Below are positions 1 through 64,000 of a DNA stretch of 64,000 nt, in pieces (positions within the stretch are counted from its first letter, which is position 1; each line of letters opens with the position of its first letter). Location of the stretch: the NCBI GenBank assembly GCA_051294905.1, contig CM119371.1, positions 34,968,001 through 35,032,000 on the forward strand, in the 5' to 3' direction. Under the pieces are notes generated by a model. That model was given only the letters and a program-made list of their open reading frames with translations, was not told the origin of the DNA and ran no database searches. This DNA is from Botryllus schlosseri (Eukaryota). Position numbers and translations under genes: made by a program.

Positions 1-917
1 ATATCATATCTTCCTTGTGACCGTCGGATACATTATTGAACCGCCTACAAGTGCGTATTATTGGCGCTACACCAATATATTTAACTAAAAATTAACACAA
101 AAATGCTATCTTGCCCACCACAAGTACCATAAAATATATTTCAACGCGAGTTTTTTTGCTCTTCTAAGATTTTTTTATGAAAAGTCACGTTGACATGCAG
201 ACCTGCAGTATTTATCACGGCCATATGAAGGACCAAATATTGCTTGCAATATAAAGCGCACATGTTTTTACTTTCTTATGAAAATCAATATTTGGTCCTT
301 GGCGTCACCAATTATTTTGCCACAAGAATATTTAAAAATTGGTGTTGTTTCGAATGATCGTCAACTGTGTTCTCTTCGAAACATGATATATTATAGAAGC
401 TTGAAAGCTGTGCGTTTATAATTGGTTTAGGGTTGCAGTTTAGTTTTGCGTTTCGTAGGATCGTTGATTACCGTTACCACACAGTACAACTGTACCAAAT
501 TACAAGGTTTCGAGTCGCAAGTCAATCTAGCGTTTTTAGTTTTGGTTCGAGTCGAGTCCGAGTCTGTAAGTCAGGCTGAGAAGGTTCGAGTCCAAATCAT
601 AGTGTTGAGACTCTGAAGTGTTCACAGTTGAATCTTGATTTCAACTTGATTGGACTCAATCATTTACGAAACCAATTTGAGTGCGGAAAGTTACCAATTT
701 TACATCGTTTTTTTTAATAGTATATGAACAGCTTCTTTGAGGTACAGAACTTCAATATACAATTGAATAGTATATTCATATTGAAATGGACCCGAATATT
801 TTTGGCTGACACTCGTCAGGGGTAATCGTCAGCAACTATGTAGAAAATTGGAAAGAACATTGTATATCAACAATCGTATCACAAAATATGACGTCACCAG
901 CATGAAAGAGAGAGCGT

Positions 918-1298
918 TCAATGTACTATTTTTAGGTGGTACACGAACTCCTTTTGTTGACAGAGTTTTGGTTGGTGCATTTTGATAAAAGTCGGCTCCA
1001 AGGCACACAAATGGAATTGTGAACGGCCCCGCCCAACGATTCCAAATCGGTTGTCTCGATAATAATTCGCGCTAATCGGATTATCTAACAGATGTTTGCC
1101 GAGGGCAGAATTAATGGCCTTTGATCGATCAGCATCAATCTTGAGCGGATGAGTTAAGGGTGAGCTTTTCACTGAGCGTGAGGCACGTGTTCTGATAAAT
1201 CTGGGGACATGCTGGTTTATGCGTTCCTGCAGACGTTTTGACGCTCTTCCCACGTAGCCACAACCACAGTGGCGCTTATATTCGTACTCTACACTCGA
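918..1298 (-). mobile_element. 5'-truncated Penelope-like retroelement fragment (GIY-YIG endonuclease C-terminus)
   Basis: The minus strand reads SSVEYEYKRHCGCGYVGRASKRLQERINQH...SALGKHLLDNP...FHLCALE..FIK..QPKLCQQKEF, the typical Penelope GIY-YIG domain. Confidence 0.8.
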
Positions 1299-1302
1299 AC
1301 GA

Positions 1303-1360
1303 TTCTAGACTTTGCTAGCGGACTTACCGATGACCCAATGAGATTACGAAATCTGAGGGT
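1303..1360 (+). pseudogene. 3' remnant of a SNORD97-like box C/D RNA
   Basis: TTTGCTAGCGG..CCGATGACCCAATGAGATTACGAAATCTGAGGGT aligns with the 3' ends of the copies at 6135 and 7036. The guide has two substitutions, no box C is found upstream, and it abuts the Penelope fragment. Confidence 0.6.
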
Positions 1361-1909
1361 GGTGGCGTGTATTTGGATGTTGCCTTGTGTGTTATTTTGG
1401 GCAGATGTGGTCAAAGTAGCCATTGCTAGCACTAAAGTCAAAGTGACATCAATTACTGGTGGAGTACTATTGAAAGTAATGATTTCGTAGCAAGCAAAAA
1501 ATGTGATAATTCAAATCCTAGTTTTCTTTGAAATCCAAACAGTTTAGTGGCAAGATTATAAAATCATAACCACTTCCATAGGAAATGCAAATATACAAAC
1601 GTTGTGCTCCGACAATGCAGAATACATTGTTACAGACCGTGTCTGGTTTTAGATAGATTTTGATGGTGCTTATCTTGGACAAAACATGGAGATACACAGC
1701 TGGTTAGTCACATAGATACCGTTGTTTGTATTACTGTCCCTGTGAATCGAATCATATTTTCGTATTGAAGTGATATCAAATGAATATAATGATTATATTC
1801 GGCTGACACTCATCAGGGGTTGGCAAGTATAGTAGAGAATCGGGAAGAATACTCTACTAGTTGCTGACTATTACCATTGACGAGTGTCAACACAAAATAT
1901 TGGGGTGTA

Positions 1910-2713
1910 CCGTAATTTTCCATGTATAATGCGCAAAATTTTCCCGATTTTTTGGCCTAAAATCGGGAGTACGTATTATGCATAGGCACAAAAAGCCTTG
2001 AAAAAAATCTCCCTCGAAACATAACTCTAAATCACCCTTTCTTCATGTTTGTTTTAACCGCGCAACACATTCAGCCATCATGCCCGGTAATTAGTATTAT
2101 CAATGTTGCGCGCTGCCAATTAGCGAGAAGCGTGTTGCCGATTAGCGTCTGCACTGCTCCGCTGTGCAACAGCAAGCGACCTCCTGGTGAGTTGGTTGCC
2201 GTTTGTACGCAAGCGAAATTAGGTCACTGGATTGCTGCACCCGCACGCGGCAATTCTCGCTGATTTATCGCGTCAACAACAGGCCTGAACAATCGCATTA
2301 ACAGCACGCCATGTGCGCAAGACGTAATCGCTGGCCTACACACTAGTCGCATCTCCAACAGGCCTAGTGCGCACGACATAACCGTTTGCCTGAACAATCG
2401 CATCTATAATAGGCCTTGTGCGCAAGATATCGTCCTGGCCTGAACTATCGCGTCGCGGGCCTCGCAGGCTTTGGCTGCTATCATCGTTAGAGACAATGCC
2501 GTTACGTGTATAATGATTAGCGATGGTTATGTCATGATTGTTCAACAGTGACATCGCAAAACAGAATGACATCGAATACTAAAACATAACTATTCATGTA
2601 CTGCGAATGCAGGGTGCGTACTATACATGGGTACAGGCTTTTCCTCAGAATTTACACGCCATTTTAAGGGTGCGTATTATACATGGGGGCGCACTATATT
2701 CGGAAAATTACAG
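1910..2713. mobile_element. pogo/Tc2-type MITE (CCGTA termini, TA TSD)
   Basis: TA|CCGTAATTTTCC ... GGAAAATTACAG|TA, internal ~60-bp subrepeats; second copy at 10292-11146. Confidence 0.8.
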
Positions 2714-2845
2714 TATTTCATTAGGAATATATTATTCAATTGTATAGGCTAATGAAGTTCTGTACTTCCATGAATGTAAGTAATTGATAATGTCAGATTT
2801 TTTTTTCGAAACTCAAATTATTCTTGAGCATTTGATTATTTGCAG

Positions 2846-5800
2846 CCGATGTGGGTTTGGGACGGAGAGAACGGCATGGTTAACCGAGAAATCACCTTCG
2901 TTCCGGGGCTGTACAAGATCTTCGACGAAGTTTTGGTGAACGCTGCCGATAACAAGCAGAGGGACCCGAATATGTCGAAGATAAGAATTGATATCGACGG
3001 GTAAGTCAGAATTAGGGGGTTGCGAATGTTGAATTTGAGGTAAGGTTGTACAGTAGGGCTCTTCAAAAATGACTTTTTTCTCAAATCGTACTGGCTAGGC
3101 CTACTTGATAAAATTGTTAGGTTACCTAATTTAAGCCTACACACAAAATTTGGTTCAATTCCAGCCATTAACCGCTTTGCTACAGGAGAAGAAAGTTTCC
3201 ATTTATAGTATAAACATAAATAATGAAAAATTTGTAAATTTTCTGTTCACCCCATGAAAGTGTTAGGCTGTCTAGGCTATAGAAACGATGTAAAATTATA
3301 GCAAAGAAACAGTTCCCGAATTGAATTGCACAATTAGATTACAAGCATTTCTCACTAATTAGCCCCAAAAAACTAGAATTTTTAATTGTCAAATCTGACC
3401 TGTACAATAGGGCTCTTCAAAAATGACTTTTTTCTCAAATCGTACTGGCTACTTGATAAAACTGTTAGGTTACCTAATTTAAGCCTGCGCACAAAATTTA
3501 GTTCAATTCCAACCAGTGAAAGCGGAGTTATTGCCGTCGAAAATTTTGGATTTGAATAAAATAGTAGCCTATTTACAGTGAGCACCACAACTATAACAAA
3601 TAAACGAAGAATCGGTCACCGTAGATACTATTTTAGTCAAATCCAAATTTTTCGACGGCAATAACTCCGCTTCCACTGGCTGGAATTGAACCAAATTTTG
3701 TGTGTAGGCTTAAATCAGGTAACCTAATAATTTTATCAAGTAGCCAGTACGATTTGAGAAAAAAGTCATTTTTGAAGAGCCCTATTGTACAGGTCAGATT
3801 TGACAATTAATAATTCTAGTCTTTTTGGGCTAATTAGTGAGAAATGCTTGTAATGTAATTGTGCAATTCAATTCGGGAACTGTTGCTTTGATATAATTTT
3901 AATTCTAATCTAATCTCTGCTGAAAACCCTGCAGGGAAACCGTATGGTGCGGAACGAGCCAAGCTTGGTTTACGGATATCTGCCGTTCTCATGCTTATAA
4001 GATCAAGGTTTGATATGATGATATGAACTCCAATACTGAATTCGAAAAAACTTGGAATTAAATTCCGGGTGAGGAAGAAATATTGCTATTCTGGTTACAA
4101 TCGAATTTGTGAAATATTTCCATGCTCTCATTATAATTCCAATTTAATATCTGGGTATCCTCTTGATGCTACAAGTGAACTGTACAGTGTGAAACCATAG
4201 TGTCCTATATGGTGTCGACACAAGCAAATCTCACGGCTCAGTGAAATTGTATCACGTCACAATTTCCATTTGGCTACAGGCAATTTGACGGTCATTTTTG
4301 ACCGGCTTGCCGAGCATTAAATTTGGTAAAACGGGTATCAATCGAAAGCTGACTCTGCACTGATGATGAAAATATAAATTTTATTCCGCTCGCGGCCCTG
4401 GAACCCCCACAATCAGCCTCGAATTTTTCATTGTTATGGAGATTGGCATTGGGACGCAACAATGCTGTCTGGCTCTTTTTCTCTTGAGCTATTCTCTCGT
4501 TTCGCCAGACAGCATTGTTGCGTCCCAATGCCAATCTCCATAACAATGAAAAATTTGAGGCTGATTGTGGGAGTTCCAGGGCCACTAGCGGAATAAAATT
4601 TATATTTTCGTGATCAGTGCAGAGTCAGCTTTCGATTGATACCAGTTTTACCAAATTTATTGCTCGGCAAGCCGGTCAAAAATGACCGTCAAATTGCCTA
4701 TAGCCGAATCCAAATTGTGACGTGATACAATTTCACTGAGCCGTGAGATTTGCTTGTGTCGACACCATATAGGACACTATGGTGAAACGATCCCAGCTTG
4801 CTGTTTAGAGATTTGCTATTATCGCGCTCAAAAAAGCTTTTTCTCGCAAATTCGGAATTTGATGAGATTTCAAAGTTTTTGCGAATTTAATGCTTCTAAT
4901 TTTAATCTAATTTGGAAATAACTGCCGCTGTAGTTCTAGTGTAATAATATGTAGTTGTCTTGCAGAGAACGCAACCTGATCTCGGTATGGAACGACGGCA
5001 AAGGCATACCCGTGGTAAAGCACAAGGGAGAAAAACTCTACGTTCCCGAACTCATTTTCGGACACCTGCTCACCCCCAGTAACCATGACGACGATCAAAA
5101 AAAAGTCACAGGTAATTTTCGAGAGCGGACTGATTGTCTCGCGACGTTTCGGGCTGAAACGGGTGTTTTTTGTTGTGTTCAGGCGGCCGTAACGGATACG
5201 GGGCGAAACTGTGCAATGTTTTCAGCACCAAGTTCACTGTGGAGACGTCTTCGAAGGAATATAAGAAAAAGTTTAAGATGGTGCGTGATTTGGTGAACTG
5301 TAACAGAAGTAGTCGAATTAGTCGGCTATCGGAAGTGTTCTAGTCCTAGTTTTGCTCAAGAAACTGAAAAATCGGCAAAATGCTATGAAAATTGGTACTT
5401 GCATACTGACCACTGGGGCTGTTTGTAAAATCACTTTTTTTACAATTTTTGCACCTATTTGATAAAATTAGTAGGTTGGCTAAAAATAAACGCTGCACCC
5501 CAAATTTGGCTCAATTCCAATTTGTAGATGTGAAGCTACGGGAGTTTGAAAATTCTGAATTTATTATAAAAAAAAACATAATTTCTATTTCAAAGTTTAC
5601 TGTCCACTCTGTGAAAGTGTTGAGTTGTCTACGAAAACGATGTAAAACAAATCTGACGCAATTCCAACCCGTAGAAACGAAGTTATTTAAGCTTTTCATT
5701 CTGGGATTACCTACCGTCAATGTTATTTTTGCTAAATCCTAAATTTTCAACTCCAATAACTACACTTCCGTCGGTTGGAAGTTAGCAAAATTTGTCAAGC

Positions 5801-8800
5801 ATTGTACTTGTAGACAATTTATCAATTTCATAGGGTTGGCAATAGAATTTGTAAGATATATTTTAAGTGTTCTTATAACAATTTCAAATTGTTCAAACTC
5901 CTGCAGCTTCACATCAACCGCTTGGAATTGAGCCAAATTTGGTGTGATACGTTTTTTTAGCCAACCCAATAATTTGATAAAGTAGCTGCAAAAATTTTTA
6001 AAAAAGTGATTGAACAACCCTACTGACCATATGTGAATATAATAATCTTACGTGGATATAGCAATCTTATGACAATGACAGCTAGTCTATATTCAGTCTC
6101 GAACTACTTGGACAAGTGCCTTTGTGAAAATCTAAGCTCTGTGATGACAGCAATGCCTTGAGGAAGCTTGCCGCGATCAAAGCCTGTTCTATAGAGACAG
6201 ATTTCTAAACTACGCGAGAGGTAATTGGTTCTAAATTTTGTGGTCACTCTAGGCCGGGCTTTGGTTGCGTGCGGCTCCGATGACCAATTGAGATTATGAG
6301 ATCTGAGGGCTGGTTATAATTTTGATTATCGTGGATCGGTTGTTATTGTTGAAAAGGATTGACTGGCTCGGTTTTCAACAGGTTGTGTTTTTCAGACGTG
6401 GACTGGTAATATGGCGCAGGCCGGGCCTATGAAGCTGTCGGCCAACGATGAAAAGGATTACACGTGTATCACTTTCACGGTGAGCATATGGCAGTATTGC
6501 TTTTTGCTTATCGTAGCTATGATCTCCATAATTACAGATTTCCAGACCCCTTCAAAAGAGCGAGTCATTTAACATAACCCAAACTAACCCTAACCTTGCA
6601 TTAGTACAGGCCTAGACTATATTTTTCTTCATTTTTAGACAATGCTCTCAGCTCTGTTCGAATAAACCTCACTTGATGGGTATTATAGACACTGGAGTGA
6701 AAAGACGTGCAAAAAAATGCCTTCTCCAAAGTTACCCTGAATGCTGGAGTAATTTTGGACACAAATAATTAAAAAATATACGCTACCGATGGACGAACAT
6801 GAAGATTGTGAACCAGCTAAATAGCTAATTCTAATCTAACCCCAGAAAAACACAAAACTTCTTCCTCCTGTGCCAAAATAGTTGTCAAAGCTGAAAATTT
6901 TGTAAACGTGGGTTAAAGGTGGTGTTAGCGGGATGGTAGCTGTTAAGTTGGGGGTGTGCTTGTCGAATTGTATGCTCCACTGTAAGTTAACCGTCCCAAT
7001 TATGTGTTCTATAATGCAATGCCCGCTCTGCTGCTTGCCCAATGATGACAACCGTGCCTAGAGGAAGCCGGCTGCTTTTGAAGTCCGGCCCAGCGGACGC
7101 TTGGCACGCCACTTTGATCGTTAACTCGATCTGTGTTGTCCAGTGACCGCGGGGCTCTACTTTGCTCGCGGCCCTTCCAATGACTTTATGAGATTATGAG
7201 ATCTGAGGGCAGCGGTGATTGGTGATGTAATGTTTTGATTTCGATGGAAGATAATGGCGCTAGTCTCCGTGGTAATGTGTGAATAACAGGACTGGGTCTT
7301 GTGGGGTCGTGCTTGAAATCTGTCAGATAGTGCCGATAGCTCATTTATCAGTTCGAAATAGTAATTTTTCTATAATAAAGCGAGTATGGTATCCTCAAGT
7401 AATTAAGGGGATCACTAACATTGGAAATATTGTACTTAAGCTCAAAATGATTCTACTTGATGGAAGGGATCATTATATAGCTAATTTCACAGACACTGCA
7501 ATAACTCCTAGATTTAGCCTGGTATTAAATACTCATTTATCAGCTAAATGTAGTATTCAATATACAGTAACGCAAATATGGCACTTTCGTGTTATTTAGG
7601 TGTCTAAGAACTCGTCCAAATGTTTGTAATAATGCGCATAGCGACTCTAGCTGATTGGAAGAGACCTATAACCCACTTTATCTTGCTAATTTTGTGAACA
7701 ATTACTGTGATGCACATTGGATAAGCGCATTGGTTTTAATGCAAAGTTTGTGGAATTGGAATTTCAGCTGTCGATTTTCTAATTATTTATTAATATAGCT
7801 TCGAGTAATCGAAATCTAATGCAGAAAATGTCAAAATTCTCTATTCTTGAATAGAAAAAGTCAAATTTATGTAGGTACCAGTAATTGGTGTCTGTTTCAA
7901 TGTGTTAATATTTTTTCAGCCCGATTTGAAGAAATTCGGCATGGACAAATTAGACGCGGACACGGTGGCGTTACTGTCTAGACGCGCCTACGACATTGCC
8001 GGGTCAACAAAAGGCGTCATTGTCTATCTCAATGGCACTCGGTTACCGGTAAGCTGTCGAATGCTTTACTTCTTGCTCCGAGACTTGTAAAACCTTACGA
8101 AGCTATTTCTGCACCTTCCTTGTGCGGCGGCATATGCACATGATGCACTCACGGTGTGCATGTGCACATGAACCGCAAAAACATCGCGGACAAAAATATG
8201 AAATGTCCCATTTCGGTGATTGAATCAGTCTGACGTTGATTGTTTTAGGTGAACAATTTCAAAGATTACGTCGAGCTATACACGAAAAAATGTACGGATG
8301 AAAACGGGGTTCCCTACGAGACGGTGTATGAAAAAGTGAATCCGCGTTGGGAAGTGAGTAATTGCTGTACTACGGTAGTAGCTTGATGTATATATGCAGA
8401 AGGGGTCAATAACTAAGTTCTTTACTGTCTCAAAGTCCTTGTGTGGATTTTGCCTGCTATCCAGCACATCAGCAGACCACGTCCTTGCGTTTCCGTGCGG
8501 CGTCGTGGGGGAAGAATATTCAATGTGCGATATTACTTACTTTAAACCATTCGCAGAATGTCTCTGACACAGTCGGGATAATTCTATTGCCCGGGTTTCG
8601 TACATGAATTGTATATGAAGCAATAGATTATGTAGATATAATTGTGATTCAAATCTAATTTGGATAAGAAACTAGCTTTAGTTTTGATTTCAATCTAATC
8701 TGGAAAATTGTGTATCTATAACGCTAATTGTAAACTAATTTTGAAATAAACGGTATCTATAATTCTGATTTGTATCTAATCAAGAAAACTGTGTAGCTAT

Positions 8801-11800
8801 AGCTCTAATTGTGAACTAATTAATAAAAAAAACTGCATAACTATCATACTAACTGTAATCTATTCGAAAAGAAACTGTAGTTATAATTCTAATTCTAATC
8901 TAATTTGGAAAAACTGGGTGGTTATAATTCTAATTTTAATTTAATTTGGAAAAGAACTGTAGCTGTGACTCTGATTGTAAACCCATTTGGAAAACAATTT
9001 CATAGCTATCATTCCAACTTTGATCTATTTGAAAGAAACTAAGTTGTAGTTGTAATTCTAATTCCAAACTAATTTGAAGAAAAAACTAGCCATAATTCTA
9101 ATCAAATTCGAACAAACTGTGTAGCTAAAATTCTAATTTTAATCTAATTTGGAAAAGGACTGTAGCTATAGCTCTGATTGTAAACTAATTTACGAAAAAA
9201 ATGCGTAACTGCCATTCCAACTTTGATGCCAACTGTGTAGTTATCATTCTAATTTCCAACTAATTTGAATAAAACTAGCCATTATTCTGATTCTAATCTA
9301 ATTCGAACAAAATGTGTAGCTATAATTCTAATATAATTAATAATAAATAATGCAAGACTCTTGACGGCCAAGACCAACATTTCATTGTAATTTTGAAGAA
9401 TAGTAAAGTTACATCGTGATTGGTACTTCGTCTATTAGTACTGGCTCTTGAAAATGTGACCAAAAACTGTTGAAAGTGAGGAAAATTGGTATATTTTGAA
9501 TGTGAAACATTCAACTCTACCAAGCAAGAGTTTTAAAACGTTGCTTTGGTAAGATATTTACTGAACTGACTTGGACTTACGGCTCTTGACTTCCGCATTG
9601 GAATTGATACTTGATTCAGGTTGGAGTACTGAATCATTGCGCTCAGCCCTTCATAATACGACAATAATAACAACATATCATCTGAAATCTCGACTTAGCT
9701 GCGACTCTGAAGCGGTTCCGTCAGTCGCCTACCCTTTTTTAGGTTTGCATCACCTTATCGAAAAAAGGTTTCCAGCATTTGTCGTTTGTGAACAGCATAG
9801 CCACTTCTAAAGGGGGCCGGCACGTAGACTACATCACCGACCAGGTTGTGAAGAAAATATTGGAGATTGTGAAGAAGAAAAACATAGGCGGAAAGGGCTT
9901 CGATGTTAAGCCGTTCCAGGTAATTGCTTGCGTGTTTCTTGTACAATGTAGCGGTGTTGGTTTTGGACTCTTGAAGAATATTTCCATCGTGGTTTCAAAT
10001 TTTATCTCTTCTCTTCATTGCCGCTTACTTTTCCAGATCAAGCATCATTGCTGGATTTTCGTTAACTGCCTCATCGAGAACCCCACGTTCGACTCGCAAA
10101 CCAAGGAGCGCATGACGTTGGCGGCGAAGAAGTTTGGATCCACTTGCGCCTTGAGCGACAAGTTCCTGAAATCGGTGAGTGTTTAGAGATGCTCAGTAGG
10201 GTTGTACAAAAATGACCTCTTTTTTGGATTCTAGCCATTCACTCATTAAATTGTCAGGTTACCTTAAAAAACGCTGCACACCAAATACATACCGTAATTT
10301 TCCATGTATAATCCGCAAAATTTTCACAATTTTTCGTCCTAAAATCGAGGGGGCTCGTATTATACATAGGAACAACACGCTTGAAAAAAATCTCCCTCGA
10401 TAAAAAACTTGAAATCACACCTTTCTTCATGTTTGTTTCCAATCGCGCATCACTATCATCCATCGCCCAGTAATTCGTATTATCAGTGTTATGCGCTGCC
10501 AATTAGCATAAAGCGTTTTGTCAATTAACGAGAGTGGTCTGCACAGCACGTAATCTCTTGCTGAGTTGGTTTGCCGTTTGCACGCGAGCGTCGTTAATAG
10601 AATGCTGAATGTGCGCGCGGGCGGCAATCCTCGCTGATTCATCGATAGGCCATGTGCGCAAAATATAATCGCTTGCGTAATCAGTCGCACCTCCCGACAG
10701 GCGTGGTGTGCACGACATGACCGGTGGCCTTAGCAATCGCATCTGACCTTGTGCTCAAGATGTCGCGTCGCTGGCCTCGCGGGCTTTGGCTGCTATCTAC
10801 TATCGTATAGAGGCCATACCGTTACTTGTATAATGATTAGCAATCGCATCTATACTAGGCCTCGTGCGCAAGACGTCGCGTCGCCAGGCTCGCAGGCTTT
10901 GGCTGCTCTTTACTATCGTTTAGAGACAATGCCGTTAATCACATAATGATTAGCGATGGTTATGTCATGATTGTTCGACAGTGACATCGCAAAACAGAAC
11001 AACATCTTGTACTAAAACACAGCTATTCATGTACTGCGAATGCAGGGTGCGTACTATACATGAGACAGGCTTTTTCCCAGAATTTACACGCTATTTTAAG
11101 GGTCCGTATTATACATACGGGGGCGTACTATACTTGTAAATTACGGTAATCTGTCGCTGAGCCAATTTAAATTTTCAAGCCTGATTGATATTAGAATTTT
11201 GACTCGGTACAGATATCGTTTACGTTTCAACCACAGTAATTTGACTAACACATCCTGTAGGCTATTAATTACATGTTCTTACAATCAATTTCTATCTGAG
11301 TAAGAAACTTGTGAACTCTGTTAGAACTGGCGAACTCTATGAATCAATTCATAAGATATCCTCGCTGATGCAGCCTGTATTTTCTGCCAGTATCAAAATG
11401 TGACGTAATACGACTAGGAGTCTACTTTTTGCAATTCCGTCGCCAAACCTCGGATTTTGACCCGATTCGCGTTTGCAGGCCTCATCGTGCGGTATAGTGG
11501 ACGGCGTCATGAACTGGGTGAAATTCAAGACGCAGTCGCAGATGTCCAAGAAGATGTCCGGGGCGAAATCTAACAAGATCAAAGGTCGCACCACGTCATT
11601 TTTATGCCATTGTTAATCACTTTAAATTATGTTTTTTTTAATGAAATTTTTTTCAGTTGTATTTGTTTGGGCATTTTGACACATGATGACTATTAAAAAT
11701 TTTTATAAACTTAGTAATTGTTTATAATTTATTTTGTCAGGCATTCCAAAACTGGACGACGCCAACGACGCCGGCACCAAGCTGTCCCAGGACTGCACCC

Positions 11801-14800
11801 TGATCCTGACCGCGGGAGACTCGGCCAAGACGCTGGCCGTGTCGGGGCTCTCGGTGGTGGGCCGTGACAAGTTTGGGGTGTTTCCGCTGCGTGGTAAATT
11901 GCTTAACGTGCGGGACGCGACCCACAAGCAGGTGGGTCCGATTTTTTTCGCCCCCTCCTTGATTTACGCTAGGCTATGTCTGGGAATGATTATATCGGAT
12001 GACAGAAGGCTAAGTGTTTTGTCGATGAATGTTCAAGTATTCATACTGTATGACCCAGATTATTTACTAGGGCTGGAATAAATAGAGCGTCCGATTTTAT
12101 GCGTGGTAACAACCACTTGAAAACTTTCACAAAATCTGCACGAAAATATTGCCTGTTACGAATATTGCGGTTTCCAAAATCATTGTTTCCCAGGGTTGTA
12201 GCCAAATCACAGAGCTCCGAGTCACAAGTCAATCCCACTTATATAGTTTTGACTCGAGTCAAGTCGAGTCATTTTCAATTCACCACCGAGTCAAGTCCGA
12301 GTCCAAGTCATCGAGCAGAGGTTCGAATGACTCGAGTCCGAGTCAAAGTCAATATACAATGTTCTTTCCAATTCTCTACTAGTGGCTGACGAGTGTCAGC
12401 CAAAAATATTCGGAACATACTATGCAATTGTATACGCAAGTCAAAATGTCCGTGTTACGGAATCTGTTCTGTATAATGGCACCGATTTCAGGTGGTTCAA
12501 ACCTCTCGTCTTTTATAAGTGAAGCCTTGGCGCACATCTTATGACGGTTATGTTCAAGTATTAGCGGAATTCAATTACGCACGCACGTCGCACATATGTC
12601 GCATGCCACATACCTAAAAAAATGTCATGCGTGGCATACCTTGCATACCCAGGTTCTGCGCCTATGACTGTGATACATATTCATTCAACATGGCTATGAA
12701 TATAGCGCTGTGTTATAATGTCGCGACGCGAGATGTTTCAATAAACATGCCTAGCCTTTGTCAATATAGAACTGATGTTTTTGTGTATTTAATATGGATT
12801 TTATATCTCTGTGCTTTCAATATGGTGTTGTCAGTCATAAAAGCTATTACCTCACGCTTTTTGCATCATACCCACTGCTTCAGTTCCTAATTCTACCTAA
12901 AACGGTCTAAAAATCAATGATTTGCTTACAACTTTTCTTCTGTATATTTCGAAGACCAAGCTGTGCGGAAGTAAGATAGAAACTTGTTGCTTCCGCATCT
13001 TTTAAGCCCGAAATCAGCTTTCTAGCGTTAGCGGTTATCGGTATAGAGCGAAATTAGATGTTTTTGGCTCGTTCGGTGAAATTGCACGACCACTAGAGGG
13101 TGCATGAACCAAAAAATATAAATTTTTTGATATTTGGCAGCAAAATTTTCCATTTTTCATTCCACCCTGTCATGCAATGTATGTCTCCTGTACCGTCGTA
13201 AAGCAAATGTAAGTTTCCGAGCATTGATTGTGAAAAAAGTGTAAAAACGATGATAATTCCTGTCTAGTAAAATATTTCTTCACAGTTTTTGGCAAGACTC
13301 TTGGACGTACAGAGCTTCATTATATGCTTGAATAATATATTCATATTGAAATAAGACCCAAATGTTTTCGTATTTGTCAGCGTCTCGTATTTGTCAGATC
13401 GTGGAGAACGGCGAGATTAACAACATCATCAAGATCATGGGACTGCAGTACAACAAGAAGTACGCCGACGAGACGGACGTTAAGAGCCTGCGTTACGGGA
13501 GACTGATGATTATGACAGATCAGGTAATGGCCTTGATTCAAACCTTGCTTTGAGAACATTACCTGTAATGATTAGACTTCGGTGCAGTATACCTTATGTA
13601 GGTACATGACTGTTAAACTGTATTCATACTGTCTGAACGGGGGCTGTCTCTGACCGCGGTGACATAGTTGTTTGCGTGCGGAACAATATGTTATCGTCTA
13701 TGTGTTTGGGTTTCAGGATCACGACGGATCTCACATCAAAGGCCTGCTGATCAACTTCTTGCACGCAAACTGGCCGAAACTGCTGCATCAAAGGTAGGCG
13801 TGCCGATTTTGTTACCAAGTCGCAAGGTTCCGAGTCGCGAGTCGATCTTACTTGTATAGTTTTGACTCGAGTCAAGTCGAGTCATTTCATTTGGATACAC
13901 CACCGAGTCAAGTCCGAGTCCAAGTCAGCTAGTAGAGCAGGGCTTCTCAGTTAGCATCCCAGTTGTATTTTGTGATATGACGATAAGGGGGGCGCGAAAT
14001 TTTTCACTATCAAAAAGGGGGGCGTGTCTACAAAAAGGTTGAGAACCACTGTAGTATAGGGTCGAGTCCAAATAGTTTCTGGCCCTATTTACCAAGTATC
14101 AGTGCCGATAGACGAAATACCAATATTGCGGTGACTTAACTATTCTTCGGAGTTACGATGAAATGTCGGCCTTGAATTGCTGAATTCATAACAACTGGGT
14201 AATTGACTCCAATTCGCGTGCTGCTCTATGCTTGGTCCCTGCTTTCTGCCCTGCCGGTGAATACAAAACTGCCGGCAGGTTTCATAAACAGGGGATATTG
14301 AACCGCAGTATGCATGTGCAAAATTTCCATCGGTATGGAAGGCGTTGCATTTAGCTTACTACATTTAAATTCGAAAAATTCTTGATGAAGGAGCAGTCCT
14401 CTAAAAGTTTGTGTAAATTTTGCTTTTCGAGTGGACGTTGAATAAGGTGTGAAAGCAACCAAGATGCTGTCGGCACCCTGTTCCAAATATGATAGAGTCT
14501 GAAATTGCCGTTGAATATGTGTGCAAAACGTTGTAACAGCAGCCGTTATCCGCGGAAACGCACGGTATTTGAACTGCAGCTAAGAGATACCAAATACGAT
14601 GTACGATGGATTGGTCAAAATAAGTTAGGTTCATATCAAATCACAGTTATGAAAACGGTAAAATGTCTGTTGATTAAGGGTTGTAATGACTCGAGTTGCG
14701 ATTTTCTGATTGTAATTTCGAATAGTTAAGTAACCACACTATTGGTATTTCGTTCATTGGTACTGGTACTTGAAAACGCGACCAGAAACTGTTGAAAATG

Positions 14801-17800
14801 AAAAAAATTTGTATGTTTTAAATGCGAGCCATTCGATATCACCAAACGGTGATAAGACTTCAACTCGGAAACTGAGCAGTAGGGCTGTTCAAAAAAACCT
14901 TTCTCCAGATTTCACTGGCTACTTGATAAGATTGTTAGGTTGGGCAAAAAAACGCTGCACGCCAACTTTGGCTCCATTCCAACCAGTAGAAAGTTTTAAA
15001 TTAATGATTGGAAAATGAAAAAACAAAATTTCAAAATTTTTCTGTCAACCCCATAAAATTGTTAGGCTGTCAGTAGAGACAATGCACACCAAATTTGGTT
15101 CAATTCCAACCACTAGAAGCAAAGTTATTGCAGAAAAATTGTGATTTGAATAAAATAGTATTTACGGTGACCAACTCTTCAATTATTTATTATGAAATAG
15201 TGGAATTGGAAATTTTTCTACTGCTATAACTTCCCTTCTAGTGGTTGGAATTGAGCCAAATTTGGTGTGCATCATCTCTACTGACAGCCTAACAATTTTA
15301 TGGGGTCGACAATAAAAATGTGAAATTTACATGTTCTATTTTTCAATGATAAATTCAAAACTTTCTACTACAAAAACCTCGCTTCTACTGGTCGGAATTG
15401 AGCCAAAGTCGGTGTGCAGCGTTTTTTTCACCAACATAACAATTTATCAAGCAGCCAGTGAAATCTCAAGGAAAAGTTTTTTTGAACAGCCCTACTTAGC
15501 AGTCAACGCGATGGCTTGGACTCGGACCTGACTCGAGTCAAAACTATAAACGTGAGCTTGACTTGTGACTAGGAGCTTTATTAGAATGAGTTATGTTTTT
15601 GGCTTGTAATCGCTTTGTAATAGTTATTTAATAGTATATTCGTGTTGAAATCTAGCCAAATATTTTCGGTTGACGCTCGTCAGGGGTAATCGTCAGCAGC
15701 TAGTAGAGAATTGGAAATAGCATTTTATGTCGACAATCGCATTACCTAAAATAACCCTGAACGCGTAATTACGTTTCGTCCAGGGTGGTGGAAGAGTTTA
15801 TCACGCCCATCGTCAAGGTGTCCAAGGGCAGCCAGGTCCTGTCCTTCTATTCCATCCCGGAGTTCGAAGGCTGGGAGAATTCCACGGCAAACTCGAAATC
15901 CTGGAAAGTGAAGTACTACAAAGGTTCGAATTTTCACTTGGATTTGAATCTAGGATCTGAAACAAGACTTTATTTTCAAAATATCACAAATGCCGGTACT
16001 TATTTTGGCGCTTATTCCACTCTGGTAAGACGTAGAAAGAAAGTTGTCGTATTAAATTTGTGTGATTGTTGAGTTTAATTTAAAAATCCCATTTTTGTAT
16101 CAACCATACTGCTTCAAAGTACAATTTGCAATCATTTTTCTAGTGTAAACGGAATACTTCATGGATTTTCAAGTCCGCCCCTCCGTAATTTTGTTTCATT
16201 CGTAACTTTTTTTCATCGAGTTTAGAGCGAAAAAGTCGATTTTTTCAAATTCCTGGGCCCCAGAATTTTATAATTGGACATTTTAATTGGTTCTCTACCA
16301 TCGTTGAAGCGAAAAATATCGATTTTAAAGAATTTTGCATGCAGTGCCAGCTAGTGGCAGGATAATTTTGGATGGCGTTATCTTTTGAACCGCTAAAATT
16401 TTTGAATGTGCTCGGAATTTGAAAAAAAGAACAACCTTTGTAAATAACTGACAATTCTGAGGGTATGCATTACGAATGTCGGAAAATTTGCTAAGGTATA
16501 ACGGAATGAGTCTGCCGTGGAAACGCTCTCTGGGACTGAAACCGATTCCCGCTCTTTGACAGGTTTGGGCACGTCTACCGCGAAAGAGGCGAAAGAATAT
16601 TTCGCAGACATGGAGCGCCACAGGATCCAGTTTGAATACGGCGGTCCCGCCGACGACGGACATATCGATTTGGTGGGTGTTTTGCGTACATTTTCAAGAC
16701 AAAGTTCTATGGAAGTGAGATAGAAACATTGTTGCTTCCGCAGATTTTAAACCCATAACTGGCTTTCTAGTGCAGTGGTTCCCAAACGGTGGGGAATTCC
16801 CCACTGGTGGGGAATTCAATGGTTTCTGGTGGGGAATAGACGCATTTCTTCAAAATTGTATACAGGACAGTCGACATATTCACGGGCGCAATTACCGCTA
16901 CCAGTTAACTGCTCTTGAATGTATGTATCGGAAATTATATTGCGTGTTGTTCACAAAACCTCATTTTTGACTCTGGATGGCCAATGATGGCGTCACAAAC
17001 GCATCCAGCACGGCTAATTTGACGTGAAATAACGCTTTCGCGAAATTATGAGCGTTATTGGTATCGGTTCACGATTCGTTTTATGTTGCAGTAATAGGCG
17101 ATTTTCTTGCGTACTGGTGTGGTTGTGTGTCTTGTGTAGTCAAACCAGCAAACAGCTGCTCTGTGATGACAAAAGTGCTGGGTAGTGAGGAACAGGACCG
17201 TAACTGCCGCACCCAAGACCCCCCAATTGGGGAGGGGGCGAGCTCGAAGGGGCCCAAAATTATTTCATGAATTAACATAATTAAAGTATTCTTTTAGATT
17301 TATGCCACTTTTTCGAAAAATTTTCGCGCTGCGTGCGCGATTTAATATTGCCGAATATCTGATTATTGGCCACCCTTCCCCCACGAAACTACGTAGTAAG
17401 GCGACGCACTAAACAGTAGACCCAATGCAGCTGATAAGTTGCAGGGAAAAGCGTACAGGCTCAGCGGGGGTTCTGGGGGCCCAGGAACAACGTTTTTGGG
17501 CGGGGCTGACAAAGAGCGGTTACGGTCCTGGTGGGGAATGAAGGCTCGGAATAAATCTGAAGTGAGGTATGAAGACAAAAAGGTTGGGAATCACTGTTCT
17601 AGCGTGAGCGGTTGCCAAGATACTACAAAATTAGCTATTTTGGGCTCGTTCGGTGAAATTGCTCGGTCACTGGAGGGCGTAAGAAGCTGAAATCATGATA
17701 GAAGCTGTTCATTTTAGATTTGGGACCAAATATCAAGTGTCCTTTTTGAAATTCCAATTTTTTTAATCACTCCACCCAAGTGCAGAGAACTGGACGTTGC

Positions 17801-20800
17801 CTAGGGGGTTGTTCGAAAATTAACTTTTTTTCAGGGAATCCGCGGATTCATCGATTGAATTGTTAGATGTCTAAAAAACGATGCACACCAAATTTGTCCC
17901 GATTTCAACCGGTAGGAACCGACACAATTAAAATTTGTGAATTAAAATATTGCTCTCGACCCTGTAAAAGTGCGAGTTGTCTACGAAAACGATGCAAAAC
18001 AAATTTGACGCAATTCCAACCCGTAGAAGCGAAGTTATTTTTGGTTATTCATTGATAATTCTAGGATTTCCCAAAGCAGAGTTGTAGCCAAGTCACGAGG
18101 CTTCGAGTCACAATTCGATCTCACTTAAAGTTTTGACTCAAGTTGAGTCCGAGTCCAAGTCAGCGAACAGAGGGTCGAGTCCGAGTCGTAGTATTATGAC
18201 TCGAGTCCAAGTCATTGTGTAATGTAATGTAAAGTATGGAACCATTTTTTCGTAATTATATTATGCTAGAGAGCAGGGTTGTAACCAAGTCACTAGGCTC
18301 CGAGTCACAATTCAATCTCTCTTTTATAGCTTTGACTCGAGTCAAGTCGAGTCATTTTCAATTCACCACCAAGTCAAGTCCGAGTCCAAGTCGGCGAGCA
18401 GAGGGTCGAGTCCAAGTCATGGTATTATGACTCGAGTCCAAGTCATTGTGTTGACTGCTCAGTTTCCAGCTGAAGTCTCGCCAAACCCACTTTTTATAAC
18501 TCTGTTTGGTGATATCGAAGGGTTCAGAGTTATAATATACAAATTTTCCTCACTTTTAGCAGTTTCTGGTCGCATTTTCCAGTACCAGTATCAATAGACG
18601 AAATCCCAATAGTGTGGTTACTTTGCTATTCTTGGCAATTACAATGAAATGTCGGTCTTGGCCGTCTGAGTCTCGAGCCATATGGCTTGGTTCGAGTCAT
18701 GCGCAATGACTCGAGTCCAAGTTAAACCGATACACAGATTGACTCGATTCGATTGACCCTGTCCCACAGTCATAGCTATTCTGGCGAATCCAAAACTTTC
18801 AACTGCAATAACTTTGCTTTTACCGGTTGCATTATTTTTTTCGTGCTGTTCAAAAACTAATAAAGTAACTTGAAATCTTGCCCAGGCCTTCAATAGGAAA
18901 CGCGCAGACGACCGCAGGGAGTGGCTGTCCAACTTTATGGCTTCCAGGCGGCAGCGGAGGGAGGACGGGCGTCCCGACGACGCGCTGTACAACGCCGACG
19001 TGAAGTCGCTGACCTACACGGAGTTTGTCAACAGGGAACTGATTCTCTACTCTTGCGCCGACGTGGACAGGTCCGTGCCCTCGTTGCTCGACGGTGAGAC
19101 TTTGCTGGAGTAGGTTTTCTTTGCTTTTCGTATTTCTGAGCACGCTAGTGCGAGAGTAGAAATTTACAGAACTAGAAAAGGGGGAGAGGCATAAAACAAC
19201 GCAATATGCTTTCTTTTGTCATATCCAAGCATTTGCAGGGATAGTAAACCAGTTTTATGACTCATATGCCGTCTGAATTTGGTCTTGAACTTGACCTAGA
19301 TATTGAATATCACTGAAGCGTAACCAAAATTAACAAACCCCCCTCAGAAAACTCTCCAGAACACGTTTTGATGTTTGAAACGGTGAAAATTTACACAGAA
19401 TACCGTGCCTGTCGACTTCTGATGTTCTGGCAGATTTTCCGACAATATTTCCCACTCGGAAAATATCTGGAAATTTTAGGTGATAAGTTGATAACCATTT
19501 TTTCATTTTATTTTTCTTATTATTATTTTTGCAAACCAAAATTTTTGAGTAAGGTGCTAAATACATCGGAAAAGTCTCAGCTTTTCATAAAACGTAGTCC
19601 CCGATGTCTAGGGCATGTCAACATGGAGAAGTCGGTGTCGGAGACATGCCATATCATATATGATACACCCACCTCGTAAGGGTTAAGGTATTTAAAACAT
19701 GGATTTTAAATCAGTGCTGATATGTGTTTAACGATTTGCTATCGGCCAGGCTGCTGACCAAAATTTCACTGCATCCATAAAAAAGACCGAAAAATGTCAT
19801 CGATAGGGCTTGAATCGACGCCCAATATTTTGCCGTAAGCCTGAAGTAGCCGTCTAGCGGATTGAGATACTCTCACTGCTCAGACGCGAGAGGGAACTGC
19901 GTTACGCGATTTTTTGAGATTAAAATATAATTTTATTTTTTTAATTCTTCTGACGTCACACGTAGGCCTTCTATCGGTATATGACCGCCTGATTGTCTTC
20001 CGCATGAATCTCTGCGTTCCAACGAGACATTACACGCTACTAGAAAGACAGAGAGGACAAGCATGACTCACGCCAATGAGTAATCGATTACATAGTCGCA
20101 TATTCTCGCTAAAGGCTAAGCGCGTCCAATTCTACATAACATAGGAGGCACACTGTCTTAGCGACGTTACCTATGTTATATATCTACATGCTATTGAAGT
20201 GTTATCAACCTCTTGCTTATTATGTGTAACGATAACTGTAATTGGTTATATGTCTTTTAGAACGGAAGGTACAATGGTTTACATTTCAAGTGAACATAGT
20301 TACAAATTCAATTTTTGCGTGTTCAATCTGCATTTCAAGCAGGATATACATTGATATAATAGGTTATACATGATCTGATGTATGCGTATTCATAAGAGCC
20401 ATCCATATAAAACGATTGTAACAGTTTATGACCAATACAGGTCTAGCTATCTTTGATTAAATAACGACTCCTCTGTTGAACAGTCGCGGTCTAGTATACT
20501 AGACAGCCGGTCGCAAAAGGTTAATGACTCATTACTAATTGAACGCAGCGAATTGCATTGTTAATTCATGCTGCTCGGTGGGTGTGTTGATATCAGGTAA
20601 TGAGAAAGTGAAGCTTTCGTTCTCCGAATTATGTGGACAAAATTGACTTAGTCAGACCTCAATTGTTGCGGTATAGTTTGCTACGTTGACTTTATTTTGA
20701 ATCTGGATTGCGCATGCGAATTGCGAAAGACACTTCGAAGGTAAACGCATTTACGGTTCAGGTTCGACAGCCTGTAATAATGGTCTTGGTCCATACATTA

Positions 20801-23800
20801 ACATTGTAAAGTAGATTTTTTTTCGAATTCTGAGCAACTTTTAGCGGGCCGCCACCCTCTCTACGCAGCTACTGCTACGGGCGGCGATGCGATAAATGGT
20901 ACTCGAATGAAACTTGATACACTCGGTCAAAAAAGAGACTGTTATTTTGTGGTTCCGTCGGTAGTATTCTGGGATGATTACATCTTGCAAAAGTCTGACG
21001 CTGCGTCTGCAGTGTTTGAAAGGCAATACTGAAAATATGACCAGAATCGTAGTAGCACCAATACAGTTCCCGTATGTAGAGCGATTGAAAGGCGCACCTC
21101 TACTCGTCCTGGCTTAACGTCTTCTGACAATGTTGTGCTTCCTCCAGGACTGAAACCGAGCCAGAGGAAAGTGCTGTTTACCTGCCTGAAGAGGAACGAT
21201 AAACGCGAAGTCAAGGTGGCGGAGCTCGCGGGCTCGGTGGCCGAATTGTCCGCGTACCATCACGGAGAGGTAATGATTACACGTAATAGGAACCCTGTGG
21301 AATAATCTTCATTATACTGGAATAGTATCTTCATGTTGAAATGAACCCGGGTATTTTTTGCTGACACTCGTCAGGGGTCATCGTCGGCAACTGGTAGAGA
21401 ATTAAAAGGGCATTGCTCATCAACAATCGTATCACAATGAGCACATCAGCAGACCGCGTCCTAGCGTTTCCGTGCGGCGACGTGGGGGAAGAATAACCAA
21501 TGTGCGATATTACTGACTCGAACCCATTCGCAGAATGTCTCAGACACAGTCGAGATTCTTCTATTGCCCGGGTTTCGTACATGAATTGTATATGAAGCAT
21601 TAGGCTGTTTATCTATGATTGTGATTCTGATCTAATTCGGAATTTTCATCAAATTTAGAAAATCTGTATAGCCATAATTCTAATTAAATTTAAAAAAGAA
21701 AGTAGCCATAGTTCTAATTTGGATATATTCGGAGAAAATATTTGTGGCTGTAACTCTAAGTGTAAACTGATTTGGAAAACTGTAGTTATAATTCTAATTT
21801 CAATCTAATTTGGAAAAACTGTGTAGCTGTAATTATGATTCTAATCTAATTTGGATAATTGTGTTGCTATGGTGCTGATTCTGTTGTTATTTAGAAAAAA
21901 ATCTATGTAACTCTAACCCATAAATATAAACTAATTGGATAACAAACCTGTTGCTATAATTCTAATTCCTAAATAATTTGAATAAAAAGTGTGGCTGTAA
22001 TTCTAATTCTAATCTAGTTTGAAAAGATGCAGCTATCATTATAATTTTAATGTAATTTGAAAAAAAAGTATGTAGCTGTAATAATTGATTGTCAACTAAT
22101 TTGGAAAAAATGTGTAGCTATCATTCTAATTTTAATGTAATTTGGAAAAAAATACGTACACGGCAGCTCCTTTTATAGTTTCTATCGTATTGTCGCAGGC
22201 CTCGCTAATGACGACCATCGTCAACATGGCCCAGAACCACGTGGGGTCCAACAACGTCAACCTGCTGCAGCCGATCGGGCAGTTCGGGACCAGGCTGCAC
22301 GGGGGCAAGGACGCGGCCTCGCCCCGTTACATCTTCACGATGCTCAGGTCCGCGAACGCGATCTCGCGATTTTTCTTAGGTTGTCATCCACATAGTGATT
22401 AGTTTTACGATAATTTAGAAAAAGTCTGATTGCTAAAAAAATTCCAATTGTCTTATCTCAAAAGGAGCATTTAAAACAAATTCTGATTATTTCTGAAAAA
22501 AATCCAATTGTCCAATTAAGTTGTCAATTTTTCCAGTATTGCTGTTATTTTTATAGATTCAGATCATATTTTATTTGTTATTTTTCTGATTGCTGAGTGT
22601 CGTTTGAAGAGACGTCGATTTCTCCGATTCTTTTTTTAATATTTATTTCTCTGTTTGTTTTACCGATTATTTTTATCGGTTTGTATATTTTAATATCCAG
22701 CCCGCTGACTCGGTTGCTGTTTCCTGCGCTCGACGACAACGTGCTCACCTGGTGCTACGAAGATAACCAAAGAGTGGAGCCGGAATGGTGAGTGTTTTCA
22801 GTGTCGGGGACTGTTTATTGTCGTGCGAGGCGTCTTCAACGCCCGCATTTCAATCCAAGCGTCCGAATCGCATACTTTTTGGTGCAATTTTGCATTCCGG
22901 GATGATTAGAATGTATGCAGACTCCTAGTGGTGACGTAAATATCGGGTAATATGACCGGAGTGCATTTCTACACGGTGCAGTTTACGGAAGGTTTATATA
23001 CTCGAAAACCAATTAAATTTTACTCACCCTCAACAGTTTCTGTCCCCGTTTCCCGAGTATCAGGACTGATAGACGAAATACCGGTGATGCGGTGACTCGG
23101 GTCGTTACAGCTCTGACTGACAGCGACGTACGTGTCTGAACCCGTTTCGATTTTGCGACCTCGCAGGTACTGTCCGATCATTCCCATGATCTTGGTCAAC
23201 GGCGCTCTAGGCATCGGGACGGGCTGGTCCTCTTTTGTGCCCAACCACGACGTCCGGGACGTTGTCGATAACATCCGCAGGCTGCTGGACGGCGACGACC
23301 CCAAACCCATGGTGAGTACTGCCGTCAATATGGGCCGGGGGCCAGGGCTACCCCTCGAGTTGTGAAATCAGTCGTACACATAACTTTTACACCGGGGAAG
23401 CAATCTTCTGAAATTAGGACACATATCTTTTTTTGACTTTACAATTAGATTTTATGATTTTTTCTGGCAACATTTTTCGGCAAAATTTTTTCTCGGTGGT
23501 CCTCGTAGATTCCAGACGAAACTATTTTTTTTACCCGAACAATGGTTATTCTCGAAAAAAAATTTGAAAAATGAAGAATTAAGGATATTTTCAATCGTGG
23601 AAAGTTGTGAACTTGATTGGCTGACTTAGGCTGTTCAAAAAAACACTTATTAGGCTCCCAGTAGAGATTATGCACACCAAATTTGGCTCAATTCCAACCA
23701 CCAAAAGCGATGTTATTGCGGTAGAAAAATTTGGATTTGAATAAAATAGTATTTACGGTGATTAGCTCTTTAATTATTTAGTATAAAATCATAGAATTAG

Positions 23801-26800
23801 AAGTTTGTCTACTGCAATAGCTTTGCTTCTAGTGGTTGGAATTGGGCCGAATTTGGTATACATCATCTTGGCGTGAAATATCAACATAGCACCTATACTC
23901 TTGCCTCATGGCCTTATCTTACCCAAAACATAGCTAAAAACTTGATAATTTCAATGTTCATCGGCACCAGTTTAGTATCTTTTATTACTGGTAAAATGTT
24001 TAACGTTTTTCTCTATTGAAAAATCTCGTTGAACAGCTTCATGGTACATCCAAAATTGTATGACACATCTGCCGTATAGTATTCACTCAGTGTTTTATGA
24101 CAAGCTAATATCGAGACCTATGTTATGCTAAGAGCCGTTTGGCCTGGGTCTGCCTTGCTCTGAATTACGAAGCTTCACGGCAAACTTTTTAAAAACATGA
24201 CCTTCAATTTTGAGATTTCAAAATGTAATTTCTCCGAGAGGGGTCGCACAAATTCCTTCAAATTTTAGCATAACACGGCACCGTCCTGGTATTTCCTAAA
24301 GACGGCGTTAGATCGAAAAAGGCCCTCACAATTTTAGGATTTTGCGTTCCCCGCGTCGGTGCATTTTTCTCCTTCAAATCCACAATCTGCAGGGTGGAAC
24401 AAATTTGAAAATGTTTATGATGAATTTGAAATTTACCAGTTGAAATCTAGCCGTGTATGGTTTGGTTGATTCATCGACCTAACAATTTAACAAGTAAGTT
24501 TGTAGCTCGGTCCAGATTCGATGTGATAATATACCCGAAACCCCGGCTTTCGTTTCAGAACATCAGCTACAAGAATTTTCGAGGGCAAATCGAGGAGGTC
24601 GAGCCGAACAGGCACGCCACGTTTGGGGAGGTCAGCGTTTTGGACGAAGAACACGTGGAGATCACGGAACTGCCCGTAAAGACTTGGACCCAGGTACGGA
24701 CTAGGAACCGGGTTTGTAATTCTCGACTTAATTTGAATTCTGTAAAATTAATGGTGAATTACCTAACGATTGTTTATCAGCATTGGATGTTGAAAAATGT
24801 TGTAAATTCAAGAATTTATATCGGGTGCAAATCCAGTCAAATTTGTAATTCTGTTATTTTTTTAGCACTGATTTTTCAACGTGTCCGAATCCAAAACTGA
24901 ATCAGACAACGTGTAAAAAATTTTTGCAAAAATTCAAGTTCATTCGGGAACCCAATTTTTCTTAGTTGCATGAGCTGAATTGTTCAATTAAACCCTTGTT
25001 TTGGTAGAATTATAAGGAATCGGTTTTGGAGCCGATGTCTCTGGGAACGGAGAAGACTCCGCCGCAGATTCTCGAGTACAAGGAGTACAACACGGATGTC
25101 ACTGTGAGGTAACTATGGCCGCATTTATGAATTTTACATGTTGCGTCCAGCCCATTCTTTTCCAGCTACAATCTCTTTGAGTTATTCCGGAATAGCGGTT
25201 ATTGTCTATCGCCGAGAAACTTGATTTTTGCAAACGATTTTTTTCCCGAAACCACAACAAAGCATCTTTAAGCAATCAACAGCAATGTGTGTTTGTATCG
25301 GTAGGCTATTGGCAATTTGGCAATCGAAATTAGATTGCGAAGTAGAATATTTCATCTCTGACGGTTATTCGTTTTATGCGAGTCCCGAACTTTAAACAGT
25401 TACGAAGAAATTGCCTTGTGAATTTCCAAATTTTGCGACATTTTTGGTTTCGCAGACCCACGGAAAACGCTTCTCGAACCAACGAATTATCTGAAAAGTG
25501 TCGTTTTTGGTATCAGCCGAAAACGTGGGCTTGTAAATGCGAATGATACTAATAACTATTGAAAATGAGACGTATCTTAACTGTTACTGTGAGTAATACG
25601 ATCTTTTGGAATACATATTCATCAGGGTTGTTAAAAAATGATTTCTTCTCCTATTTTACTGGCTACTCGATAAAATTCTTAAGTTACCTAATTGAAGCCT
25701 GCACATCAAATTTGGTTCAATACCAGCCAGTGGAGTTATTGTCGTCTAAAATTCGAATTTGAACAAAATAGTATCTACGGTGGGCGCTTATAATAAGTAA
25801 TTTAAGAATTGGCCACCGTAAATACTATTTTATTCAAATCCAAATATTTCGACGGCAATAACTCCGCTTCCGCTGGCTGGAATTGCACCAAATTTGGTGT
25901 GCAGACTTTGATTAGGTAACCTAACAATTTTATCTAGTAGCCAGTAGCATTTGAGATAAAAAGTCATTTTTGGACACCCCTAATATTCGGTTATCGTTAT
26001 GCGAGGGCTATTTCGTAAGGTTCTTGTGACACTTTCACTTGTAAAAGGGATGCAAACTTATCCCATAACTACTTGGTATTTTAAAAAGTGTAATTTCCTA
26101 AAAAACTAGTAGTTTAGTCTAAAAACTGTTCTGTGTGGAAGTTCAAGCGTACTAAAGATATGACCGCTTGAGCGGTTATGTTCAACTAGGATTATGAAAA
26201 TATCATATATCGAATTATTTCAGAATCAGAATTACAGCTATGAAGTTTTCAGAATTAGTGAAGAATAATGGCTACACTTTCTTTTTCCTAATTAGATTAG
26301 AGTTGGAATCGCTGAATTTGCGAAAACTTTGACGTCGAGTCGAGTTCCATTGTGGGGCTAGGCTACCGTGCTCTGAAAATTGAAAAAAATTCAAGTTTTG
26401 TAGTAGATATTTGTTTTATTAGGTGTCACCTTTCAACTACTCAAGTCTTGAGAGTAATGCAATTTTTTTAGCTAAAATCGGCAGATTTTGACCTAAAAAA
26501 GCAAATTAGATGTTTTCCCCACATAACGCAAGAATTGTACTACTTATCTTCAATTCCGGTTGGAAATGTCTGTCCTTGCGAAGCAGTATGTCCTGAAAAT
26601 CCTCTTTTTGTCTTGAAACTGATAGATTTCTATGTGAAAAATACTTCGTTTTTATGAAATCTGGATGTATGAAGAATTTCAGTAGTTGCATCACGTATTA
26701 CGGTAGAAATAGTCGAAACTTGTTGTAGTAATACGAAAGATACTTTCCTACATCATCCCGCCCCTCATAAGGATTGAATTCACCAAAGTGTCACAAATTG

Positions 26801-29800
26801 AATTTTTCACGAGACCACGTAGTCATTTTCGAAACTTTGAGGCATTTAAAGCCTACAAAGAATTTTTACCAAAATTTGTTCAAAAATCACGGTATAGGTA
26901 AAAAAAATCACCAGCCATTTCCCACCAAATTTTACCGCCGTTAGGGTGTTTATACCGTTGCCGAAGCGTGACGCACGTTCATCTTTTCCGTTTCAGGTTC
27001 AAAGTGAAGATGTCCAAGGACACACTGCGACAAAACAAGCGCACCCTGCACAGCTTCTTCAACCTGCAGACCTCCCTGACTTGCGCCAACAGCTTGGTGA
27101 GCGAACGCGTCCGCCTGAATTTGCCAGGGCTTCGATTGTGCGTAGAATCCCTCGATGTTTAAAAGCTACGTGGACTGGGTTTTAGGGTTGTTCAAAATTT
27201 GCATTTTTCTTTGAATTTTACCGGGTGTTCGGTAGAATTGTTAGGTTGGCTAAAAAGGATACATAAGGCAATTCCGTTATAACTTAGCGAGGCTGTAATG
27301 TATACCCTCGGAATTGTCCGATATATTTGTCCAATATCTTTTTTGAATTATGCGTACATTATAAAGATTGAATTGAAAAATTTCCTGTGGTTTAAATTCT
27401 CTTGTCACTAGGTGGCGCTGCATGCAAAAATCTGTAAAATCCATATTCTTTTGGCTAAATGATAGCGGAGAATCAAATAAAATGTCTGATTATCCAATTC
27501 TGGGGCCGAGGAATTGGAAAAAATCAACTTTTTCGCTCTTAACTCGAGGGAAAAAGCTACAGATGAACAAATATGGGGGGTTGGATTCCGTTCGCACGAA
27601 AAAAATTATTGCGATGTGTACTTTGAGGCGGTATGATTGATAAAAAATTGGACTTTCAAATTAAACTCTTCTTCCAGTGAAATAAAAAACGAACAATTTC
27701 ATAAATGTTCTACTCGGTAAACTCAGGTCATGTTCGACGAGCGCGGCTGCCTGCGTAAGTTCACCGACACCCTCGACGTTCTGAAATACTTTTACAAGAT
27801 CCGTTTGCAAAAGTATCACGACAGGAAAGAGTTTTTGCTCGGTGAGTTATATCGTCTTTGAGATTGAATCTGGTTTTTCCGGCGTTATTTTTGGCGATCT
27901 CGAGCTTATAAATGTATTTAGAGGTACAGAACTTCGATATACGATTGAATAGTATATTCGTATTGAAATGAACCCGGATATTCGTCAGCAATTAGTAGAG
28001 AATTAGAAAGAACATTGTGTAACAAGAATCGTATCGCCAAATACGATGTTATCGGCATGAAATTTTGAATAATCTGAAAAAAGAGATGTAGTTACTGGTC
28101 CACATTTTGTTGTAATATCGTTTTTCCATGGAAAAATGTCCAGATTCCGTTACAATAACATTTTTTCATAGAAACACCCGTAAGTTTCCAAGTCGAAAAA
28201 GTTTTTCAGGCCAAACTTCTTGGCAAGGACGGACAGTTCCAACCAGAAACGAAGATGAATGTGGGAAACGCCTGACTTGCATACGCGAGGGCAAAATTTG
28301 GTGGAAAATAGAAGTTTTATTAAGTCAAAAAATGTCAAAATTTTGATTTTTTAGGTCAAAATCTTCCGTTTTTAGGTAAAGAAAAAATTGCCCCATTTAG
28401 GCTTTTTCACAAATTTGTCAGTTTTCAAGTCGAAACATTTTTTTTTATCCAAACTACTTCGTGAGGACAGACGGTTCCGACCAGAAACGAAGATAAATAG
28501 TAGGCCTACAATTTAAAAATTATGTGCGAAAACTCCTAATGTACATACACGAGGGCAAAATTTTGTCAAAATCAAGTTTTTTATAGTAAAAAATGTCAGA
28601 CTTTCGATTTTTTAGTCGCAATCTTCCATTTTTTAATAAAAATATCGGATCTTGATTGGTTAATCGAGTATGCTTGAGCTTATTGCAAGCTTGTTGACGA
28701 TTTTTATCGATAATATATAGAATGGGACATGATTATGAATCGTTTTTGATATTTTCCAAAGTATGGACACTGGATGACCCTAACGAATACACGAAACAAT
28801 TGTATGTTGAAGTTTTGTACCTCCGAGAGTCTCTTCCGTCAGAGATTTGGGTATGATTTTGCATTCCGGGATGATTATAACAAACACGGACGCCATATAA
28901 CGGCGGATGAATATCTATACTGAAAAGATGACCGGGTATCCTTGTACTGAAACGCCACACGGAAATTAGCCTGGTAAACGTACGTGGGCTTCAATTTTTG
29001 CGATTTGTTTTATTCGGTCAGGACTGCTGACGGCCGAAGCCAAGAAGCTCTCGAACCAGGCCAGGTTTATCGTGGAGATGGTCGACGGCGTCATTTCTAT
29101 ATTCAACAAGCCCAAAAAAGAACTGGTCAAGATGCTGGCGGACCGGGGCTACGACTCTGACCCGGTCAAGGCTTGGAAGGATGCAGTCGGCAAGGTATGG
29201 TGCCGTTAGCGGATTTGTAGGTGTGCTTCCTAGGAGGCATTGTATGGTTCTTATATAGCCACAAGACAAACTTCCGGGGGCTTCGCCCCTAAACTCTACA
29301 GTGGGGCGTATGTTTTCAGCTGTGCTTGTCAGCACATTCATTAGGCTCAGTGTAAGCAGAGAGTTTATGTAGCTTGATCTCACCAATAGCGAAAATTTTC
29401 GATCATTCATGACTGATTCGGTTTTCTCGCTGCCTAATTTTTAGCACACCTTTCGGAGTCCCCTGTTAGCCTACGCTTCATTATGTGTTGGTACGTCGTG
29501 GCGCGGTAATGGCCGATGCCGAAATGCCTATTTCTATAAATCATGCGTATTTCTCAGAGAAGGGCACCTGATAAACAAGACATTTAGTGACACTAAATCG
29601 CGAAAAGAAATTGAAAAATGTTGGAAAAAGTTTTAAAATACTACGCAGTGATGTATGTTAATTTACAAAATAATCTAGGGCTCTTTTCAATCTCGGCCCC
29701 TCTCCAATTGGGTGGTTTGGGGTGCACCAGTTACGGTCCTGCACAAAATGCATGAATCGAAAACAAATGATCGCTCAAACTGCGCGATTTAGCCATGGGC

Positions 29801-32800
29801 CGGGTCGTACCTGTTCTGTACTTGTCGCTTGTATGTTCTCAAACGACACGTCTTGAACTTTAAGTCAAAACGAACATGTTTCCAGCCCTAAAGTTATCTC
29901 ACGAAGTTCTGGATCAGTTTAAAATTTGATGTTTTATTTATTTTATCAATGTAAAAGCCTTCAACATTGCATCTTGAATTTAAGGTATAGAATTGTAATA
30001 TACCTGGCGGACCGGCAAGAATGTCGTCGCGGCGGTTGAGGACCGCTGATGTAGACGACATTGTCAGAATGAAGCAACACGGTTTGTCACCAGCAGTGTA
30101 CGCACTACTTGAGTGTCGTCAGCCAACATCTGCTGCTGTTAAACGTTCTTTCTCCATTCTTGGCAAGCTATTTAGTAAGGACAGACGCTTTCTACCCGAG
30201 AATGTAGGAAAGTTTTCTTTGTTGTATTACAAATAATTTTAATCATTTCTACTATAAAGCGTAATATAACTATTGGAATTCATCGTAGGGCCAGATTTCG
30301 TTAAAATGAAGTTTTTTTCACGTAAAAATTTGACAGTTTTCGATCAAAGTTTTTTTCAGGCCAAACTACTTCCTAAGGACAGACAGTTCCAACCACGTAC
30401 GAAGATAAGTAGTACAATTCTAACGTGTGAGAAAATGCCTAGTTTGCGTACGTTCGGTCAAACTTGGTCAAAATTAAGTTTTTTGAGACGAAAAAACGTC
30501 AAAATTTTGATTCGCCAAGTCAAAATTGAGTTTTTAGGCCAAAAAAATCGATCTGCTCATTACACTTTACGTTTCTATGCTTCAGTTTTGATTCTAGTGT
30601 TATTGGATATGTTACGGGAGAACGGTATGGCGCGAAATGAACCAAACTTTGTGTGCGGACATTCGCGATGCCGAACTCTGACTCAATATACACTGGTCTT
30701 GGATTTAGTTGTGTACAGTAATTCTAATTGTAATATGATTTGGAGAAGCTGAAAATTCTCTGCTCGTCTACAGTCTGCCAGGCTTTTGCAAATTGCGCTG
30801 GGATTAGAAGTGCGGCTAAACCGTTTTTTTTCTTCGAATTATAGTAGAATTAGAATTGCAGCTACAGTTTTTTTACAAATTAGCTTACGATTAGAACTAG
30901 GCTACTGACATTGAATCGGTATGAAAACACTTTACAAATTAGATTTGAATTGGAGCAAACAAGCATTTCATTAACTAGACCACAGGCGTTTAGCTCTTGT
31001 TAGTCGTGTTATACAGTTGACCTGGTCTGAACATGACTATATGACTGCAATTTGCCACCTGATAAATATCGATGAATTTTTCTGCCCAGAAACTCGCAAA
31101 CGACGAAGGCGCGGAATCGGAAGGCGAGGAGACGAACGGCGGCGCGGACTTCAATTACATTCTCAACATGCCGCTGTGGAGTCTGTCCATGGAGAAAAAG
31201 GAAGACCTCTTAAAGCAGGTTTGCCGCGTTTGCTTTTGCGATTGGGCTGCTAATCGATGAATGCGGGAAAATACATTCCCAGAGTTATACTAAGGATCTC
31301 AAAGTGTCTACTTCTGTTTGATTATATCACATCTGGCTTCATGCGCGGGTTTGTTATCGAAAACTTCCGTTCTCTAGTCAGCATGTTTGGCCCGTTTGAG
31401 TCGCCTGTCATGCGTTACGAGGGTGGTAGAGTGAGGCGCGTCGGCTTGTCATGAATTTCGGAGGCTGTTTTAGCCTCGGGAGACCTTGACGTTTGGGGCG
31501 CGTAAGTTTGCGAGAGTGGACGGGCGATTATTGTTTTGGGTGTCGCCCGTCTAGTCTGATAACCGACATTTTCCCTGTGTCGGTTCGCATTTTGGTGTGA
31601 TTGCCGATTTTGTTCTAAAAATATGTAACCTTTACAGAAAGATGCGAAGCAGACGGAGCTCGACGAGCTGTTCGGGAAGACCCCGTCGACATTGTGGCGC
31701 GACGACCTCGACAAATTTATGGAGGAATTTGAGGTGAGATTTTGAGTGTGGCTTTGAAAATTTTTGCTCCGTTTCTACGTGACTAAGAAATTTCCGTGAT
31801 TTTTCTTTCGTATTTGATCTCGAGTCAGTTTTTGAGTTTGAAAACGTGATTTTCGTGATCGAGTCGGCGGGAATGAAGCCAGATCAGCTGTGAACTATTC
31901 TATTGTACAATAGGGGTGTTCAGAAATGACTTTTTTTTTCAAATCGTACTTGCTACTTGATAAAATTGTTAGGTTACCTAATTTAAGCCTACACACCAAA
32001 TTTGGTTCAATTCCAGCCGGCAGCCGCATTGCTACAGGAGAAGAAAGTTTCTATTTATTATATAGAAATGAAGTAAAATTTGAAAATTTTCTTTTCGCCC
32101 CATGAAAGTGTTAGGTTGTCTGTAGGAATGATGTTCACCAAATTTGGTTTATTCCAACCCGTGGAAGCGGAGTTACTGCCGTCGAAAAATTTGGATTTAA
32201 ATAAAATAATATTTACGGTGACCAATTCTTTAATTGTTTATTATAGGTGTGCGAGTGTGCCCACCGTAAATACTATTTTATTCGAATCCAAATTTTCCGA
32301 CTGCAATAACTCCGCTTCCACTGGCTGGAATCGAACCAAATTCGACGTGTAGGCTTAAATTAGGTAACCTAACAATTTTATCAAGTAGCCGGTACGATTT
32401 GAGAAAAAATTCATTTTTGGACACCCCTGTTGTACAACTTGACCATTTGACGAATGGAATCGAGCCAAATTTGGTGTGCCACCTAATGATTTTATCGAAT
32501 AGCCAGTCAAATTTGACCTAAAAAGCTGCGTTTGGACAGTTGTGGTCTTGTGCGCCTGGTTTCGTGGTGCAGTTACAAATGTAAAGTTGCTTAGCGCCGC
32601 AAATGATGTTCTCACGATGGTCTTCATAACATGACGTGATGATAATTTAACATTTCAAGACTGATGCGGATAATTTAACCTAGGTATGTAACCTGCGGAT
32701 GATGCTCTGATTTTCACTGAAACTATCGTAGGCTGTCGTTAATCGAATTGTCGATCTGCAGAAAATGGAGAAGGCCGAAGCCAAGAAAGCCGGGTCGGCC

Positions 32801-35800
32801 GGCAGCCAGGGCAGGGGCATACTGACCGAGGCCGTCAAGGCTGAAGTGTTCCCGTCGCCGCACGGTGTCAGGGTGACCCCGCGGATTGACCTTGCCAAGC
32901 CGCTCGCCGGGGGGAAAAGGGGAAAGAAGGTATTGGGGTTTGAGGGTTTCGGTCAAGTTTTTTCTTTAAATTACGGCCGATTTTTTTTTCATATCGTAAC
33001 GTTATTTTCGCGGAATTATCGGTCGATTTTTTTTATGACCGGATGTTATTTTCTTGGAATTTGTGGTCAATTTTGGAAATTTCGATTTTTCTCGAAATTT
33101 TTGATCGGATTTTTTGAACGCAATGTTGTTTTCCGAAGTTCTTTACCCGCTATTGCCTTACTACCGATGTTACTTTTGGTATTTACGGTCACTAGTTTAC
33201 GTCTGATTTTGCTTGCCTGTGTTTTCAGGCGATATTTTTTGATCTTGATGTTTTATCCGAACATTCGGTCAGCTTTAGAAATTTCGATGTTTTCCCGGAA
33301 TTTGCGGTCGATTTTCAAAATTTTAATGTTTTCTTGGAAATTTTCCGGTTAGAGTTTTTGAACGCGATGTTGTTTTCTGGAATTTTTAGTCACTTTTTTC
33401 GAATCTAGATGCCGATTTCTTTAAATTTTCTTCCTGAATTCTGAGAGGCGTACAATAATAAGGGTAGTGTCCCCTGTAGAAACGCAGACCATAGCTGACG
33501 GTGTACTGGCTTTTGATCGAAAACCTGGCCTGTTTGCTTTACTTTTATTATCTTAATTGCAGGCTAAAATCGAAGACCCCACCGTCAAAAAACCGGACTC
33601 TCATTTCGTCACCGCCAACAAGAAATTAGGTATGCTACTTCCTGCTCTCGTGTGTTTTCATCCTATTTTTGTACTAATTTTTCTAGAAACTGTATCCATT
33701 CTCTAGTCAGCATGTTTGGCCCGTTTCTGTCGCGTGTCATGCGTTACGAGGGTGGTAGAGTGAGGCGCGTCGACTCGTCACGAATTTCGGAGGCTGTTTT
33801 AGCCTCGGGAGACTTTGACGTTTAGCGCGCGTAGGTTTGCTAGAGTGGACGGGCGATTGTTTTTCGGTATCTCCCGTCCTAGTCTGATAACCGACATTGT
33901 TTTGCGGAATAAAACTCTCGTCTTGGAAATATGTTTGATGCGAATTTACTACAAAAAATCTGACGATAAAGATGTAGCAAAACATATTCAACTGCATCTG
34001 CAGGCTTAAAATAAGGTTGAAATAACCCCCGCATTAGGGTGGAGTGAAAAAAAGAAAATTTTGAATTTCAAAAAGTGCCTCTGATATTTGGCCCCAAATC
34101 AAATATGAATAACTTCTATCATAATTTCAGGTTTTTACGCCCTCTAGTGGCCGAGCTTATTCACCAAACGAGTCGAAAATAGCTAATTTTGCCATATCCT
34201 GATAACCGCTATGCTAGAAAGCCAGTTTTGGGTTTAAAATCTGTGGAAGCAACATGTTTCTATCTCACTTCCATAGAACTTTGTCCTGAAAATGTACAGA
34301 AAAAAAGTTACAAGTAAAATTGCCGATTTTTAGACCGCCATTAAAAGTGTTGGATGGTTGTACCAAATTTGCAATGCCGATTAGCATGTTACTGTCTGTT
34401 GCATTGCTGCTTCAACAACGAAATCTTGTTTGAAGGACTTATCAGTTGATTTTTATATCAACCAAGTATAATTTGGATAGTAGAGAGCATGATTGAACTT
34501 TCTTCATAGTTGCAAAGGAGCTACATGACCATTGGATTTGGTGCAATATATTTTCCATAAATGAGTTCCTATTGCGCGAAAAGTCAATAAACTGATGTTG
34601 AAATTTAGTCAACTAACTCGGTATCACTTACAGGAGCTGCTGCTGCAACTTGTGTATTGCAAGATGTTGGAATAATCAACTAAAAAAGTGATTCGTTTGT
34701 GGTAGATCACGGCAAATTACGAGGAGAGAGAGAAAGGTGTAGAAAAGAAATACAAAAAAGAGAAGCAGAAAACTTAAATCTTTTGTATGGACTCTACTTC
34801 GATGGAAGAAAAGATGACACTTTGAATATGGTTGAGGCACCCACTGGAAAATGCTCTATGACAACAGACCTGGAGGAACATATTGTTTTAGTAGGATAAC
34901 CAGGTGAGTATTACCTCTGTCACTTGTCACCTCCCAATGGAAAAGGTCGTATTTTGGCAAAAATATATCGGTTTATTTCTAACACCGACCTCTGCAAAAT
35001 CCCAGCTGTTGTGAGATCAGACGGTACAGCTTCAATGACAGGGAGATTCAAAGGCTGCATTCGTGCAATGGAAGAAATTTTACAAAGACCACTTCAATAG
35101 GCTATCTGCTTGCTTCATGATAATGAGCTGCCATTCTACATATCCGCCTTGAAAGTTGTAATTTATAATATTGTATTGCGTGTTTGAATTACGCATTGCT
35201 GTGAAAACATATCTTGATGGCAGCTCATTACCATGAAGCAAGCAGATAGCCCATTGTAGTGGTCTTTGTAGAAGTTCATTGCACGAATGCAGCCTTTGAA
35301 TCTCCCTGTCATTGAAGCTGTACTGTCTGATCCCACGACAGCTGGGTTTTTGCAGAGTTTGGTGTTGGAAATAAACTGATACATTTCTTGGCAAAACACG
35401 ACCTTTTCCATTGGGAGGTGACAAGTGACCGAGGTAATTCTGACCTGGTTCTCCTACTAAAACAATATGTTTCTCCAGCTCTGTTGTCATAGAGCATTCT
35501 CCAGTTGGTGCCTCAACCATATTCAAAGTGTCATCTTTTCTTCCATCGAAGTAGAGTCCATACACAAGATTTAAGTTTTCTGCTTCTCTTCTTTGTATTT
35601 CTTTTCTGCACCTTTCTCTATCTCCTCGTAATTTGCCGTGATCTACCACAAACGAATCACTTTTTTAGTTGATTATTCCAACATCTTGCAATACACAAGT
35701 TGCAGCAGCAGCTCCTGTAAGGTCCAATACATTATACCGTTCACAAACTCTTGCCAAGTTGATCCCCAACACATGGTTTTGGTTTGATGGTTGAGCACCT

Positions 35801-38800
35801 CCCATAAAAGTTGAATCATTACCAGAAGATGTTGATTAAGATTGCATTGACTCTGAATCACTTTGATTAAAGCTGAATTGCCCGATAGAAGTGCTGGCAC
35901 CTGCATTAGAATCACCGGTTGTTGGATTGAGCTTGACTGCCTTCGAAATCTTTCGTCAGCTGATGAAAGAGGCACAGCGTCAACCAAACCTTTTCCCTTG
36001 CGCTCTGCTTTCTGATCTTCAAATCTTTCGGTGCCATTCTTAAGCCACATTGGAGTGCAATTTTATCTCTCTGTTTGCTATCGCAGCAGAAGATGCCAAA
36101 AAGCCTATCAATATCTTGCAAGAACGTAGTTTCCATTTCTTTATAAGAATTTGATGTTCTAGATTTCTTGTGATACCGAGTTAGTTGTCTAAATTTCAAC
36201 ATCAGTTGATTGACTTTTCGAGCAATAGGAAACTCATTTATGGAAAATACATTGCACCAAATCCAATGGTCATGTAGCTCCTTTGCAACTATGAAGAAAG
36301 TTCAATCATGCTCTCTACTATCCAAATTATACTAGGTTGATATGAAAATCAACTGATAAGTCCTTCAAACAAGATTTCGTTGTTAAAGCAGCAATGTAAC
36401 AAACAGTAACATGCTAATCGGCATTGCAAATTTGGTACAACCATCCAACACTTTTAATGGCGGTCTAAAAATCGACAGTTTGCTTGTAACTTTTTTTCTG
36501 TACATTTTCAGGACAAAGTTCTATGGAAGTGAGATAGAAACATGTTGCTTCCACAGATTTTAAACCCAAAACTGGCTTTCTAGCATAAGCGGTTATCAGG
36601 ATATGGCAAAATTAGCTATTTTCGACTCGTTTGGTGAATAAGCTCGGCCACTAGAGGGCGTAAGAACCTGAAATTATGATAGAAGTTATTCATTTTTGAT
36701 TTGAGGCCAAATATCAGAGGCACTTGTTGAAATTCAAATTTTTCTTTTTTTCACTCCACCCTACCCCGCATACGCGATAATGTTGTTAGGTTGGCCAGAA
36801 CGAAGTCTTCCGCACCAAATTTACTCAATTTCAACAAATAGAAGCGAAGCTATTATAGTTTACAAAATCTACTTGTATATTCTTCCAATTTTACAGGCAA
36901 CACAATGAAATGTTGAGTTATCTAGAAAAAAACGATGTGTAGCAAATTTACCTCAATTCCAACCAGTATTATAAGTTATGTTGTTGGTGTTCAAAAATTT
37001 GAATTTGAAATTATGGTACTTGCAGTGGGTCGGGATAATAATTAATGATTAAATAATTTTTGAATCTAAAGCTTTGTACTGCAATAACTCGTGTTTGGAA
37101 ATATTGTTAAAATGTTTTTCGTTCGTCTGTTCAGTGGCATCTACCAGGGAAAAGTTTCTTCGTTATTCCTGAAACTTTGATTTGTGTTTATAATCGCGAA
37201 TGCCTTCCAGGTATGGACATGGACGTTGACGATGATGTCGACAAGCCGCTGTCGCTAGCTGAAAGGGTCAGTTTGAAGAAGGGCTCTGAAAACGATAATG
37301 AAGACGAGTGAGTTTTTGTTGCGTTGCTGCGTGCGCGACGGTCGAGGTTGCAACCAAGTCACAAGGTTCCGACTTTTAGAGTTTTGACTCGAGTTAAATC
37401 GAGTCCAAGTCGACTAGCAAGGGGTCGAGTCCGGGTCGTAGTGTGTTTTGACTTGAGTCCGAGTTCAATTTGACTCGAGTCATTTTAAGCATTTGAAAAT
37501 ATGACTCGAGTCGCCAAAACAAAATCGTGACTCGAAGTCATCACAATGCTAGCTGCGATATGCGCAACATGGAAACTGTAATTTTCTAGTTTTGTATTTT
37601 AGCCTGACCTTTCTGTACAGGGATGCTGTCGACTTGGACGATAATGACCATGGCGCGGAGGAGTCCTCCAAGAAGGCCGATCCCTCTTCGGACGAGATTA
37701 TGGAGCTGAAGTCGCCCTCTCCCGTCGCTAAGGTGTGACGAGATGTTAGTCAAAATTTTTGGCTGTGTAATAGGGCGGTTGTTTTATGACATGGCGAAAA
37801 GTTGGAATTTTGTCAAAATTGCAGAGTTAGGCCGCGCAAAATATTTACCAAAGGGAAAAATTTCTTATGCATCCGAACTGTGTTTGTGTCGTAGAAGTTG
37901 CGCTGTCTGCGCACCAGGCTTGGCCGAGTTGTAGTCTAATTTGTGAAATACTTCTTTGCTCCAATTTCATTCCAATTTCTGGTTTTCCTGCAGATTCTGC
38001 GTGATAACTGTACAGTAGGGCTGTTTGAAAAAAAAACCTTTTTCTTCAGATTTCACTGGCTACCTGCTAAAATTGTTGGGTACGTGAAATCTTCGCTGCA
38101 CACCAAATTTCGCTGAAAACCAACCAGTAGAAGGGAGATTCTTGCGCTAGAAAAACTTCTAATCAAAGAGTTAGCCACCGTAAATACTATTTTATTCAAA
38201 TCCAAATTTTTCTACTGCAATAACTTTGCTTCTAGTGGTTCGAATGGAGCCAAATTTGGTGTTTATCATATCTACTGACAGCCTAACAATTGTATGGGGT
38301 TGACAGAACAAATTTGAAATTTAACTTATGTTTTAATGATGAATTTAAAACTTCCTACTGCAAGAAAATCTCTTCTAGTGGTTGGAATCGAGCCAAAGAT
38401 AGTGTGCAGCGTTTTTTTAACCAACCTAACAATTTTATCAAGTAGCCAGTGAAATCTGAAGACACAGTTTTTTTTTTAACAGCGAAAGACTGTGGCAGTA
38501 ATTGTAATTCGGGGAAAACTTTGTAGCTGTAATTCAAATTGTGATTTGATTTCATCAAAATTGACAACGTTCTAGCGGTACAGTTTGTCTTCAAGTGCCA
38601 AATTCTAGTTTTTGTCAATCCAAATCCTCGCTCTCTCTGGTGAAATCACGTGAACCGCGCGGTGCGGTATTGCGAATCTGGCTGATTTGGCATTTGCCGG
38701 AGAAGAAACACTTTTGGGTTGGTGCTTTCGGTTTAAAAACCCCGATTTTCGTCCTTGCAGAAAACCCGGGCCAACCGAAGGAAGCTGCCGAAAACGGGGT

Positions 38801-41053
38801 CTAGCGAAGACGTCAGCACTCCGAACAGTGAGTGATGTCTTTCCCGGGGATATTTTAGGATATTTATTCAATATGTACCTTTTATGTGACTAGGAATAAT
38901 CTATGTTATACATCACATTTAAGATTATTTGGTATTTGTTCTACTGCACCTATCTCGTCGCGCTTTGTGTCTCTGTGGTTTGATCATGGCTCGGGCGATT
39001 TTTTTTTGACATGTCAAAAAACGTCAAATTTTGTCAAAATTGTAGCGTTAGGTCAAAAAATGTCAAAATTGTTTACAAAGTCAAAAAATTTTAGCAAACT
39101 TTGTTTCGTATGTATCGTAGATTTTGCACTGTCGGTGAACTTATCATTCGGCATTTTACAGCTTCTAGACGACCCATAGTGAATCATAAACATTCAAATG
39201 AAACAAATAGGTTGACATGGTGTTATGGTCAACGTACCGCAATATCCTAACTGAAGCAAGTCTGCGTGGGCATTGATTTTTATATCAAGAAGCGCATGAT
39301 GTAAAATTGTGAAGTAGACACCATTGTCAGAATGAAGCGACACGGTTTGTCACCAGCAGTGCACGCACAACTTCAGTGTCGTCAGCCAAGAACTGCTGCT
39401 GTCGAACGTTCTTTCTCCATTCTTGGCAAGCTACTTAGTAAGGACAGGCACTTTCTACCCGAGATTGTGGGGAAGTATCAGTCGTTGTACTACAAGAAAT
39501 TTTGATTATTTCGACCGTAATACGTGATGTAACTCCTCGAATTCTTCATAGGGCCAGATTTCGTTGAAATGAAGTTTTTTCAGGTAAAAATTTGTCAGTT
39601 TGAGTCGAATAAAATTTTTCAAGCCTAACTACTTCGTAGGGACGGACAGTTCCAACCAGAAATGAATGTAATTGGTACAATGCTAAGATTATGTGTGAAA
39701 ACACCTCAGTTGGATACGTTGCGTTAAAATTGTGATTTTTGAGGTGAAAAAATGTCAAAATTTTTTAGATCAAAATCTTCCGTTTTTTTTAGATAAAATC
39801 GCCCTAATCATTACTTTACAGATCATTTCTACAAACGTGTAAAAATTTGTACTGCATATTTTGTATAGCGTGAATCGGGAGTTTCCGCGGTGAAGAATAG
39901 CATTGAAACTGTAATTCTCGTTGATAATTCTTGGTTATAAATTCAACTCTTGGTGGCGAAAAAAGTACTCGAATCGTTGTAACCAGACTAGTTATCAGAC
40001 GCGGCACGCCGTGTGGCGTGATTTTCAAAGAATTTGCGCTATCTGTGACTCTGTCTTTTTAGAGCAACCCAAAAAGGCTCCCGCCGCGAAGACGCCTGCT
40101 AAAACTGCCAAGGTTTGTCAATTTCTGTCTTCCGGGTTCTTGTGAAATCGGAAAATTATCGATTTTTTGCCGCGAATGATGTTATCACGATGGTCTTCGT
40201 AATACGATTTGACGATATCTTTTATTTTATGGCTGACGCGACAAAAATTTCTGATTACGACTGGTTTTTTATCGAACTGGGGTGGGGCGCGTTAAAATTG
40301 TGCCTGTCATTTTTTAGCCCACCCCTAAGAAGGCTAAGAAAACAGACCCCTCGGACAGGCCGGGAGCGTCTCGCAAAATGTCCGACTGTGACAGCGTCGA
40401 GGTGGTGAAGGAATCTCCGGCCGCTAAAAAGACGGCCCCGAAAGCCCGTGTCAAGGTGAGCTTTCGAACAAGTCTCGTTTATATTAGCGTAAGATTTGTG
40501 GACGTGTGATTTTTGGAACTAGGCATTTGGTGTATTTTTTAGATTCTCAAAACTTGAGCCACTGGAATGATGTATTAAATTATTGATGTTGTAATGAACC
40601 CGGAATTTTTCGGCTGACACTCAGGGGTAATCGTCAGCAACTAGTAGAGAATCGGAAAGAACATTGTATATCTGCCATCGTATCATGAAATGTGAGGTCA
40701 CCGGCACGAAATTTCTAATACCCGGCCAAAAAGATCACTCCATCTACTGCTGTCAGCATAAGAAAGCTTGGTAGTAACCAAGTCGCAAGGTTCCAAGTCA
40801 ATCTAATCTCACTTTTTACAGTTTTAAATTGAGTCAAGTCTAGTCATTTTCATAAGGACATGTAACGTTGACTACATCGACAGCTGCTGGCGTAAATATT
40901 TCTTCTCGGATAGCTACTCTCACGGTGGTCGTCGTAATGGTCACTCGCGTTCAAATTCGGTCCGTATTTTCACAGCCCACCCCTAAAAAGGCCACGAAAA
41001 TAGACCCGGACGGCAGCGAGGCGGAAAAGAAGGCACCACAGGCTCTAGTCGAG
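2846..41053 (+). CDS. TOP2: DNA topoisomerase II (type IIA), multi-exon, 5'-incomplete; TOPRIM Glu replaced by Ala
   Basis: Exons with AG/GT boundaries and consistent phases: 2846-3000, 4966-5111, 5183-5280, 6396-6479, 7920-8048, 8249-8353, 9743-9919, 10037-10174, 11479-11584, 11741-11931, 13398-13523, 13717-13793, 15784-15923, 16563-16672, 18886-19093, 21148-21269, 22199-22347, 22701-22787, 23167-23311, 24559-24693, 25008-25108, 26997-27096, 27727-27841, 29022-29194, 31090-31218, 31638-31733, 32762-32929, 33563-33629, 37211-37307, 37621-37732, 38761-38827, 40063-40112, 40318-40455, 40976-41053 (4119 nt, no stops). Motifs: [65 protein letters not shown] (catalytic Tyr), GIGTGW, and a K/acidic C-terminal tail. 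The C-terminal exons are less certain than the core. Confidence 0.97.
3408..3784. mobile_element. hAT MITE family A (TAGGG...CCCTA, near-palindromic)
   Basis: Long inverted arms; flanks CTGTACAA/TTGTACAG. Confidence 0.8.
4195..4782. mobile_element. Palindromic non-autonomous DNA element with 5-bp TSD
   Basis: CCATAGTGTCCTATATGG...CCATATAGGACACTATGG; ~275-bp near-perfect arms, ~30-bp spacer, flanked by TGAAA/TGAAA. Confidence 0.85.
5414..6022. mobile_element. hAT MITE family A
   Basis: TGGGGCTGTTTG...GAACAACCCTA; 8-bp TSD CTGACCAC/CTGACCAT. Confidence 0.75.
6135..6311 (+). ncRNA. SNORD97: Long box C/D RNA, SNORD97/SCARNA97-like (predicted tRNA-Met C34 2'-O-methyl guide), copy A
   Basis: Box C TGATGA 6142-47, box D CTGA 6303-06, terminal stem AGCTCT/AGGGCT. 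Guide AGATTATGAGA (6291-6301) is complementary to tRNA-Met UCUCAUAAUCU, with D+5 on C34. Ends 84 nt upstream of the 3' splice site. Confidence 0.85.
7036..7211 (+). ncRNA. SNORD97: Long box C/D RNA, SNORD97-like, copy B
   Basis: TGCCC-AA-TGATGA (7043-48) ... AGATTATGAGAT-CTGA (7203-06)-GGGCA. The ends closely resemble human SNORD97 as recalled (UUGCCCGAUGA...AGAUUAUGAGAUAUGAGGGCAA). Confidence 0.88.
8630..9340. repeat. AT-rich ~40-bp degenerate minisatellite (second array 21620-22150)
   Basis: Repeated CTAATTTGGAAAAACTGTAG(C/T)TATAATTCTAATT-like units. Both arrays follow the same ~160-bp head (8464-8625; 21443-21600). Confidence 0.8.
10292..11146. mobile_element. pogo/Tc2-type MITE, second copy
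   Basis: TA|CCGTAATTT ... AAATTACGG|TA; colinear with 1910-2713. Confidence 0.8.
11979..12059 (+). ncRNA. SNORD41: Box C/D snoRNA, SNORD41 (U41)-like, copy A
   Basis: Stem TCTGGG/CCCAGA, variant box C ATGATTA, variant box D ATGA. Guide GTATTCATACTG pairs with 28S CAGUAUGAAUAC in the same register as U41 (GUAUUCGUACUGG-CUGA). Confidence 0.8.
12190..12360. repeat. Dispersed GAGTC/GACTC-rich repeat family (also ~510-620, 13820-13930, 15510-15570, 18080-18450, 37350-37540, 40780-40850)
   Basis: Recurrent TTTTGACTCGAGTCAAGTCGAGTC...AAGTCCGAGTCCAAGTC motif. Confidence 0.75.
13562..13641 (+). ncRNA. SNORD41: Box C/D snoRNA, SNORD41-like, copy B
   Basis: Stem CCTGT/ACGGG, box C ATGATTA 13568-74, guide GTATTCATACTG 13620-31, box D CTGA 13633-36. 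Ends 75 nt upstream of the 3' splice site. Confidence 0.85.
13938..14051. mobile_element. Charlie-type hAT mini-MITE
   Basis: CAGGGCTTCTCA...TGAGAACCACTG; TSD TAGTAGAG/TAGTATAG. Confidence 0.7.
14880..15494. mobile_element. hAT MITE family A
   Basis: TAGGGCTGTTCAAAAAA...TTTTTTGAACAGCCCTA, long inverted arms; TSD CTGAGCAG/CTTAGCAG. Confidence 0.85.
16773..17596. mobile_element. Charlie-type hAT MITE inserted in a hATm-derived MITE
   Basis: CAGTGGTTCCCAA...TTGGGAATCACTG; TSD TTCTAGTG/TTCTAGCG. The flanks (16684-16772, 17597-17778) rejoin into the hATm end sequence. Confidence 0.8.
17193..17530. mobile_element. hAT-type MITE nested in the previous element
   Basis: TIR CAGGACCGTAAC/GTTACGGTCCTG; TSD GTGAGGAA/GTGGGGAA. 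Confidence 0.75.
20967..21046 (+). ncRNA. Box C/D snoRNA with 28S guide ATACTGAAAAT, copy A
   Basis: Stem TTCTGG/CCAGAA, box C GATGATTA, internal CTGA, box D ATGA 21037-40. Guide is complementary to 28S AUUUUCAGUAU. Confidence 0.72.
22891..22965 (+). ncRNA. Box C/D snoRNA-like gene, orphan guide
   Basis: 10-bp stem TGCATTCCGG/CCGGAGTGCA, box C GATGATTA, box D ATGA 22952-55. Shares its 5' end with the 28865 copy but has a different D guide. Confidence 0.65.
25623..25982. mobile_element. hAT MITE family A
   Basis: CAGGGTTGTTAAAAAATG...CATTTTTGGACACCCCTA; flanks ATATTCAT/ATATTCGG. Confidence 0.7.
28865..28936 (+). ncRNA. Box C/D snoRNA with 28S guide ATACTGAAAA, copy B
   Basis: TCCGG-GATGATTA ... 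GGATGA ... TATACTGAAAAG-ATGA-CCGGG. Same guide and register as the 20967 copy. Ends 85 nt upstream of the 3' splice site. Confidence 0.72.
30021..30236 (+). mobile_element. hAT transposase C-terminal fragment in a repeat; second copy ~39310-39500
   Basis: [24 protein letters not shown] here; the second copy reads [20 protein letters not shown] (the hAT third catalytic Glu motif). Confidence 0.65.
31365..31571 (+). ncRNA. SNORA74: H/ACA snoRNA, SNORA74 (U19)-like, copy A
   Basis: About 205 nt with three hairpin-like segments and ACA at 31566-68. Blocks GTCAGC, GCCTGTCATGCGTTAC, GAGAGTGGA and CTAGTCTG match U19 as recalled. GTCA/GTTAC and GAGAG/AGTC can pair with 28S helix 69 (GUAACUAUGACUCUC). 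Ends 66 nt upstream of the 3' splice site. Confidence 0.72.
31911..32429. mobile_element. hAT MITE family A
   Basis: TAGGGGTGTTC...GGACACCCCTG; perfect 8-bp TSD TTGTACAA. Confidence 0.85.
32597..32669 (+). ncRNA. SNORD35: Box C/D snoRNA, SNORD35 (U35)-like, copy A
   Basis: Stem CCGCA/TGCGG, box C ATGATGT, guide TCTCACGATGGTCT (pairs with 28S AGACCGUCGUGAGA; same guide as U35), C' GTGATGA, box D CTGA 32661-64. Confidence 0.88.
33694..33899 (+). ncRNA. SNORA74: H/ACA snoRNA, SNORA74 (U19)-like, copy B
   Basis: Close paralogue of 31365-31571. Starts ATCCA; ACA at 33894-96. Confidence 0.72.
34035..36763. mobile_element. hATm-type element made of two inverted 5' ends with broken transposase fragments
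   Basis: TAGGGTGGAGTG...CACTCCACCCTA; perfect 8-bp TSD CCCCGCAT. Both arms encode [11 protein letters not shown]...[14 protein letters not shown]...SD.T...LQRPLQ.AICLLH.NELP, pointing inward. Confidence 0.9.
38016..38480. mobile_element. hAT MITE family A, degenerate right end
   Basis: CTGTACAG|TAGGGCTGTTTGAAAAAA; inverted arms homologous to 14880-15494. Confidence 0.65.
40169..40242 (+). ncRNA. SNORD35: Box C/D snoRNA, SNORD35-like, copy B
   Basis: GCCGCG-A-ATGATGT-TATCACGATGGTCT-T-CGTA ... CTGA (40233-36)-CGCGAC. Ends 75 nt upstream of the 3' splice site. Confidence 0.85.
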
Positions 41054-42175
41054 GTCGGTTTTCGAATAACGCTCGTAGATTAGTGGGAATCGCCTATTCT
41101 ACTTATGGTCGAGTAGAAATTTGCGACTTTACTTCTATTTTGCGTAGCAAGGCTGGCTACTTTACCAGATTCGAGCAACTGGAAAATTTCTGGCTTAACC
41201 AAGATAGATTGAAAGTAGAATGATAGCTACCGTTGATTTCCGGATTAGATTGGTAGGGTTATTTTTTTACCTAAAAAAGTGAAGATTTTGATCTCAAAAT
41301 TCAAAATTTTGTCTAAAAAATGTTAATTTTCACCAACTGTCACAATGAGCAGACGATGTGCCGTCTACAACGGTAGGCCTGTAAAGTAGGCCACAAGTTG
41401 TAAAATGTCGAATGAAATGCGCGTTGCAAAAAAATTTCAACTTCGCAAACAATTTTGACAATTTTTTTGACTTATTTTGACGTGTCAAAAAAATCTCCCT
41501 ATCGATTAGATTTGGAAGTACTTCAATTATGTAACAAAAATCAAATTCAGTTTATCGTTGAATTAATTCTAAATCTGATCAAAATTAGTATTACTGGATG
41601 ATAATAGCTCTCGTGAGCATGAGAATGGCAAATGCATGTACTGTACTTGTACTTGTACTTGTTTTGCACTGTTATAAGTTATTTCTACCATAATACCGTA
41701 TTGTAGCCACTGGGATTCATCATTAGGCCTGATTTCGGTAAAATATTGGTTTTTTCATGTAAAAAGTAGCCTGTTTCTAAGCCAAAAACGCTTTTCCAGG
41801 CCAAACTGCTTCGTTAGGACAGCCAGTTCTCACCAGAAATGAAGATTAAGTGGCACAATTGTAACATTATGTGGGAAAACACCTAATTTGCATACGTTAG
41901 GTCAAAATTTGGTCAAAATTCAGTTTGTTAGGTCAAAAAAGTAAAAATTTGGATTTTTAGGTCATAATTTGGATTTTTAGGTGAAAAAAACCGCCCTAGA
42001 TATAACAGTTTTTTTAACTACTTTCCTGTAGAATTTCATGAAAACTAGAAATTATAGTATAGTTGAAATGAGTGCATAGAAGCATCTCGCTCATCGTCAT
42101 TTTTCTCAAATAACGGTGTAGTTGTCAGAGTCTGATTTCGACCGCCTCTGATTCCAACACTGTTTTCTACGCCAG

Positions 42176-42458
42176 GTTCATAAACTCCCAGAAACCGTCC
42201 CGTTGGCGCAGGTAGCGGAAAATGCGAAAATTCCGCGTTAGCGCTCTGGAGAAGTAGTCGCTGGAAGGCCTGAGCAAACTCGAGCGCCCGACTGATTCCA
42301 GGGTTAGGAGTCAAATCGACATTGGGTGTAGTAGACCTGCGAAGCACGCTGCGAGATACGATAAGTTCACCGACAGCGCGACCTCTACGACGCCATCGAA
42401 ACGCGGTGTGCAATCGATTTTTGACTTTGCGCACGATTCTGACAATTTCACGACCTAA
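42176..42458 (+). CDS. Candidate terminal exon region of TOP2 (structure unresolved)
   Basis: GC-rich coding-like island after a polypyrimidine-AG at 42175. The phase-0 reading gives VHKLPETVPLAQVAENAKIPR-stop (TAG 42239-41). A second frame, 42258-42458, gives SLEGLSKLER...RPAKHAARYDKFTDS...SIFDFAHDSDNFTT-stop. Confidence 0.35.
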
Positions 42459-44206
42459 CACTACAATTTGAAAAGAAAAAGTAGACGGGACATCGGTTTT
42501 CCAAGCAACTCCTGTGAAACGTGACATTTTTTGCAAAGTTATCTGAATAAATTACCCGTTTATATGTGTGTTTGCCGCCTTGCAGGGGGCGCTAGCTACA
42601 GATTAGGGGAGAAGGGGGTGCTGAGAGTAGATGTGGACGATATGGTCTATGGCAGGGGCGGGCTACTTATCCAGTCAGCGGGCCGGATATGGGAAATTGA
42701 AGTACTTGGCGGGCCGGATTCCTGAATCGATACATCATTAATCGTGTATTCATCCACCTATTTAGAAGGAATGAATTGCATTTAATGTATGCATAGCGAC
42801 AAAAAACACTAGTCACAGGCTGTGAGTTGCCTACCCTAGAGCTATGGGAAACCTATAAGTTGATAGGTATCCCTGTGCACCAAATTCAGATTTAAGAACA
42901 CCGTATGTGGTCACGTCGTTAGCGTCACCAATTCCCTTCGAACATGTTCATGTTCATTGTCATGCAGCATTGAGTTTTCTAATCAATCAAATAACGAATC
43001 GACTAATTATTCAGTGAAACTTATTGAACGCAAGTGATGAGCACACACTCAAACGCTTGTACAACTAGGGCGATGAAGTTTTGAGCGCATTTTGCACAGA
43101 AACAAAGTACAATGAACGGGAAGAGAAATTGCCTTGCACGATTGTTTAAACCAGTGGATCTTAAGCTGGGAGGCGCAAAGCCGCAGTAAATTCCTCCAGC
43201 TCATGGTTGTTGCTCTGTCTATTGTCCGAATTTCATAATTGAGAAGTTTCTCATCAACAGGCATAACCTTCAATGGCAATAAACTATACTTTACGTTTGC
43301 AAGCATCCTGATTGCTCTCATTAATATTACGTTATATCACGTTAAGGGTGGGTGGGGTGAAATTTTTCACTATCATAAACCCAGCAAACACAGAATATAT
43401 TGCATATATATTGTGTATATGTCTCAACTACTTGAAAATATATCTAGTCATATGTATTGTTTATATAAATCTGTCGACACATTTGCACATATATAGGATA
43501 TCTTCAATGATACCTGTATGACATTGTCATCATATCTTGCTTGACCCTAGATGACCCCTGACCCTAGGTGACCCCTGACCCTAGTTAGGTACCTGGACCT
43601 GCCACATCCTGCAATGCCCTTATCAAGGAAGACTGACTGATAATTTTACAAATCATGCATGGCTTTGTTCGTGTATTAAATCAGCACAGAACTGCGCAAT
43701 CACTTCAGCAAATATTGCTGCCTAAGCATAAGTTCGAAATCGTTGTCGGAATTGTCAGACTCTGTGATGACAGCCTTGTTCCTGTTATCTTCTTTATCGC
43801 CACCCTATAACATAAACGAGTAGATTAGTACAATTGATTATTATCACTGTAGAATAAAAGTTTTTCTGTGTTTGGTTGTGAGTAAAGTGGGATGGTGGTC
43901 TAAGTCACATTCACCAAAAGCGACATGACCTTTACTTTTACACTGAAGATATAATCAACGCAGTTACGCTGTCAAGATGAGACACCAGAACCTGTTCAAT
44001 AATGCCTGTCATTATAGAGATGATTTTCATGCTATTGGCGTCATGAAGTGGCTGCTGCTGGAAACGGATTTCAAAACCTATAGTTTGGGCACTAGGTGAA
44101 GATTGTTCTCCACATTATTATTTTATTGTTAATATGGTAATCGTTGCCTGTGAGAGGCTGATGTGATATTGATCGCTCCTTCCATGCACGACACAGCAAA
44201 TATATG

Positions 44207-44489
44207 CAGTGGTTCCCAAACTGTGGTCTGCGAGACAATTTTTATGACTGCGTAGTACCTTCCAGAAATTCACACGATCCAGAAATTTAAATTCCTTGAG
44301 TATAAAAATCTTTAGACAGGGTATTGTCTAAACTAAAATCGAAGTTGCTTAAAATTACTTTGTAAATCAACACAAAGTAGAGTTATTAAAATTAAATTTT
44401 AATCTCCCCATGCGAGACAAATGCGACCCGCGGAGGGAAATTGTAAAGGTCTGTCTCGTAAATTTTCTTGTAAAGTTGGGGGACCACTG
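44207..44489. mobile_element. Charlie-type hAT MITE
   Basis: CAGTGGTTCCCAAACT...AAGTTGGGGGACCACTG; no clear TSD. Confidence 0.6.
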
Positions 44490-47400
44490 ATATACAATGT
44501 TCTGAAGAGCGGTAACAACAATTCACTTAGAGTTCAATAATATCATCAAAGACACAACTGTCACAGCACACAGGCTTAACTTAACAACAAAATTACCTTG
44601 CAAGATCCAGCAACAGCTAGAGATCTTGCAACCTGATCTTTAGTTCTTTTATCTGGGATCTCGAGGTCAGGATGAGCCGATCTGCATGCTCCTAAAAAGA
44701 GATATAACTAGATGAAGATGTCCACTGTCCAGTCATGGTATATTATACATCAGACAACGAACAAGTTTCATTGATATAAGAGACTCTTGGAGGTAAAGAA
44801 TTCCAATATACTATTGAATAATATATTCATATTGCAATAATATATTCAATTGCAGCTGAATATTTTCTGCTAAAACTCATTAACAACTAGAGTACTAAAG
44901 TAGGTAACTTAGCAAATCACGACATCAGTATTCGTATTACCAAATATGACGTCAAACGATTAAAATGTTGAAAAATCGAGGCTAGGGCTCAACTTGTTTT
45001 TTATGTTGATTACGTTTAATTCCCGTCAATAACCGTTGATAACTTACGTCTAATAGTCTTTTCAAGTGTCACTCTTGTTGTTTTGACCCTTAATACTGGT
45101 TTTTCCTACTATCTTTACAGCTATGCGGGTCATCATATTTCCGACAGTTTCCGGCAATTGTACACCCCGGATTCCCATTAAAGCGGCTACCTGTAAAACA
45201 TTATATTAGTGGTACACAATACAGATGGTACTGCCTTGCATGAATGGTTTGCACCAGAATTAACCATAACATTTATGGGCATTCTAGATAAAACCATCCA
45301 CACCATAAATTTCATGGTCACGCTGATCAAAGGCTTGGTTGACTTTGCGATTTCGCAATAAATCACATTGGCAATTCAATTTTTGATAATAGAACTAATT
45401 TCGAAAAGGACCCCTGCTGTGTCTGAAAATGATTCCTTGGTGTCGGCGGACACCCCTGATTTAGACTGTCAATCGCTTTGTTCGAATGAGAAACAAAAAC
45501 ATACCAGTTCAGACTTTGCCGTTGTTCAAAGGTGTTCCAGCTGTGACAAGGTTTCACAGGGATCTTCAATTATATCTTCCAGTAAAATTGGGGCACTCGA
45601 TTGAGGTCTTTTGGAGTCATTGTCGATATGATGTCTGAGGAAATCCATCATCTGGTTTTTCTGCAACTTTATGTCTTTGATGCACAAGCTAAAAAGGATT
45701 CGATTACAAGAAAGTTGGATTGACCATCATATGTGATAAACTTACCATTACTTTATGACAGGCCACATTGTTGATGGTCAAAATTTTGTAGTTCAACGAT
45801 GATTTTAAATGAAGGAGCATCTGAAAAACAGAGAGACTTTATTCTCAAATTCCAGAACGCATCAAAGTGCTAGGAACTTACTGCAGGACTTAGATCTCTG
45901 GCCGTTACATTCAATGTTGGGATCATGCCATTCTTGAACACTATTTTCGCTTAATGATGGCAAACTTGCATTGCGAGCATCATTGATATCACTCCTGCTT
46001 GCCACACTTTCATTGCTAGAATCATAAGATGACCGCGTTCTTGAAATTGGCATGTCTTGTATCTGAATACTTGGATTATGTTTCTTCCTTGCAGTGCAGG
46101 AAAAACATCATCTACAAATTATAAACGTTTTACATATATGTACCATATTTCACGGAATAAAAGGGTATACCTTGACCATCAGTTGACGCCGAATTATTCA
46201 AAAATTGTTTGTTCAGCTGACGTTTTCGTTTTGGCCGCTGCGCTTCATTTTCAGTTCAGACAATGACAAAGACGTGAGCAAGCCACTATACTCTCCGCAG
46301 CGTTTATTATATCACTAAAAGCTACCTTCAATACATCTAAAACATATGGATAATGTAGATGGCAAAGGTAGGCCCACTTGGAAAACAATATACTAATTCT
46401 GAGTTTATAACTTACTGGATGAGCATTTCATATGTATCTTTTATACAGAGACCGATTGCGATCATCATATTATGGTTGCTTTCTATTCTTAGCCTTACCG
46501 TGCTATTTGCATTCTTACGCAACCACCAGCCATGCAATACTATTATAGATACAAACAATTTCACACAATTCACAATTCATAAGATATAAGCTAGTCTGAA
46601 TCAATGAGATCACTTCTACATCGGTTTTCCAGCTTTTATGTATTACAGCAACAGCAACCGATTGTTCTTGTTCAACAAAAAGCACAACAGCAAATGATTG
46701 CTCGATTTATTGATCGACTAATACCCACCTAATGACCTATATTCATTTACAGCAAATCCTTAAAGTAAGGTTGGAGTAAGTTGATATCCAGGAAATGTGC
46801 TCATGATTAGCCGCACAAGTTCTATAGTTTATTAGTTGGTTTGATATGAATCCAAGAATTATATTCAGATATAGCCGCCCAGTTATGATATGGACACCAT
46901 ATTACCAGAAAGACTAGACTAGTTCTATGAAGTTATATCGTATTACCTCAAGACAAGTCCTTAACTATGATTATATAAGAAGCATAGCCTATTTATAAAT
47001 TACCTTGCACAGAGCAGTTTTCGGTATTCTTCTATGCTTGGATTAGCCTCAATTAACTGCGATTTCCCTGAACGCAACTAAAACCAAAACGACAACGATA
47101 TCTGCACTACAAGCCGCCATTATCAGAGCGCTTCTGTCTTTTGTCTGACGATTTGAAACCTGCGCGCCGAAAACCAGAGTGATTAACAGAGATGCCACTG
47201 GGATATTTCGGAAAAACCCAGATATGGAGGCGAAATAAACGCAGAAAAACCCAGATCCTATATTTCACGCAAAAGACACGAGATAGCTGTGAAAGTGGAG
47301 ACTGATAGTCGTCCAATACACTCATACAGTCATTGAAGCCTTTGATATTGAATTTACAGCCGTTCATAATACACATTTTGCTTCGTTACCACTGCGAATC

Positions 47401-48315
47401 GCACAAAAAACACGATGTTTTCGTCTCGACACATCGAAATGATACAATTGGGGCGCAGCGTGAATAGTTGATGATAGTGTACCGGTAGTCCGGTACTAAT
47501 TATATCATCGCGCTGCAAAAGTTCAATGCAATGCCATCCATTCCCTATTTCTAAGGATGATTTCCATTATTTTCAGCGACCAGAACAGATTGAAAGTAGC
47601 TTTCGATTGATTAATCTTACGACAATCACTTTTATTTGGAATGATCACAGACCAATATATAGTGGAAATAAATAACTGTCAAATCATGAAATTCGGGGTT
47701 AGGGTAAGGGACATAGGGTTAGGGTTCGAATGTGCTGATATGATAACTAATGCCTCTGATTAACTTGCTAGGGGTGTCCAACTAACTAACTCTCTCTCTC
47801 TCTGAGTGTCCCTGTTGGAACTATAAATATACTCAGATAACAATAGGATTATATTAGTCGGATCATCACCTGGTCTGTTCATGTGCTTGTGCATACCATA
47901 CAGTTACATGATATTCATCGATACATGCCGAATTGTTCACCAAGTGCCGAGTTCGCTACTGGCAATCGTCCTATATGAAGATGACTTTCTGCGATTTGGA
48001 AGTTACCATTCAATGAAGCTCATCGCATCAAGCCGAAGACTCTCGTTTTAGTAGTGAAATAGATTCTCAACACTCTGTCGTTACAATAACAGCAAAATCC
48101 ATCGACAATTGTTGTGGAATTGCTTTGCGTTTGTCAATGATGACTCATGCTCGTTGATTGTTTTCCTGTGTTCCTACCGTCGTTAGTATTTCGTGTGTCG
48201 TAGTTCTGTTAAGTTTTGGTCGTGAATAAACGTGGTCGTACTTGTGCTGCATCGGTATAGCCTTCTTCGGTATATGATCAAGAAATAGTTTAAGAGGAAC
48301 ACAACAGAGCGTTTC

Positions 48316-48333
48316 TGGCGACGAGGATGGGAT
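48316..48333 (+). promoter_or_regulatory. Primer-binding site complementary to the tRNA-Ser(GCU) 3' end
   Basis: TGGCGACGAGGATGGGAT is the reverse complement of AUCCCAUCCUCGUCG-CCA. Confidence 0.8.
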
Positions 48334-48448
48334 CCTGTGATATATATGGGATCTGAGCTATTTCAACATTTCCAAGAAGAGGTTGCAGTGCGACTAAGTT
48401 TTATTCGTGAGACGTACATACTTCAAGTGCGTGACTACCACACCCAAC

Positions 48449-49701
48449 ATGTCCGAAGAACTCGTTAACGTTCTTAAGGAACAGTTAGAACAGCAGCGTA
48501 AAGAGATGGACGAGCAGAGGGCACATAACGAACAGCAGATGAAAGCATGGATGGAGACACTGCGTCAAATATCTTCTCAGGCGGTCTCCACTGCGCCGGT
48601 CAGCAATAATGTGTCAGTTCAGCCATTTGCTCCATTTGACTCCACAACAGAACTCTGGACCGATTATTGGGAACGATTCAGCACATTCGTGAGCGCAAAC
48701 TCTGTGCCGAATGATAAAGTGGCCCATGTATTCTTAACGAATCAAAGTCCAGTGGTCTACAAGATGTTGCAGAACATAGCTGCGCAGCAGGCCGATCCTA
48801 AGAAGATTAATGATCTTTCCATTGAAGAAATTAACGCTTTTATGAAAGAGCACTATGATCCGAAGCAATTTGTGATTAGAGAACGCTACAAATTTTGGAG
48901 CGATATGAAGCGCAAACCTGGTGAAACCATACCAGAATTAGCTGCTCGTATCAGGCAAGACGCGATCACATGTGACTTTTCTTCAATTAAAAATCCGTTG
49001 GACGAAGCGATGTCCACGCGATTTATGTGTTCGGTGGGAAATGAAGCTGTTCTAAAGGCAGTATTTAAACTGAAAAGCGATTCTTTGAACTTCGAGACTG
49101 TTGTCAAAACAGCAACTGATACGGAAGATGCCGCCAAGGTAGCAAAAGAAACCGTTTATGGTGCAAAATCCGAAATCCCGTTTCAAACTAACGTGGTAAA
49201 GTCTTCTTATACAAAGAAAAGTAAAGGAGACGCCCAGAACTCCAAGAGTCGAGTTGCTGGATATGAGGGGGAAGGAAGAAACCTCTCTGAAAGGGCGTGT
49301 TTTCGATGTGACAAGTGCGGACACTCTCCTGATGAATGCAAATATGTAGATGCTGTCTGTCATTACTGCGACAAAAGATGTCATATTCAACCAGCATGTC
49401 GTATCAAAAAGAAAGATAGGTTGACGGAGAAAGGTGTTCGAAAGAACCGTCGCGTTAAAAGTGTTAAACATACGCGATCGTATCCAGAAATCGAAATCGA
49501 CGTGCAAATCAATGAAGACATCCAGTCGTTTGAGTTGGATACTGGCGCGAGAGAAAATTTCATGACCAAAGACAGATGGATCGATCTGGGAAGACCTGCT
49601 ATGCAAAAGGTGAATGCTGAATTCGAATCTGCATCCTTGCATAAACTGAACACTCTAGGTACATTCACACCTAAGAATGTGTCACTGACAGATGTGAACA
49701 A
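48449..49701 (+). CDS. gag: Gypsy gag (two CCHC knuckles) plus protease N-half
   Basis: CFRCDKCGHSPDEC and CHYCDKRCHIQPAC knuckles; FELDTGA protease motif; cut by the insertion at 49702. Confidence 0.9.
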
Positions 49702-52049
49702 TGTGCAACTTTGCATTTATTCATAGGTTAAATACCGTAATAAATGATCAAACTGAAATACAAAAGAACAGTTGCATCGACTAGCCTAATCCCTATTGCT
49801 CCAACAACTCACAAGACGTGGGTGCTAATATATACATGCACGCACGTCGCACAATCACAACAACGAGAAGACGAGATCGCTCATGCGTTTAGGGAAACTA
49901 TTAGGGAGAGAGATAGTAGTAAGAGATAATCACACATCCCCCCCAACTCCTAACAAAATCAACGAGCATTGAGTGAGGAGTTCAAAATACAGCGTGTAGA
50001 GAACGTCCAACCAAATACTCTAATGGCGATCGAAGCGGGAATCAACATAAAATTTGTGCCCCAATAACGTAGTCCTTGTGCCATAGTGGCGGAGTAACAT
50101 TTCTGCCAGAGCGCTGGCGTCTATCATTAGACGGTGCGGCAACACTAGTGTCGTCGATCGGTACTTCAACTGGTAGATGATCTTCTGCACTCGATTCGGC
50201 GGATCTCGGCACGCCAGGGTCTACCTCATGTGACTGTCCACTTCGAGCGGGTGGCAAAACGACTTGAGGTGACGTAGCTGTGCCGGGAGACGAGACCGTT
50301 GGCTGAAAATATGTGCGCTCTTGGTTCGGGAAGTACGGCTCAATCTTGCGTAGAAATTTCCTGTTACGCAGCGTCAATCTGCCGGAACCGTCCACTTTCA
50401 CGAGGTACTGGTCATGGTCCCGGCACTGAACCACAGTGCCGGTTCTGTCCCAGCGAAGGGGATAACGACCGTTTTGGTTTTGAATGCGACAGACATCACC
50501 TTCAAGAAGCGGTGATAATGGCTTAGTGTTCAATGACAGAGATTCCATCTGCTTCGCAAATCTGGTACGTAACGTGTGCTCGCGACTCTGCCAGAGGTTC
50601 CTCCATAATGGCCTGATGTTGCGCTGGGTGAAAACTGGGACCCATGCTTTGATCGGCAACGCGTCTTTCAAAGTCCTGCCAAATACTATTTCTGCAGGGG
50701 AGAGTCCATTCGCGGGGTCGGGGCAATTGCGAAACTGTAGCAATGCTCGAGTAATTGCATCGGTCCGGATGCGGCCATCCTGCGAAATGTTGCCGAGAAG
50801 GAGTCGTTTCATCGATTTCACCGCGGCTTCCGCGCGGCCATTTGACCTTGAGTGGTAGGCCGACGACAGCCTGTGACGTACCCCCCATTTTCGAAAAAAT
50901 TCCCGAGTGCTGTGCGCAGCAAATTCGGGTCCCCCATCACTGCTAAGTTCTTCGGCCACTCCAAACGTGCCGAAGTAACTTCGTAATGCATCTTGGAGTC
51001 CGAGGGCTCCAGACGTTTGCCCACCGTGCTTCACATGGAATATCTCTGGCCAGTTGCTGAAGCGGTCAACAACGACTAAATAGTGGTGGCCTGCGGCGGT
51101 GCAATAATCAGCGGCAACAGCTTGGAAAGGGTAGGTCGGTATGAATGGCTCGGCCGGAGGCATGTATGCTTGACTCGGTGCCATTTTACTGCAGTTGCCA
51201 CAACGTGCTCGTGTACGTGCTATACACTCAGTCATCCCAGGCCAAAATACTGTGGCCTGTGCCCTCTGTGACATGGCAGCAGTCCCTTGGTGTGCCGAGT
51301 GTAAGATTTCACAGATAACCCCTCGCAATGGCGGGGGAACGACAATCCGGTCATTATACATGACAACATCGTCTACGATCGAAAGGTTGTCGCGGTACCG
51401 CCAATATGATTGTAGTTGAAAAGGCAATTTGTCCGATTTGTCTGGGAATCCTGAGATGATGTGAGTTTTTAACTCACTGAGGACAGGATCATATGCAGTA
51501 CTGCGCTTTACATCGTCCCAGGAGACAACTTCAATGGCATTCAATGATGCGCGGGAGGCGGCCACGATGCTGATTTCAATCAGATTGGTGTCCTCATGGG
51601 CAGCCACGATACTGTCGCAGTGGTCCAATGGCATGTCATCCACTGGAGTCGAGGGAGCAGGGTGCCTGGAGAATGCATCAGATGCAGGAATGAGTTTGCC
51701 AGGAACATGGACGACACGGAAGCGCCATGACAATGTGCGCTGCTTCAGACGAAAAATCCTTGTGTTAGTAATTTCATCAAGGGAGCGGTCCCTTGGTTGT
51801 ATTAAGTTTGATCATGTGCAACTTTGCATTTATTCATAGGTTAAATACCGTAATAAATGATCAAACTGAAATACAAAAGAACAGTTGCATCGATTAGCCT
51901 AATCCCTATTGCTCCAACAACTCACAAGACGTGGGTGCTAATATATACATGCACGCACGTCGCACAATCACAACAACGAGAAGACGAGATCGCTCATGCG
52001 TTTAGGGAAACTATTAGGGAGAGAGATAGTAGTAAGAGATAATCACACA
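49702..52049 (-). mobile_element. Integrase-only Gypsy-type LTR element nested antisense
   Basis: 235-bp LTRs 49702-49936 and 51815-52049 (1 mismatch), 5-bp TSD AACAA, PPT (minus strand AGTTGGGGGGGA) at 49937-48; no gag, PR or RT. Confidence 0.93.
50042..51790 (-). CDS. RNase H C-terminal tail plus intact integrase
   Basis: DRSLDEITNTRIFRLKQRTLSWRF..HVPGK..SDAFSR; zinc finger HSAHQG..CGNC; DDE motifs AADYC, SSDGGPEF, SNGRAEAAVK. The supplied ORF 50042-51733 is 563 aa. Confidence 0.9.
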   Translation of the reverse strand, partial: DRSLDEITNTRIFRLKQRTLSWRFRVVHVPGKLIPASDAFSRHPAPSTPVDDMPLDHCDSIVAAHEDTNLIEISIVAASRASLNAIEVVSWDDVKRSTAYDPVLSELKTHIISGFPDKSDKLPFQLQSYWRYRDNLSIVDDVVMYNDRIVVPPPLRGVICEILHSAHQGTAAMSQRAQATVFWPGMTECIARTRARCGNCSKMAPSQAYMPPAEPFIPTYPFQAVAADYCTAAGHHYLVVVDRFSNWPEIFHVKHGGQTSGALGLQDALRSYFGTFGVAEELSSDGGPEFAAHSTREFFRKWGVRHRLSSAYHSRSNGRAEAAVKSMKRLLLGNISQDGRIRTDAITRALLQFRNCPDPANGLSPAEIVFGRTLKDALPIKAWVPVFTQRNIRPLWRNLWQSREHTLRTRFAKQMESLSLNTKPLSPLLEGDVCRIQNQNGRYPLRWDRTGTVVQCRDHDQYLVKVDGSGRLTLRNRKFLRKIEPYFPNQERTYFQPTVSSPGTATSPQVVLPPARSGQSHEVDPGVPRSAESSAEDHLPVEVPIDDTSVAAPSNDRRQRSGRNVTPPLWHKDYVIGAQILC

Positions 52050-52054
52050 AACAA

Positions 52055-55014
52055 TCGGTCAGAAATATCCGATTTCTCATTTATAGTTACCGATATACCG
52101 AATTTGAACTTGATAGGCCGTAGTGGAATATTGAAGTTGGGAATTTCAATTGATGCGCTGCTATACGGTAACAGCGTTGTAAAATCACTTTCCAATGTTG
52201 ATTTTTCGGAATTGGCCAAACGCTGTGAGGATATCAGTAACGAATTCCCAGAACTTTTCAAATCTCAATTGGGTTGTTTAAAGGATGTTAAGTTAGACAT
52301 TCGATTTAAAAATGATGCGAAACCTATTTTCTGTAAATATCGCCCAGTACCGTTTGCTATCCGTGATGAGTTATCCCAAGCGTATGATGTAGGGATAGCC
52401 AAAGGTGTGTGGCAACCTGTCGATTTTAATGATTATGGTACGCCTGTTATTCCAATTCGTAAACGATCGCTCCCTGGTAGTAAATCGGGAAAGATTCGTG
52501 TGTACGGCGATTATTCTGTTACAGTTAATTCGCAACTTGAAACGCATAGACAACCTATTCCACTCGCGGAAGAGCTCATGCAGAAATTGGGCGGTGGTTA
52601 TGGTTTTACGAAGATTGACTTGGCTGATGCCGATAACCAAGTTCAACTGAGTGAAGAGAGTCAAAAGAGACTTGCTCTCAGCACGCATCGTGGTGTCTTG
52701 CTGCAAATGAGGTTACCGTTCGGAATCTCTTCAGCACCAGGTTATTTCACTGAAATCATGAATCAGCTGACTGCCGACTTGAAAGGTGTAGCTGTTTACC
52801 TGGATGACATTTTGGTCAGCGGCGTCGACGCCGCCGATCACATGAATAATCTCCGTGCGTTATTGAAGAGACTTCAAGATAAAGGTCTCCGATGCCGAAG
52901 AGAAAAGTGCACATTCGCACAACCGTCAGTCGAATACCTAGGTCACAAATTATCAAGTGCCGGTATTTCCAAAGGTTCGAAAGTGGAGGCAGTGTTGAAA
53001 ATGCCTGCTCCATCTAACGTTTCTGGTCTCAAATCATTTCTGGGCCAAGTACAATTCTACAGTAAATTTTTACCCAATCTGTCAGCGGTGACAGAACCGT
53101 TACACCGTCTTACAAGAAAGGGAATCCCGTGGTTCTGGGGTAAAGATGAGCAAGATTCATTCGAAGAATTGAAGAAAATGCTATGTGCAGATTTGCTCCT
53201 GGTTCACTTTGATCCAACAAAGAAGTTAGGATTATCATGTGACGCTTCGGAAGTAGGAATTGGTTGCGTACTTTTTCACCGTTCTGAAGATGGTTCTGAG
53301 AAGCCAATTTCCTACATGTCCAAAACGTTGACGGAAACTCAACGAAAGTATAGTCAGATTCACAAAGAAGCTTTGGCTATCATTTTTGCTCTCCAGAAGT
53401 ATCATCAATACTTGTATGGAAGAAAGTTTATATTGGTTACTGACCATAAACCTCGCTACTGGCATTGTTTGGACCAAGCAAAGCGATACCGGCCCTCGCA
53501 GCAAATCGTCTGGCAAGATGGGCACTGACTTTGAACCAATACGATTACGATATTGAATATCGTAATACAAAGCAACACGGTAATGCTGATGCATTGAGTC
53601 GACTCCCGTTCAGTCATGACTCCGTATTTGATAAAGGGGAGGAAGAGGACAATATGAACATTGTTAGCACAGTACGCACTGTGAGCCAACAGATTAATCC
53701 TTCTGATCCTGGTATATTGGCAAAAGAATCCAGCAAAGATCCTGTCATTTCTGCTGTGATGAGACACACCAGAGTGGGCTGGCCAGAAAATGTTGTCAGC
53801 ACCAAAGATCAAGGATATTCGGTTGAAGATTTTCGTAAGATATCCACATGTTTATCTGTTGAAAACGGATGTTTGTTTTCTGGAGCGAGAATCGTAATTC
53901 CCTCGAGTCTGCAAAGAAAGGTGTTGGATATTCTTCATTTGGGACATTTTGGAATGCAACGCATGAAGCAACTTGCTGGTAGTGCTGTGTATTGGCCGCG
54001 AATGGACAATGATATTGTAGACACGTGTCACAGATGTGTTTCATGCTGTGAAAATCAGAACGCTCCTAAGGAGGCAAGCATCCATCCTTGGATGTTACCT
54101 GAGAAGCCGTGGATGAGAGTTCATGTCGACCATGCAATCGAATTCATGGGAACCAATTGGCTCGTATTAACGGACTCGTATTCCAAATATCCATGCATCC
54201 ACCCGACCAATTCCGTTTCAAGCAAGGAAACGATCGGATTACTTGAACAGGACTTTGCACATTTTGGATATCCGTTTACCATTGTGTCCGATAATGCAAG
54301 TACGTTCAAGTCTCAGAAATGGTGTAAAGAAAGAGGAATTATCCACCTTTCGGGTGCACCGTATCACCCATCTACGAATGGCGCCGCAGAAAAGCTGGTT
54401 GACTCATTCAAACGCGCACTACGCAAATCAAGCTTGCCGGCCAAGGCCGCATTACAGGAATTCCTCATGTTGTACAGGAGAACACCGCTTGCAAGTGGAT
54501 TATCTCCGAGTCAGCTCCTCAATGGCAGACAAATTCGAACAATGATTGATACGCTACTGCCATCTCCAGCTCATGCAGCTCAAGGCAAGCAAGTGAGAGA
54601 AGTTGAGAAGCAAGTAAAGGCTTCAGTCAATCGATTCACGATTGGCACACCTTGTTATGCTCTGTATTATGGGCCGAAGAAGAATAAAAAGCCCAAATGG
54701 GTACCTGCGACAGTTACCAAGGAATTTGGTTCTCGCAGCGTCGCGTCAATGTTATGGTTCATCCGCGTGGTCCTACGTGGAGAAGAAACATTGATCAACT
54801 TCGACCAAGGTATGGAATTGAAGAAGACAGCGAGCCTGGCATCACACCTGATGTATCTGCTTTTAATTATCAAAGGGTAGTAAGCCCTCCGAGAAACAAT
54901 ATCGTGGCAATGCGTCATGCCTCACCGGAAGTCCATGAATTACCGGAATATGGACCTCATAACCCGAGACGCTCCAAACGAACTCGTAAACCGAGAGTTA
55001 TTCTTGATTTGTAA
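52055..55014 (+). pseudogene. pol: Gypsy pol (PR C-half, RT, RNase H, integrase) with two frameshifts
   Basis: LIGR, KIDLADA, YLDD, CDAS, EALA, TDHKP, HLGHFG..C..C, VHVDHA, VSDNA, NGAAE. Frameshifts at 53451-55 and at the GCGTC duplication 54738-47. Confidence 0.9.
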
Positions 55015-55639
55015 TAACTCTCAAGTTAGAAGGGAGGTGTTGTGGAATTGCTTTGCGTTTTTCAATGATGACTCATGCTCGTTGATTGTTTTCCTGTGTT
55101 CCTACCGTCGTTAGTATTTCGTGTGTCGTAGTTCTGTTAAGTTTTGGTCGTGAATAAACGTGGTCGTACTTGTGCTGCATCGGTATAGCCTTCTTCGGTA
55201 TATGATCAAGAAATAGTTTAAGAGGAACACAACAACAATGGCGAACTGAAGTGCGTGCATTTTACGATATTGCGACCATACTAATCTAACATTTAATTTT
55301 CGAGCGTAAAACTGACCTGGCGAACTGGATGTTGAAAAAACCCAGATTTCAAGGATAAAAACCCAGAAACCCAGGTGATGCTAAAAAAACCCAGATCTGG
55401 GTGGAAAAACCCAGGAGTGGCATCTCTGAGAGTGAAGTTATCTCACAAAATTCCATCACACAAATCGAAGGGTACCTACTAAATGTGACATGTAACAACA
55501 TGAACGGTTGTATCACCGTACTGATGAAACAATGACGTATCCGGATATGGTATCCGGATTTGGACACTGACACATGATAAAACGTATATAGAACTCTGTC
55601 CATACCAAATTTTATGCCGATTTGTCGCAGAAAACGTGT

Positions 55640-57312
55640 CCAAAACAGACAACTATGATTTATCGCAGGTATCATTTCAATCAAATACAATACGCAAGAC
55701 GATGATACCATTTCAATTATCGCTACCGCATCAAAACGCAGAAACGGTCTGTAGTCGAAACTTGTCCCAAATTATAATGGAACCGAATTTCAGCGAATTC
55801 TACCGTCAAGTTCGAGTCGAATTTCATCACTACTTTTAAGAGACATTGCGCGAGTATCATCACCTAACCAATATTTGTCGAAAAATAGCACATGGCCGTC
55901 TGATTTAAGATGTCACCATTTCAATTCTCGATACGGCATCAAAATGTAGACACGTTCACGAGTCGAAGCTTGTCCTGAAGCATGTTCGAACTAAGTTTCA
56001 TCGAATTTTACCGTCTTGTTCCGGTTGAAATTAGAAAGTAGTTTCAAAAGAATCCGTGCGATTATCACCTGGCCAACGTCTTTCGCAAAATTACACGTAT
56101 AGCTCTCGGATTAAAGACGCCGATATTTCAATCATAGACAAGTGCTCCACTTTTAACCACGTTCAGGAGTCGAGTCTTGTCCCAAAGCATAATCGAACCG
56201 AGTTTTAGCCAATTCTATCGTCTAGTTCGAGTCGAATTTCATCTCTACTTTTCAGAGAAATTGCGCGAGTATCATCACTCCGCCAATGTTTGTCGAAAAA
56301 TAGCACGTGGCCGTCTGATTTAAGATGTCACCATTTCAATTCTCGATACGGCATCAAGATGTAGACACGTTCACGAGTCGAAGCTTGTCCTGAAGCATAT
56401 TCGAACTAATTTTCATCGAATTTTACCGTCTTGTTCCGGTTAAAATTAGAGTGTAGTTTCAAAAGAATCCGTGCGATTATCACCTTGCCAGTTGCCAACG
56501 TCTTTCGCAAAATTACACGTATAGCTCTCGGATTAAAGACGCCGATATTTCAATCATAGACAAGTGCTCCACTTTTAACCACGTTCAGGAGTCGAGGCTT
56601 GTCCCAAAGCATAATCGAACCGAGTTTTAGCCAATTCTATCGTCTAGTTGGAGTCGAATTTTATCTCTACTTTTTAGAGAAATTGCGCGAGTATCATCAC
56701 CTGGCCAACGTCTTTCGCAAAATTACACGTATAGCTCTCGGATTAAAGACGCCGATATTTCTATCATAGACAAGTGCTCCACTTTTAACCACGTTCAGGA
56801 GTCGAGGCTTGTCCCAAAGCACAATCGAACCGAGTTTTAAACAATTCTACCGTCTAGTTCGAGTCGAATTTCATCTCTACTTTTCGGAGAAATTGCGCGA
56901 GTATCATCACTCCGCCAATGTTTGTCGAAAAATAGCACATGGCCGTCTGATTTAAGATGTCACCATTTCAATTATCGATACGGCATCAAAACGAAGACAC
57001 GTTCACCAGTCGAAGCTTGTCCTGAATCATGTTCGAACTAAGTTTCATCGAATTTTACCGTCTTGTTCCGGTTGAAATTAAAGTGTAGTTTCAAAAGAAT
57101 CCGTGCGATTATCACCTGGCCTACGTCTTTCGCAAAATTACATTTATAGCTCCAGGATAAAAGACGCCGATATTTCTATCATAGACAAGTGCTCCACTTT
57201 TAACGACGTTCAGGAGTCGAGGATTGTCCCAAGGCATAATCGAACCGAGTTTTAGCCAATTCTACCGTCTAGTTCGAGTCGAATTTCATCTCTACTTTTC
57301 AGAAAAATTGCG
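55640..57312 (-). repeat. 210/420-bp satellite, left block (diverged dimeric units, opposite orientation)
   Basis: Two alternating diverged ~210-bp monomer types; reverse complement of the right block; most degenerate at the left edge. Confidence 0.92.
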
Positions 57313-57819
57313 GATCATGCACTAATTATCCTCTGGTCATCGCAGTAGAACAGATTCGAAGGGCTCTGGATGGATTGAATCTTTTTAAGATATATTACTG
57401 GCACCAGGAAGTATGCAGGCAATCCAGAGTCCATAATAGATCTGATGAGTGAACGGTAGACACACAAAAGAGTCTTCTAGCTGGCTCCCCAACTCGCGCC
57501 AATTGTCTAGGATAGAAATATCAGCGTATTTTATCGGAGAGCTACACGCGTAATATTCCAAAAGACATTGTTTGTCTATAAACAATTATGAACATTTGAG
57601 TCACTTGCGGCCCGCACAATAATCTTTGTAAGGTCTTTCCGCCTTTTTTACGTCCTTTTTTGGTATTTGATAATGACATCGTTCTGGAGTTCGGCTCTCT
57701 CTTCCTCTGGGATTTTCAAGGCGATGTATTTACAGCGGTATCGGCGACAAGGTGCCCAGAAAAACATCCGACACATAGAAACATGGCGGGGCCAAGACTC
57801 GAACCAGCAACAATTTCAT

Positions 57820-60800
57820 ATCCAAGTAGACCCGAATTTTGACCTGAAAAAGACGGTAGAATTTGACTAAACTTAATTCTATTATGCTTCGGGACAAGCC
57901 TCGACTCCTGAATGTGATTAAAAGTGGAGCACTTGTCTATGATAGAAATATCGGCGTCTTTAATCCGAGAGCTATACGTGTAATTTTGCGAAAGACGTTG
58001 GCCAGGTGATAATCGCACGGATTCTTTTGAAACTACACTCTAATTTCAACCGGAACAAGACGGTAGAATTCGATGAAACTTAGTTCGAATATGATTCAGG
58101 ACAAGCTTCGACTCGTGTACGTGTCTACGTTTTGATGCCGTATCGATAATTTAAATGGTGACATCTTAAATCAGACGGCCATGTGTTAATTTTCGACAAA
58201 AATTGGCGGAGTGATGATACTCGCGCAATTTCTCTGAAAAGTAGAGATGAAATTCGACTCGAACTAGACGGTAGAATTGGCTAAAACTCGGTTCGATTAT
58301 GCTTTGGGACAAGACTCGACTCCTGTACGTGGTTAAAAGTGGAGCACTTGTCTATAATAGAAATATCGGCGTCTTTAATCCGAGAGCTATACGTGTAATT
58401 TTGCGAAAGACGTTGGTCAGGTGATGATACTCGCGCAATTTCTCTGAAAAGTAGAGATGAAATTCGACTCGAACTAGACGGTAGAATTGGCTAAAATTAG
58501 GTTCGATTATGCTTTTGGACAAGACTCGACTCCTGTACGTGGTTAAAAGTGGAGCACTTGTATATAATAGAAATATCGGCGTCTTTAATCCGAGAGCTAT
58601 ACGTGTAATTTTGCGAAAGACGTTGGCCAGGTAATGATACTCGCGCTATTTCTCTGAAAAGTAGAGATGAAATTCGACTCGAACTAGACGGTAGAATTGG
58701 CTAAAACTCGGTTCGATTATGCTTTGGGACAAGCCTCGACTCCTGTACGTGGTTAAAAGTGTAGCACTTGTCTATAATAGAAATATCGGCGTCTTTAATC
58801 CGAGAGCTATACGTGTAGTTTTGCGAAAGACGTTGGTCAGGTGATGATACTCGCGCAATTTCTCTGAAAAGTAGAGATGAAATTCGACTCGAACTAGACG
58901 GTAGAATTGGCTAAAATTAGGTTCGAATATGCTTTGGGACAAGACTCGACTCCTGTACGTGGTTAAAAGTGGAGCACTTGTATATAATAGAAATATCGGC
59001 GTCTTTAATCCGAGAGCTATACGTGTAATTTTGCGAAAGACGTTGGCCAGGTAATGATACTCGCGCTATTTCTCTGAAAAGTAGAGATGAAATTCGACTC
59101 GAACTAGACGGTAGAATTGGCTAAAACTCGGTACGATTATGCTTTGGGACAAGCCTCGACTTCTGTACGTGGTTAAAAGTGGAGCACTTGTCTATAATAG
59201 AAATATCGGCGTCTTTAATCCGAGAGCTATACGTGTAATTTTGCGAAAGACGTTGGCCAGGTGATGATACTCGCGCTATTTCTCTGAAAAGTAGAGATGA
59301 AATTCGACTCGAACTAGACGGTAGAATTGGCTAAAACTCGGTTCGATTATGCTTTGGGACAAGCCTCGACTCCTTCACGTGGTTAAAAGTGGAGCACTTG
59401 TCAATAATAGAAATATCGGCGTCTTTAATCCGAGAGCTATACGTGTAATTTTGCGAAAGACGTTGGCCAGGTGATGATACTCGCGCAATTTCTCTGAAAA
59501 GTAGAGATGAAATTCGACTCGAACTAGACGGTAGAATTGGCTAAAACTAGGTTCGAGTATGCTTTGGGACAAGACTCGACTCCTGTACGTGGTTAAAAGT
59601 GGAGCACTTGTCTATAATTGAAATATCGGCGTCTTTAATCCGAGAGCTATACGTGTAATTTTGCGAAAGGCGTTGGTCAGGTGATGATACTCGCGCAATT
59701 TCTCTGAAAAGTAGAGATGAAATTCGACTCGAACTAGACGGTAGAATTGGCTAAAACTAGGTTCGATTATGCTTTGGGACAAGACTCGACTCCTGTACGT
59801 GGTTAAAAGTGGAGCACTTGTATATAATAGAAATATCGGCGTCTTTAATCGGAGAGCTATACGTGTAATTTTGCGAAAGACGTTGGCCAGGTGATGATAC
59901 TCGCGCTATTTCTCTGAAAAGTAGAGATGAAATTCGACTCGAACTAGACGGTAGAATTGGCTAAAACTCGGTTCGATTATGCTTTGGGACAAGCCTCGAC
60001 TCCTGTACGTGGTTATAAGTGGAGCACTTGTCTATAATAGAAATATCGGCGTCTTTAATCCGAGAGCTATACGTGTAATTTTGCGAAAGACGTTGGCCAG
60101 GTGATGATACTCGCGCTATTTCTCTGAAAAGTAGAGATGGAATTCGACTAGAACTAGACGGTAGAATTGGCTAAAACTAGGTTCGATTATGCTTTGGGAC
60201 AAGCCTCGACTCCTGAACGTGGTTAAAAGTGGAGCACTTGTCTATGATAGAAATATCGGCGTCTTTAATCCGAGAGCTATACGTGTAACTTTGCGAAAGA
60301 CGTTGGCCAGGTGATGATACTCGCGCAATTTCTATGAAAAGTAGAGATGAAATTCGACTCGAACTAGACGTTAGAATTGGCTAAAACTCGGTTCGGTTAT
60401 GCTTTGGGACAAGCCTCGACTCCTGAACGTGGTTAAAAGTGGAGCACTTGTATATGATAGAAATATCGGCGTCTTTAATCCGAGAGCTATACGTGTAACT
60501 TTGCGAAAGACGTTGGCCAGGTGATGATACTCGCGCAATTTCTCTGAAAAGTAGAGATGAAAATCGACTCGAACTAGACGGTAGAATTGGCTAAACTCGG
60601 TTCGGTTATGCTTTGGGACAAGCCTCGACTCCTGAACGTGGTTAAAAGTGGAGCACTTGTCTATGATAGAAATATCGGCGTCTTTAATCCGAGAGCTATA
60701 CGTGTAACTTTGCGAAAGACGTTGGCCAGGTGATGATACTCGCGCAATTTCTCTGAAAAATAGAGATGAAATTCGACTCGAACTAGACGGTAGAATTGGC

Positions 60801-63800
60801 TAAAACTCGGTTCGGTTATGCTTTGGGACAAGCCTCGACTCCTGAACGTGGTTAAAAGTGGAGCACTTGTATATAATAGAAATATCGGCGTCTTTAATCC
60901 GAGAGCTATACGTGTAATTTTGCGAAAGACGTTGGCCAGGTGATGATACTCGCGCAATTTCTCTGAAAAATAGAGATGAAATTCGACTCGAACTAGACGG
61001 TAGAATTGGCTAAAACTCGGTTCGGTTATGCTTTGGGACAAGCCTCGACTCCTGAACGTGGTTAAAAGTGGAGCACTTGTATATGATAGAAATATCGGCG
61101 TCTTTAATCCGAGAGCTATACGTGTAACTTTGCGAAAGACGTTGGCCAGGTGATGATACTCGCGCAATTTCTCTGAAAAATAGAGATGAAATTCGACTCG
61201 AACTAGACGGTAGAATTGGCTAAAACTCGGTTCGATTATGCTTTGGGACAAGCCTCGACTCCTGAACATGGTTAAAAGTGGAGCACTTGTATATAATAGA
61301 AATATCGGCGTCTTTAATCCGAGAGCTATACGTGTAATTTTGCGAAAGACGTTGGCCAGGTAATGATACTCGCGCTATTTCTCTGAAAAGTAGAGATGAA
61401 ATTCGACTCGAACTAGACGGTAGAATTGGCTAAAACTCGGTACGATTATGCTTTGGGACAAGCCTCGACTTCTGTACGTGGTTAAAAGTGGAGCACTTGT
61501 CTATAATAGAAATATCGGCGTCTTTAATCCGAGAGCTATACGTGTAATTTTGCGAAAGACGTTGGCCAGGTGATGATACTCGCGCTATTTCTCTGAAAAG
61601 TAGAGATGAAATTCGACTCGAACTAGACGGTAGAATTGGCTAAAACTCGGTTCGATTATGCTTTGGGACAAGCCTCGACTCCTTCACGTGGTTAAAAGTG
61701 GAGCACTTGTCAATAATAGAAATATCGGCGTCTTTAATCCGAGAGCTATACGTGTAATTTTGCGAAAGACGTTGGCCAGGTGATGATACTCGCGCAATTT
61801 CTCTGAAAAGTAGAGATGAAATTCGACTCGAACTAGACGGTAGAATTGGCTAAAACTAGGTTCGAGTATGCTTTGGGACAAGACTCGACTCCTGTACGTG
61901 GTTAAAAGTGGAGCACTTGTCTATAATTGAAATATCGGCGTCTTTAATCCGAGAGCTATACGTGTAATTTTGCGAAAGGCGTTGGTCAGGTGATGATACT
62001 CGCGCAATTTCTCTGAAAAGTAGAGATGAAATTCGACTCGAACTAGACGGTAGAATTGGCTAAAACTAGGTTCGATTATGCTTTGGGACAAGACTCGACT
62101 CCTGTACGTGGTTAAAAGTGGAGCACTTGTATATAATAGAAATATCGGCGTCTTTAATCGGAGAGCTATACGTGTAATTTTGCGAAAGACGTTGGCCAGG
62201 TGATGATACTCGCGCTATTTCTCTGAAAAGTAGAGATGAAATTCGACTCGAACTAGACGGTAGAATTGGCTAAAACTAGGTTCGAGTATGCTTTGGGACA
62301 AGACTCGACTCCTGTACGTGGTTAAAAGTGGAGCACTTGTCTATAATTGAAATATCGGCGTCTTTAATCCGAGAGCTATACGTGTAATTTTGCGAAAGGC
62401 GTTGGTCAGGTGATGATACTCGCGCAATTTCTCTGAAAAGTAGAGATGAAATTCGACTCGAACTAGACGGTAGAATTGGCTAAAACTAGGTTCGATTATG
62501 CTTTGGGACAAGCCTCGACTCCTGTACGTGGTTATAAGTGGAGCACTTGTCTATAATAGAAATATCGGCGTCTTTAATCCGAGAGCTATACGTGTAATTT
62601 TGCGAAAGACGTTGGCCAGGTGATGATACTCGCGCTATTTCTCTGAAAAGTAGAGATGGAATTCGACTAGAACTAGACGGTAGAATTGGCTAAAACTAGG
62701 TTCGATTATGCTTTGGGACAAGCCTCGACTCCTGAACGTGGTTAAAAGTGGAGCACTTGTCTATGATAGAAATATCGGCGTCTTTAATCCGAGAGCTATA
62801 CGTGTAACTTTGCGAAAGACGTTGGCCAGGTGATGATACTCGCGCAATTTCTATGAAAAGTAGAGATGAAATTCGACTCGAACTAGACGTTAGAATTGGC
62901 TAAAACTCGGTTCGGTTATGCTTTGGGACAAGCCTCGACTCCTGAACGTGGTTAAAAGTGGAGCACTTGTATATGATAGAAATATCGGCGTCTTTAATCG
63001 GAGAGCTATACGTGTAATTTTGCGAAAGACGTTGGCCAGGTGATGATACTCGCGCTATTTCTCTGAAAAGTAGAGATGAAATTCGACTCGAACTAGACGG
63101 TAGAATTGGCTAAAACTCGGTTCGATTATGCTTTGGGACAAGCCTCGACTCCTGTACGTGGTTATAAGTGGAGCACTTGTCTATAATAGAAATATCGGCG
63201 TCTTTAATCCGAGAGCTATACGTGTAATTTTGCGAAAGACGTTGGCCAGGTGATGATACTCGCGCTATTTCTCTGAAAAGTAGAGATGAAATTCGACTCG
63301 AACTAGACGGTAGAATTGGCTAAAACTCGGTTCGATTATGCTTTGGGACAAGCCTCGACTCCTGTACGTGGTTATAAGTGGAGCACTTGTCTATAATAGA
63401 AATATCGGCGTCTTTAATCCGAGAGCTATACGTGTAATTTTGCGAAAGACGTTGGCCAGGTGATGATACTCGCGCAATTTCTCTGAAAAGTAGAGATGAA
63501 ATTCGACTCGAACTAGACGGTAGAATTGGCTAAAACTAGGTTCGAGTATGCTTTGGGACAAGACTCGACTCCTGTACGTGGTTAAAAGTGGAGCACTTGT
63601 CTATAATTGAAATATCGGCGTCTTTAATCCGAGAGCTATACGTGTAATTTTGCGAAAGGCGTTGGTCAGGTGATGATACTCGCGCAATTTCTCTGAAAAG
63701 TAGAGATGAAATTCGACTCGAACTAGACGGTAGAATTGGCTAAAACTAGGTTCGATTATGCTTTGGGACAAGACTCGACTCCTGTACGTGGTTAAAAGTG

Positions 63801-64000
63801 GAGCACTTGTATATAATAGAAATATCGGCGTCTTTAATCGGAGAGCTATACGTGTAATTTTGCGAAAGACGTTGGCCAGGTGATGATACTCGCGCTATTT
63901 CTCTGAAAAGTAGAGATGAAATTCGACTCGAACTAGACGGTAGAATTGGCTAAAACTCGGTTCGATTATGCTTTGGGACAAGCCTCGACTCCTGTACGTG
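57820..64000 (+). repeat. 210-bp tandem satellite array, homogenised, running off the window
   Basis: GGTTAAAAGT recurs at 58331, 58541, 58751 and onward (period 210); about 27 near-identical monomers after 58.3 kb. Confidence 0.98.

Follow-up and report, generated by a model that had tools for sequence, protein, structure and literature searches.

Two probable snoRNA genes in TOP2 introns, and a relic copy

Within the window, by which we mean the whole stretch of 64,000 nucleotides that was analysed, two consecutive introns of an expressed TOP2 gene each carry, in the sense orientation, a candidate guide RNA gene. The first copy, c1, reads as a SNORD97-type box C/D snoRNA of 177 nt at 6135-6311 (+) in intron A (5281-6395), and the second, c2, as a gene of the same type and the same length at 7035-7211 (+) in intron B (6480-7919). 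The exon that separates them (6396-6479, +) aligns with human TOP2A 193-219 and is present in spliced contigs, while the next exon, 3' of intron B (7920-8054, +), aligns with human TOP2A 221-264 (E 2e-12) and has its junction in a contig of RNA run X9, the exon junctions being spliced in the RNA contigs. An earlier note on this DNA had proposed two long C/D RNAs in consecutive TOP2 introns, and this is borne out by the coordinates read here. Open reading frames inside or beside the copies gave no match in exact-product look-ups.

All of the elements that follow lie on the + strand. In c1, box C (GUGAUGA, 6141-6147) and box D (CUGA, 6303-6306) were read directly from the sequence. Between them, the family alignment and the fold place a D'-like box (UUGA, 6158-6161), followed by a GGAAGC that opens a long internal hairpin; this runs from D' to C' (6162-6277) and is drawn from the fold and from allelic substitutions. 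A C'-like box follows (CCGAUGA, 6277-6283), of which UGA is invariant in the family alignment, and then the D-box antisense element AGAUUAUGAGAU (6291-6302), complementary to positions 30-41 of tRNA-Met(CAU). The second copy repeats this order, with box C AUGAUGA (7042-7048, from the sequence), a D'-like UAGA and GGAAGC (7059-7062 for the box, from fold and family alignment), a C'-like CCAAUGA (7177-7183, from the family alignment), an antisense element of the same sequence as that of c1 (7191-7202) and box D CUGA (7203-7206, from the sequence). The terminal stems are AGCUC/GGGCU in c1 (5 bp) and UGCCC/GGGCA in c2 (5-6 bp), and between the copies they differ by a compensatory A-U to U-A change together with U.G to C-G. 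A TGCCT-GAGGAAG block, which holds the D'-like box, occurs at 6154-6166 in c1 and 7055-7067 in c2. The boxes, stems, block, common guide-CTGA and diverged middles previously described for this pair were thus all found in both copies.

The two copies are 76% identical in the 5' module and 83% in the 3' module but only 42% in the middle, and an nhmmer comparison of the flanking introns revealed no shared similarity. Because the ends are so much more alike than the middles and the introns are dissimilar, the end modules of both copies bear the signature of long purifying selection. The middles fold as long hairpins with pyrimidine contents of 51% (c1) and 58% (c2), and the hairpin of c2 is more stable than shuffled controls (fold z-score -3.29). 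On this model the D' and C' boxes are separated by an expansion hairpin, the long middle, which stands in place of the pyrimidine-rich spacer of the vertebrate RNAs. Both copies are GC-rich islands within AT-rich introns, the GC content of c1 being 0.48 vs 0.34 in the flanking intron. The 12-mer guide occurs in the window at the c1 and c2 sites only, and a strict + strand C/D scan (RTGATGA, CTGA and a stem of at least 5 bp) gave three candidates in all, c1 and c2 among them.

A relic third copy, c0, lies at 1305-1359 (+) and was recovered with a profile of c1 and c2 (nhmmer E 7.4e-8). It retains the 3' module, with a C'-like CGAUGAC, the guide carrying two transitions (AGAUUACGAAAU), CUGA and GGG. 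There is no terminal stem, the region of the C box has degenerated, and judged from these letters c0 is a dead copy. We also considered c0 as a retargeted guide, facing the C of a CGU anticodon, and rejected this reading given that the C box and terminal stem have gone.

Five other animal TOP2 loci in eukaryotic assemblies (L001-L006, L007-L009, L010, L052 and L053), with the homologous exons covered in all, contained neither the guide at up to 1-2 mismatches nor any nhmmer match to the c1/c2 profile; the nearest match, P0157 (89% identical exon), lies outside these five. What the comparison shows is only that hosting of the guide RNA by TOP2 is not general.

Predicted target and family membership

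The guide pairs without interruption over 12 positions (30-41) of the elongator tRNA-Met arm as published, by 11 Watson-Crick pairs and one G.U, where the earlier note counted 11 bp, and C34 lies opposite the fifth guide nucleotide counted upstream from box D. The duplex is predicted at -15.2 kcal/mol vs a mean of -3.6 for shuffled guides, and the claim that the pairing selects C34 is upheld with the arm taken from published tRNA-Met. That arm, GUCUCAUAAUCU, is unchanged across human, Ciona, insects and plants (PMC6601510, Suppl. Fig. S4), and the pairing also fits the Ciona row of that figure. A tRNA scan of the 64-kb window found no tRNA genes. From the complementarity, C34 of elongator tRNA-Met is the predicted target of the D guide in c1 and c2. 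In the D' guide region UGCC alone is common to the two copies and the fifth position differs; the tRNA D-arm was tried as a target for this second guide and rejected, the complementarity being 4 nt and meaningless.

Release from introns, protection of the core and methylation at the fifth nucleotide are established box C/D biology, and we propose that c1 and c2 would act in this way. Once its TOP2 intron has been spliced out, each RNA would be freed and cut back by exonucleases to a box C/D core shielded by Snu13, Nop56, Nop58 and fibrillarin. The 12-nt element upstream of box D would then pair with positions 30-41 of elongator tRNA-Met(CAU), and fibrillarin would methylate C34, the nucleotide opposite guide position five, at its 2'-OH to give Cm34. 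We infer the snoRNP assembly, the methylation of C34 and the presence of the conserved arm in the tRNA-Met of the host species.

Comparison with Rfam needs careful interpretation. No SNORD97 match was returned in the window at the gathering threshold, and a cmsearch against the SNORD97 model, which had been suggested as a check, bore out the assignment in part: SNORD97 is the best match of c2 and the better of two weak Rfam matches in the region in a permissive scan, but its score lies below the gathering score, and c1 had no match at E up to 10. The alignment of c2 to RF01291 is end to end (18.6 bits, E 2.8; gathering score 45) and passes over the whole middle, 86 positions in the model opposite 128 nt of c2. 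Since the middle is elided and the ends alone match, we read the sub-threshold score as a shortcoming of the model and not as exclusion from the family; the seed of RF01291 presumably consists of vertebrate sequences.

Environmental sequences extend the comparison. A metagenome scan with a 21-mer had no match, and 41 loci were found with a pattern of 19 positions, 18 of them fixed bases; around 15 environmental contigs carry RNAs of the same layout. Both copies share the identical guide AGAUUAUGAGAU with the Rfam SNORD97 consensus and with 11 environmental members, these last having been fetched with the guide itself. When c1, c2 and the 11 environmental RNAs are aligned (13 sequences), no variation is seen in the C box, the UGA of C', the guide, the D box or GGG, and the D'-like block GAGG is found repeatedly, with the environmental RNAs showing CUGA, AUGA or UAGA and then GG. 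Most environmental middles are 62-75% pyrimidine, with two (L027 and L045) at about 50%.

Taken together, we regard it as likely that c1 and c2 belong to the SNORD97/SCARNA97 family as box C/D snoRNA genes encoded within introns, predicted to guide modification of C34 in tRNA-Met. Assignment of either copy to a particular vertebrate paralogue was also attempted and set aside, as module identities lack the resolution for this. The guide family is already known from humans to plants: Vitali & Kiss 2019 (PMC6601510) describe a single candidate apiece for Ciona, Drosophila, silkworm, honey bee and plants. Conservation of the tRNA-Met guide in an invertebrate, as the earlier note had it, stands in that predicted family members are present here, but it is not new, and no new mechanism is involved. 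What is new is the host, the two intact copies with a decayed third, and the structured-hairpin middles; TOP2, which had been flagged as an unfamiliar host, is apparently a new one, with the five other TOP2 loci lacking the element.

RNA evidence and the roles of the two copies

The RNA evidence is indirect and consists of assembled contigs from three runs, a single raw-read run having given 0 reads. X9 contigs cover c1 from 6135/6144 to 6310/6311, ending at 6310/6311, and k-mer depth on c1 reaches 27 compared with 6-13 on the adjoining exon and none in 6312-6385. One contig runs from the 5' end of c1 on into divergent upstream flank, and the depth over the 5' half derives partly from an mRNA isoform with a cryptic 5' splice site inside c1, between 6220 and 6221. 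These contigs give moderate support to the accumulation of c1 as a stable RNA. A second c1 allele carries five substitutions and a 3-nt insertion; the substitutions miss the boxes and the guide, two of them (6174 and 6275) changing G-C to G.U and the other three falling at predicted unpaired positions in loops. The contig cover of c2 is precursor-like, overrunning both ends (6955-7181 and 7166-7281+) at a depth below that of the exon, and one RNA-run contig has 7045 A>T, the fourth position of the c2 box C (A4>U), a nucleotide engaged in one of the kink-turn's two sheared G.A pairs. The 3' splice site is 84 nt downstream of the 3' end of c1 in intron A and 708 nt downstream of that of c2 in intron B. 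Since the former is the classical distance, most of the RNA probably comes from c1, with c2 as a probable redundant paralogue.

It is a real possibility, though one we lean against, that c1 is the sole working snoRNA gene and that c2, a paralogue in decay or of poor expression, follows the path already taken by c0 and is tolerated as c1 suffices. The long distance of c2 from its 3' splice site, and contigs that overrun it at sub-exon depth, would fit such a state, as would a natural variant that removes the fourth nucleotide of its C box and a relic that shows copy decay in the locus. The human family members are moreover redundant, and the double knockout of both grows normally (PMC6601510). 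Against this, the c2 of the window has perfect boxes, guide and terminal stem despite a middle only 42% identical to that of c1, and for perfect modules to persist beside so diverged a middle, long-term selection on c2 is needed. The stability of its hairpin relative to shuffled controls also argues against decay, and contigs attest presence rather than absence, rare forms being dropped.

The earlier note had further suggested that the copies may split roles as in vertebrates, one being nucleolar and the other associated with Cajal bodies, which we now consider decidedly unlikely. As with human SNORD97 and SCARNA97, two diverged paralogues share a guide, their middles differ strongly, and it is in the middle that human SCARNA97 has its localisation signal. 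Both copies, however, lack a pyrimidine-rich tract and a wobble stem built of UG repeats: there is no (UG)n/(GU)n of at least 3 units, pyrimidine runs reach 5-7 nt at most, and the middles fall short of the pyrimidine content of most family members. Vitali & Kiss (PMC6601510) also report a single Ciona gene, and they place the vertebrate split in early vertebrates. Neither copy can be assigned to one of the vertebrate paralogues by module identities, and the suggestion loses further ground with c2, which has no evidence of discrete accumulation and one allele of which changes an essential C-box A.

A guide directed at some other RNA (rRNA, snRNA or mRNA), or a pair of orphan RNAs whose match to tRNA-Met is incidental, seems very improbable. 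The short conserved UGCC stretch upstream of D' could hint at a further target, but the fifth position of this D' guide is not conserved between c1 and c2, and both the D guide and the tRNA-Met arm are invariant across very distant eukaryotes. In humans, a screen of stable RNAs pointed to tRNA-Met, and Cm34 was lost in knockouts (PMC6601510). We give next to no credence to a chance arrangement of motifs with no gene, as the 16-mer of guide and CTGA has 2 exact matches where 0.08 are expected at up to 2 mismatches, each with full box, stem and C'/D' architecture, in the sense strand of an intron and in a GC-rich island.

Returning to the two copies as predicted tRNA-Met guides with c1 as the probable main producer, we can also imagine, though we hold it unlikely, an independent duplication in a chordate in which the copies have different roles set by their distinct hairpins, with production tied to TOP2. 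If this were true, the roles would differ in localisation, timing or stress response, the hairpin module would be unlike the vertebrate pyrimidine tract, and the proliferation-linked host would make wobble methylation of tRNA-Met track cell division. To our knowledge, snoRNA-guided tRNA modification in eukaryotes has essentially one experimentally proven case, that of human SNORD97 and SCARNA97, and the locus adds a well-defined predicted guide pair in a genetically tractable invertebrate chordate.

Comparison with known guides

One counterpart is archaeal: in the account of Joardar et al. 2011 given in PMC6601510, a box C/D sRNA guides Cm34 of elongator tRNA-Met. The likeness is one of function: a C/D RNP of the fibrillarin type, guided by its RNA, 2'-O-methylates this position of the tRNA, as predicted for c1 and c2. 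The archaeal guide is short and does not lie within an intron of a protein-coding gene, whereas c1 and c2 are intronic.

Human SNORD97 and SCARNA97 have been experimentally shown to make Cm34 (PMC6601510). SNORD97 (U97; RF01291) has the same 12-nt D-box antisense element as c1 and c2 and the terminal stem UGCCC/GGGCA of c2, and like both copies it is encoded in the sense strand of an intron, is unusually long for a C/D RNA and targets C34 (predicted here). It differs in length (142 nt vs 177 nt), in its middle, which is a pyrimidine-rich unstructured spacer rather than a GC-rich hairpin, and in its D box, the Rfam consensus being AUGA where c1 and c2 have the canonical CUGA. SCARNA97 (SNORD133) shares the guide and target and is likewise a second paralogue in its genome; it is 216 nt long with a 93-nt pyrimidine-rich tract required for Cajal-body localisation, a tract that c1 and c2 lack. 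In this family the middle can be a hairpin rather than a pyrimidine tract. The hosts differ as well, SNORD97 lying in intron 13 of EIF4G2, SCARNA97 in intron 10 of LARP4 and c1 and c2 in TOP2, so the family changes hosts.

The non-vertebrate members are the Ciona intestinalis, insect and plant candidates with their invariant guide (Vitali & Kiss 2019, Suppl. Fig. S3C), and no published relative is nearer than the Ciona gene if the present genome belongs to a sea squirt. Vitali & Kiss 2019 report one gene per invertebrate genome, whereas here, with Ciona compared by description, there are two intact copies and a relic, and the picture is of a family that duplicates and decays locally.

Two C/D RNAs and a decayed third copy

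The earlier note had described two long box C/D RNAs in consecutive introns of TOP2, and both are present in the sense orientation: c1 (6135-6311) and c2 (7035-7211), two SNORD97-type copies of 177 nt each on the forward strand, with their boxes, terminal stems and an identical guide. In c1, the terminal stem (5' strand AGCUC, 3' strand GGGCU) is accompanied by box C GUGAUGA (6141-6147), a D'-like box UUGA (6158-6161), a C'-like box CCGAUGA (6277-6283), the guide AGAUUAUGAGAU (6291-6302) and box D CUGA (6303-6306). The same elements in c2 are a UGCCC/GGGCA stem, AUGAUGA (7042-7048), UAGA (7059-7062), CCAAUGA (7177-7183), the guide (7191-7202) and CUGA (7203-7206). In both copies box C is followed by a short spacer, GGAAGC directly follows the D'-like box, and the middle from D' to C' measures about 115 nt. 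The 12-mer guide occurs only at these two sites in the 64-kb window, and two exact matches were found to the guide extended by CTGA, against 0.08 expected by chance even with up to two mismatches. A strict box and stem scan of the forward strand returned only three candidates, two of which are c1 and c2. Both copies are GC-rich islands (0.48 in c1 and 0.55 in c2, compared with 0.34-0.39 in the introns).

The copies are 76% identical over the 5' module (the C-box end), 83% over the 3' module (guide and D-box end) and 42% over the middle, and no similarity was found between their intron flanks. In the terminal stem, c1 has A-U where c2 has U-A at the outermost pair, and U.G where c2 has C-G at another. 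This combination of module conservation and stem changes is the pattern that would be expected if the functional modules had long been under selection in both copies. Each copy is predicted to fold into a closed terminal stem and a single hairpin, long and irregular, in the stretch from D' to C', with a predicted closing stem of GGAAGC/GCUCC in c1 and GGAAG/CUUCC in c2; relative to shuffled sequences, the fold is clearly more stable for c2 (z -3.29) and mildly so for c1 (z -1.24). Because the fold puts the hairpin between D' and C', the TGCCT-GAGGAAG block that had been singled out as shared corresponds to the D' box together with the base of this predicted hairpin.

Knockout work has established that human SNORD97 (EIF4G2 intron 13) and SCARNA97 (LARP4 intron 10) jointly make Cm34 of elongator tRNA-Met(CAU), which limits angiogenin cleavage, and GTCTCATAATCT is invariant in the tRNA-Met genes listed, from human to Ciona, Drosophila, Bombyx and plants (Vitali & Kiss 2019, PMC6601510, Supplemental Fig. 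S4). With the published arm as target, the c1/c2 guide forms 12 contiguous pairs (11 Watson-Crick and a terminal G.U) at -15.2 kcal/mol, compared with -3.6 for shuffled guides, and C34 lies opposite the fifth nucleotide of the guide, counted from box D, in agreement with the target and position first proposed. The 64-kb window itself contains no tRNA genes.

A mismatch-tolerant search also located AGATTACGAAATCTGA at 1341-1356, in a 55-nt element, c0 (1305-1359, forward strand), which nhmmer aligned to the 3' module of the c1/c2 profile at E 7.4e-8; the first TOP2 exon recognised in the window lies downstream of it. It keeps a C'-like CGATGAC, CUGA and GGG; its guide, AGATTACGAAAT, differs from that of c1 and c2 by two transitions, its C-box region is degenerate (GTGAGGC) and no terminal stem exists. 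We read c0 as a dead copy; snoRNA copies arise and decay at this locus.

TOP2 as the host gene

TOP2-like open frames run along the forward strand from ~2.8 kb to ~41 kb, the best full-length TOP2 match being vertebrate TOP2A (56% over one exon). The 84-nt exon between c1 and c2 (6396-6479) aligns to human TOP2A residues 193-219 and the exon beginning at 7920 to residues 221-264; spliced junctions on both sides of the former are present in RNA contigs. Intron A (5281-6395) hosts c1, which ends 84 nt before the 3' splice site, and intron B (6480-7919) hosts c2, which ends 708 nt before it, both on the forward strand. Hirose and Steitz reportedly found in 2001 that intronic C/D snoRNAs are processed efficiently at a classical distance from the 3' splice site, and we take the spacing of c1 to be that position. 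Separately, the TOPRIM exon (11740-11934, forward strand) has alanine in place of the catalytic glutamate in an otherwise open, spliced TOP2, as judged from the difference between its motif and the LILTEGDSAK of the homologous exon in the TOP2 loci of two other animals (L005, L010).

TOP2 loci of five other eukaryotic assemblies (L006, L007-L009, L010, L052 and L053; 70-87% amino-acid identity), spanning homologous exons, were compared. Intron A is present, whilst intron B is missing in two of the five (L007-L009, L053) and short in L010. None of the five contains a guide or an nhmmer match to the c1/c2 profile and no TOP2 exons were found beside metagenome members of the family, so TOP2 hosting appears lineage-restricted within this five-locus sample, which includes no confirmed close relative.

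TOP2 appears to host several snoRNAs, because further snoRNA-like Rfam matches lie in sense in its other introns, at 11980-12058, 31366-31570, 32598-32673, 33695-33898 and 40171-40245 (all forward strand): one SNORD41-like (25.7 bits), two SNORA74-like (50 and 59.8 bits) and two SNORD35 (41.4 bits, above threshold, and 34.6 bits). The third strict-scan candidate is a 136-nt element at 38329-38464 (forward strand) with AUGAUGA, CUGA and a 5-bp terminal stem. The c1 5' end (stem and C box, GCTCTGTGATGACAGC-type) is repeated exactly over 14-15 nt at 17158-17171 and 43760-43774 (forward strand); these may mark where further C/D RNAs begin, or may be fragments. Sub-threshold matches to the plant microRNA precursor models MIR1514 and MIR4416, at 4429-4548 and 15102-15254 (forward strand), probably reflect hairpins within TOP2 introns that derive from repeats.

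RNA evidence and alleles

Three older contig runs are taken as RNA because they hold spliced TOP2 junctions; the window received no reads from the single raw-read run. In the contigs of RNA run X9, cover of c1 extends from 6135/6144 to 6310/6311, a 31-mer of depth 27 ends exactly at 6311 (the adjoining exon has a depth of 6-13), and nothing covers 6312-6385, just 3' of c1. These data give moderate support to a stable c1 RNA with the predicted 3' end. On the 5' side, one contig runs on upstream into a flank ~75% like the window, which we read as a second, divergent haplotype. The 5'-half depth belongs partly to an X9 isoform in which a 5' splice site within c1 that resembles the consensus (GAGAG|GUAAUU, 6220|6221) is joined to the exon at 6396, so some transcripts exonise the 5' half of c1; this isoform is probably unproductive. 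A second c1 allele has five differing positions and a 3-nt insertion, all within the middle: two substitutions change G-C to G.U pairs, three fall at predicted unpaired positions, and the inserted TCA sits right at the 6220|6221 splice site.

The contigs that cover c2 extend past its ends (6955-7181, 7166-7281+), at a depth below that of the exon, and look like precursor. One of these contigs, from a further RNA run, X14, has 7045 A>T at C-box position 4 (AUGAUGA to AUGUUGA). The fourth C-box nucleotide forms a sheared pair in the kink-turn, and the variant may be a loss-of-function c2 allele.

Place within the SNORD97 family

The earlier note had named comparison with the Rfam SNORD97 model as a check. 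Neither copy is called at curated thresholds; in a permissive scan, c2 aligns to SNORD97 (RF01291) over the full length of the model and reproduces its consensus ends, UGCCC...AGAUUAUGAGAU-UGAGGGCA, but at 18.6 bits against a cut-off of 45, and c1 gives no match. SNORD97 is the better of just two weak Rfam matches in the region, the other being to an unrelated bacterial sRNA model. Scanning metagenome contigs for the guide plus NTGAGGG gave 41 loci; in at least 15 metagenome matches, a C box is accompanied by a stem of GCCC/GGGC type at 153-253 nt. In a 13-sequence alignment including c1 and c2, the C box, C' UGA, guide, D box and GGG are invariant, and a D' box with GG after it turns up repeatedly at a shared position. 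One metagenome contig (L048) carries two SNORD97-type copies 1.1 kb apart (28-280 and 1173-1420, reverse strand), and two diverged copies occur in a single metagenome (L022:326-496, L031:742-913), so this genome is not alone in showing local duplication of the family.

The first suggestion, of a guide system conserved in this invertebrate, is correct but not new, since apparent homologues had already been reported in all vertebrates examined, insects, plants and the tunicate Ciona intestinalis having yielded one common candidate gene each, and the SNORD97/SCARNA97 split had been dated to early vertebrates (Vitali & Kiss 2019, PMC6601510). The suggested parallel with the nucleolar/Cajal-body pair finds no support: neither c1 nor c2 has known C/D scaRNA signals, c2 is without expression evidence, and the module identities tie neither copy to a vertebrate paralogue. 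The original observation is confirmed and its interpretation partly supported. Both copies add to a known family, here in a new host gene; what is new is the TOP2 host, a copy number of two plus one, and a middle in the form of a hairpin.

Great length, shared by the metagenome members, is a family trait, and the structured, non-pyrimidine middle represents a variant. Human SNORD97-family RNAs and most metagenome members (62-75% pyrimidine) have pyrimidine-rich middles, whereas c1 (51%), c2 (58%) and two metagenome members (~50%) differ.

Follow-up and report, generated by a model that had tools for sequence, protein, structure and literature searches.

The locus described here raises the question of whether a gene for DNA topoisomerase II (TOP2) can act as host to eleven small nucleolar RNAs (snoRNAs) at once and, if it can, how such a set was assembled and what has kept it in place. 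A sequence-only reading of the stretch of 64,000 nucleotides from Botryllus schlosseri that we analyzed (the window) had proposed TOP2 as a multi-snoRNA host, and this proposal is borne out: the host is spliced, and in anatomy, guides and selective constraint all eleven correspond to real snoRNAs. In our judgment the introns of this TOP2 gene very probably carry eleven snoRNA genes that were built by duplication and have been kept by selection since the whole gene was duplicated.

A spliced TOP2 gene and its head-to-head paralog

The TOP2 paralog in the window spans 2843..40457 on the plus strand, with ~30 coding exons mapped, and begins upstream of the window, where the first matched TOP2 exon lies at C1:34,967,736-34,967,870. 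Exons were placed by tblastn with P0003, a vertebrate TOP2 protein, and by spliced cDNA contigs; the C-terminal tail exons past ~33.6 kb are partly mapped only. A Pfam DNA_gyraseB match falls on the open reading frame at 9779-10186. The cDNA contigs are at least 99% identical to exons of the window gene and contain GT..AG junctions at 29192/31088, 31215/31635 and 31731/32760, and the window TOP2 is therefore transcribed and spliced. When 4 public runs were examined over 28800-34000, 2 sets of spliced cDNA contigs covered exons and transposon-like repeats only, and 2 raw-read RNA runs had reads on repeats only; the libraries are probably of the poly(A) type, so this coverage is uninformative, rather than negative, with respect to small RNAs. 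A run search with SNORA74 copy b (described below) as the query found part of it in several runs of unspecified kind.

A second TOP2 gene lies head-to-head with the first, ~32 kb upstream, and contains all 11 elements in the same order and in the same introns. This second gene with its corresponding cargo is a new addition that the sequence-only reading did not contain. The two proteins have evolved at different rates, with 59 lineage-specific amino-acid changes in the window TOP2 vs 19 in its neighbor, a roughly 3-fold faster evolution, and in the window copy the catalytic Glu of the TOPRIM domain has become Ala, a change also seen in a second copy on contig C17. Between window TOP2 and paralog, the average omega is 0.19, with 0 stop codons in 1,066 aligned codons. 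These values speak against a reading of the window TOP2 as a host-only gene, and the protein is, judging from them, still under selection despite the lost TOPRIM Glu. Further copies are present on contigs C17, C18, and C158 and are known from 3-kb loci around the matches.

Anatomy and position of the eleven elements

All eleven of the snoRNA-like genes listed in the sequence-only reading, 9 of the box C/D type and 2 of the H/ACA type, could be located on the plus strand, sense to the host, and each occupies a different TOP2 intron as defined by the tblastn exons and spliced cDNA contigs. Most had been said to lie close to a 3′ splice site, and 7 indeed end 67-101 nt before one (84, 75, 101, 85, 67, 92, and 77 nt from the next exon, as read from the sequence), a range that matches the positional optimum for box C/D processing according to Hirose and Steitz (2001) as cited in PMC13736004. 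Others lie farther from the next exon, namely the orphan (201 nt), the second SNORD97-like RNA (~0.7 kb), and the first SNORD41-like RNA (~1.3 kb); the distances cover 10 of the 11 elements, copy b of SNORA74 being left out with its downstream tail exon unmapped.

A relaxed scan for box C, box D, and a terminal stem gave 23 matches on the sense strand vs 8 on the antisense strand and recovered all 9 C/D candidates. Every one of the 9 has both boxes and a terminal stem of 4-10 bp, and 8 have, immediately before D or D′, an antisense stretch of 10 nt or more with a known or conserved target nucleotide at the fifth position (tRNA-Met C34, 28S U3051, 28S U3047, or 28S 3278-3291), a feature that the orphan fails to show. 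In 5 of these 9 candidates, the boxes form the variant pair AUGAUUA with AUGA (or CUGA), in which a U at position 6 of box C and an A at position 1 of box D can stand in for the usual G-C pair; the AUGAUUA/AUGA combination is also that of the Rfam SNORD97 consensus.

The comparison with Rfam that had been suggested came out unevenly. It supports both SNORD35 and both SNORA74 copies, gives weak matches for both SNORD41 copies and one SNORD97 copy, and returns no family for the pair named after its UUUUCAG guide or for the orphan; a single element among the 11, SNORD35 copy a, passes its gathering score. The names SNORD35, SNORA74, SNORD41, and SNORD97 are reasonable.

Two long SNORD97-like RNAs with a tRNA guide

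SNORD97-like copy a (6135..6311, plus strand, 177 nt) has a 5-bp terminal stem, a C box GUGAUGA at 6141-6147, and a D box CUGA at 6303-6306, and is separated by 84 nt from the exon at 6396. Copy b (7035..7212, plus strand, 178 nt) has AUGAUGA at 7042-7048 and CUGA at 7203-7206. The Rfam model RF01291, whose interior is vertebrate-specific, aligns with copy b at both ends (18.6 bits, E 2.6; the gathering score of 45 bits is not reached) and finds no match in copy a. The terminal stem of copy b, UGCCC/GGGCA, is that of the Rfam SNORD97 consensus, and the guide core of the SNORD97-like RNAs, AGAUUAUGAGAU, is identical to the consensus as well.

The D guide, UUGAGAUUAUGAGAU-CUGA, is shared by both copies and invariant across all complete ones. 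It forms 14-15 bp with the anticodon arm of the organism's own tRNA-Met(CAU), whose genes carry UCUCAUAAUCUCAA, and places C34 at D+5; both the D+5 rule and C34 of elongator tRNA-Met as the target are established for human SNORD97 (PMC6601510). The two RNAs are thus predicted to direct 2′-O-methylation of the wobble C34 of elongator tRNA-Met. GC-rich complementarities inside the interiors differ between copies and were put down to chance.

Copies a and b are only 63% identical to each other, and 89% (a) and 84% (b) identical to their counterparts in the paralog, with boxes and guide invariant in both. Copy a has only 4 loci genome-wide. A pattern search also found a decayed third SNORD97-like remnant at about 1290..1365 on the plus strand, of which the 3′ half alone is left; its guide, GAGAUUACGAAAU-CUGA, is mutated at 2 positions, and a partial paralog copy can be aligned with it. 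In the paralog, SNORD97 and SNORD35 each occur three times. The earlier statement that every family occurs twice is accurate within 6135-40242, but the decayed third SNORD97 and the extra paralog copies show that it is no regularity: duplications that took place repeatedly produced the twofold count.

A SNORD41-like family and a possible new methylation site

Of the two SNORD41-like RNAs, copy a (11979..12059, plus strand) starts 47 nt past a 5′ splice site and has a 6-bp stem, a C box AUGAUUA at 11986-11992, and a D box AUGA at 12050-12053; copy b (13562..13641, plus strand) ends 75 nt upstream of the exon at 13717 and has a 5-bp stem, AUGAUUA at 13568-13574, and CUGA at 13633-13636. Their Rfam matches are full-length and weak, neither copy reaching the RF00588 gathering score of 41 bits (25.7 bits for a, 18.6 bits for b). 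Copy a is 94% identical to its paralog counterpart, and copy b has three loci genome-wide. The guide of copy a (12037-12048) forms 12 perfect bp with 28S 3048-3059 of the same genome and selects U3051, and copy b, with the same guide, forms 12-14 bp with 28S 3048-3061 and selects the same uridine, of which both RNAs are predicted to direct the methylation. The consensus SNORD41 D guide, GUAUUCGUACUG, aims at a conserved 28S uridine in CAGU. Both window copies carry GUAUUCAUACUG instead, in which a single G of the Rfam consensus is replaced by A; because this A faces, and pairs with, a U in the organism's own 28S (CAGUAUGAAUAC), guide and 28S fit each other. On contig C28, the rDNA array has the sequence UUUUCAGUAUGAAUACG, with which the SNORD41-like guides can form 12-14 bp and the UUUUCAG guides 10-11 bp.

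The UUUUCAG pair is an unnamed C/D family. Copy a (20967..21046, plus strand) has a 6-7 bp stem, AUGAUUA at 20974-20980, and AUGA at 21037-21040, and ends 101 nt short of the exon at 21148; copy b (28865..28936, plus strand) has a 5-bp stem, AUGAUUA at 28871-28877, and AUGA at 28928-28931, and ends 85 nt before the exon at 29022. A CUGA inside the guide was rejected as the true D box, and AUGA was taken because the terminal stem directly follows it and because the orphan and the SNORD41-like RNAs use AUGA or CUGA at this place. With these boxes, the guides pair with 28S 3043-3053 (a) and 3044-3053 (b) and select U3047, the predicted site of methylation. The paralog counterpart of copy a has guide and D box intact and one change in the C box, and copy b, with three loci genome-wide, is 97-99% identical to its paralog copy.

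The eleventh RNA, an orphan box C/D RNA at 22891..22965 (plus strand) known from the scan and the sequence, has a 9-10 bp terminal stem, AUGAUUA at 22902-22908, and AUGA at 22952-22955, and is identical to UUUUCAG copy b over the first 20 nt. Its boxes and stem are kept in the paralog while both guide regions differ. It has no recognizable target: the search against rRNA gave only weak, non-conserved complementarities and nothing convincing, and the candidates at 18S 1174-1186 and 18S 524-537 were rejected as lacking a following D′ box or as not conserved in the paralog.

Sharing one box type, the SNORD41-like pair, the UUUUCAG pair, and the orphan look like a single expanding family. The UUUUCAG pair would consist of derived relatives, and a duplicated SNORD41 copy appears to have gained the new predicted site U3047 when the guide beside box D shifted by 4 nt.

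SNORD35-like and SNORA74-like pairs

SNORD35-like copy a (32597..32669, plus strand) has a 5-bp stem, a C box AUGAUGU at 32603-32609, and a D box CUGA at 32661-32664, and ends 92 nt before the exon at 32762. Copy b (40171..40240, plus strand) has AUGAUGU at 40176-40182 and CUGA at 40233-40236 and ends 77 nt before the exon at 40318. Against the RF00211 gathering score of 36 bits, copy a stands above (41.4 bits) and copy b just below (34.6 bits, E 2.4e-4). The D′ guide of copy a (32610-32623) forms 14 bp, including one G-U, with 28S 3278-3291, and the same guide in copy b forms 12 bp with 28S 3278-3289, so that both RNAs would act through D′ on this 28S segment. The D′ element, UCACGAUGGUCU, is invariant in the 2 window and 3 paralog copies. 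Copy b is 93% identical to its paralog copy, and at a third, partial TOP2-tail locus (C1:6.22 Mb), the SNORD35 copies are 92-93% identical within flanks of 70-76%.

Both SNORA74 (U19)-like H/ACA RNAs align over their full length to RF00090, copy a (31366..31570, plus strand, ending 67 nt before the exon at 31638) with 50.0 bits (E 7.5e-10) and copy b (33695..33898, plus strand) with 59.8 bits (E 1e-12). The gathering score of 71 bits is not reached, and on these alignments the two are best called divergent members of the family, or SNORA74-like. They are 91% identical to each other. The 3′ end follows the ACA at a distance of 3 nt, and as H box (consensus ANANNA) both window copies have AGAGUG vs AGAGUA in the paralog; copy a, in addition, lacks 1 nt that the other copies have in the last hairpin. 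Copy b has six loci genome-wide, all in TOP2-derived regions. In a six-copy alignment, the columns that vary are mostly predicted to be unpaired, and one compensatory change from G-C to A-U is present. The two RNAs may guide pseudouridylation of 28S; a simple bipartite pocket search against 28S gave no convincing target, with a weak 8+3 bp candidate at U2716.

Selection on boxes and guides

Between window and paralog, the snoRNA bodies are 89% identical vs 74% for the 250-nt flanks. This whole-body conservation alone is a modest signal, since intron flanks are also 80-88% identical to the paralog in places. The distribution of differences within the bodies is more telling. In the eight C/D bodies with a known guide, boxes and guides differ at 3 of 198 positions (1.5%) vs 95 of 644 in the rest of the bodies (Fisher p = 8e-9), while the synonymous divergence of the host exons has reached dS = 0.35; this contrast indicates purifying selection on boxes and guides. 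Terminal stems, for their part, stay paired between the paralogs through one-sided and double changes.

Origin of the set and alternative explanations

The history suggested by these data begins with snoRNAs that were duplicated again and again into further introns of one TOP2 gene, which would have built the set, after which the whole gene and its cargo would have been duplicated, with boxes and guides held nearly unchanged by selection ever since. The proposed spread of snoRNAs, in which copies enter neighboring introns of their host, is plausible and fits pairs that are adjacent and of very different ages (63%, 77%, and 91% identity, or likeness in boxes and guide only). Exonucleolytic trimming of excised introns is the standard route for intron-encoded snoRNAs, and the RNAs described here are most likely released in this way after splicing and would then accumulate. 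If they are, rRNA and tRNA modification would be tied to TOP2 transcription, a coupling that we can only infer.

It is possible, if doubtful, that the catalytically compromised TOP2 duplicate has been kept partly for its snoRNA cargo, which would make it an intermediate on the way from a protein-coding to a non-coding host.

We regard it as unlikely that the window copies are redundant relics in a degenerating gene, with the working snoRNAs coming from the canonical upstream paralog or from elsewhere. The loss of the TOPRIM Glu and the excess of lineage-specific changes are what such a gene might show, as are the non-consensus H box in both window SNORA74 copies, the deletion in copy a, the SNORD97 remnant, and the drift of the orphan's guide regions. 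Together with the result of the pocket search, the SNORA74 changes and the orphan's drift suggest that some copies may be redundant or decaying. Decay in either lineage would, however, be visible in the boxes and guides of the eight C/D copies, which differ by 1.5% at a dS of 0.35, and the host is still transcribed, correctly spliced, and free of stop codons at a low omega.

The likeness of the head-to-head paralogs could also be due to gene conversion instead of purifying selection, in which case it would say little about function; this we consider very unlikely. The window SNORA74 copies do share states absent from both paralog copies, such as the H-box G, which points to homogenization within each gene, and the identity of 85-92% in several plain intron stretches could be read in favor of conversion as well. 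Conversion tracts would not, however, sort differences within elements of 70-180 nt into the non-guide interior and leave boxes and guides untouched, and the tail locus at C1:6.22 Mb retains its SNORD35 likeness within far more divergent flanks.

The sequence-only reading had itself raised the prospect that the motifs are high-copy transposon fragments. The TOP2 introns are full of MITE-like and palindromic repeats, and a weak Rfam match to MIR4416 at 15102-15254 was discarded as sitting in a palindromic repeat. The six elements searched have 3-6 loci each in 495 Mb, all in TOP2-derived regions, and being low-copy they are not transposon fragments. That they are such fragments, or other conserved intronic cis-elements that mimic the boxes by chance, is largely refuted and scarcely credible: the introns are rich in repeats on which weak Rfam matches fall, but against this stand the low copy numbers, two families with full-length covariance-model matches, and three independent guide-target fits to the organism's own 28S and tRNA-Met.

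Significance and comparison with known systems

The locus offers several natural comparisons. A proliferation-linked DNA enzyme would host eleven guides of at least 5 families, an example of how thoroughly a chordate lineage can reshuffle its host associations. The head-to-head duplicate is a natural replicate in which selection on boxes and guides is visible at single-nucleotide resolution, and the UUUUCAG family exemplifies the possible birth of a methylation site beside an older one. A host copy without its catalytic residue and yet with its cargo makes it experimentally approachable whether protein or introns keep a duplicate alive. For annotation, the genome gains homologs of SNORD35, SNORD41, SNORD97, and U19 and two unnamed C/D families.

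It is textbook knowledge that introns encode snoRNAs and that these duplicate within their host genes, and vertebrates have multi-snoRNA hosts with one snoRNA per intron, such as RPL13A (SNORD32-35), NOP56, EIF4A2, and TAF1D. TOP2 resembles these RPL13A-type hosts in its sense snoRNAs, one per intron, with C/D RNAs 70-100 nt before the 3′ splice site, and production would likewise be coupled to host transcription and splicing. It differs from them in being a topoisomerase II rather than a ribosome or translation gene, and with eleven elements it ranks high among protein-coding multi-snoRNA hosts. A full-text literature search found no paper on TOP2 as a snoRNA host. All four named families have quite different hosts in human, where SNORD35A resides in RPL13A, SNORD41 in TNPO2, and SNORA74A in MATR3. 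Human SNORD97 has EIF4G2 as its host (PMC6601510).

The SNORD97-like RNAs share with human SNORD97/SCARNA97 (Vitali and Kiss 2019, PMC6601510) their length (~177 nt here), a D guide on C34 of elongator tRNA-Met, and the existence of two diverged isoforms. Their internal regions are unrelated to the human RNA and their covariance-model score is far under the gathering score, and their boxes are canonical RUGAUGA/CUGA, unlike the AUGAUUA/AUGA of the Rfam consensus. In the tunicate Ciona, a single SNORD97 candidate was found (PMC6601510), whereas each gene here has two old SNORD97-like copies (63% identical) in addition to extra and decayed ones.

No methylation is known in human at the equivalent of U3047. 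Two methylated uridines of yeast, Um2729 and Um2724, belong to the 25S/28S segment that also holds the SNORD41 site. These neighboring 2′-O-methylated uridines of 25S have a C/D guide each, snR51 for Um2729 and snR67 for Um2724 (PMC5699541), much as the two predicted 28S uridine sites here, a few nt apart, have their own guides. The spacing is 4 nt here (U3047, U3051) vs 5 nt in yeast, and U3047 is at most a candidate counterpart of yeast U2724.

Expansion of snoRNA families by cis-duplication and host turnover has been described as “constrained drift” (Hoeppner and Poole 2012; also Weber 2006, both as cited in PMC13736004). The paralogous copies in neighboring introns, the birth and death of copies, the new guides, and the lineage-specific host all resemble this process in the form cited there. 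Unlike it, the whole host was duplicated with its cargo, both copies retain the full set, and one paralog family seems to have acquired a new target 4 nt away through a guide shift. The locus is, on the sequence features described here, a clear and unusually large case of a known arrangement in an unexpected host, for which small-RNA expression is predicted.

Eleven snoRNA-like elements in a transcribed TOP2 gene

A DNA topoisomerase II (TOP2) gene runs along the plus strand of the window, recognized by a Pfam DNA_gyraseB match in the ORF at 9779-10186 and, with tblastn, by about 25 colinear matches, spread over 2843-32944 of the window, to a full-length vertebrate TOP2 protein, P0003, recovered with the gyraseB exon. 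Its start lies just upstream of the window edge, and its low-complexity C-terminal tail exons, past ~33.6 kb, were mapped in part. cDNA-type contigs from two public runs join 29192 to 31088, 31215 to 31635, and 31731 to 32760 over GT..AG introns, and since some of them match the window at 99% identity or more, it is this TOP2 that is transcribed and spliced.

All eleven snoRNA-like elements that a sequence-only reading had placed in TOP2 were located, every one on the sense strand and in eleven different introns. At gathering thresholds, Rfam returned a single match, SNORD35 at 32598-32673, and the remaining Rfam matches were sub-gathering or weak. Under E-value thresholds, the 2 SNORA74/U19 copies matched over their full length, below the gathering score (copy a, 31366-31570, E 7.5e-10; copy b, 33695-33898, E 1e-12), as did the second SNORD35 (40171-40245, E 2e-4) and, weakly, SNORD41-like copy a (11980-12058); and narrow scans gave weak matches to SNORD41-like copy b (13562-13641) and SNORD97-like copy b (7035-7212), the SNORD97 alignment covering both ends of the latter and taking in its terminal stem and C box as well as the guide and D box. 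A box/stem scan, with 23 sense against 8 antisense matches, recovered all C/D candidates, among them an orphan box C/D RNA with a 9-10 bp stem (22891-22965). Distances to the next exon were read from sequence for ten of the eleven elements: the proposal that most end 65-100 nt before a 3' splice site held for seven (67-101 nt), while the orphan (201 nt) and two further elements (~0.7 and ~1.3 kb) lie farther away.

Conservation between two head-to-head TOP2 genes

A second complete TOP2 gene lies on the same contig, C1 (34,892,000-34,935,800, minus strand; L033-L038), head-to-head with the window's gene and ~32 kb from it. This paralog has counterparts of 11/11 elements in the same order and the same introns, so the within-gene duplications are older than the gene duplication. 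It also carries one SNORD97-like and one SNORD35-like copy beyond the eleven, and these triplets, together with the decayed 3' half of a SNORD97 copy, its guide mutated, at ~1290-1365 of the window, the third there, mean that the idea of each family being present twice fails as a rule. Within the window, the SNORD41 pair shares boxes and guide only, while identity is 63% for SNORD97 (6135-6311 and 7035-7212), 77% for SNORD35, and 91% for SNORA74, an inequality indicating duplications at different times; the SNORA74 copies look homogenized within each gene.

Between the two genes, exon dS is 0.35, in line with the 74% identity of 250-nt flanks, and identity across the snoRNA bodies is 89%. Among the eight C/D RNAs whose guide is known, 3 of 198 box and guide positions differ, against 95 of 644 in the rest of the same RNAs (Fisher p = 8e-9). 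Terminal stems keep their pairing despite changes, and variation among six aligned SNORA74 copies falls largely outside predicted stems, with one compensatory pair. Gene conversion could be proposed as the source of the similarity between the two genes' snoRNAs, but conversion alone would not leave just the boxes and guides untouched. This pattern of conservation is what purifying selection on guide RNAs leaves behind.

At a distance from the gene, the 3' tail of TOP2 recurs as a partial copy, with 70-76% identity over 2-2.7 kb, at C1:6220251-6223329 (L028) and C18:443068-446146 (L027). The partial tail locus at C1:6.22 Mb, the third with TOP2 tail sequence, retains two SNORD35 copies at 92-93% identity, with flanks at 70-76%. 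Searched against the genome, the TOPRIM exon matched the window, the paralog, and contig C17, and not the L028/L027 tail locus, a possible non-coding snoRNA host derived from TOP2.

Copy number and surroundings

The six elements searched genome-wide have 3-6 loci each, all in TOP2-derived regions: the window, the opposite strand 40-100 kb upstream of it, and small contigs resembling either alternative haplotypes or additional copies. High-copy transposon fragments, the outcome named beforehand as fatal to the snoRNA reading, are thereby ruled out for these six.

Palindromic MITE-like repeats of one family do occur in TOP2 introns (5423-6017, 14871-15503, 25621-25984, 31903-32437, and 38020-38483), and a weak Rfam MIR4416 match (15102-15254) lies inside one of them. 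A tail intron also holds a large inverted structure (34035-36763) whose two arms (34035-34627; 36170-36763) share 96.6% identity when inverted and flank a 1.1-kb self-palindrome (34627-35721); a foldback-type transposon probably inserted here recently. Elsewhere in the window, an LTR-retrotransposon-like region (49700-54900) contains ORFs for reverse transcriptase and RNase H (51996-53528, plus strand) and integrase (50042-51733, minus strand), and a long tandem array (~58300-63900; period ~210 bp) with a regular series of 41-aa ORFs has strongly positive GC skew.

Divergence of the host protein

The TOPRIM motif of the window's gene (11806-11820, in the exon at 11741-11931) has Ala (GCG) in place of Glu, while the paralog (C1:34919653-34919841) and outgroups have the canonical LILTEGDSAK. 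The same Ala is found in the C17 copy (L043), which rules out an error of assembly. With the outgroup as reference, 59 amino-acid changes are private to the window copy and 19 to the paralog (p = 6e-6), yet the frame is open across 1,066 aligned codons with an average omega of 0.19; the window's TOP2 is thus relaxed but still constrained, and the open frame and omega argue against the notion that it is a mere RNA carrier.

Turnover of snoRNA hosts and family expansion through duplication are well documented (PMC13736004). A full-text literature search found no description of TOP2 as a snoRNA host, and no mention turned up in a search of the tunicate snoRNA literature or in the tunicate ncRNA survey consulted.

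Guides, targets, and a shared C/D family

Targets were sought in the animal's own rDNA, taken from the array on contig C28 with 18S, 5.8S, and 28S bounded with Rfam. Both SNORD41-like guides are perfectly complementary to 12-14 nt within 28S 3048-3061, with U3051 as the predicted site. They differ from the Rfam consensus by one base, A for G, which stands opposite U in the 28S, so guide and rRNA match each other. The two unnamed "UUUUCAG" RNAs (copy a, 20967-21046; copy b, 28865-28936) pair over 10-11 nt with 28S 3043-3053, with a predicted site at U3047, 4 nt upstream of U3051. The D' element of SNORD35 forms 12-14 bp with 28S 3278-3291. For the orphan, the complementarity search gave no credible target, and for SNORA74 a simple pocket search yielded, at best, a weak 8+3 bp candidate at 28S U2716.

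The SNORD41-like pair, the "UUUUCAG" pair, and the orphan all have the C box AUGAUUA, and box D is AUGA in four of these five. In the box C/D motif the usual G-C pair can be replaced by a U in the C box (position 6) and an A in the D box (position 1), and the Rfam SNORD97 consensus has the same variants. The orphan and "UUUUCAG" copy b are identical over their first 20 nt, and copy b retains a SNORD41-guide-like guide upstream of a shared AUACUG. These likenesses suggest that the five are one family. If so, a 4-nt change beside box D would have redirected the guide from U3051 to U3047, a shift made workable by the UUUU at that point of the rRNA.

In the animal's own tRNA-Met(CAU) genes, the anticodon arm is complementary to the SNORD97-like guide for 14-15 bp, which places C34 fifth from box D. 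At least 15 densely clustered sites matching this arm, on both strands, lie at C15:16,979,000-17,012,000 and are presumably tRNA-Met genes. C34 of tRNA-Met is an experimentally demonstrated target of human SNORD97 and SCARNA97 (PMC6601510), and the SNORD97-like RNAs here resemble them in having that same nucleotide as their predicted target.

Follow-up and report, generated by a model that had tools for sequence, protein, structure and literature searches.

Topoisomerase II gene at the locus

The window is a stretch of 64,000 nucleotides of Botryllus schlosseri (assembly GCA_051294905.1, contig CM119371.1, positions 34,968,001 to 35,032,000 of the forward strand). It carries a topoisomerase II (TOP2) gene, here called copy A, and an intronic C/D snoRNA (Table 1). 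Copy A belongs to the TOP2 family by descent, with collinear full-length similarity and a common exon structure: exons 1–27 pair one-to-one with those of a neighbouring copy (copy B; 90.6% amino-acid identity) and with residues 7–1172 of caecilian TOP2A (P0020).

Table 1. Features of copy A and its intronic snoRNA, in window coordinates unless marked otherwise
Feature	Position	Strand	Evidence or content
Copy A, TOP2 paralogue	1–42458	+	tblastn against caecilian TOP2A (P0020) with GT/AG refinement; Pfam PF00204, PF00521 and PF16898 on single exons
Exon 1	C1:34967742-34967870 (131–259 nt ahead of window base 1)		
Exons 2–27	2846 to 31733	+	
Exon 3, ATP pocket	4966–5111	+	TSSNY to TPSNH, in A only (human S148P, Y151H)
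Exon 9	10037–10174	+	QTK loop retained; QTKENM to QTKERM
Exon 11, first TOPRIM exon	11741–11931	+	Human TOP2A 437–500; contains PLRGK
Exons 12 and 13	13398–13523 and 13717–13793	+	Acidic cluster IMTDQ/DHDGSHIKG intact
Exon 17, winged-helix domain	21148–21269	+	LKPGQRK to LKPSQRK (G725S); KVAQLAG to KVAELAG (Q746E); YHHGE retained
Exon 18	22199–22347	+	Active-site SPRY tyrosine intact
C-terminal exons	32762–42458	+	Approximately 32762–32929, 37211–37307, 37621–37732, 38761–38827, 40318–40455, 40976–41053 and the last exon
SNORD35-like C/D snoRNA, intronic	32598–32673	+	Copy B has two such copies

Exons 1–27 were open, with AG/GT at all junctions. Exon 11 was bordered by AG at 11739–11740 and by GT after 11931, and its first codon takes one base from the end of exon 10. 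The GHKL ATPase motifs (E and N of the FDEILVNAADN motif, and the GxxGxG loop) and the SQTK lysine of the transducer were present (PF00204 matched exon 8), as were SPRYIF and YHHGE (PF00521 matched exon 18), and the DxDxD cluster was read across the junction of exons 12 and 13. The two substitutions in exon 3 adjoin the ATP site. In the preliminary description the DxD, RY, ATPase and QTK motifs had been called intact within 34 open exons; this held for the core (exons 1–27), and the C-terminal exons were individually open within a splice chain that was only partly modelled.

All candidate C-terminal exons were open in this approximate model, and the last one, strongly diverged from that of copy B, ended with HDSDNFTT and a putative stop at 42456–42458. 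The C-terminal regulatory domain was shortened by about 50 residues through in-frame deletions; in the exon blocks compared with copy B, indels were multiples of 3 and removed Ser/Asp clusters. The candidate exons at 38761–38827 and 40318–40455 were out of phase in A and B alike, so a small exon or an alternative acceptor is missing from the model.

Alanine in place of the TOPRIM glutamate

The EGDSA glutamate of the TOPRIM domain, which serves catalytically competent type IIA topoisomerases as a metal ligand or general acid-base, is alanine in copy A. The codon is GCG at 11812–11814 (+). The 64 residues of exon 11 were aligned by phmmer without gaps to residues 437–500 of human TOP2A (6zy5_B), and residue 25 of the exon therefore corresponds to E461, which bears out the replacement as first described. 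Among 253 homologues from across eukaryotes, collected in two database searches, glutamate was found in 253 of the 255 occurrences of the motif; of the other two, one fragment had Gln and the second read TERDSA. A tryptic peptide that would tell copy B from copy A is LSEDCTLILTEGDSAK.

Changing E424 of gyrase B or E449 of yeast Top2 to Ala or Gln severely reduces cleavage. Four metal ligands have been postulated, E461 among them (PMC2528187), and mutants of TOP2B at the equivalent residue, E477, were non-functional in vivo and had a different Mg2+ optimum in vitro (PMC6163646). Complete loss of activity need not follow from a Glu-to-Ala change.

Related loci and order of origin

Four TOP2 loci were found in the genome: A in the window, the canonical copy B, and two partial copies, C on contig 17 and D on contig 18. 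A second, canonical TOP2 had been proposed as something to search for, and copy B is such a gene: it is full length (ending with DSDDGDSDF), has GAG at the TOPRIM site (LILTEGDSAK), and lies about 32 kb upstream of A on the opposite strand, head-to-head. Copy C has GCG, as A does. Truncation or rearrangement, with large deletions, has affected both C and D, which suggests that A-type copies can be dispensable. C and D are 99–100% alike and could represent two haplotypes of a single third locus. They were rejected as haplotigs of A, as the similarity of about 88% is restricted to the gene segment and a B-like neighbour is absent.

Jukes-Cantor distances in introns were 0.112 for A–C, 0.171 for A–B and 0.174 for B–C, and intron and synonymous distances gave the tree ((A,C/D),B). 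The Glu-to-Ala change falls on the common stem of A and C, before their split; with GCG in both copies, the alanine thus arose soon after the duplication and was then kept. Upstream of the ATG, similarity between A and B covers only about 320 nt, and the full promoter may consequently not have been duplicated.

Selection and expression

Across 1153 codons compared between A and B, dN was 0.044 and dS 0.31 (omega 0.14–0.17), and purifying selection extended over the cleavage core. On the branch of A itself, where the alanine was already present, 14 nonsynonymous and 27 synonymous changes were counted (pN/pS 0.143); the changes were counted by parsimony, and not under a likelihood branch model, in exons 1–12 at sites where A differs from identical B and C. 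The counts departed from site-count neutrality in a binomial test (p = 1.5e-9). Mutation bias, including CpG effects, was considered as a source of the low pN/pS and rejected, since the deficit persisted against a context-aware neutral expectation derived from the intron mutation spectrum of the A branch, CpG context included (42.8 nonsynonymous and 16.6 synonymous; p = 5e-7). The nonsynonymous share was 34% (14/41), against about 72–78% for a neutral copy. Fifteen outgroup TOP2s had 217 near-invariant columns, and A alone deviated at only two of them, E461A and Q746E. When changes at conserved sites were polarised with caecilian and sea-urchin outgroups, the A lineage had 20 and the B lineage 5 (p = 0.004).

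The shortage of amino-acid changes, together with the intactness of the other catalytic motifs, argues for a constrained protein and not a pseudogene. Nor is retention purely as a snoRNA host, one of the readings first offered, a sufficient account: A and B both host snoRNAs, yet selection for hosting would not spare amino-acid positions and leaves their scarce changes unexplained.

None of the indexed runs recorded as RNA contained the stretch. In about 6% of one bulk RNA-seq run, in which the TOP2 signal was very low overall, zero reads fell on exons 8–13 of copy A, and six reads (two start sites) fell on exon 10, all with the letters of copy B; with so low a signal, the absence of A reads is weak evidence. 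Searches with protein fragments for close relatives gave a best match of 91% identity and nothing nearer. A sequencing run of another species matched only intronic repeats, and no part of the sea-urchin protein set this lineage apart from vertebrates.

These data bear on the view that copy A, duplicated recently, is silent or dispensable and is becoming a pseudogene, in which Glu-to-Ala was the first disabling hit and stops and frameshifts are yet to come. If silent, copy A would be a recent duplicate of the ordinary kind, seen at an early stage of its decay, and the failure to find A-specific RNA in the runs above, the duplication that ends about 320 nt upstream of the ATG, the deletions in the C-terminal domain, the large deletions in the sister copies and the fourfold faster amino-acid change at conserved sites in A than in B would all suit such a fate. 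We nevertheless consider it unlikely, in view of the low nonsynonymous share (p = 5e-7 to 1.5e-9), the alteration of just 2 of the 217 near-invariant columns, and the retention of frame and AG/GT in 27 of 27 core exons, with the compared C-terminal indels also in multiples of 3.

Possible residual activity and support for the alanine codon

Another reading takes copy A as a still working topoisomerase II. In such an enzyme DxDxD would hold the metals, perhaps at higher Mg2+, and the alanine would be tolerated or specialising. The purifying selection on the cleavage core and the otherwise complete set of catalytic motifs agree with this, as does the shifted Mg2+ optimum of the TOP2B E477 mutant in vitro; set against the near-universal glutamate (253/255) and the severe cleavage defects of the gyrase B and yeast mutants, it appears quite improbable.

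Both the source sample and a second, independent one from another study yielded contigs with GCG (depth about 54 and about 92). Contigs with A at 11813 were present in both DNA samples too, and this C>A signal looked at first like a GAG allele of copy A. These contigs carry the linked differences of copy B (11780, 11784, 11788). The C>A contig is 89 nt long (11755–11843), its four differences are all identical to the four of copy B, and it stops where A and B again have 31-mers in common; on the strength of the exact differences and this end point, it was assigned to paralogue B. No A-like contig with GAG was found in either individual among the contigs of the two samples.

If assembly or polishing had gone wrong at this codon, or the individual sequenced carried a rare private allele, a single base would be enough to turn GAG into GCG, and the A-at-11813 contigs could be invoked; this is next to impossible now that those contigs prove to carry all the linked B differences, GCG recurs at the contig 17 locus and in the independent sample, and the change is placed on the stem common to A and C. 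The single-base error suggested earlier is refuted by these two recurrences, and a deleterious allele is unlikely given the lack of an A-like GAG contig in two individuals and a change older than the A/C split.

Proposed function and comparison with known systems

Of the readings in the preliminary description, a cleavage-impaired paralogue is the best supported, by the canonical TOP2 about 32 kb away and the purifying selection on the A branch; the impairment itself is a prediction from the lost ligand. We regard copy A, on balance, as a probable candidate for a natural cleavage-impaired TOP2 paralogue under protein-level constraint. Copy A is a young, full-length, lineage-specific duplicate, with B as the ancestral canonical copy. 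Soon after the duplication, one A-to-C change (GAG to GCG) replaced the glutamate that helps to hold the catalytic Mg2+, and the alanine state passed on to the further partial copy on contig 17. Copy A has since stayed under purifying selection; its ATPase, QTK, DxDxD, His and Tyr motifs are retained, and a handful of further substitutions lie in its ATP pocket and its DNA-binding winged helix.

The predicted protein would fold, dimerise, bind DNA and probably ATP, and cleave poorly or not at all. We infer that a homodimer of A could act as an ATP-gated DNA clamp, and that an A/B heterodimer could have one of its two cleavage sites working and so would nick DNA instead of passing strands; essential decatenation would be provided by B. 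A maintained 'pseudo-topoisomerase II' of this kind, serving as an ATP-operated clamp or chromosome-scaffold protein, or as a poison or nicking subunit that tunes TOP2 through heterodimers (for example in the germline or early embryo), is a tentative possibility.

Cleavage-independent roles of topoisomerase II (scaffold, clamp, compaction) have been debated for decades, and the usual test has been to place mutants inactivated by design in cells still reliant on the active enzyme. If the proposal is true, copy A is a ready-made natural separation-of-function allele beside a normal copy, and would show in a natural setting how a type IIA dimer behaves when one of its metal sites is dead.

When a single cleavage site of a type IIA enzyme is functional, one strand is cut, and neither decatenation nor ATP-dependent relaxation is possible (PMC5137430). 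An A/B heterodimer would likewise pair a functional with a dead centre, a pairing suggested by the 91% identity of the two copies; the defect in copy A lies in the metal site, whereas that of the one-site enzymes lies in the tyrosine.

The trypanosome AdoMetDC prozyme is an example of a catalytically dead enzyme paralogue (PMC5201418). As in pseudoenzymes, copy A is a duplicate that lost a catalytic residue beside an active paralogue and possible partner, B, and remained under purifying selection afterwards (exons 1–12). Unlike those of the prozyme, the expression and any regulatory partnership of copy A are hypothetical. A limited literature search on dead enzyme paralogues returned no description of a TOP2 pseudoenzyme, which would apparently be an undescribed case.

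The domain order of copy A is that of eukaryotic TOP2 (TOP2A/TOP2B), and its many-exon structure is vertebrate-like; identity in the core is 67% to caecilian TOP2A and 91% to copy B. Compared with TOP2A/TOP2B, it has Ala for the EGDSA Glu together with S148P, Y151H, G725S and Q746E, and a shorter C-terminal domain that has lost Ser/Asp clusters. Catalytic competence is a property of both vertebrate paralogues, TOP2A and TOP2B, but probably not of copy A. In the laboratory TOPRIM-Glu mutants (TOP2B E477 and the TOP2A E461 model) the same residue is altered as in copy A; those mutants were engineered, whereas the change in copy A is natural and fixed in a duplicate on which purifying selection has continued.

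The TOPRIM substitution

Exon 11 of the TOP2 paralogue in the window (copy A), with its first codon completed by the last base of the preceding exon, reads [30 protein letters not shown]...PLRGK...HKQ. Its 64 residues were aligned by phmmer without gaps to residues 437-500 of human TOP2A (full-length chain 6zy5_B), which makes residue 25 of the exon the equivalent of the TOPRIM glutamate E461. The codon there is GCG (11812-11814), confirming the Glu to Ala replacement claimed in the preliminary description. Variability of the position was assessed by searching 1.84 billion cluster representatives exhaustively with phmmer and by a search of a 5.8-billion-protein collection, with 253 proteins returned. 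Glu was found at the motif position in 253 of 255 occurrences, the exceptions being the homologues P0226 with Gln and P0090 with TERDSA. P0226 is a 98-aa TOP2 fragment (LILTQGDSAK). In another homologue, P0001 (1727 aa), the TOPRIM segment is repeated several times, probably as a gene-model artefact.

The region 9700-13800 was compared with contigs of the runs X1 (probable source sample), X5 (independent sample and study), and X8 (another species), and with raw RNA reads (X23). A C>A variant at 11813 was present at a depth of 17.9 of 71.8 in X1 and 107 of 198.8 in X5, confined to a single contig in each. The X5 contig spans 11755-11843 and has four differences from A; copy B, the canonical TEGDSA neighbour, differs from A within this interval at exactly four positions (11780, 11784, 11788, and 11813), and the contig stops exactly where A and B are identical for >31 nt. 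The only GAG contig thus represents paralogue B, and a GAG allele of A was ruled out. The remaining depth (~54 for X1, ~92 for X5) carries C, and no A-like contig with GAG was found in either individual, which excludes the single-base assembly error considered earlier as well as a private allele, and makes the deleterious allele considered earlier unlikely. The Ala of copy A is real and not a common variant.

Gene models and TOP2 copies

Models of A and B were built by tblastn against caecilian TOP2A (P0020) and a search for GT/AG junctions. The 1154-residue core of A contained no stop codons. In all, A has about 34 exons, as reported previously; the C-terminal exons are each open, and the splice chain there is approximate. 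Indels of A relative to B inside the C-terminal exon blocks are multiples of three and cost A roughly 50 residues in sum, WDSDSDS-type clusters of B among them, and the last exon differs strongly from the ...DSDDGDSDF* of B. The candidate exons at 38761-38827 and 40318-40455 show a phase mismatch in A and in the matching part of B alike, suggesting that a small exon or alternative acceptor is missing from both models.

Features of copy A (window positions) and other TOP2 loci
Feature	Position	Strand	Remarks
Copy A		+	window gene
Exon 1	131-259 nt before window base 1	+	
Exon 2	2846-3000	+	
Exon 3	4966-5111	+	
Exon 4	5183-5280	+	
Exon 5	6396-6479	+	
Exon 6	7920-8048	+	
Exon 7	8249-8353	+	
Exon 8	9743-9919	+	
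Exon 9	10037-10174	+	
Exon 10	11479-11584	+	
Exon 11	11741-11931	+	AG 11739-11740, GT 11932-11933
Exon 12	13398-13523	+	
Exon 13	13717-13793	+	
Exon 14	15784-15923	+	
Exon 15	16563-16672	+	
Exon 16	18886-19093	+	
Exon 17	21148-21269	+	
Exon 18	22199-22347	+	
Exon 19	22701-22787	+	
Exon 20	23167-23311	+	
Exon 21	24559-24693	+	
Exon 22	25008-25108	+	
Exon 23	26997-27096	+	
Exon 24	27727-27841	+	
Exon 25	29022-29185	+	
Exon 26	31090-31218	+	
Exon 27	31638-31733	+	
SNORD35-like C/D snoRNA	32598-32673	+	intron before exon 28
C-terminal exon	32762-32929	+	approximate
C-terminal exon	37211-37307	+	approximate
C-terminal exon	37621-37732	+	approximate
C-terminal exon	38761-38827	+	approximate
C-terminal exon	40318-40455	+	approximate
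C-terminal exon	40976-41053	+	approximate
Last exon	ends at 42458	+	HDSDNFTT*
Copy B	about C1:34888900-34935790	-	LILTEGDSAK, GAG
SNORD35-like snoRNA, copy B	L005 7152-7227	-	
SNORD35-like snoRNA, copy B	L005 7884-7957	-	
SNORA74, copy B	L006 5162-5365	-	below gathering threshold or absent in A
Copy C	C17:1236373-1250829		exons 1-12 only, gap-free, AG/GT sites
Copy D	C18:565761-579975		exons 1-8, 16, 17 (truncated), 18 (12-nt deletion), 20

The whole assembly (495.5 Mb, 219 contigs), in which the window occupies C1:34968001-35032000, was searched in six frames with four different exons, and the flanks were fetched; four TOP2 loci were found. The second, canonical TOP2 whose existence had been in question is copy B, head-to-head with A and with the start codons ~32 kb apart. 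Copy C reads [10 protein letters not shown], with the Ala codon GCG as in A. Where both are present, C and D share 99-100% identity; their large deletions differ, and they may be two haplotypes of a single decaying third locus. Their truncations look recent, as the C branch still has a pN/pS of ~0.2.

Jukes-Cantor distances in alignable intron sequence were 0.112 (A-C), 0.171 (A-B), and 0.174 (B-C), in agreement with the synonymous branch lengths (A 0.079, C 0.088, B plus stem 0.123). The copies relate as ((A,C/D),B), the stem being short. On this tree, GAG changed to GCG on the A/C/D stem, and the new codon has persisted through most of the period following duplication. With a total A-B dS of about 0.3, the copies are young.

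Selection on copy A

Over 1153 codons, A and B gave a dN of 0.044, a dS of 0.31, and an omega of 0.14-0.17 (four methods). Branch counts were limited to exons 1-12, where A, B, and C are all comparable. The changes unique to A, which arose with Ala already in place, comprised 14 nonsynonymous and 27 synonymous (pN/pS 0.143), next to 22 and 30 on the C branch (0.20) and 22 and 42 on B plus stem (0.145). The A branch departs from site-count neutrality (78% nonsynonymous expected; p = 1.5e-9). CpG and composition bias were allowed for by taking the mutation spectrum of the A branch from 1830 well-aligned intron sites and applying it to the ancestral coding sequence; 42.8 nonsynonymous and 16.6 synonymous changes were expected, against the observed 14 and 27 (p = 5e-7). 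Of 217 near-invariant columns in a set of 15 diverse TOP2s, two, those of E461A and Q746E, show a departure confined to A. By this deficit and the conserved columns, A is not drifting neutrally.

Amino-acid changes polarised with caecilian and sea urchin outgroups numbered 20 in the A lineage and 5 in B (p = 0.004), so that A is somewhat relaxed or shifted relative to B. Those of the A lineage include S148P and Y151H, which adjoin the ATP site, QTKENM to QTKERM, G725S, and Q746E.

Proposed function and classification

A cleavage centre of a type IIA enzyme is composite, with the tyrosine supplied by one protomer and the TOPRIM metal site by its partner, so both centres would be crippled in a homodimer of A and one in an A-B heterodimer. 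Formation of the heterodimer is suggested by the 91% identity.

E461 is one of four acidic residues postulated to hold both catalytic metals (PMC2528187), and TOP2B mutated at the equivalent E477 was non-functional in vivo and had a changed Mg2+ optimum in vitro (PMC6163646). When only one centre of gyrase works, the enzyme makes a single-strand cut and cannot decatenate; when the C-terminal domains are also removed, ATP-dependent relaxation is lost as well (PMC5137430). Copy A would be a cleavage-impaired TOP2 that still binds DNA and probably ATP, and would serve either as a clamp or as a partner that modifies B. Of the cleavage-impaired paralogue with a clamp role put forward in the preliminary description, the loss of Glu and the subsequent constraint were borne out, with B nearby; the impairment and the clamp role are what we infer.

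By descent A is plainly a TOP2, but it lacks one defining catalytic feature of a competent type IIA topoisomerase, the TOPRIM Glu, and is therefore classed among TOP2-derived paralogues, as a candidate pseudoenzyme rather than a competent enzyme. A non-exhaustive literature search found no natural TOP2 pseudoenzyme.

Expression, snoRNAs, and introns

The functional reading of A is weakest on expression. No run recorded as RNA in the index contained the stretch. In ~6% of one bulk RNA-seq run, no reads fell on A exons 8-13; six exon-10 reads with two start sites carried the letters of B (G, T, and G at 11523, 11534, and 11571), and with so small a B signal the lack of reads from A counts for little. 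Upstream of the ATG, A and B have only about 320 nt in common.

An Rfam scan at gathering thresholds found no snoRNA in A besides the SNORD35-like one. Both A and B are snoRNA hosts, and retention of A solely as a host, as proposed earlier, is disfavoured since it leaves the amino-acid constraint unexplained.

Large intron size changes set the duplicates apart: copy A has an intron 8 (9920-10036) of 117 nt, copy B one of 897 nt, and copy C one of 1705 nt, and intron 10 (11585-11740), about 150 nt long in A and C, extends to 1253 nt in B. The intronic repeats at 10248-10521 and 12166-12439 reached contig depths of tens to hundreds of thousands in the DNA runs and were also present in the other species' run and in RNA reads, pointing to very abundant, transcribed repeat families.
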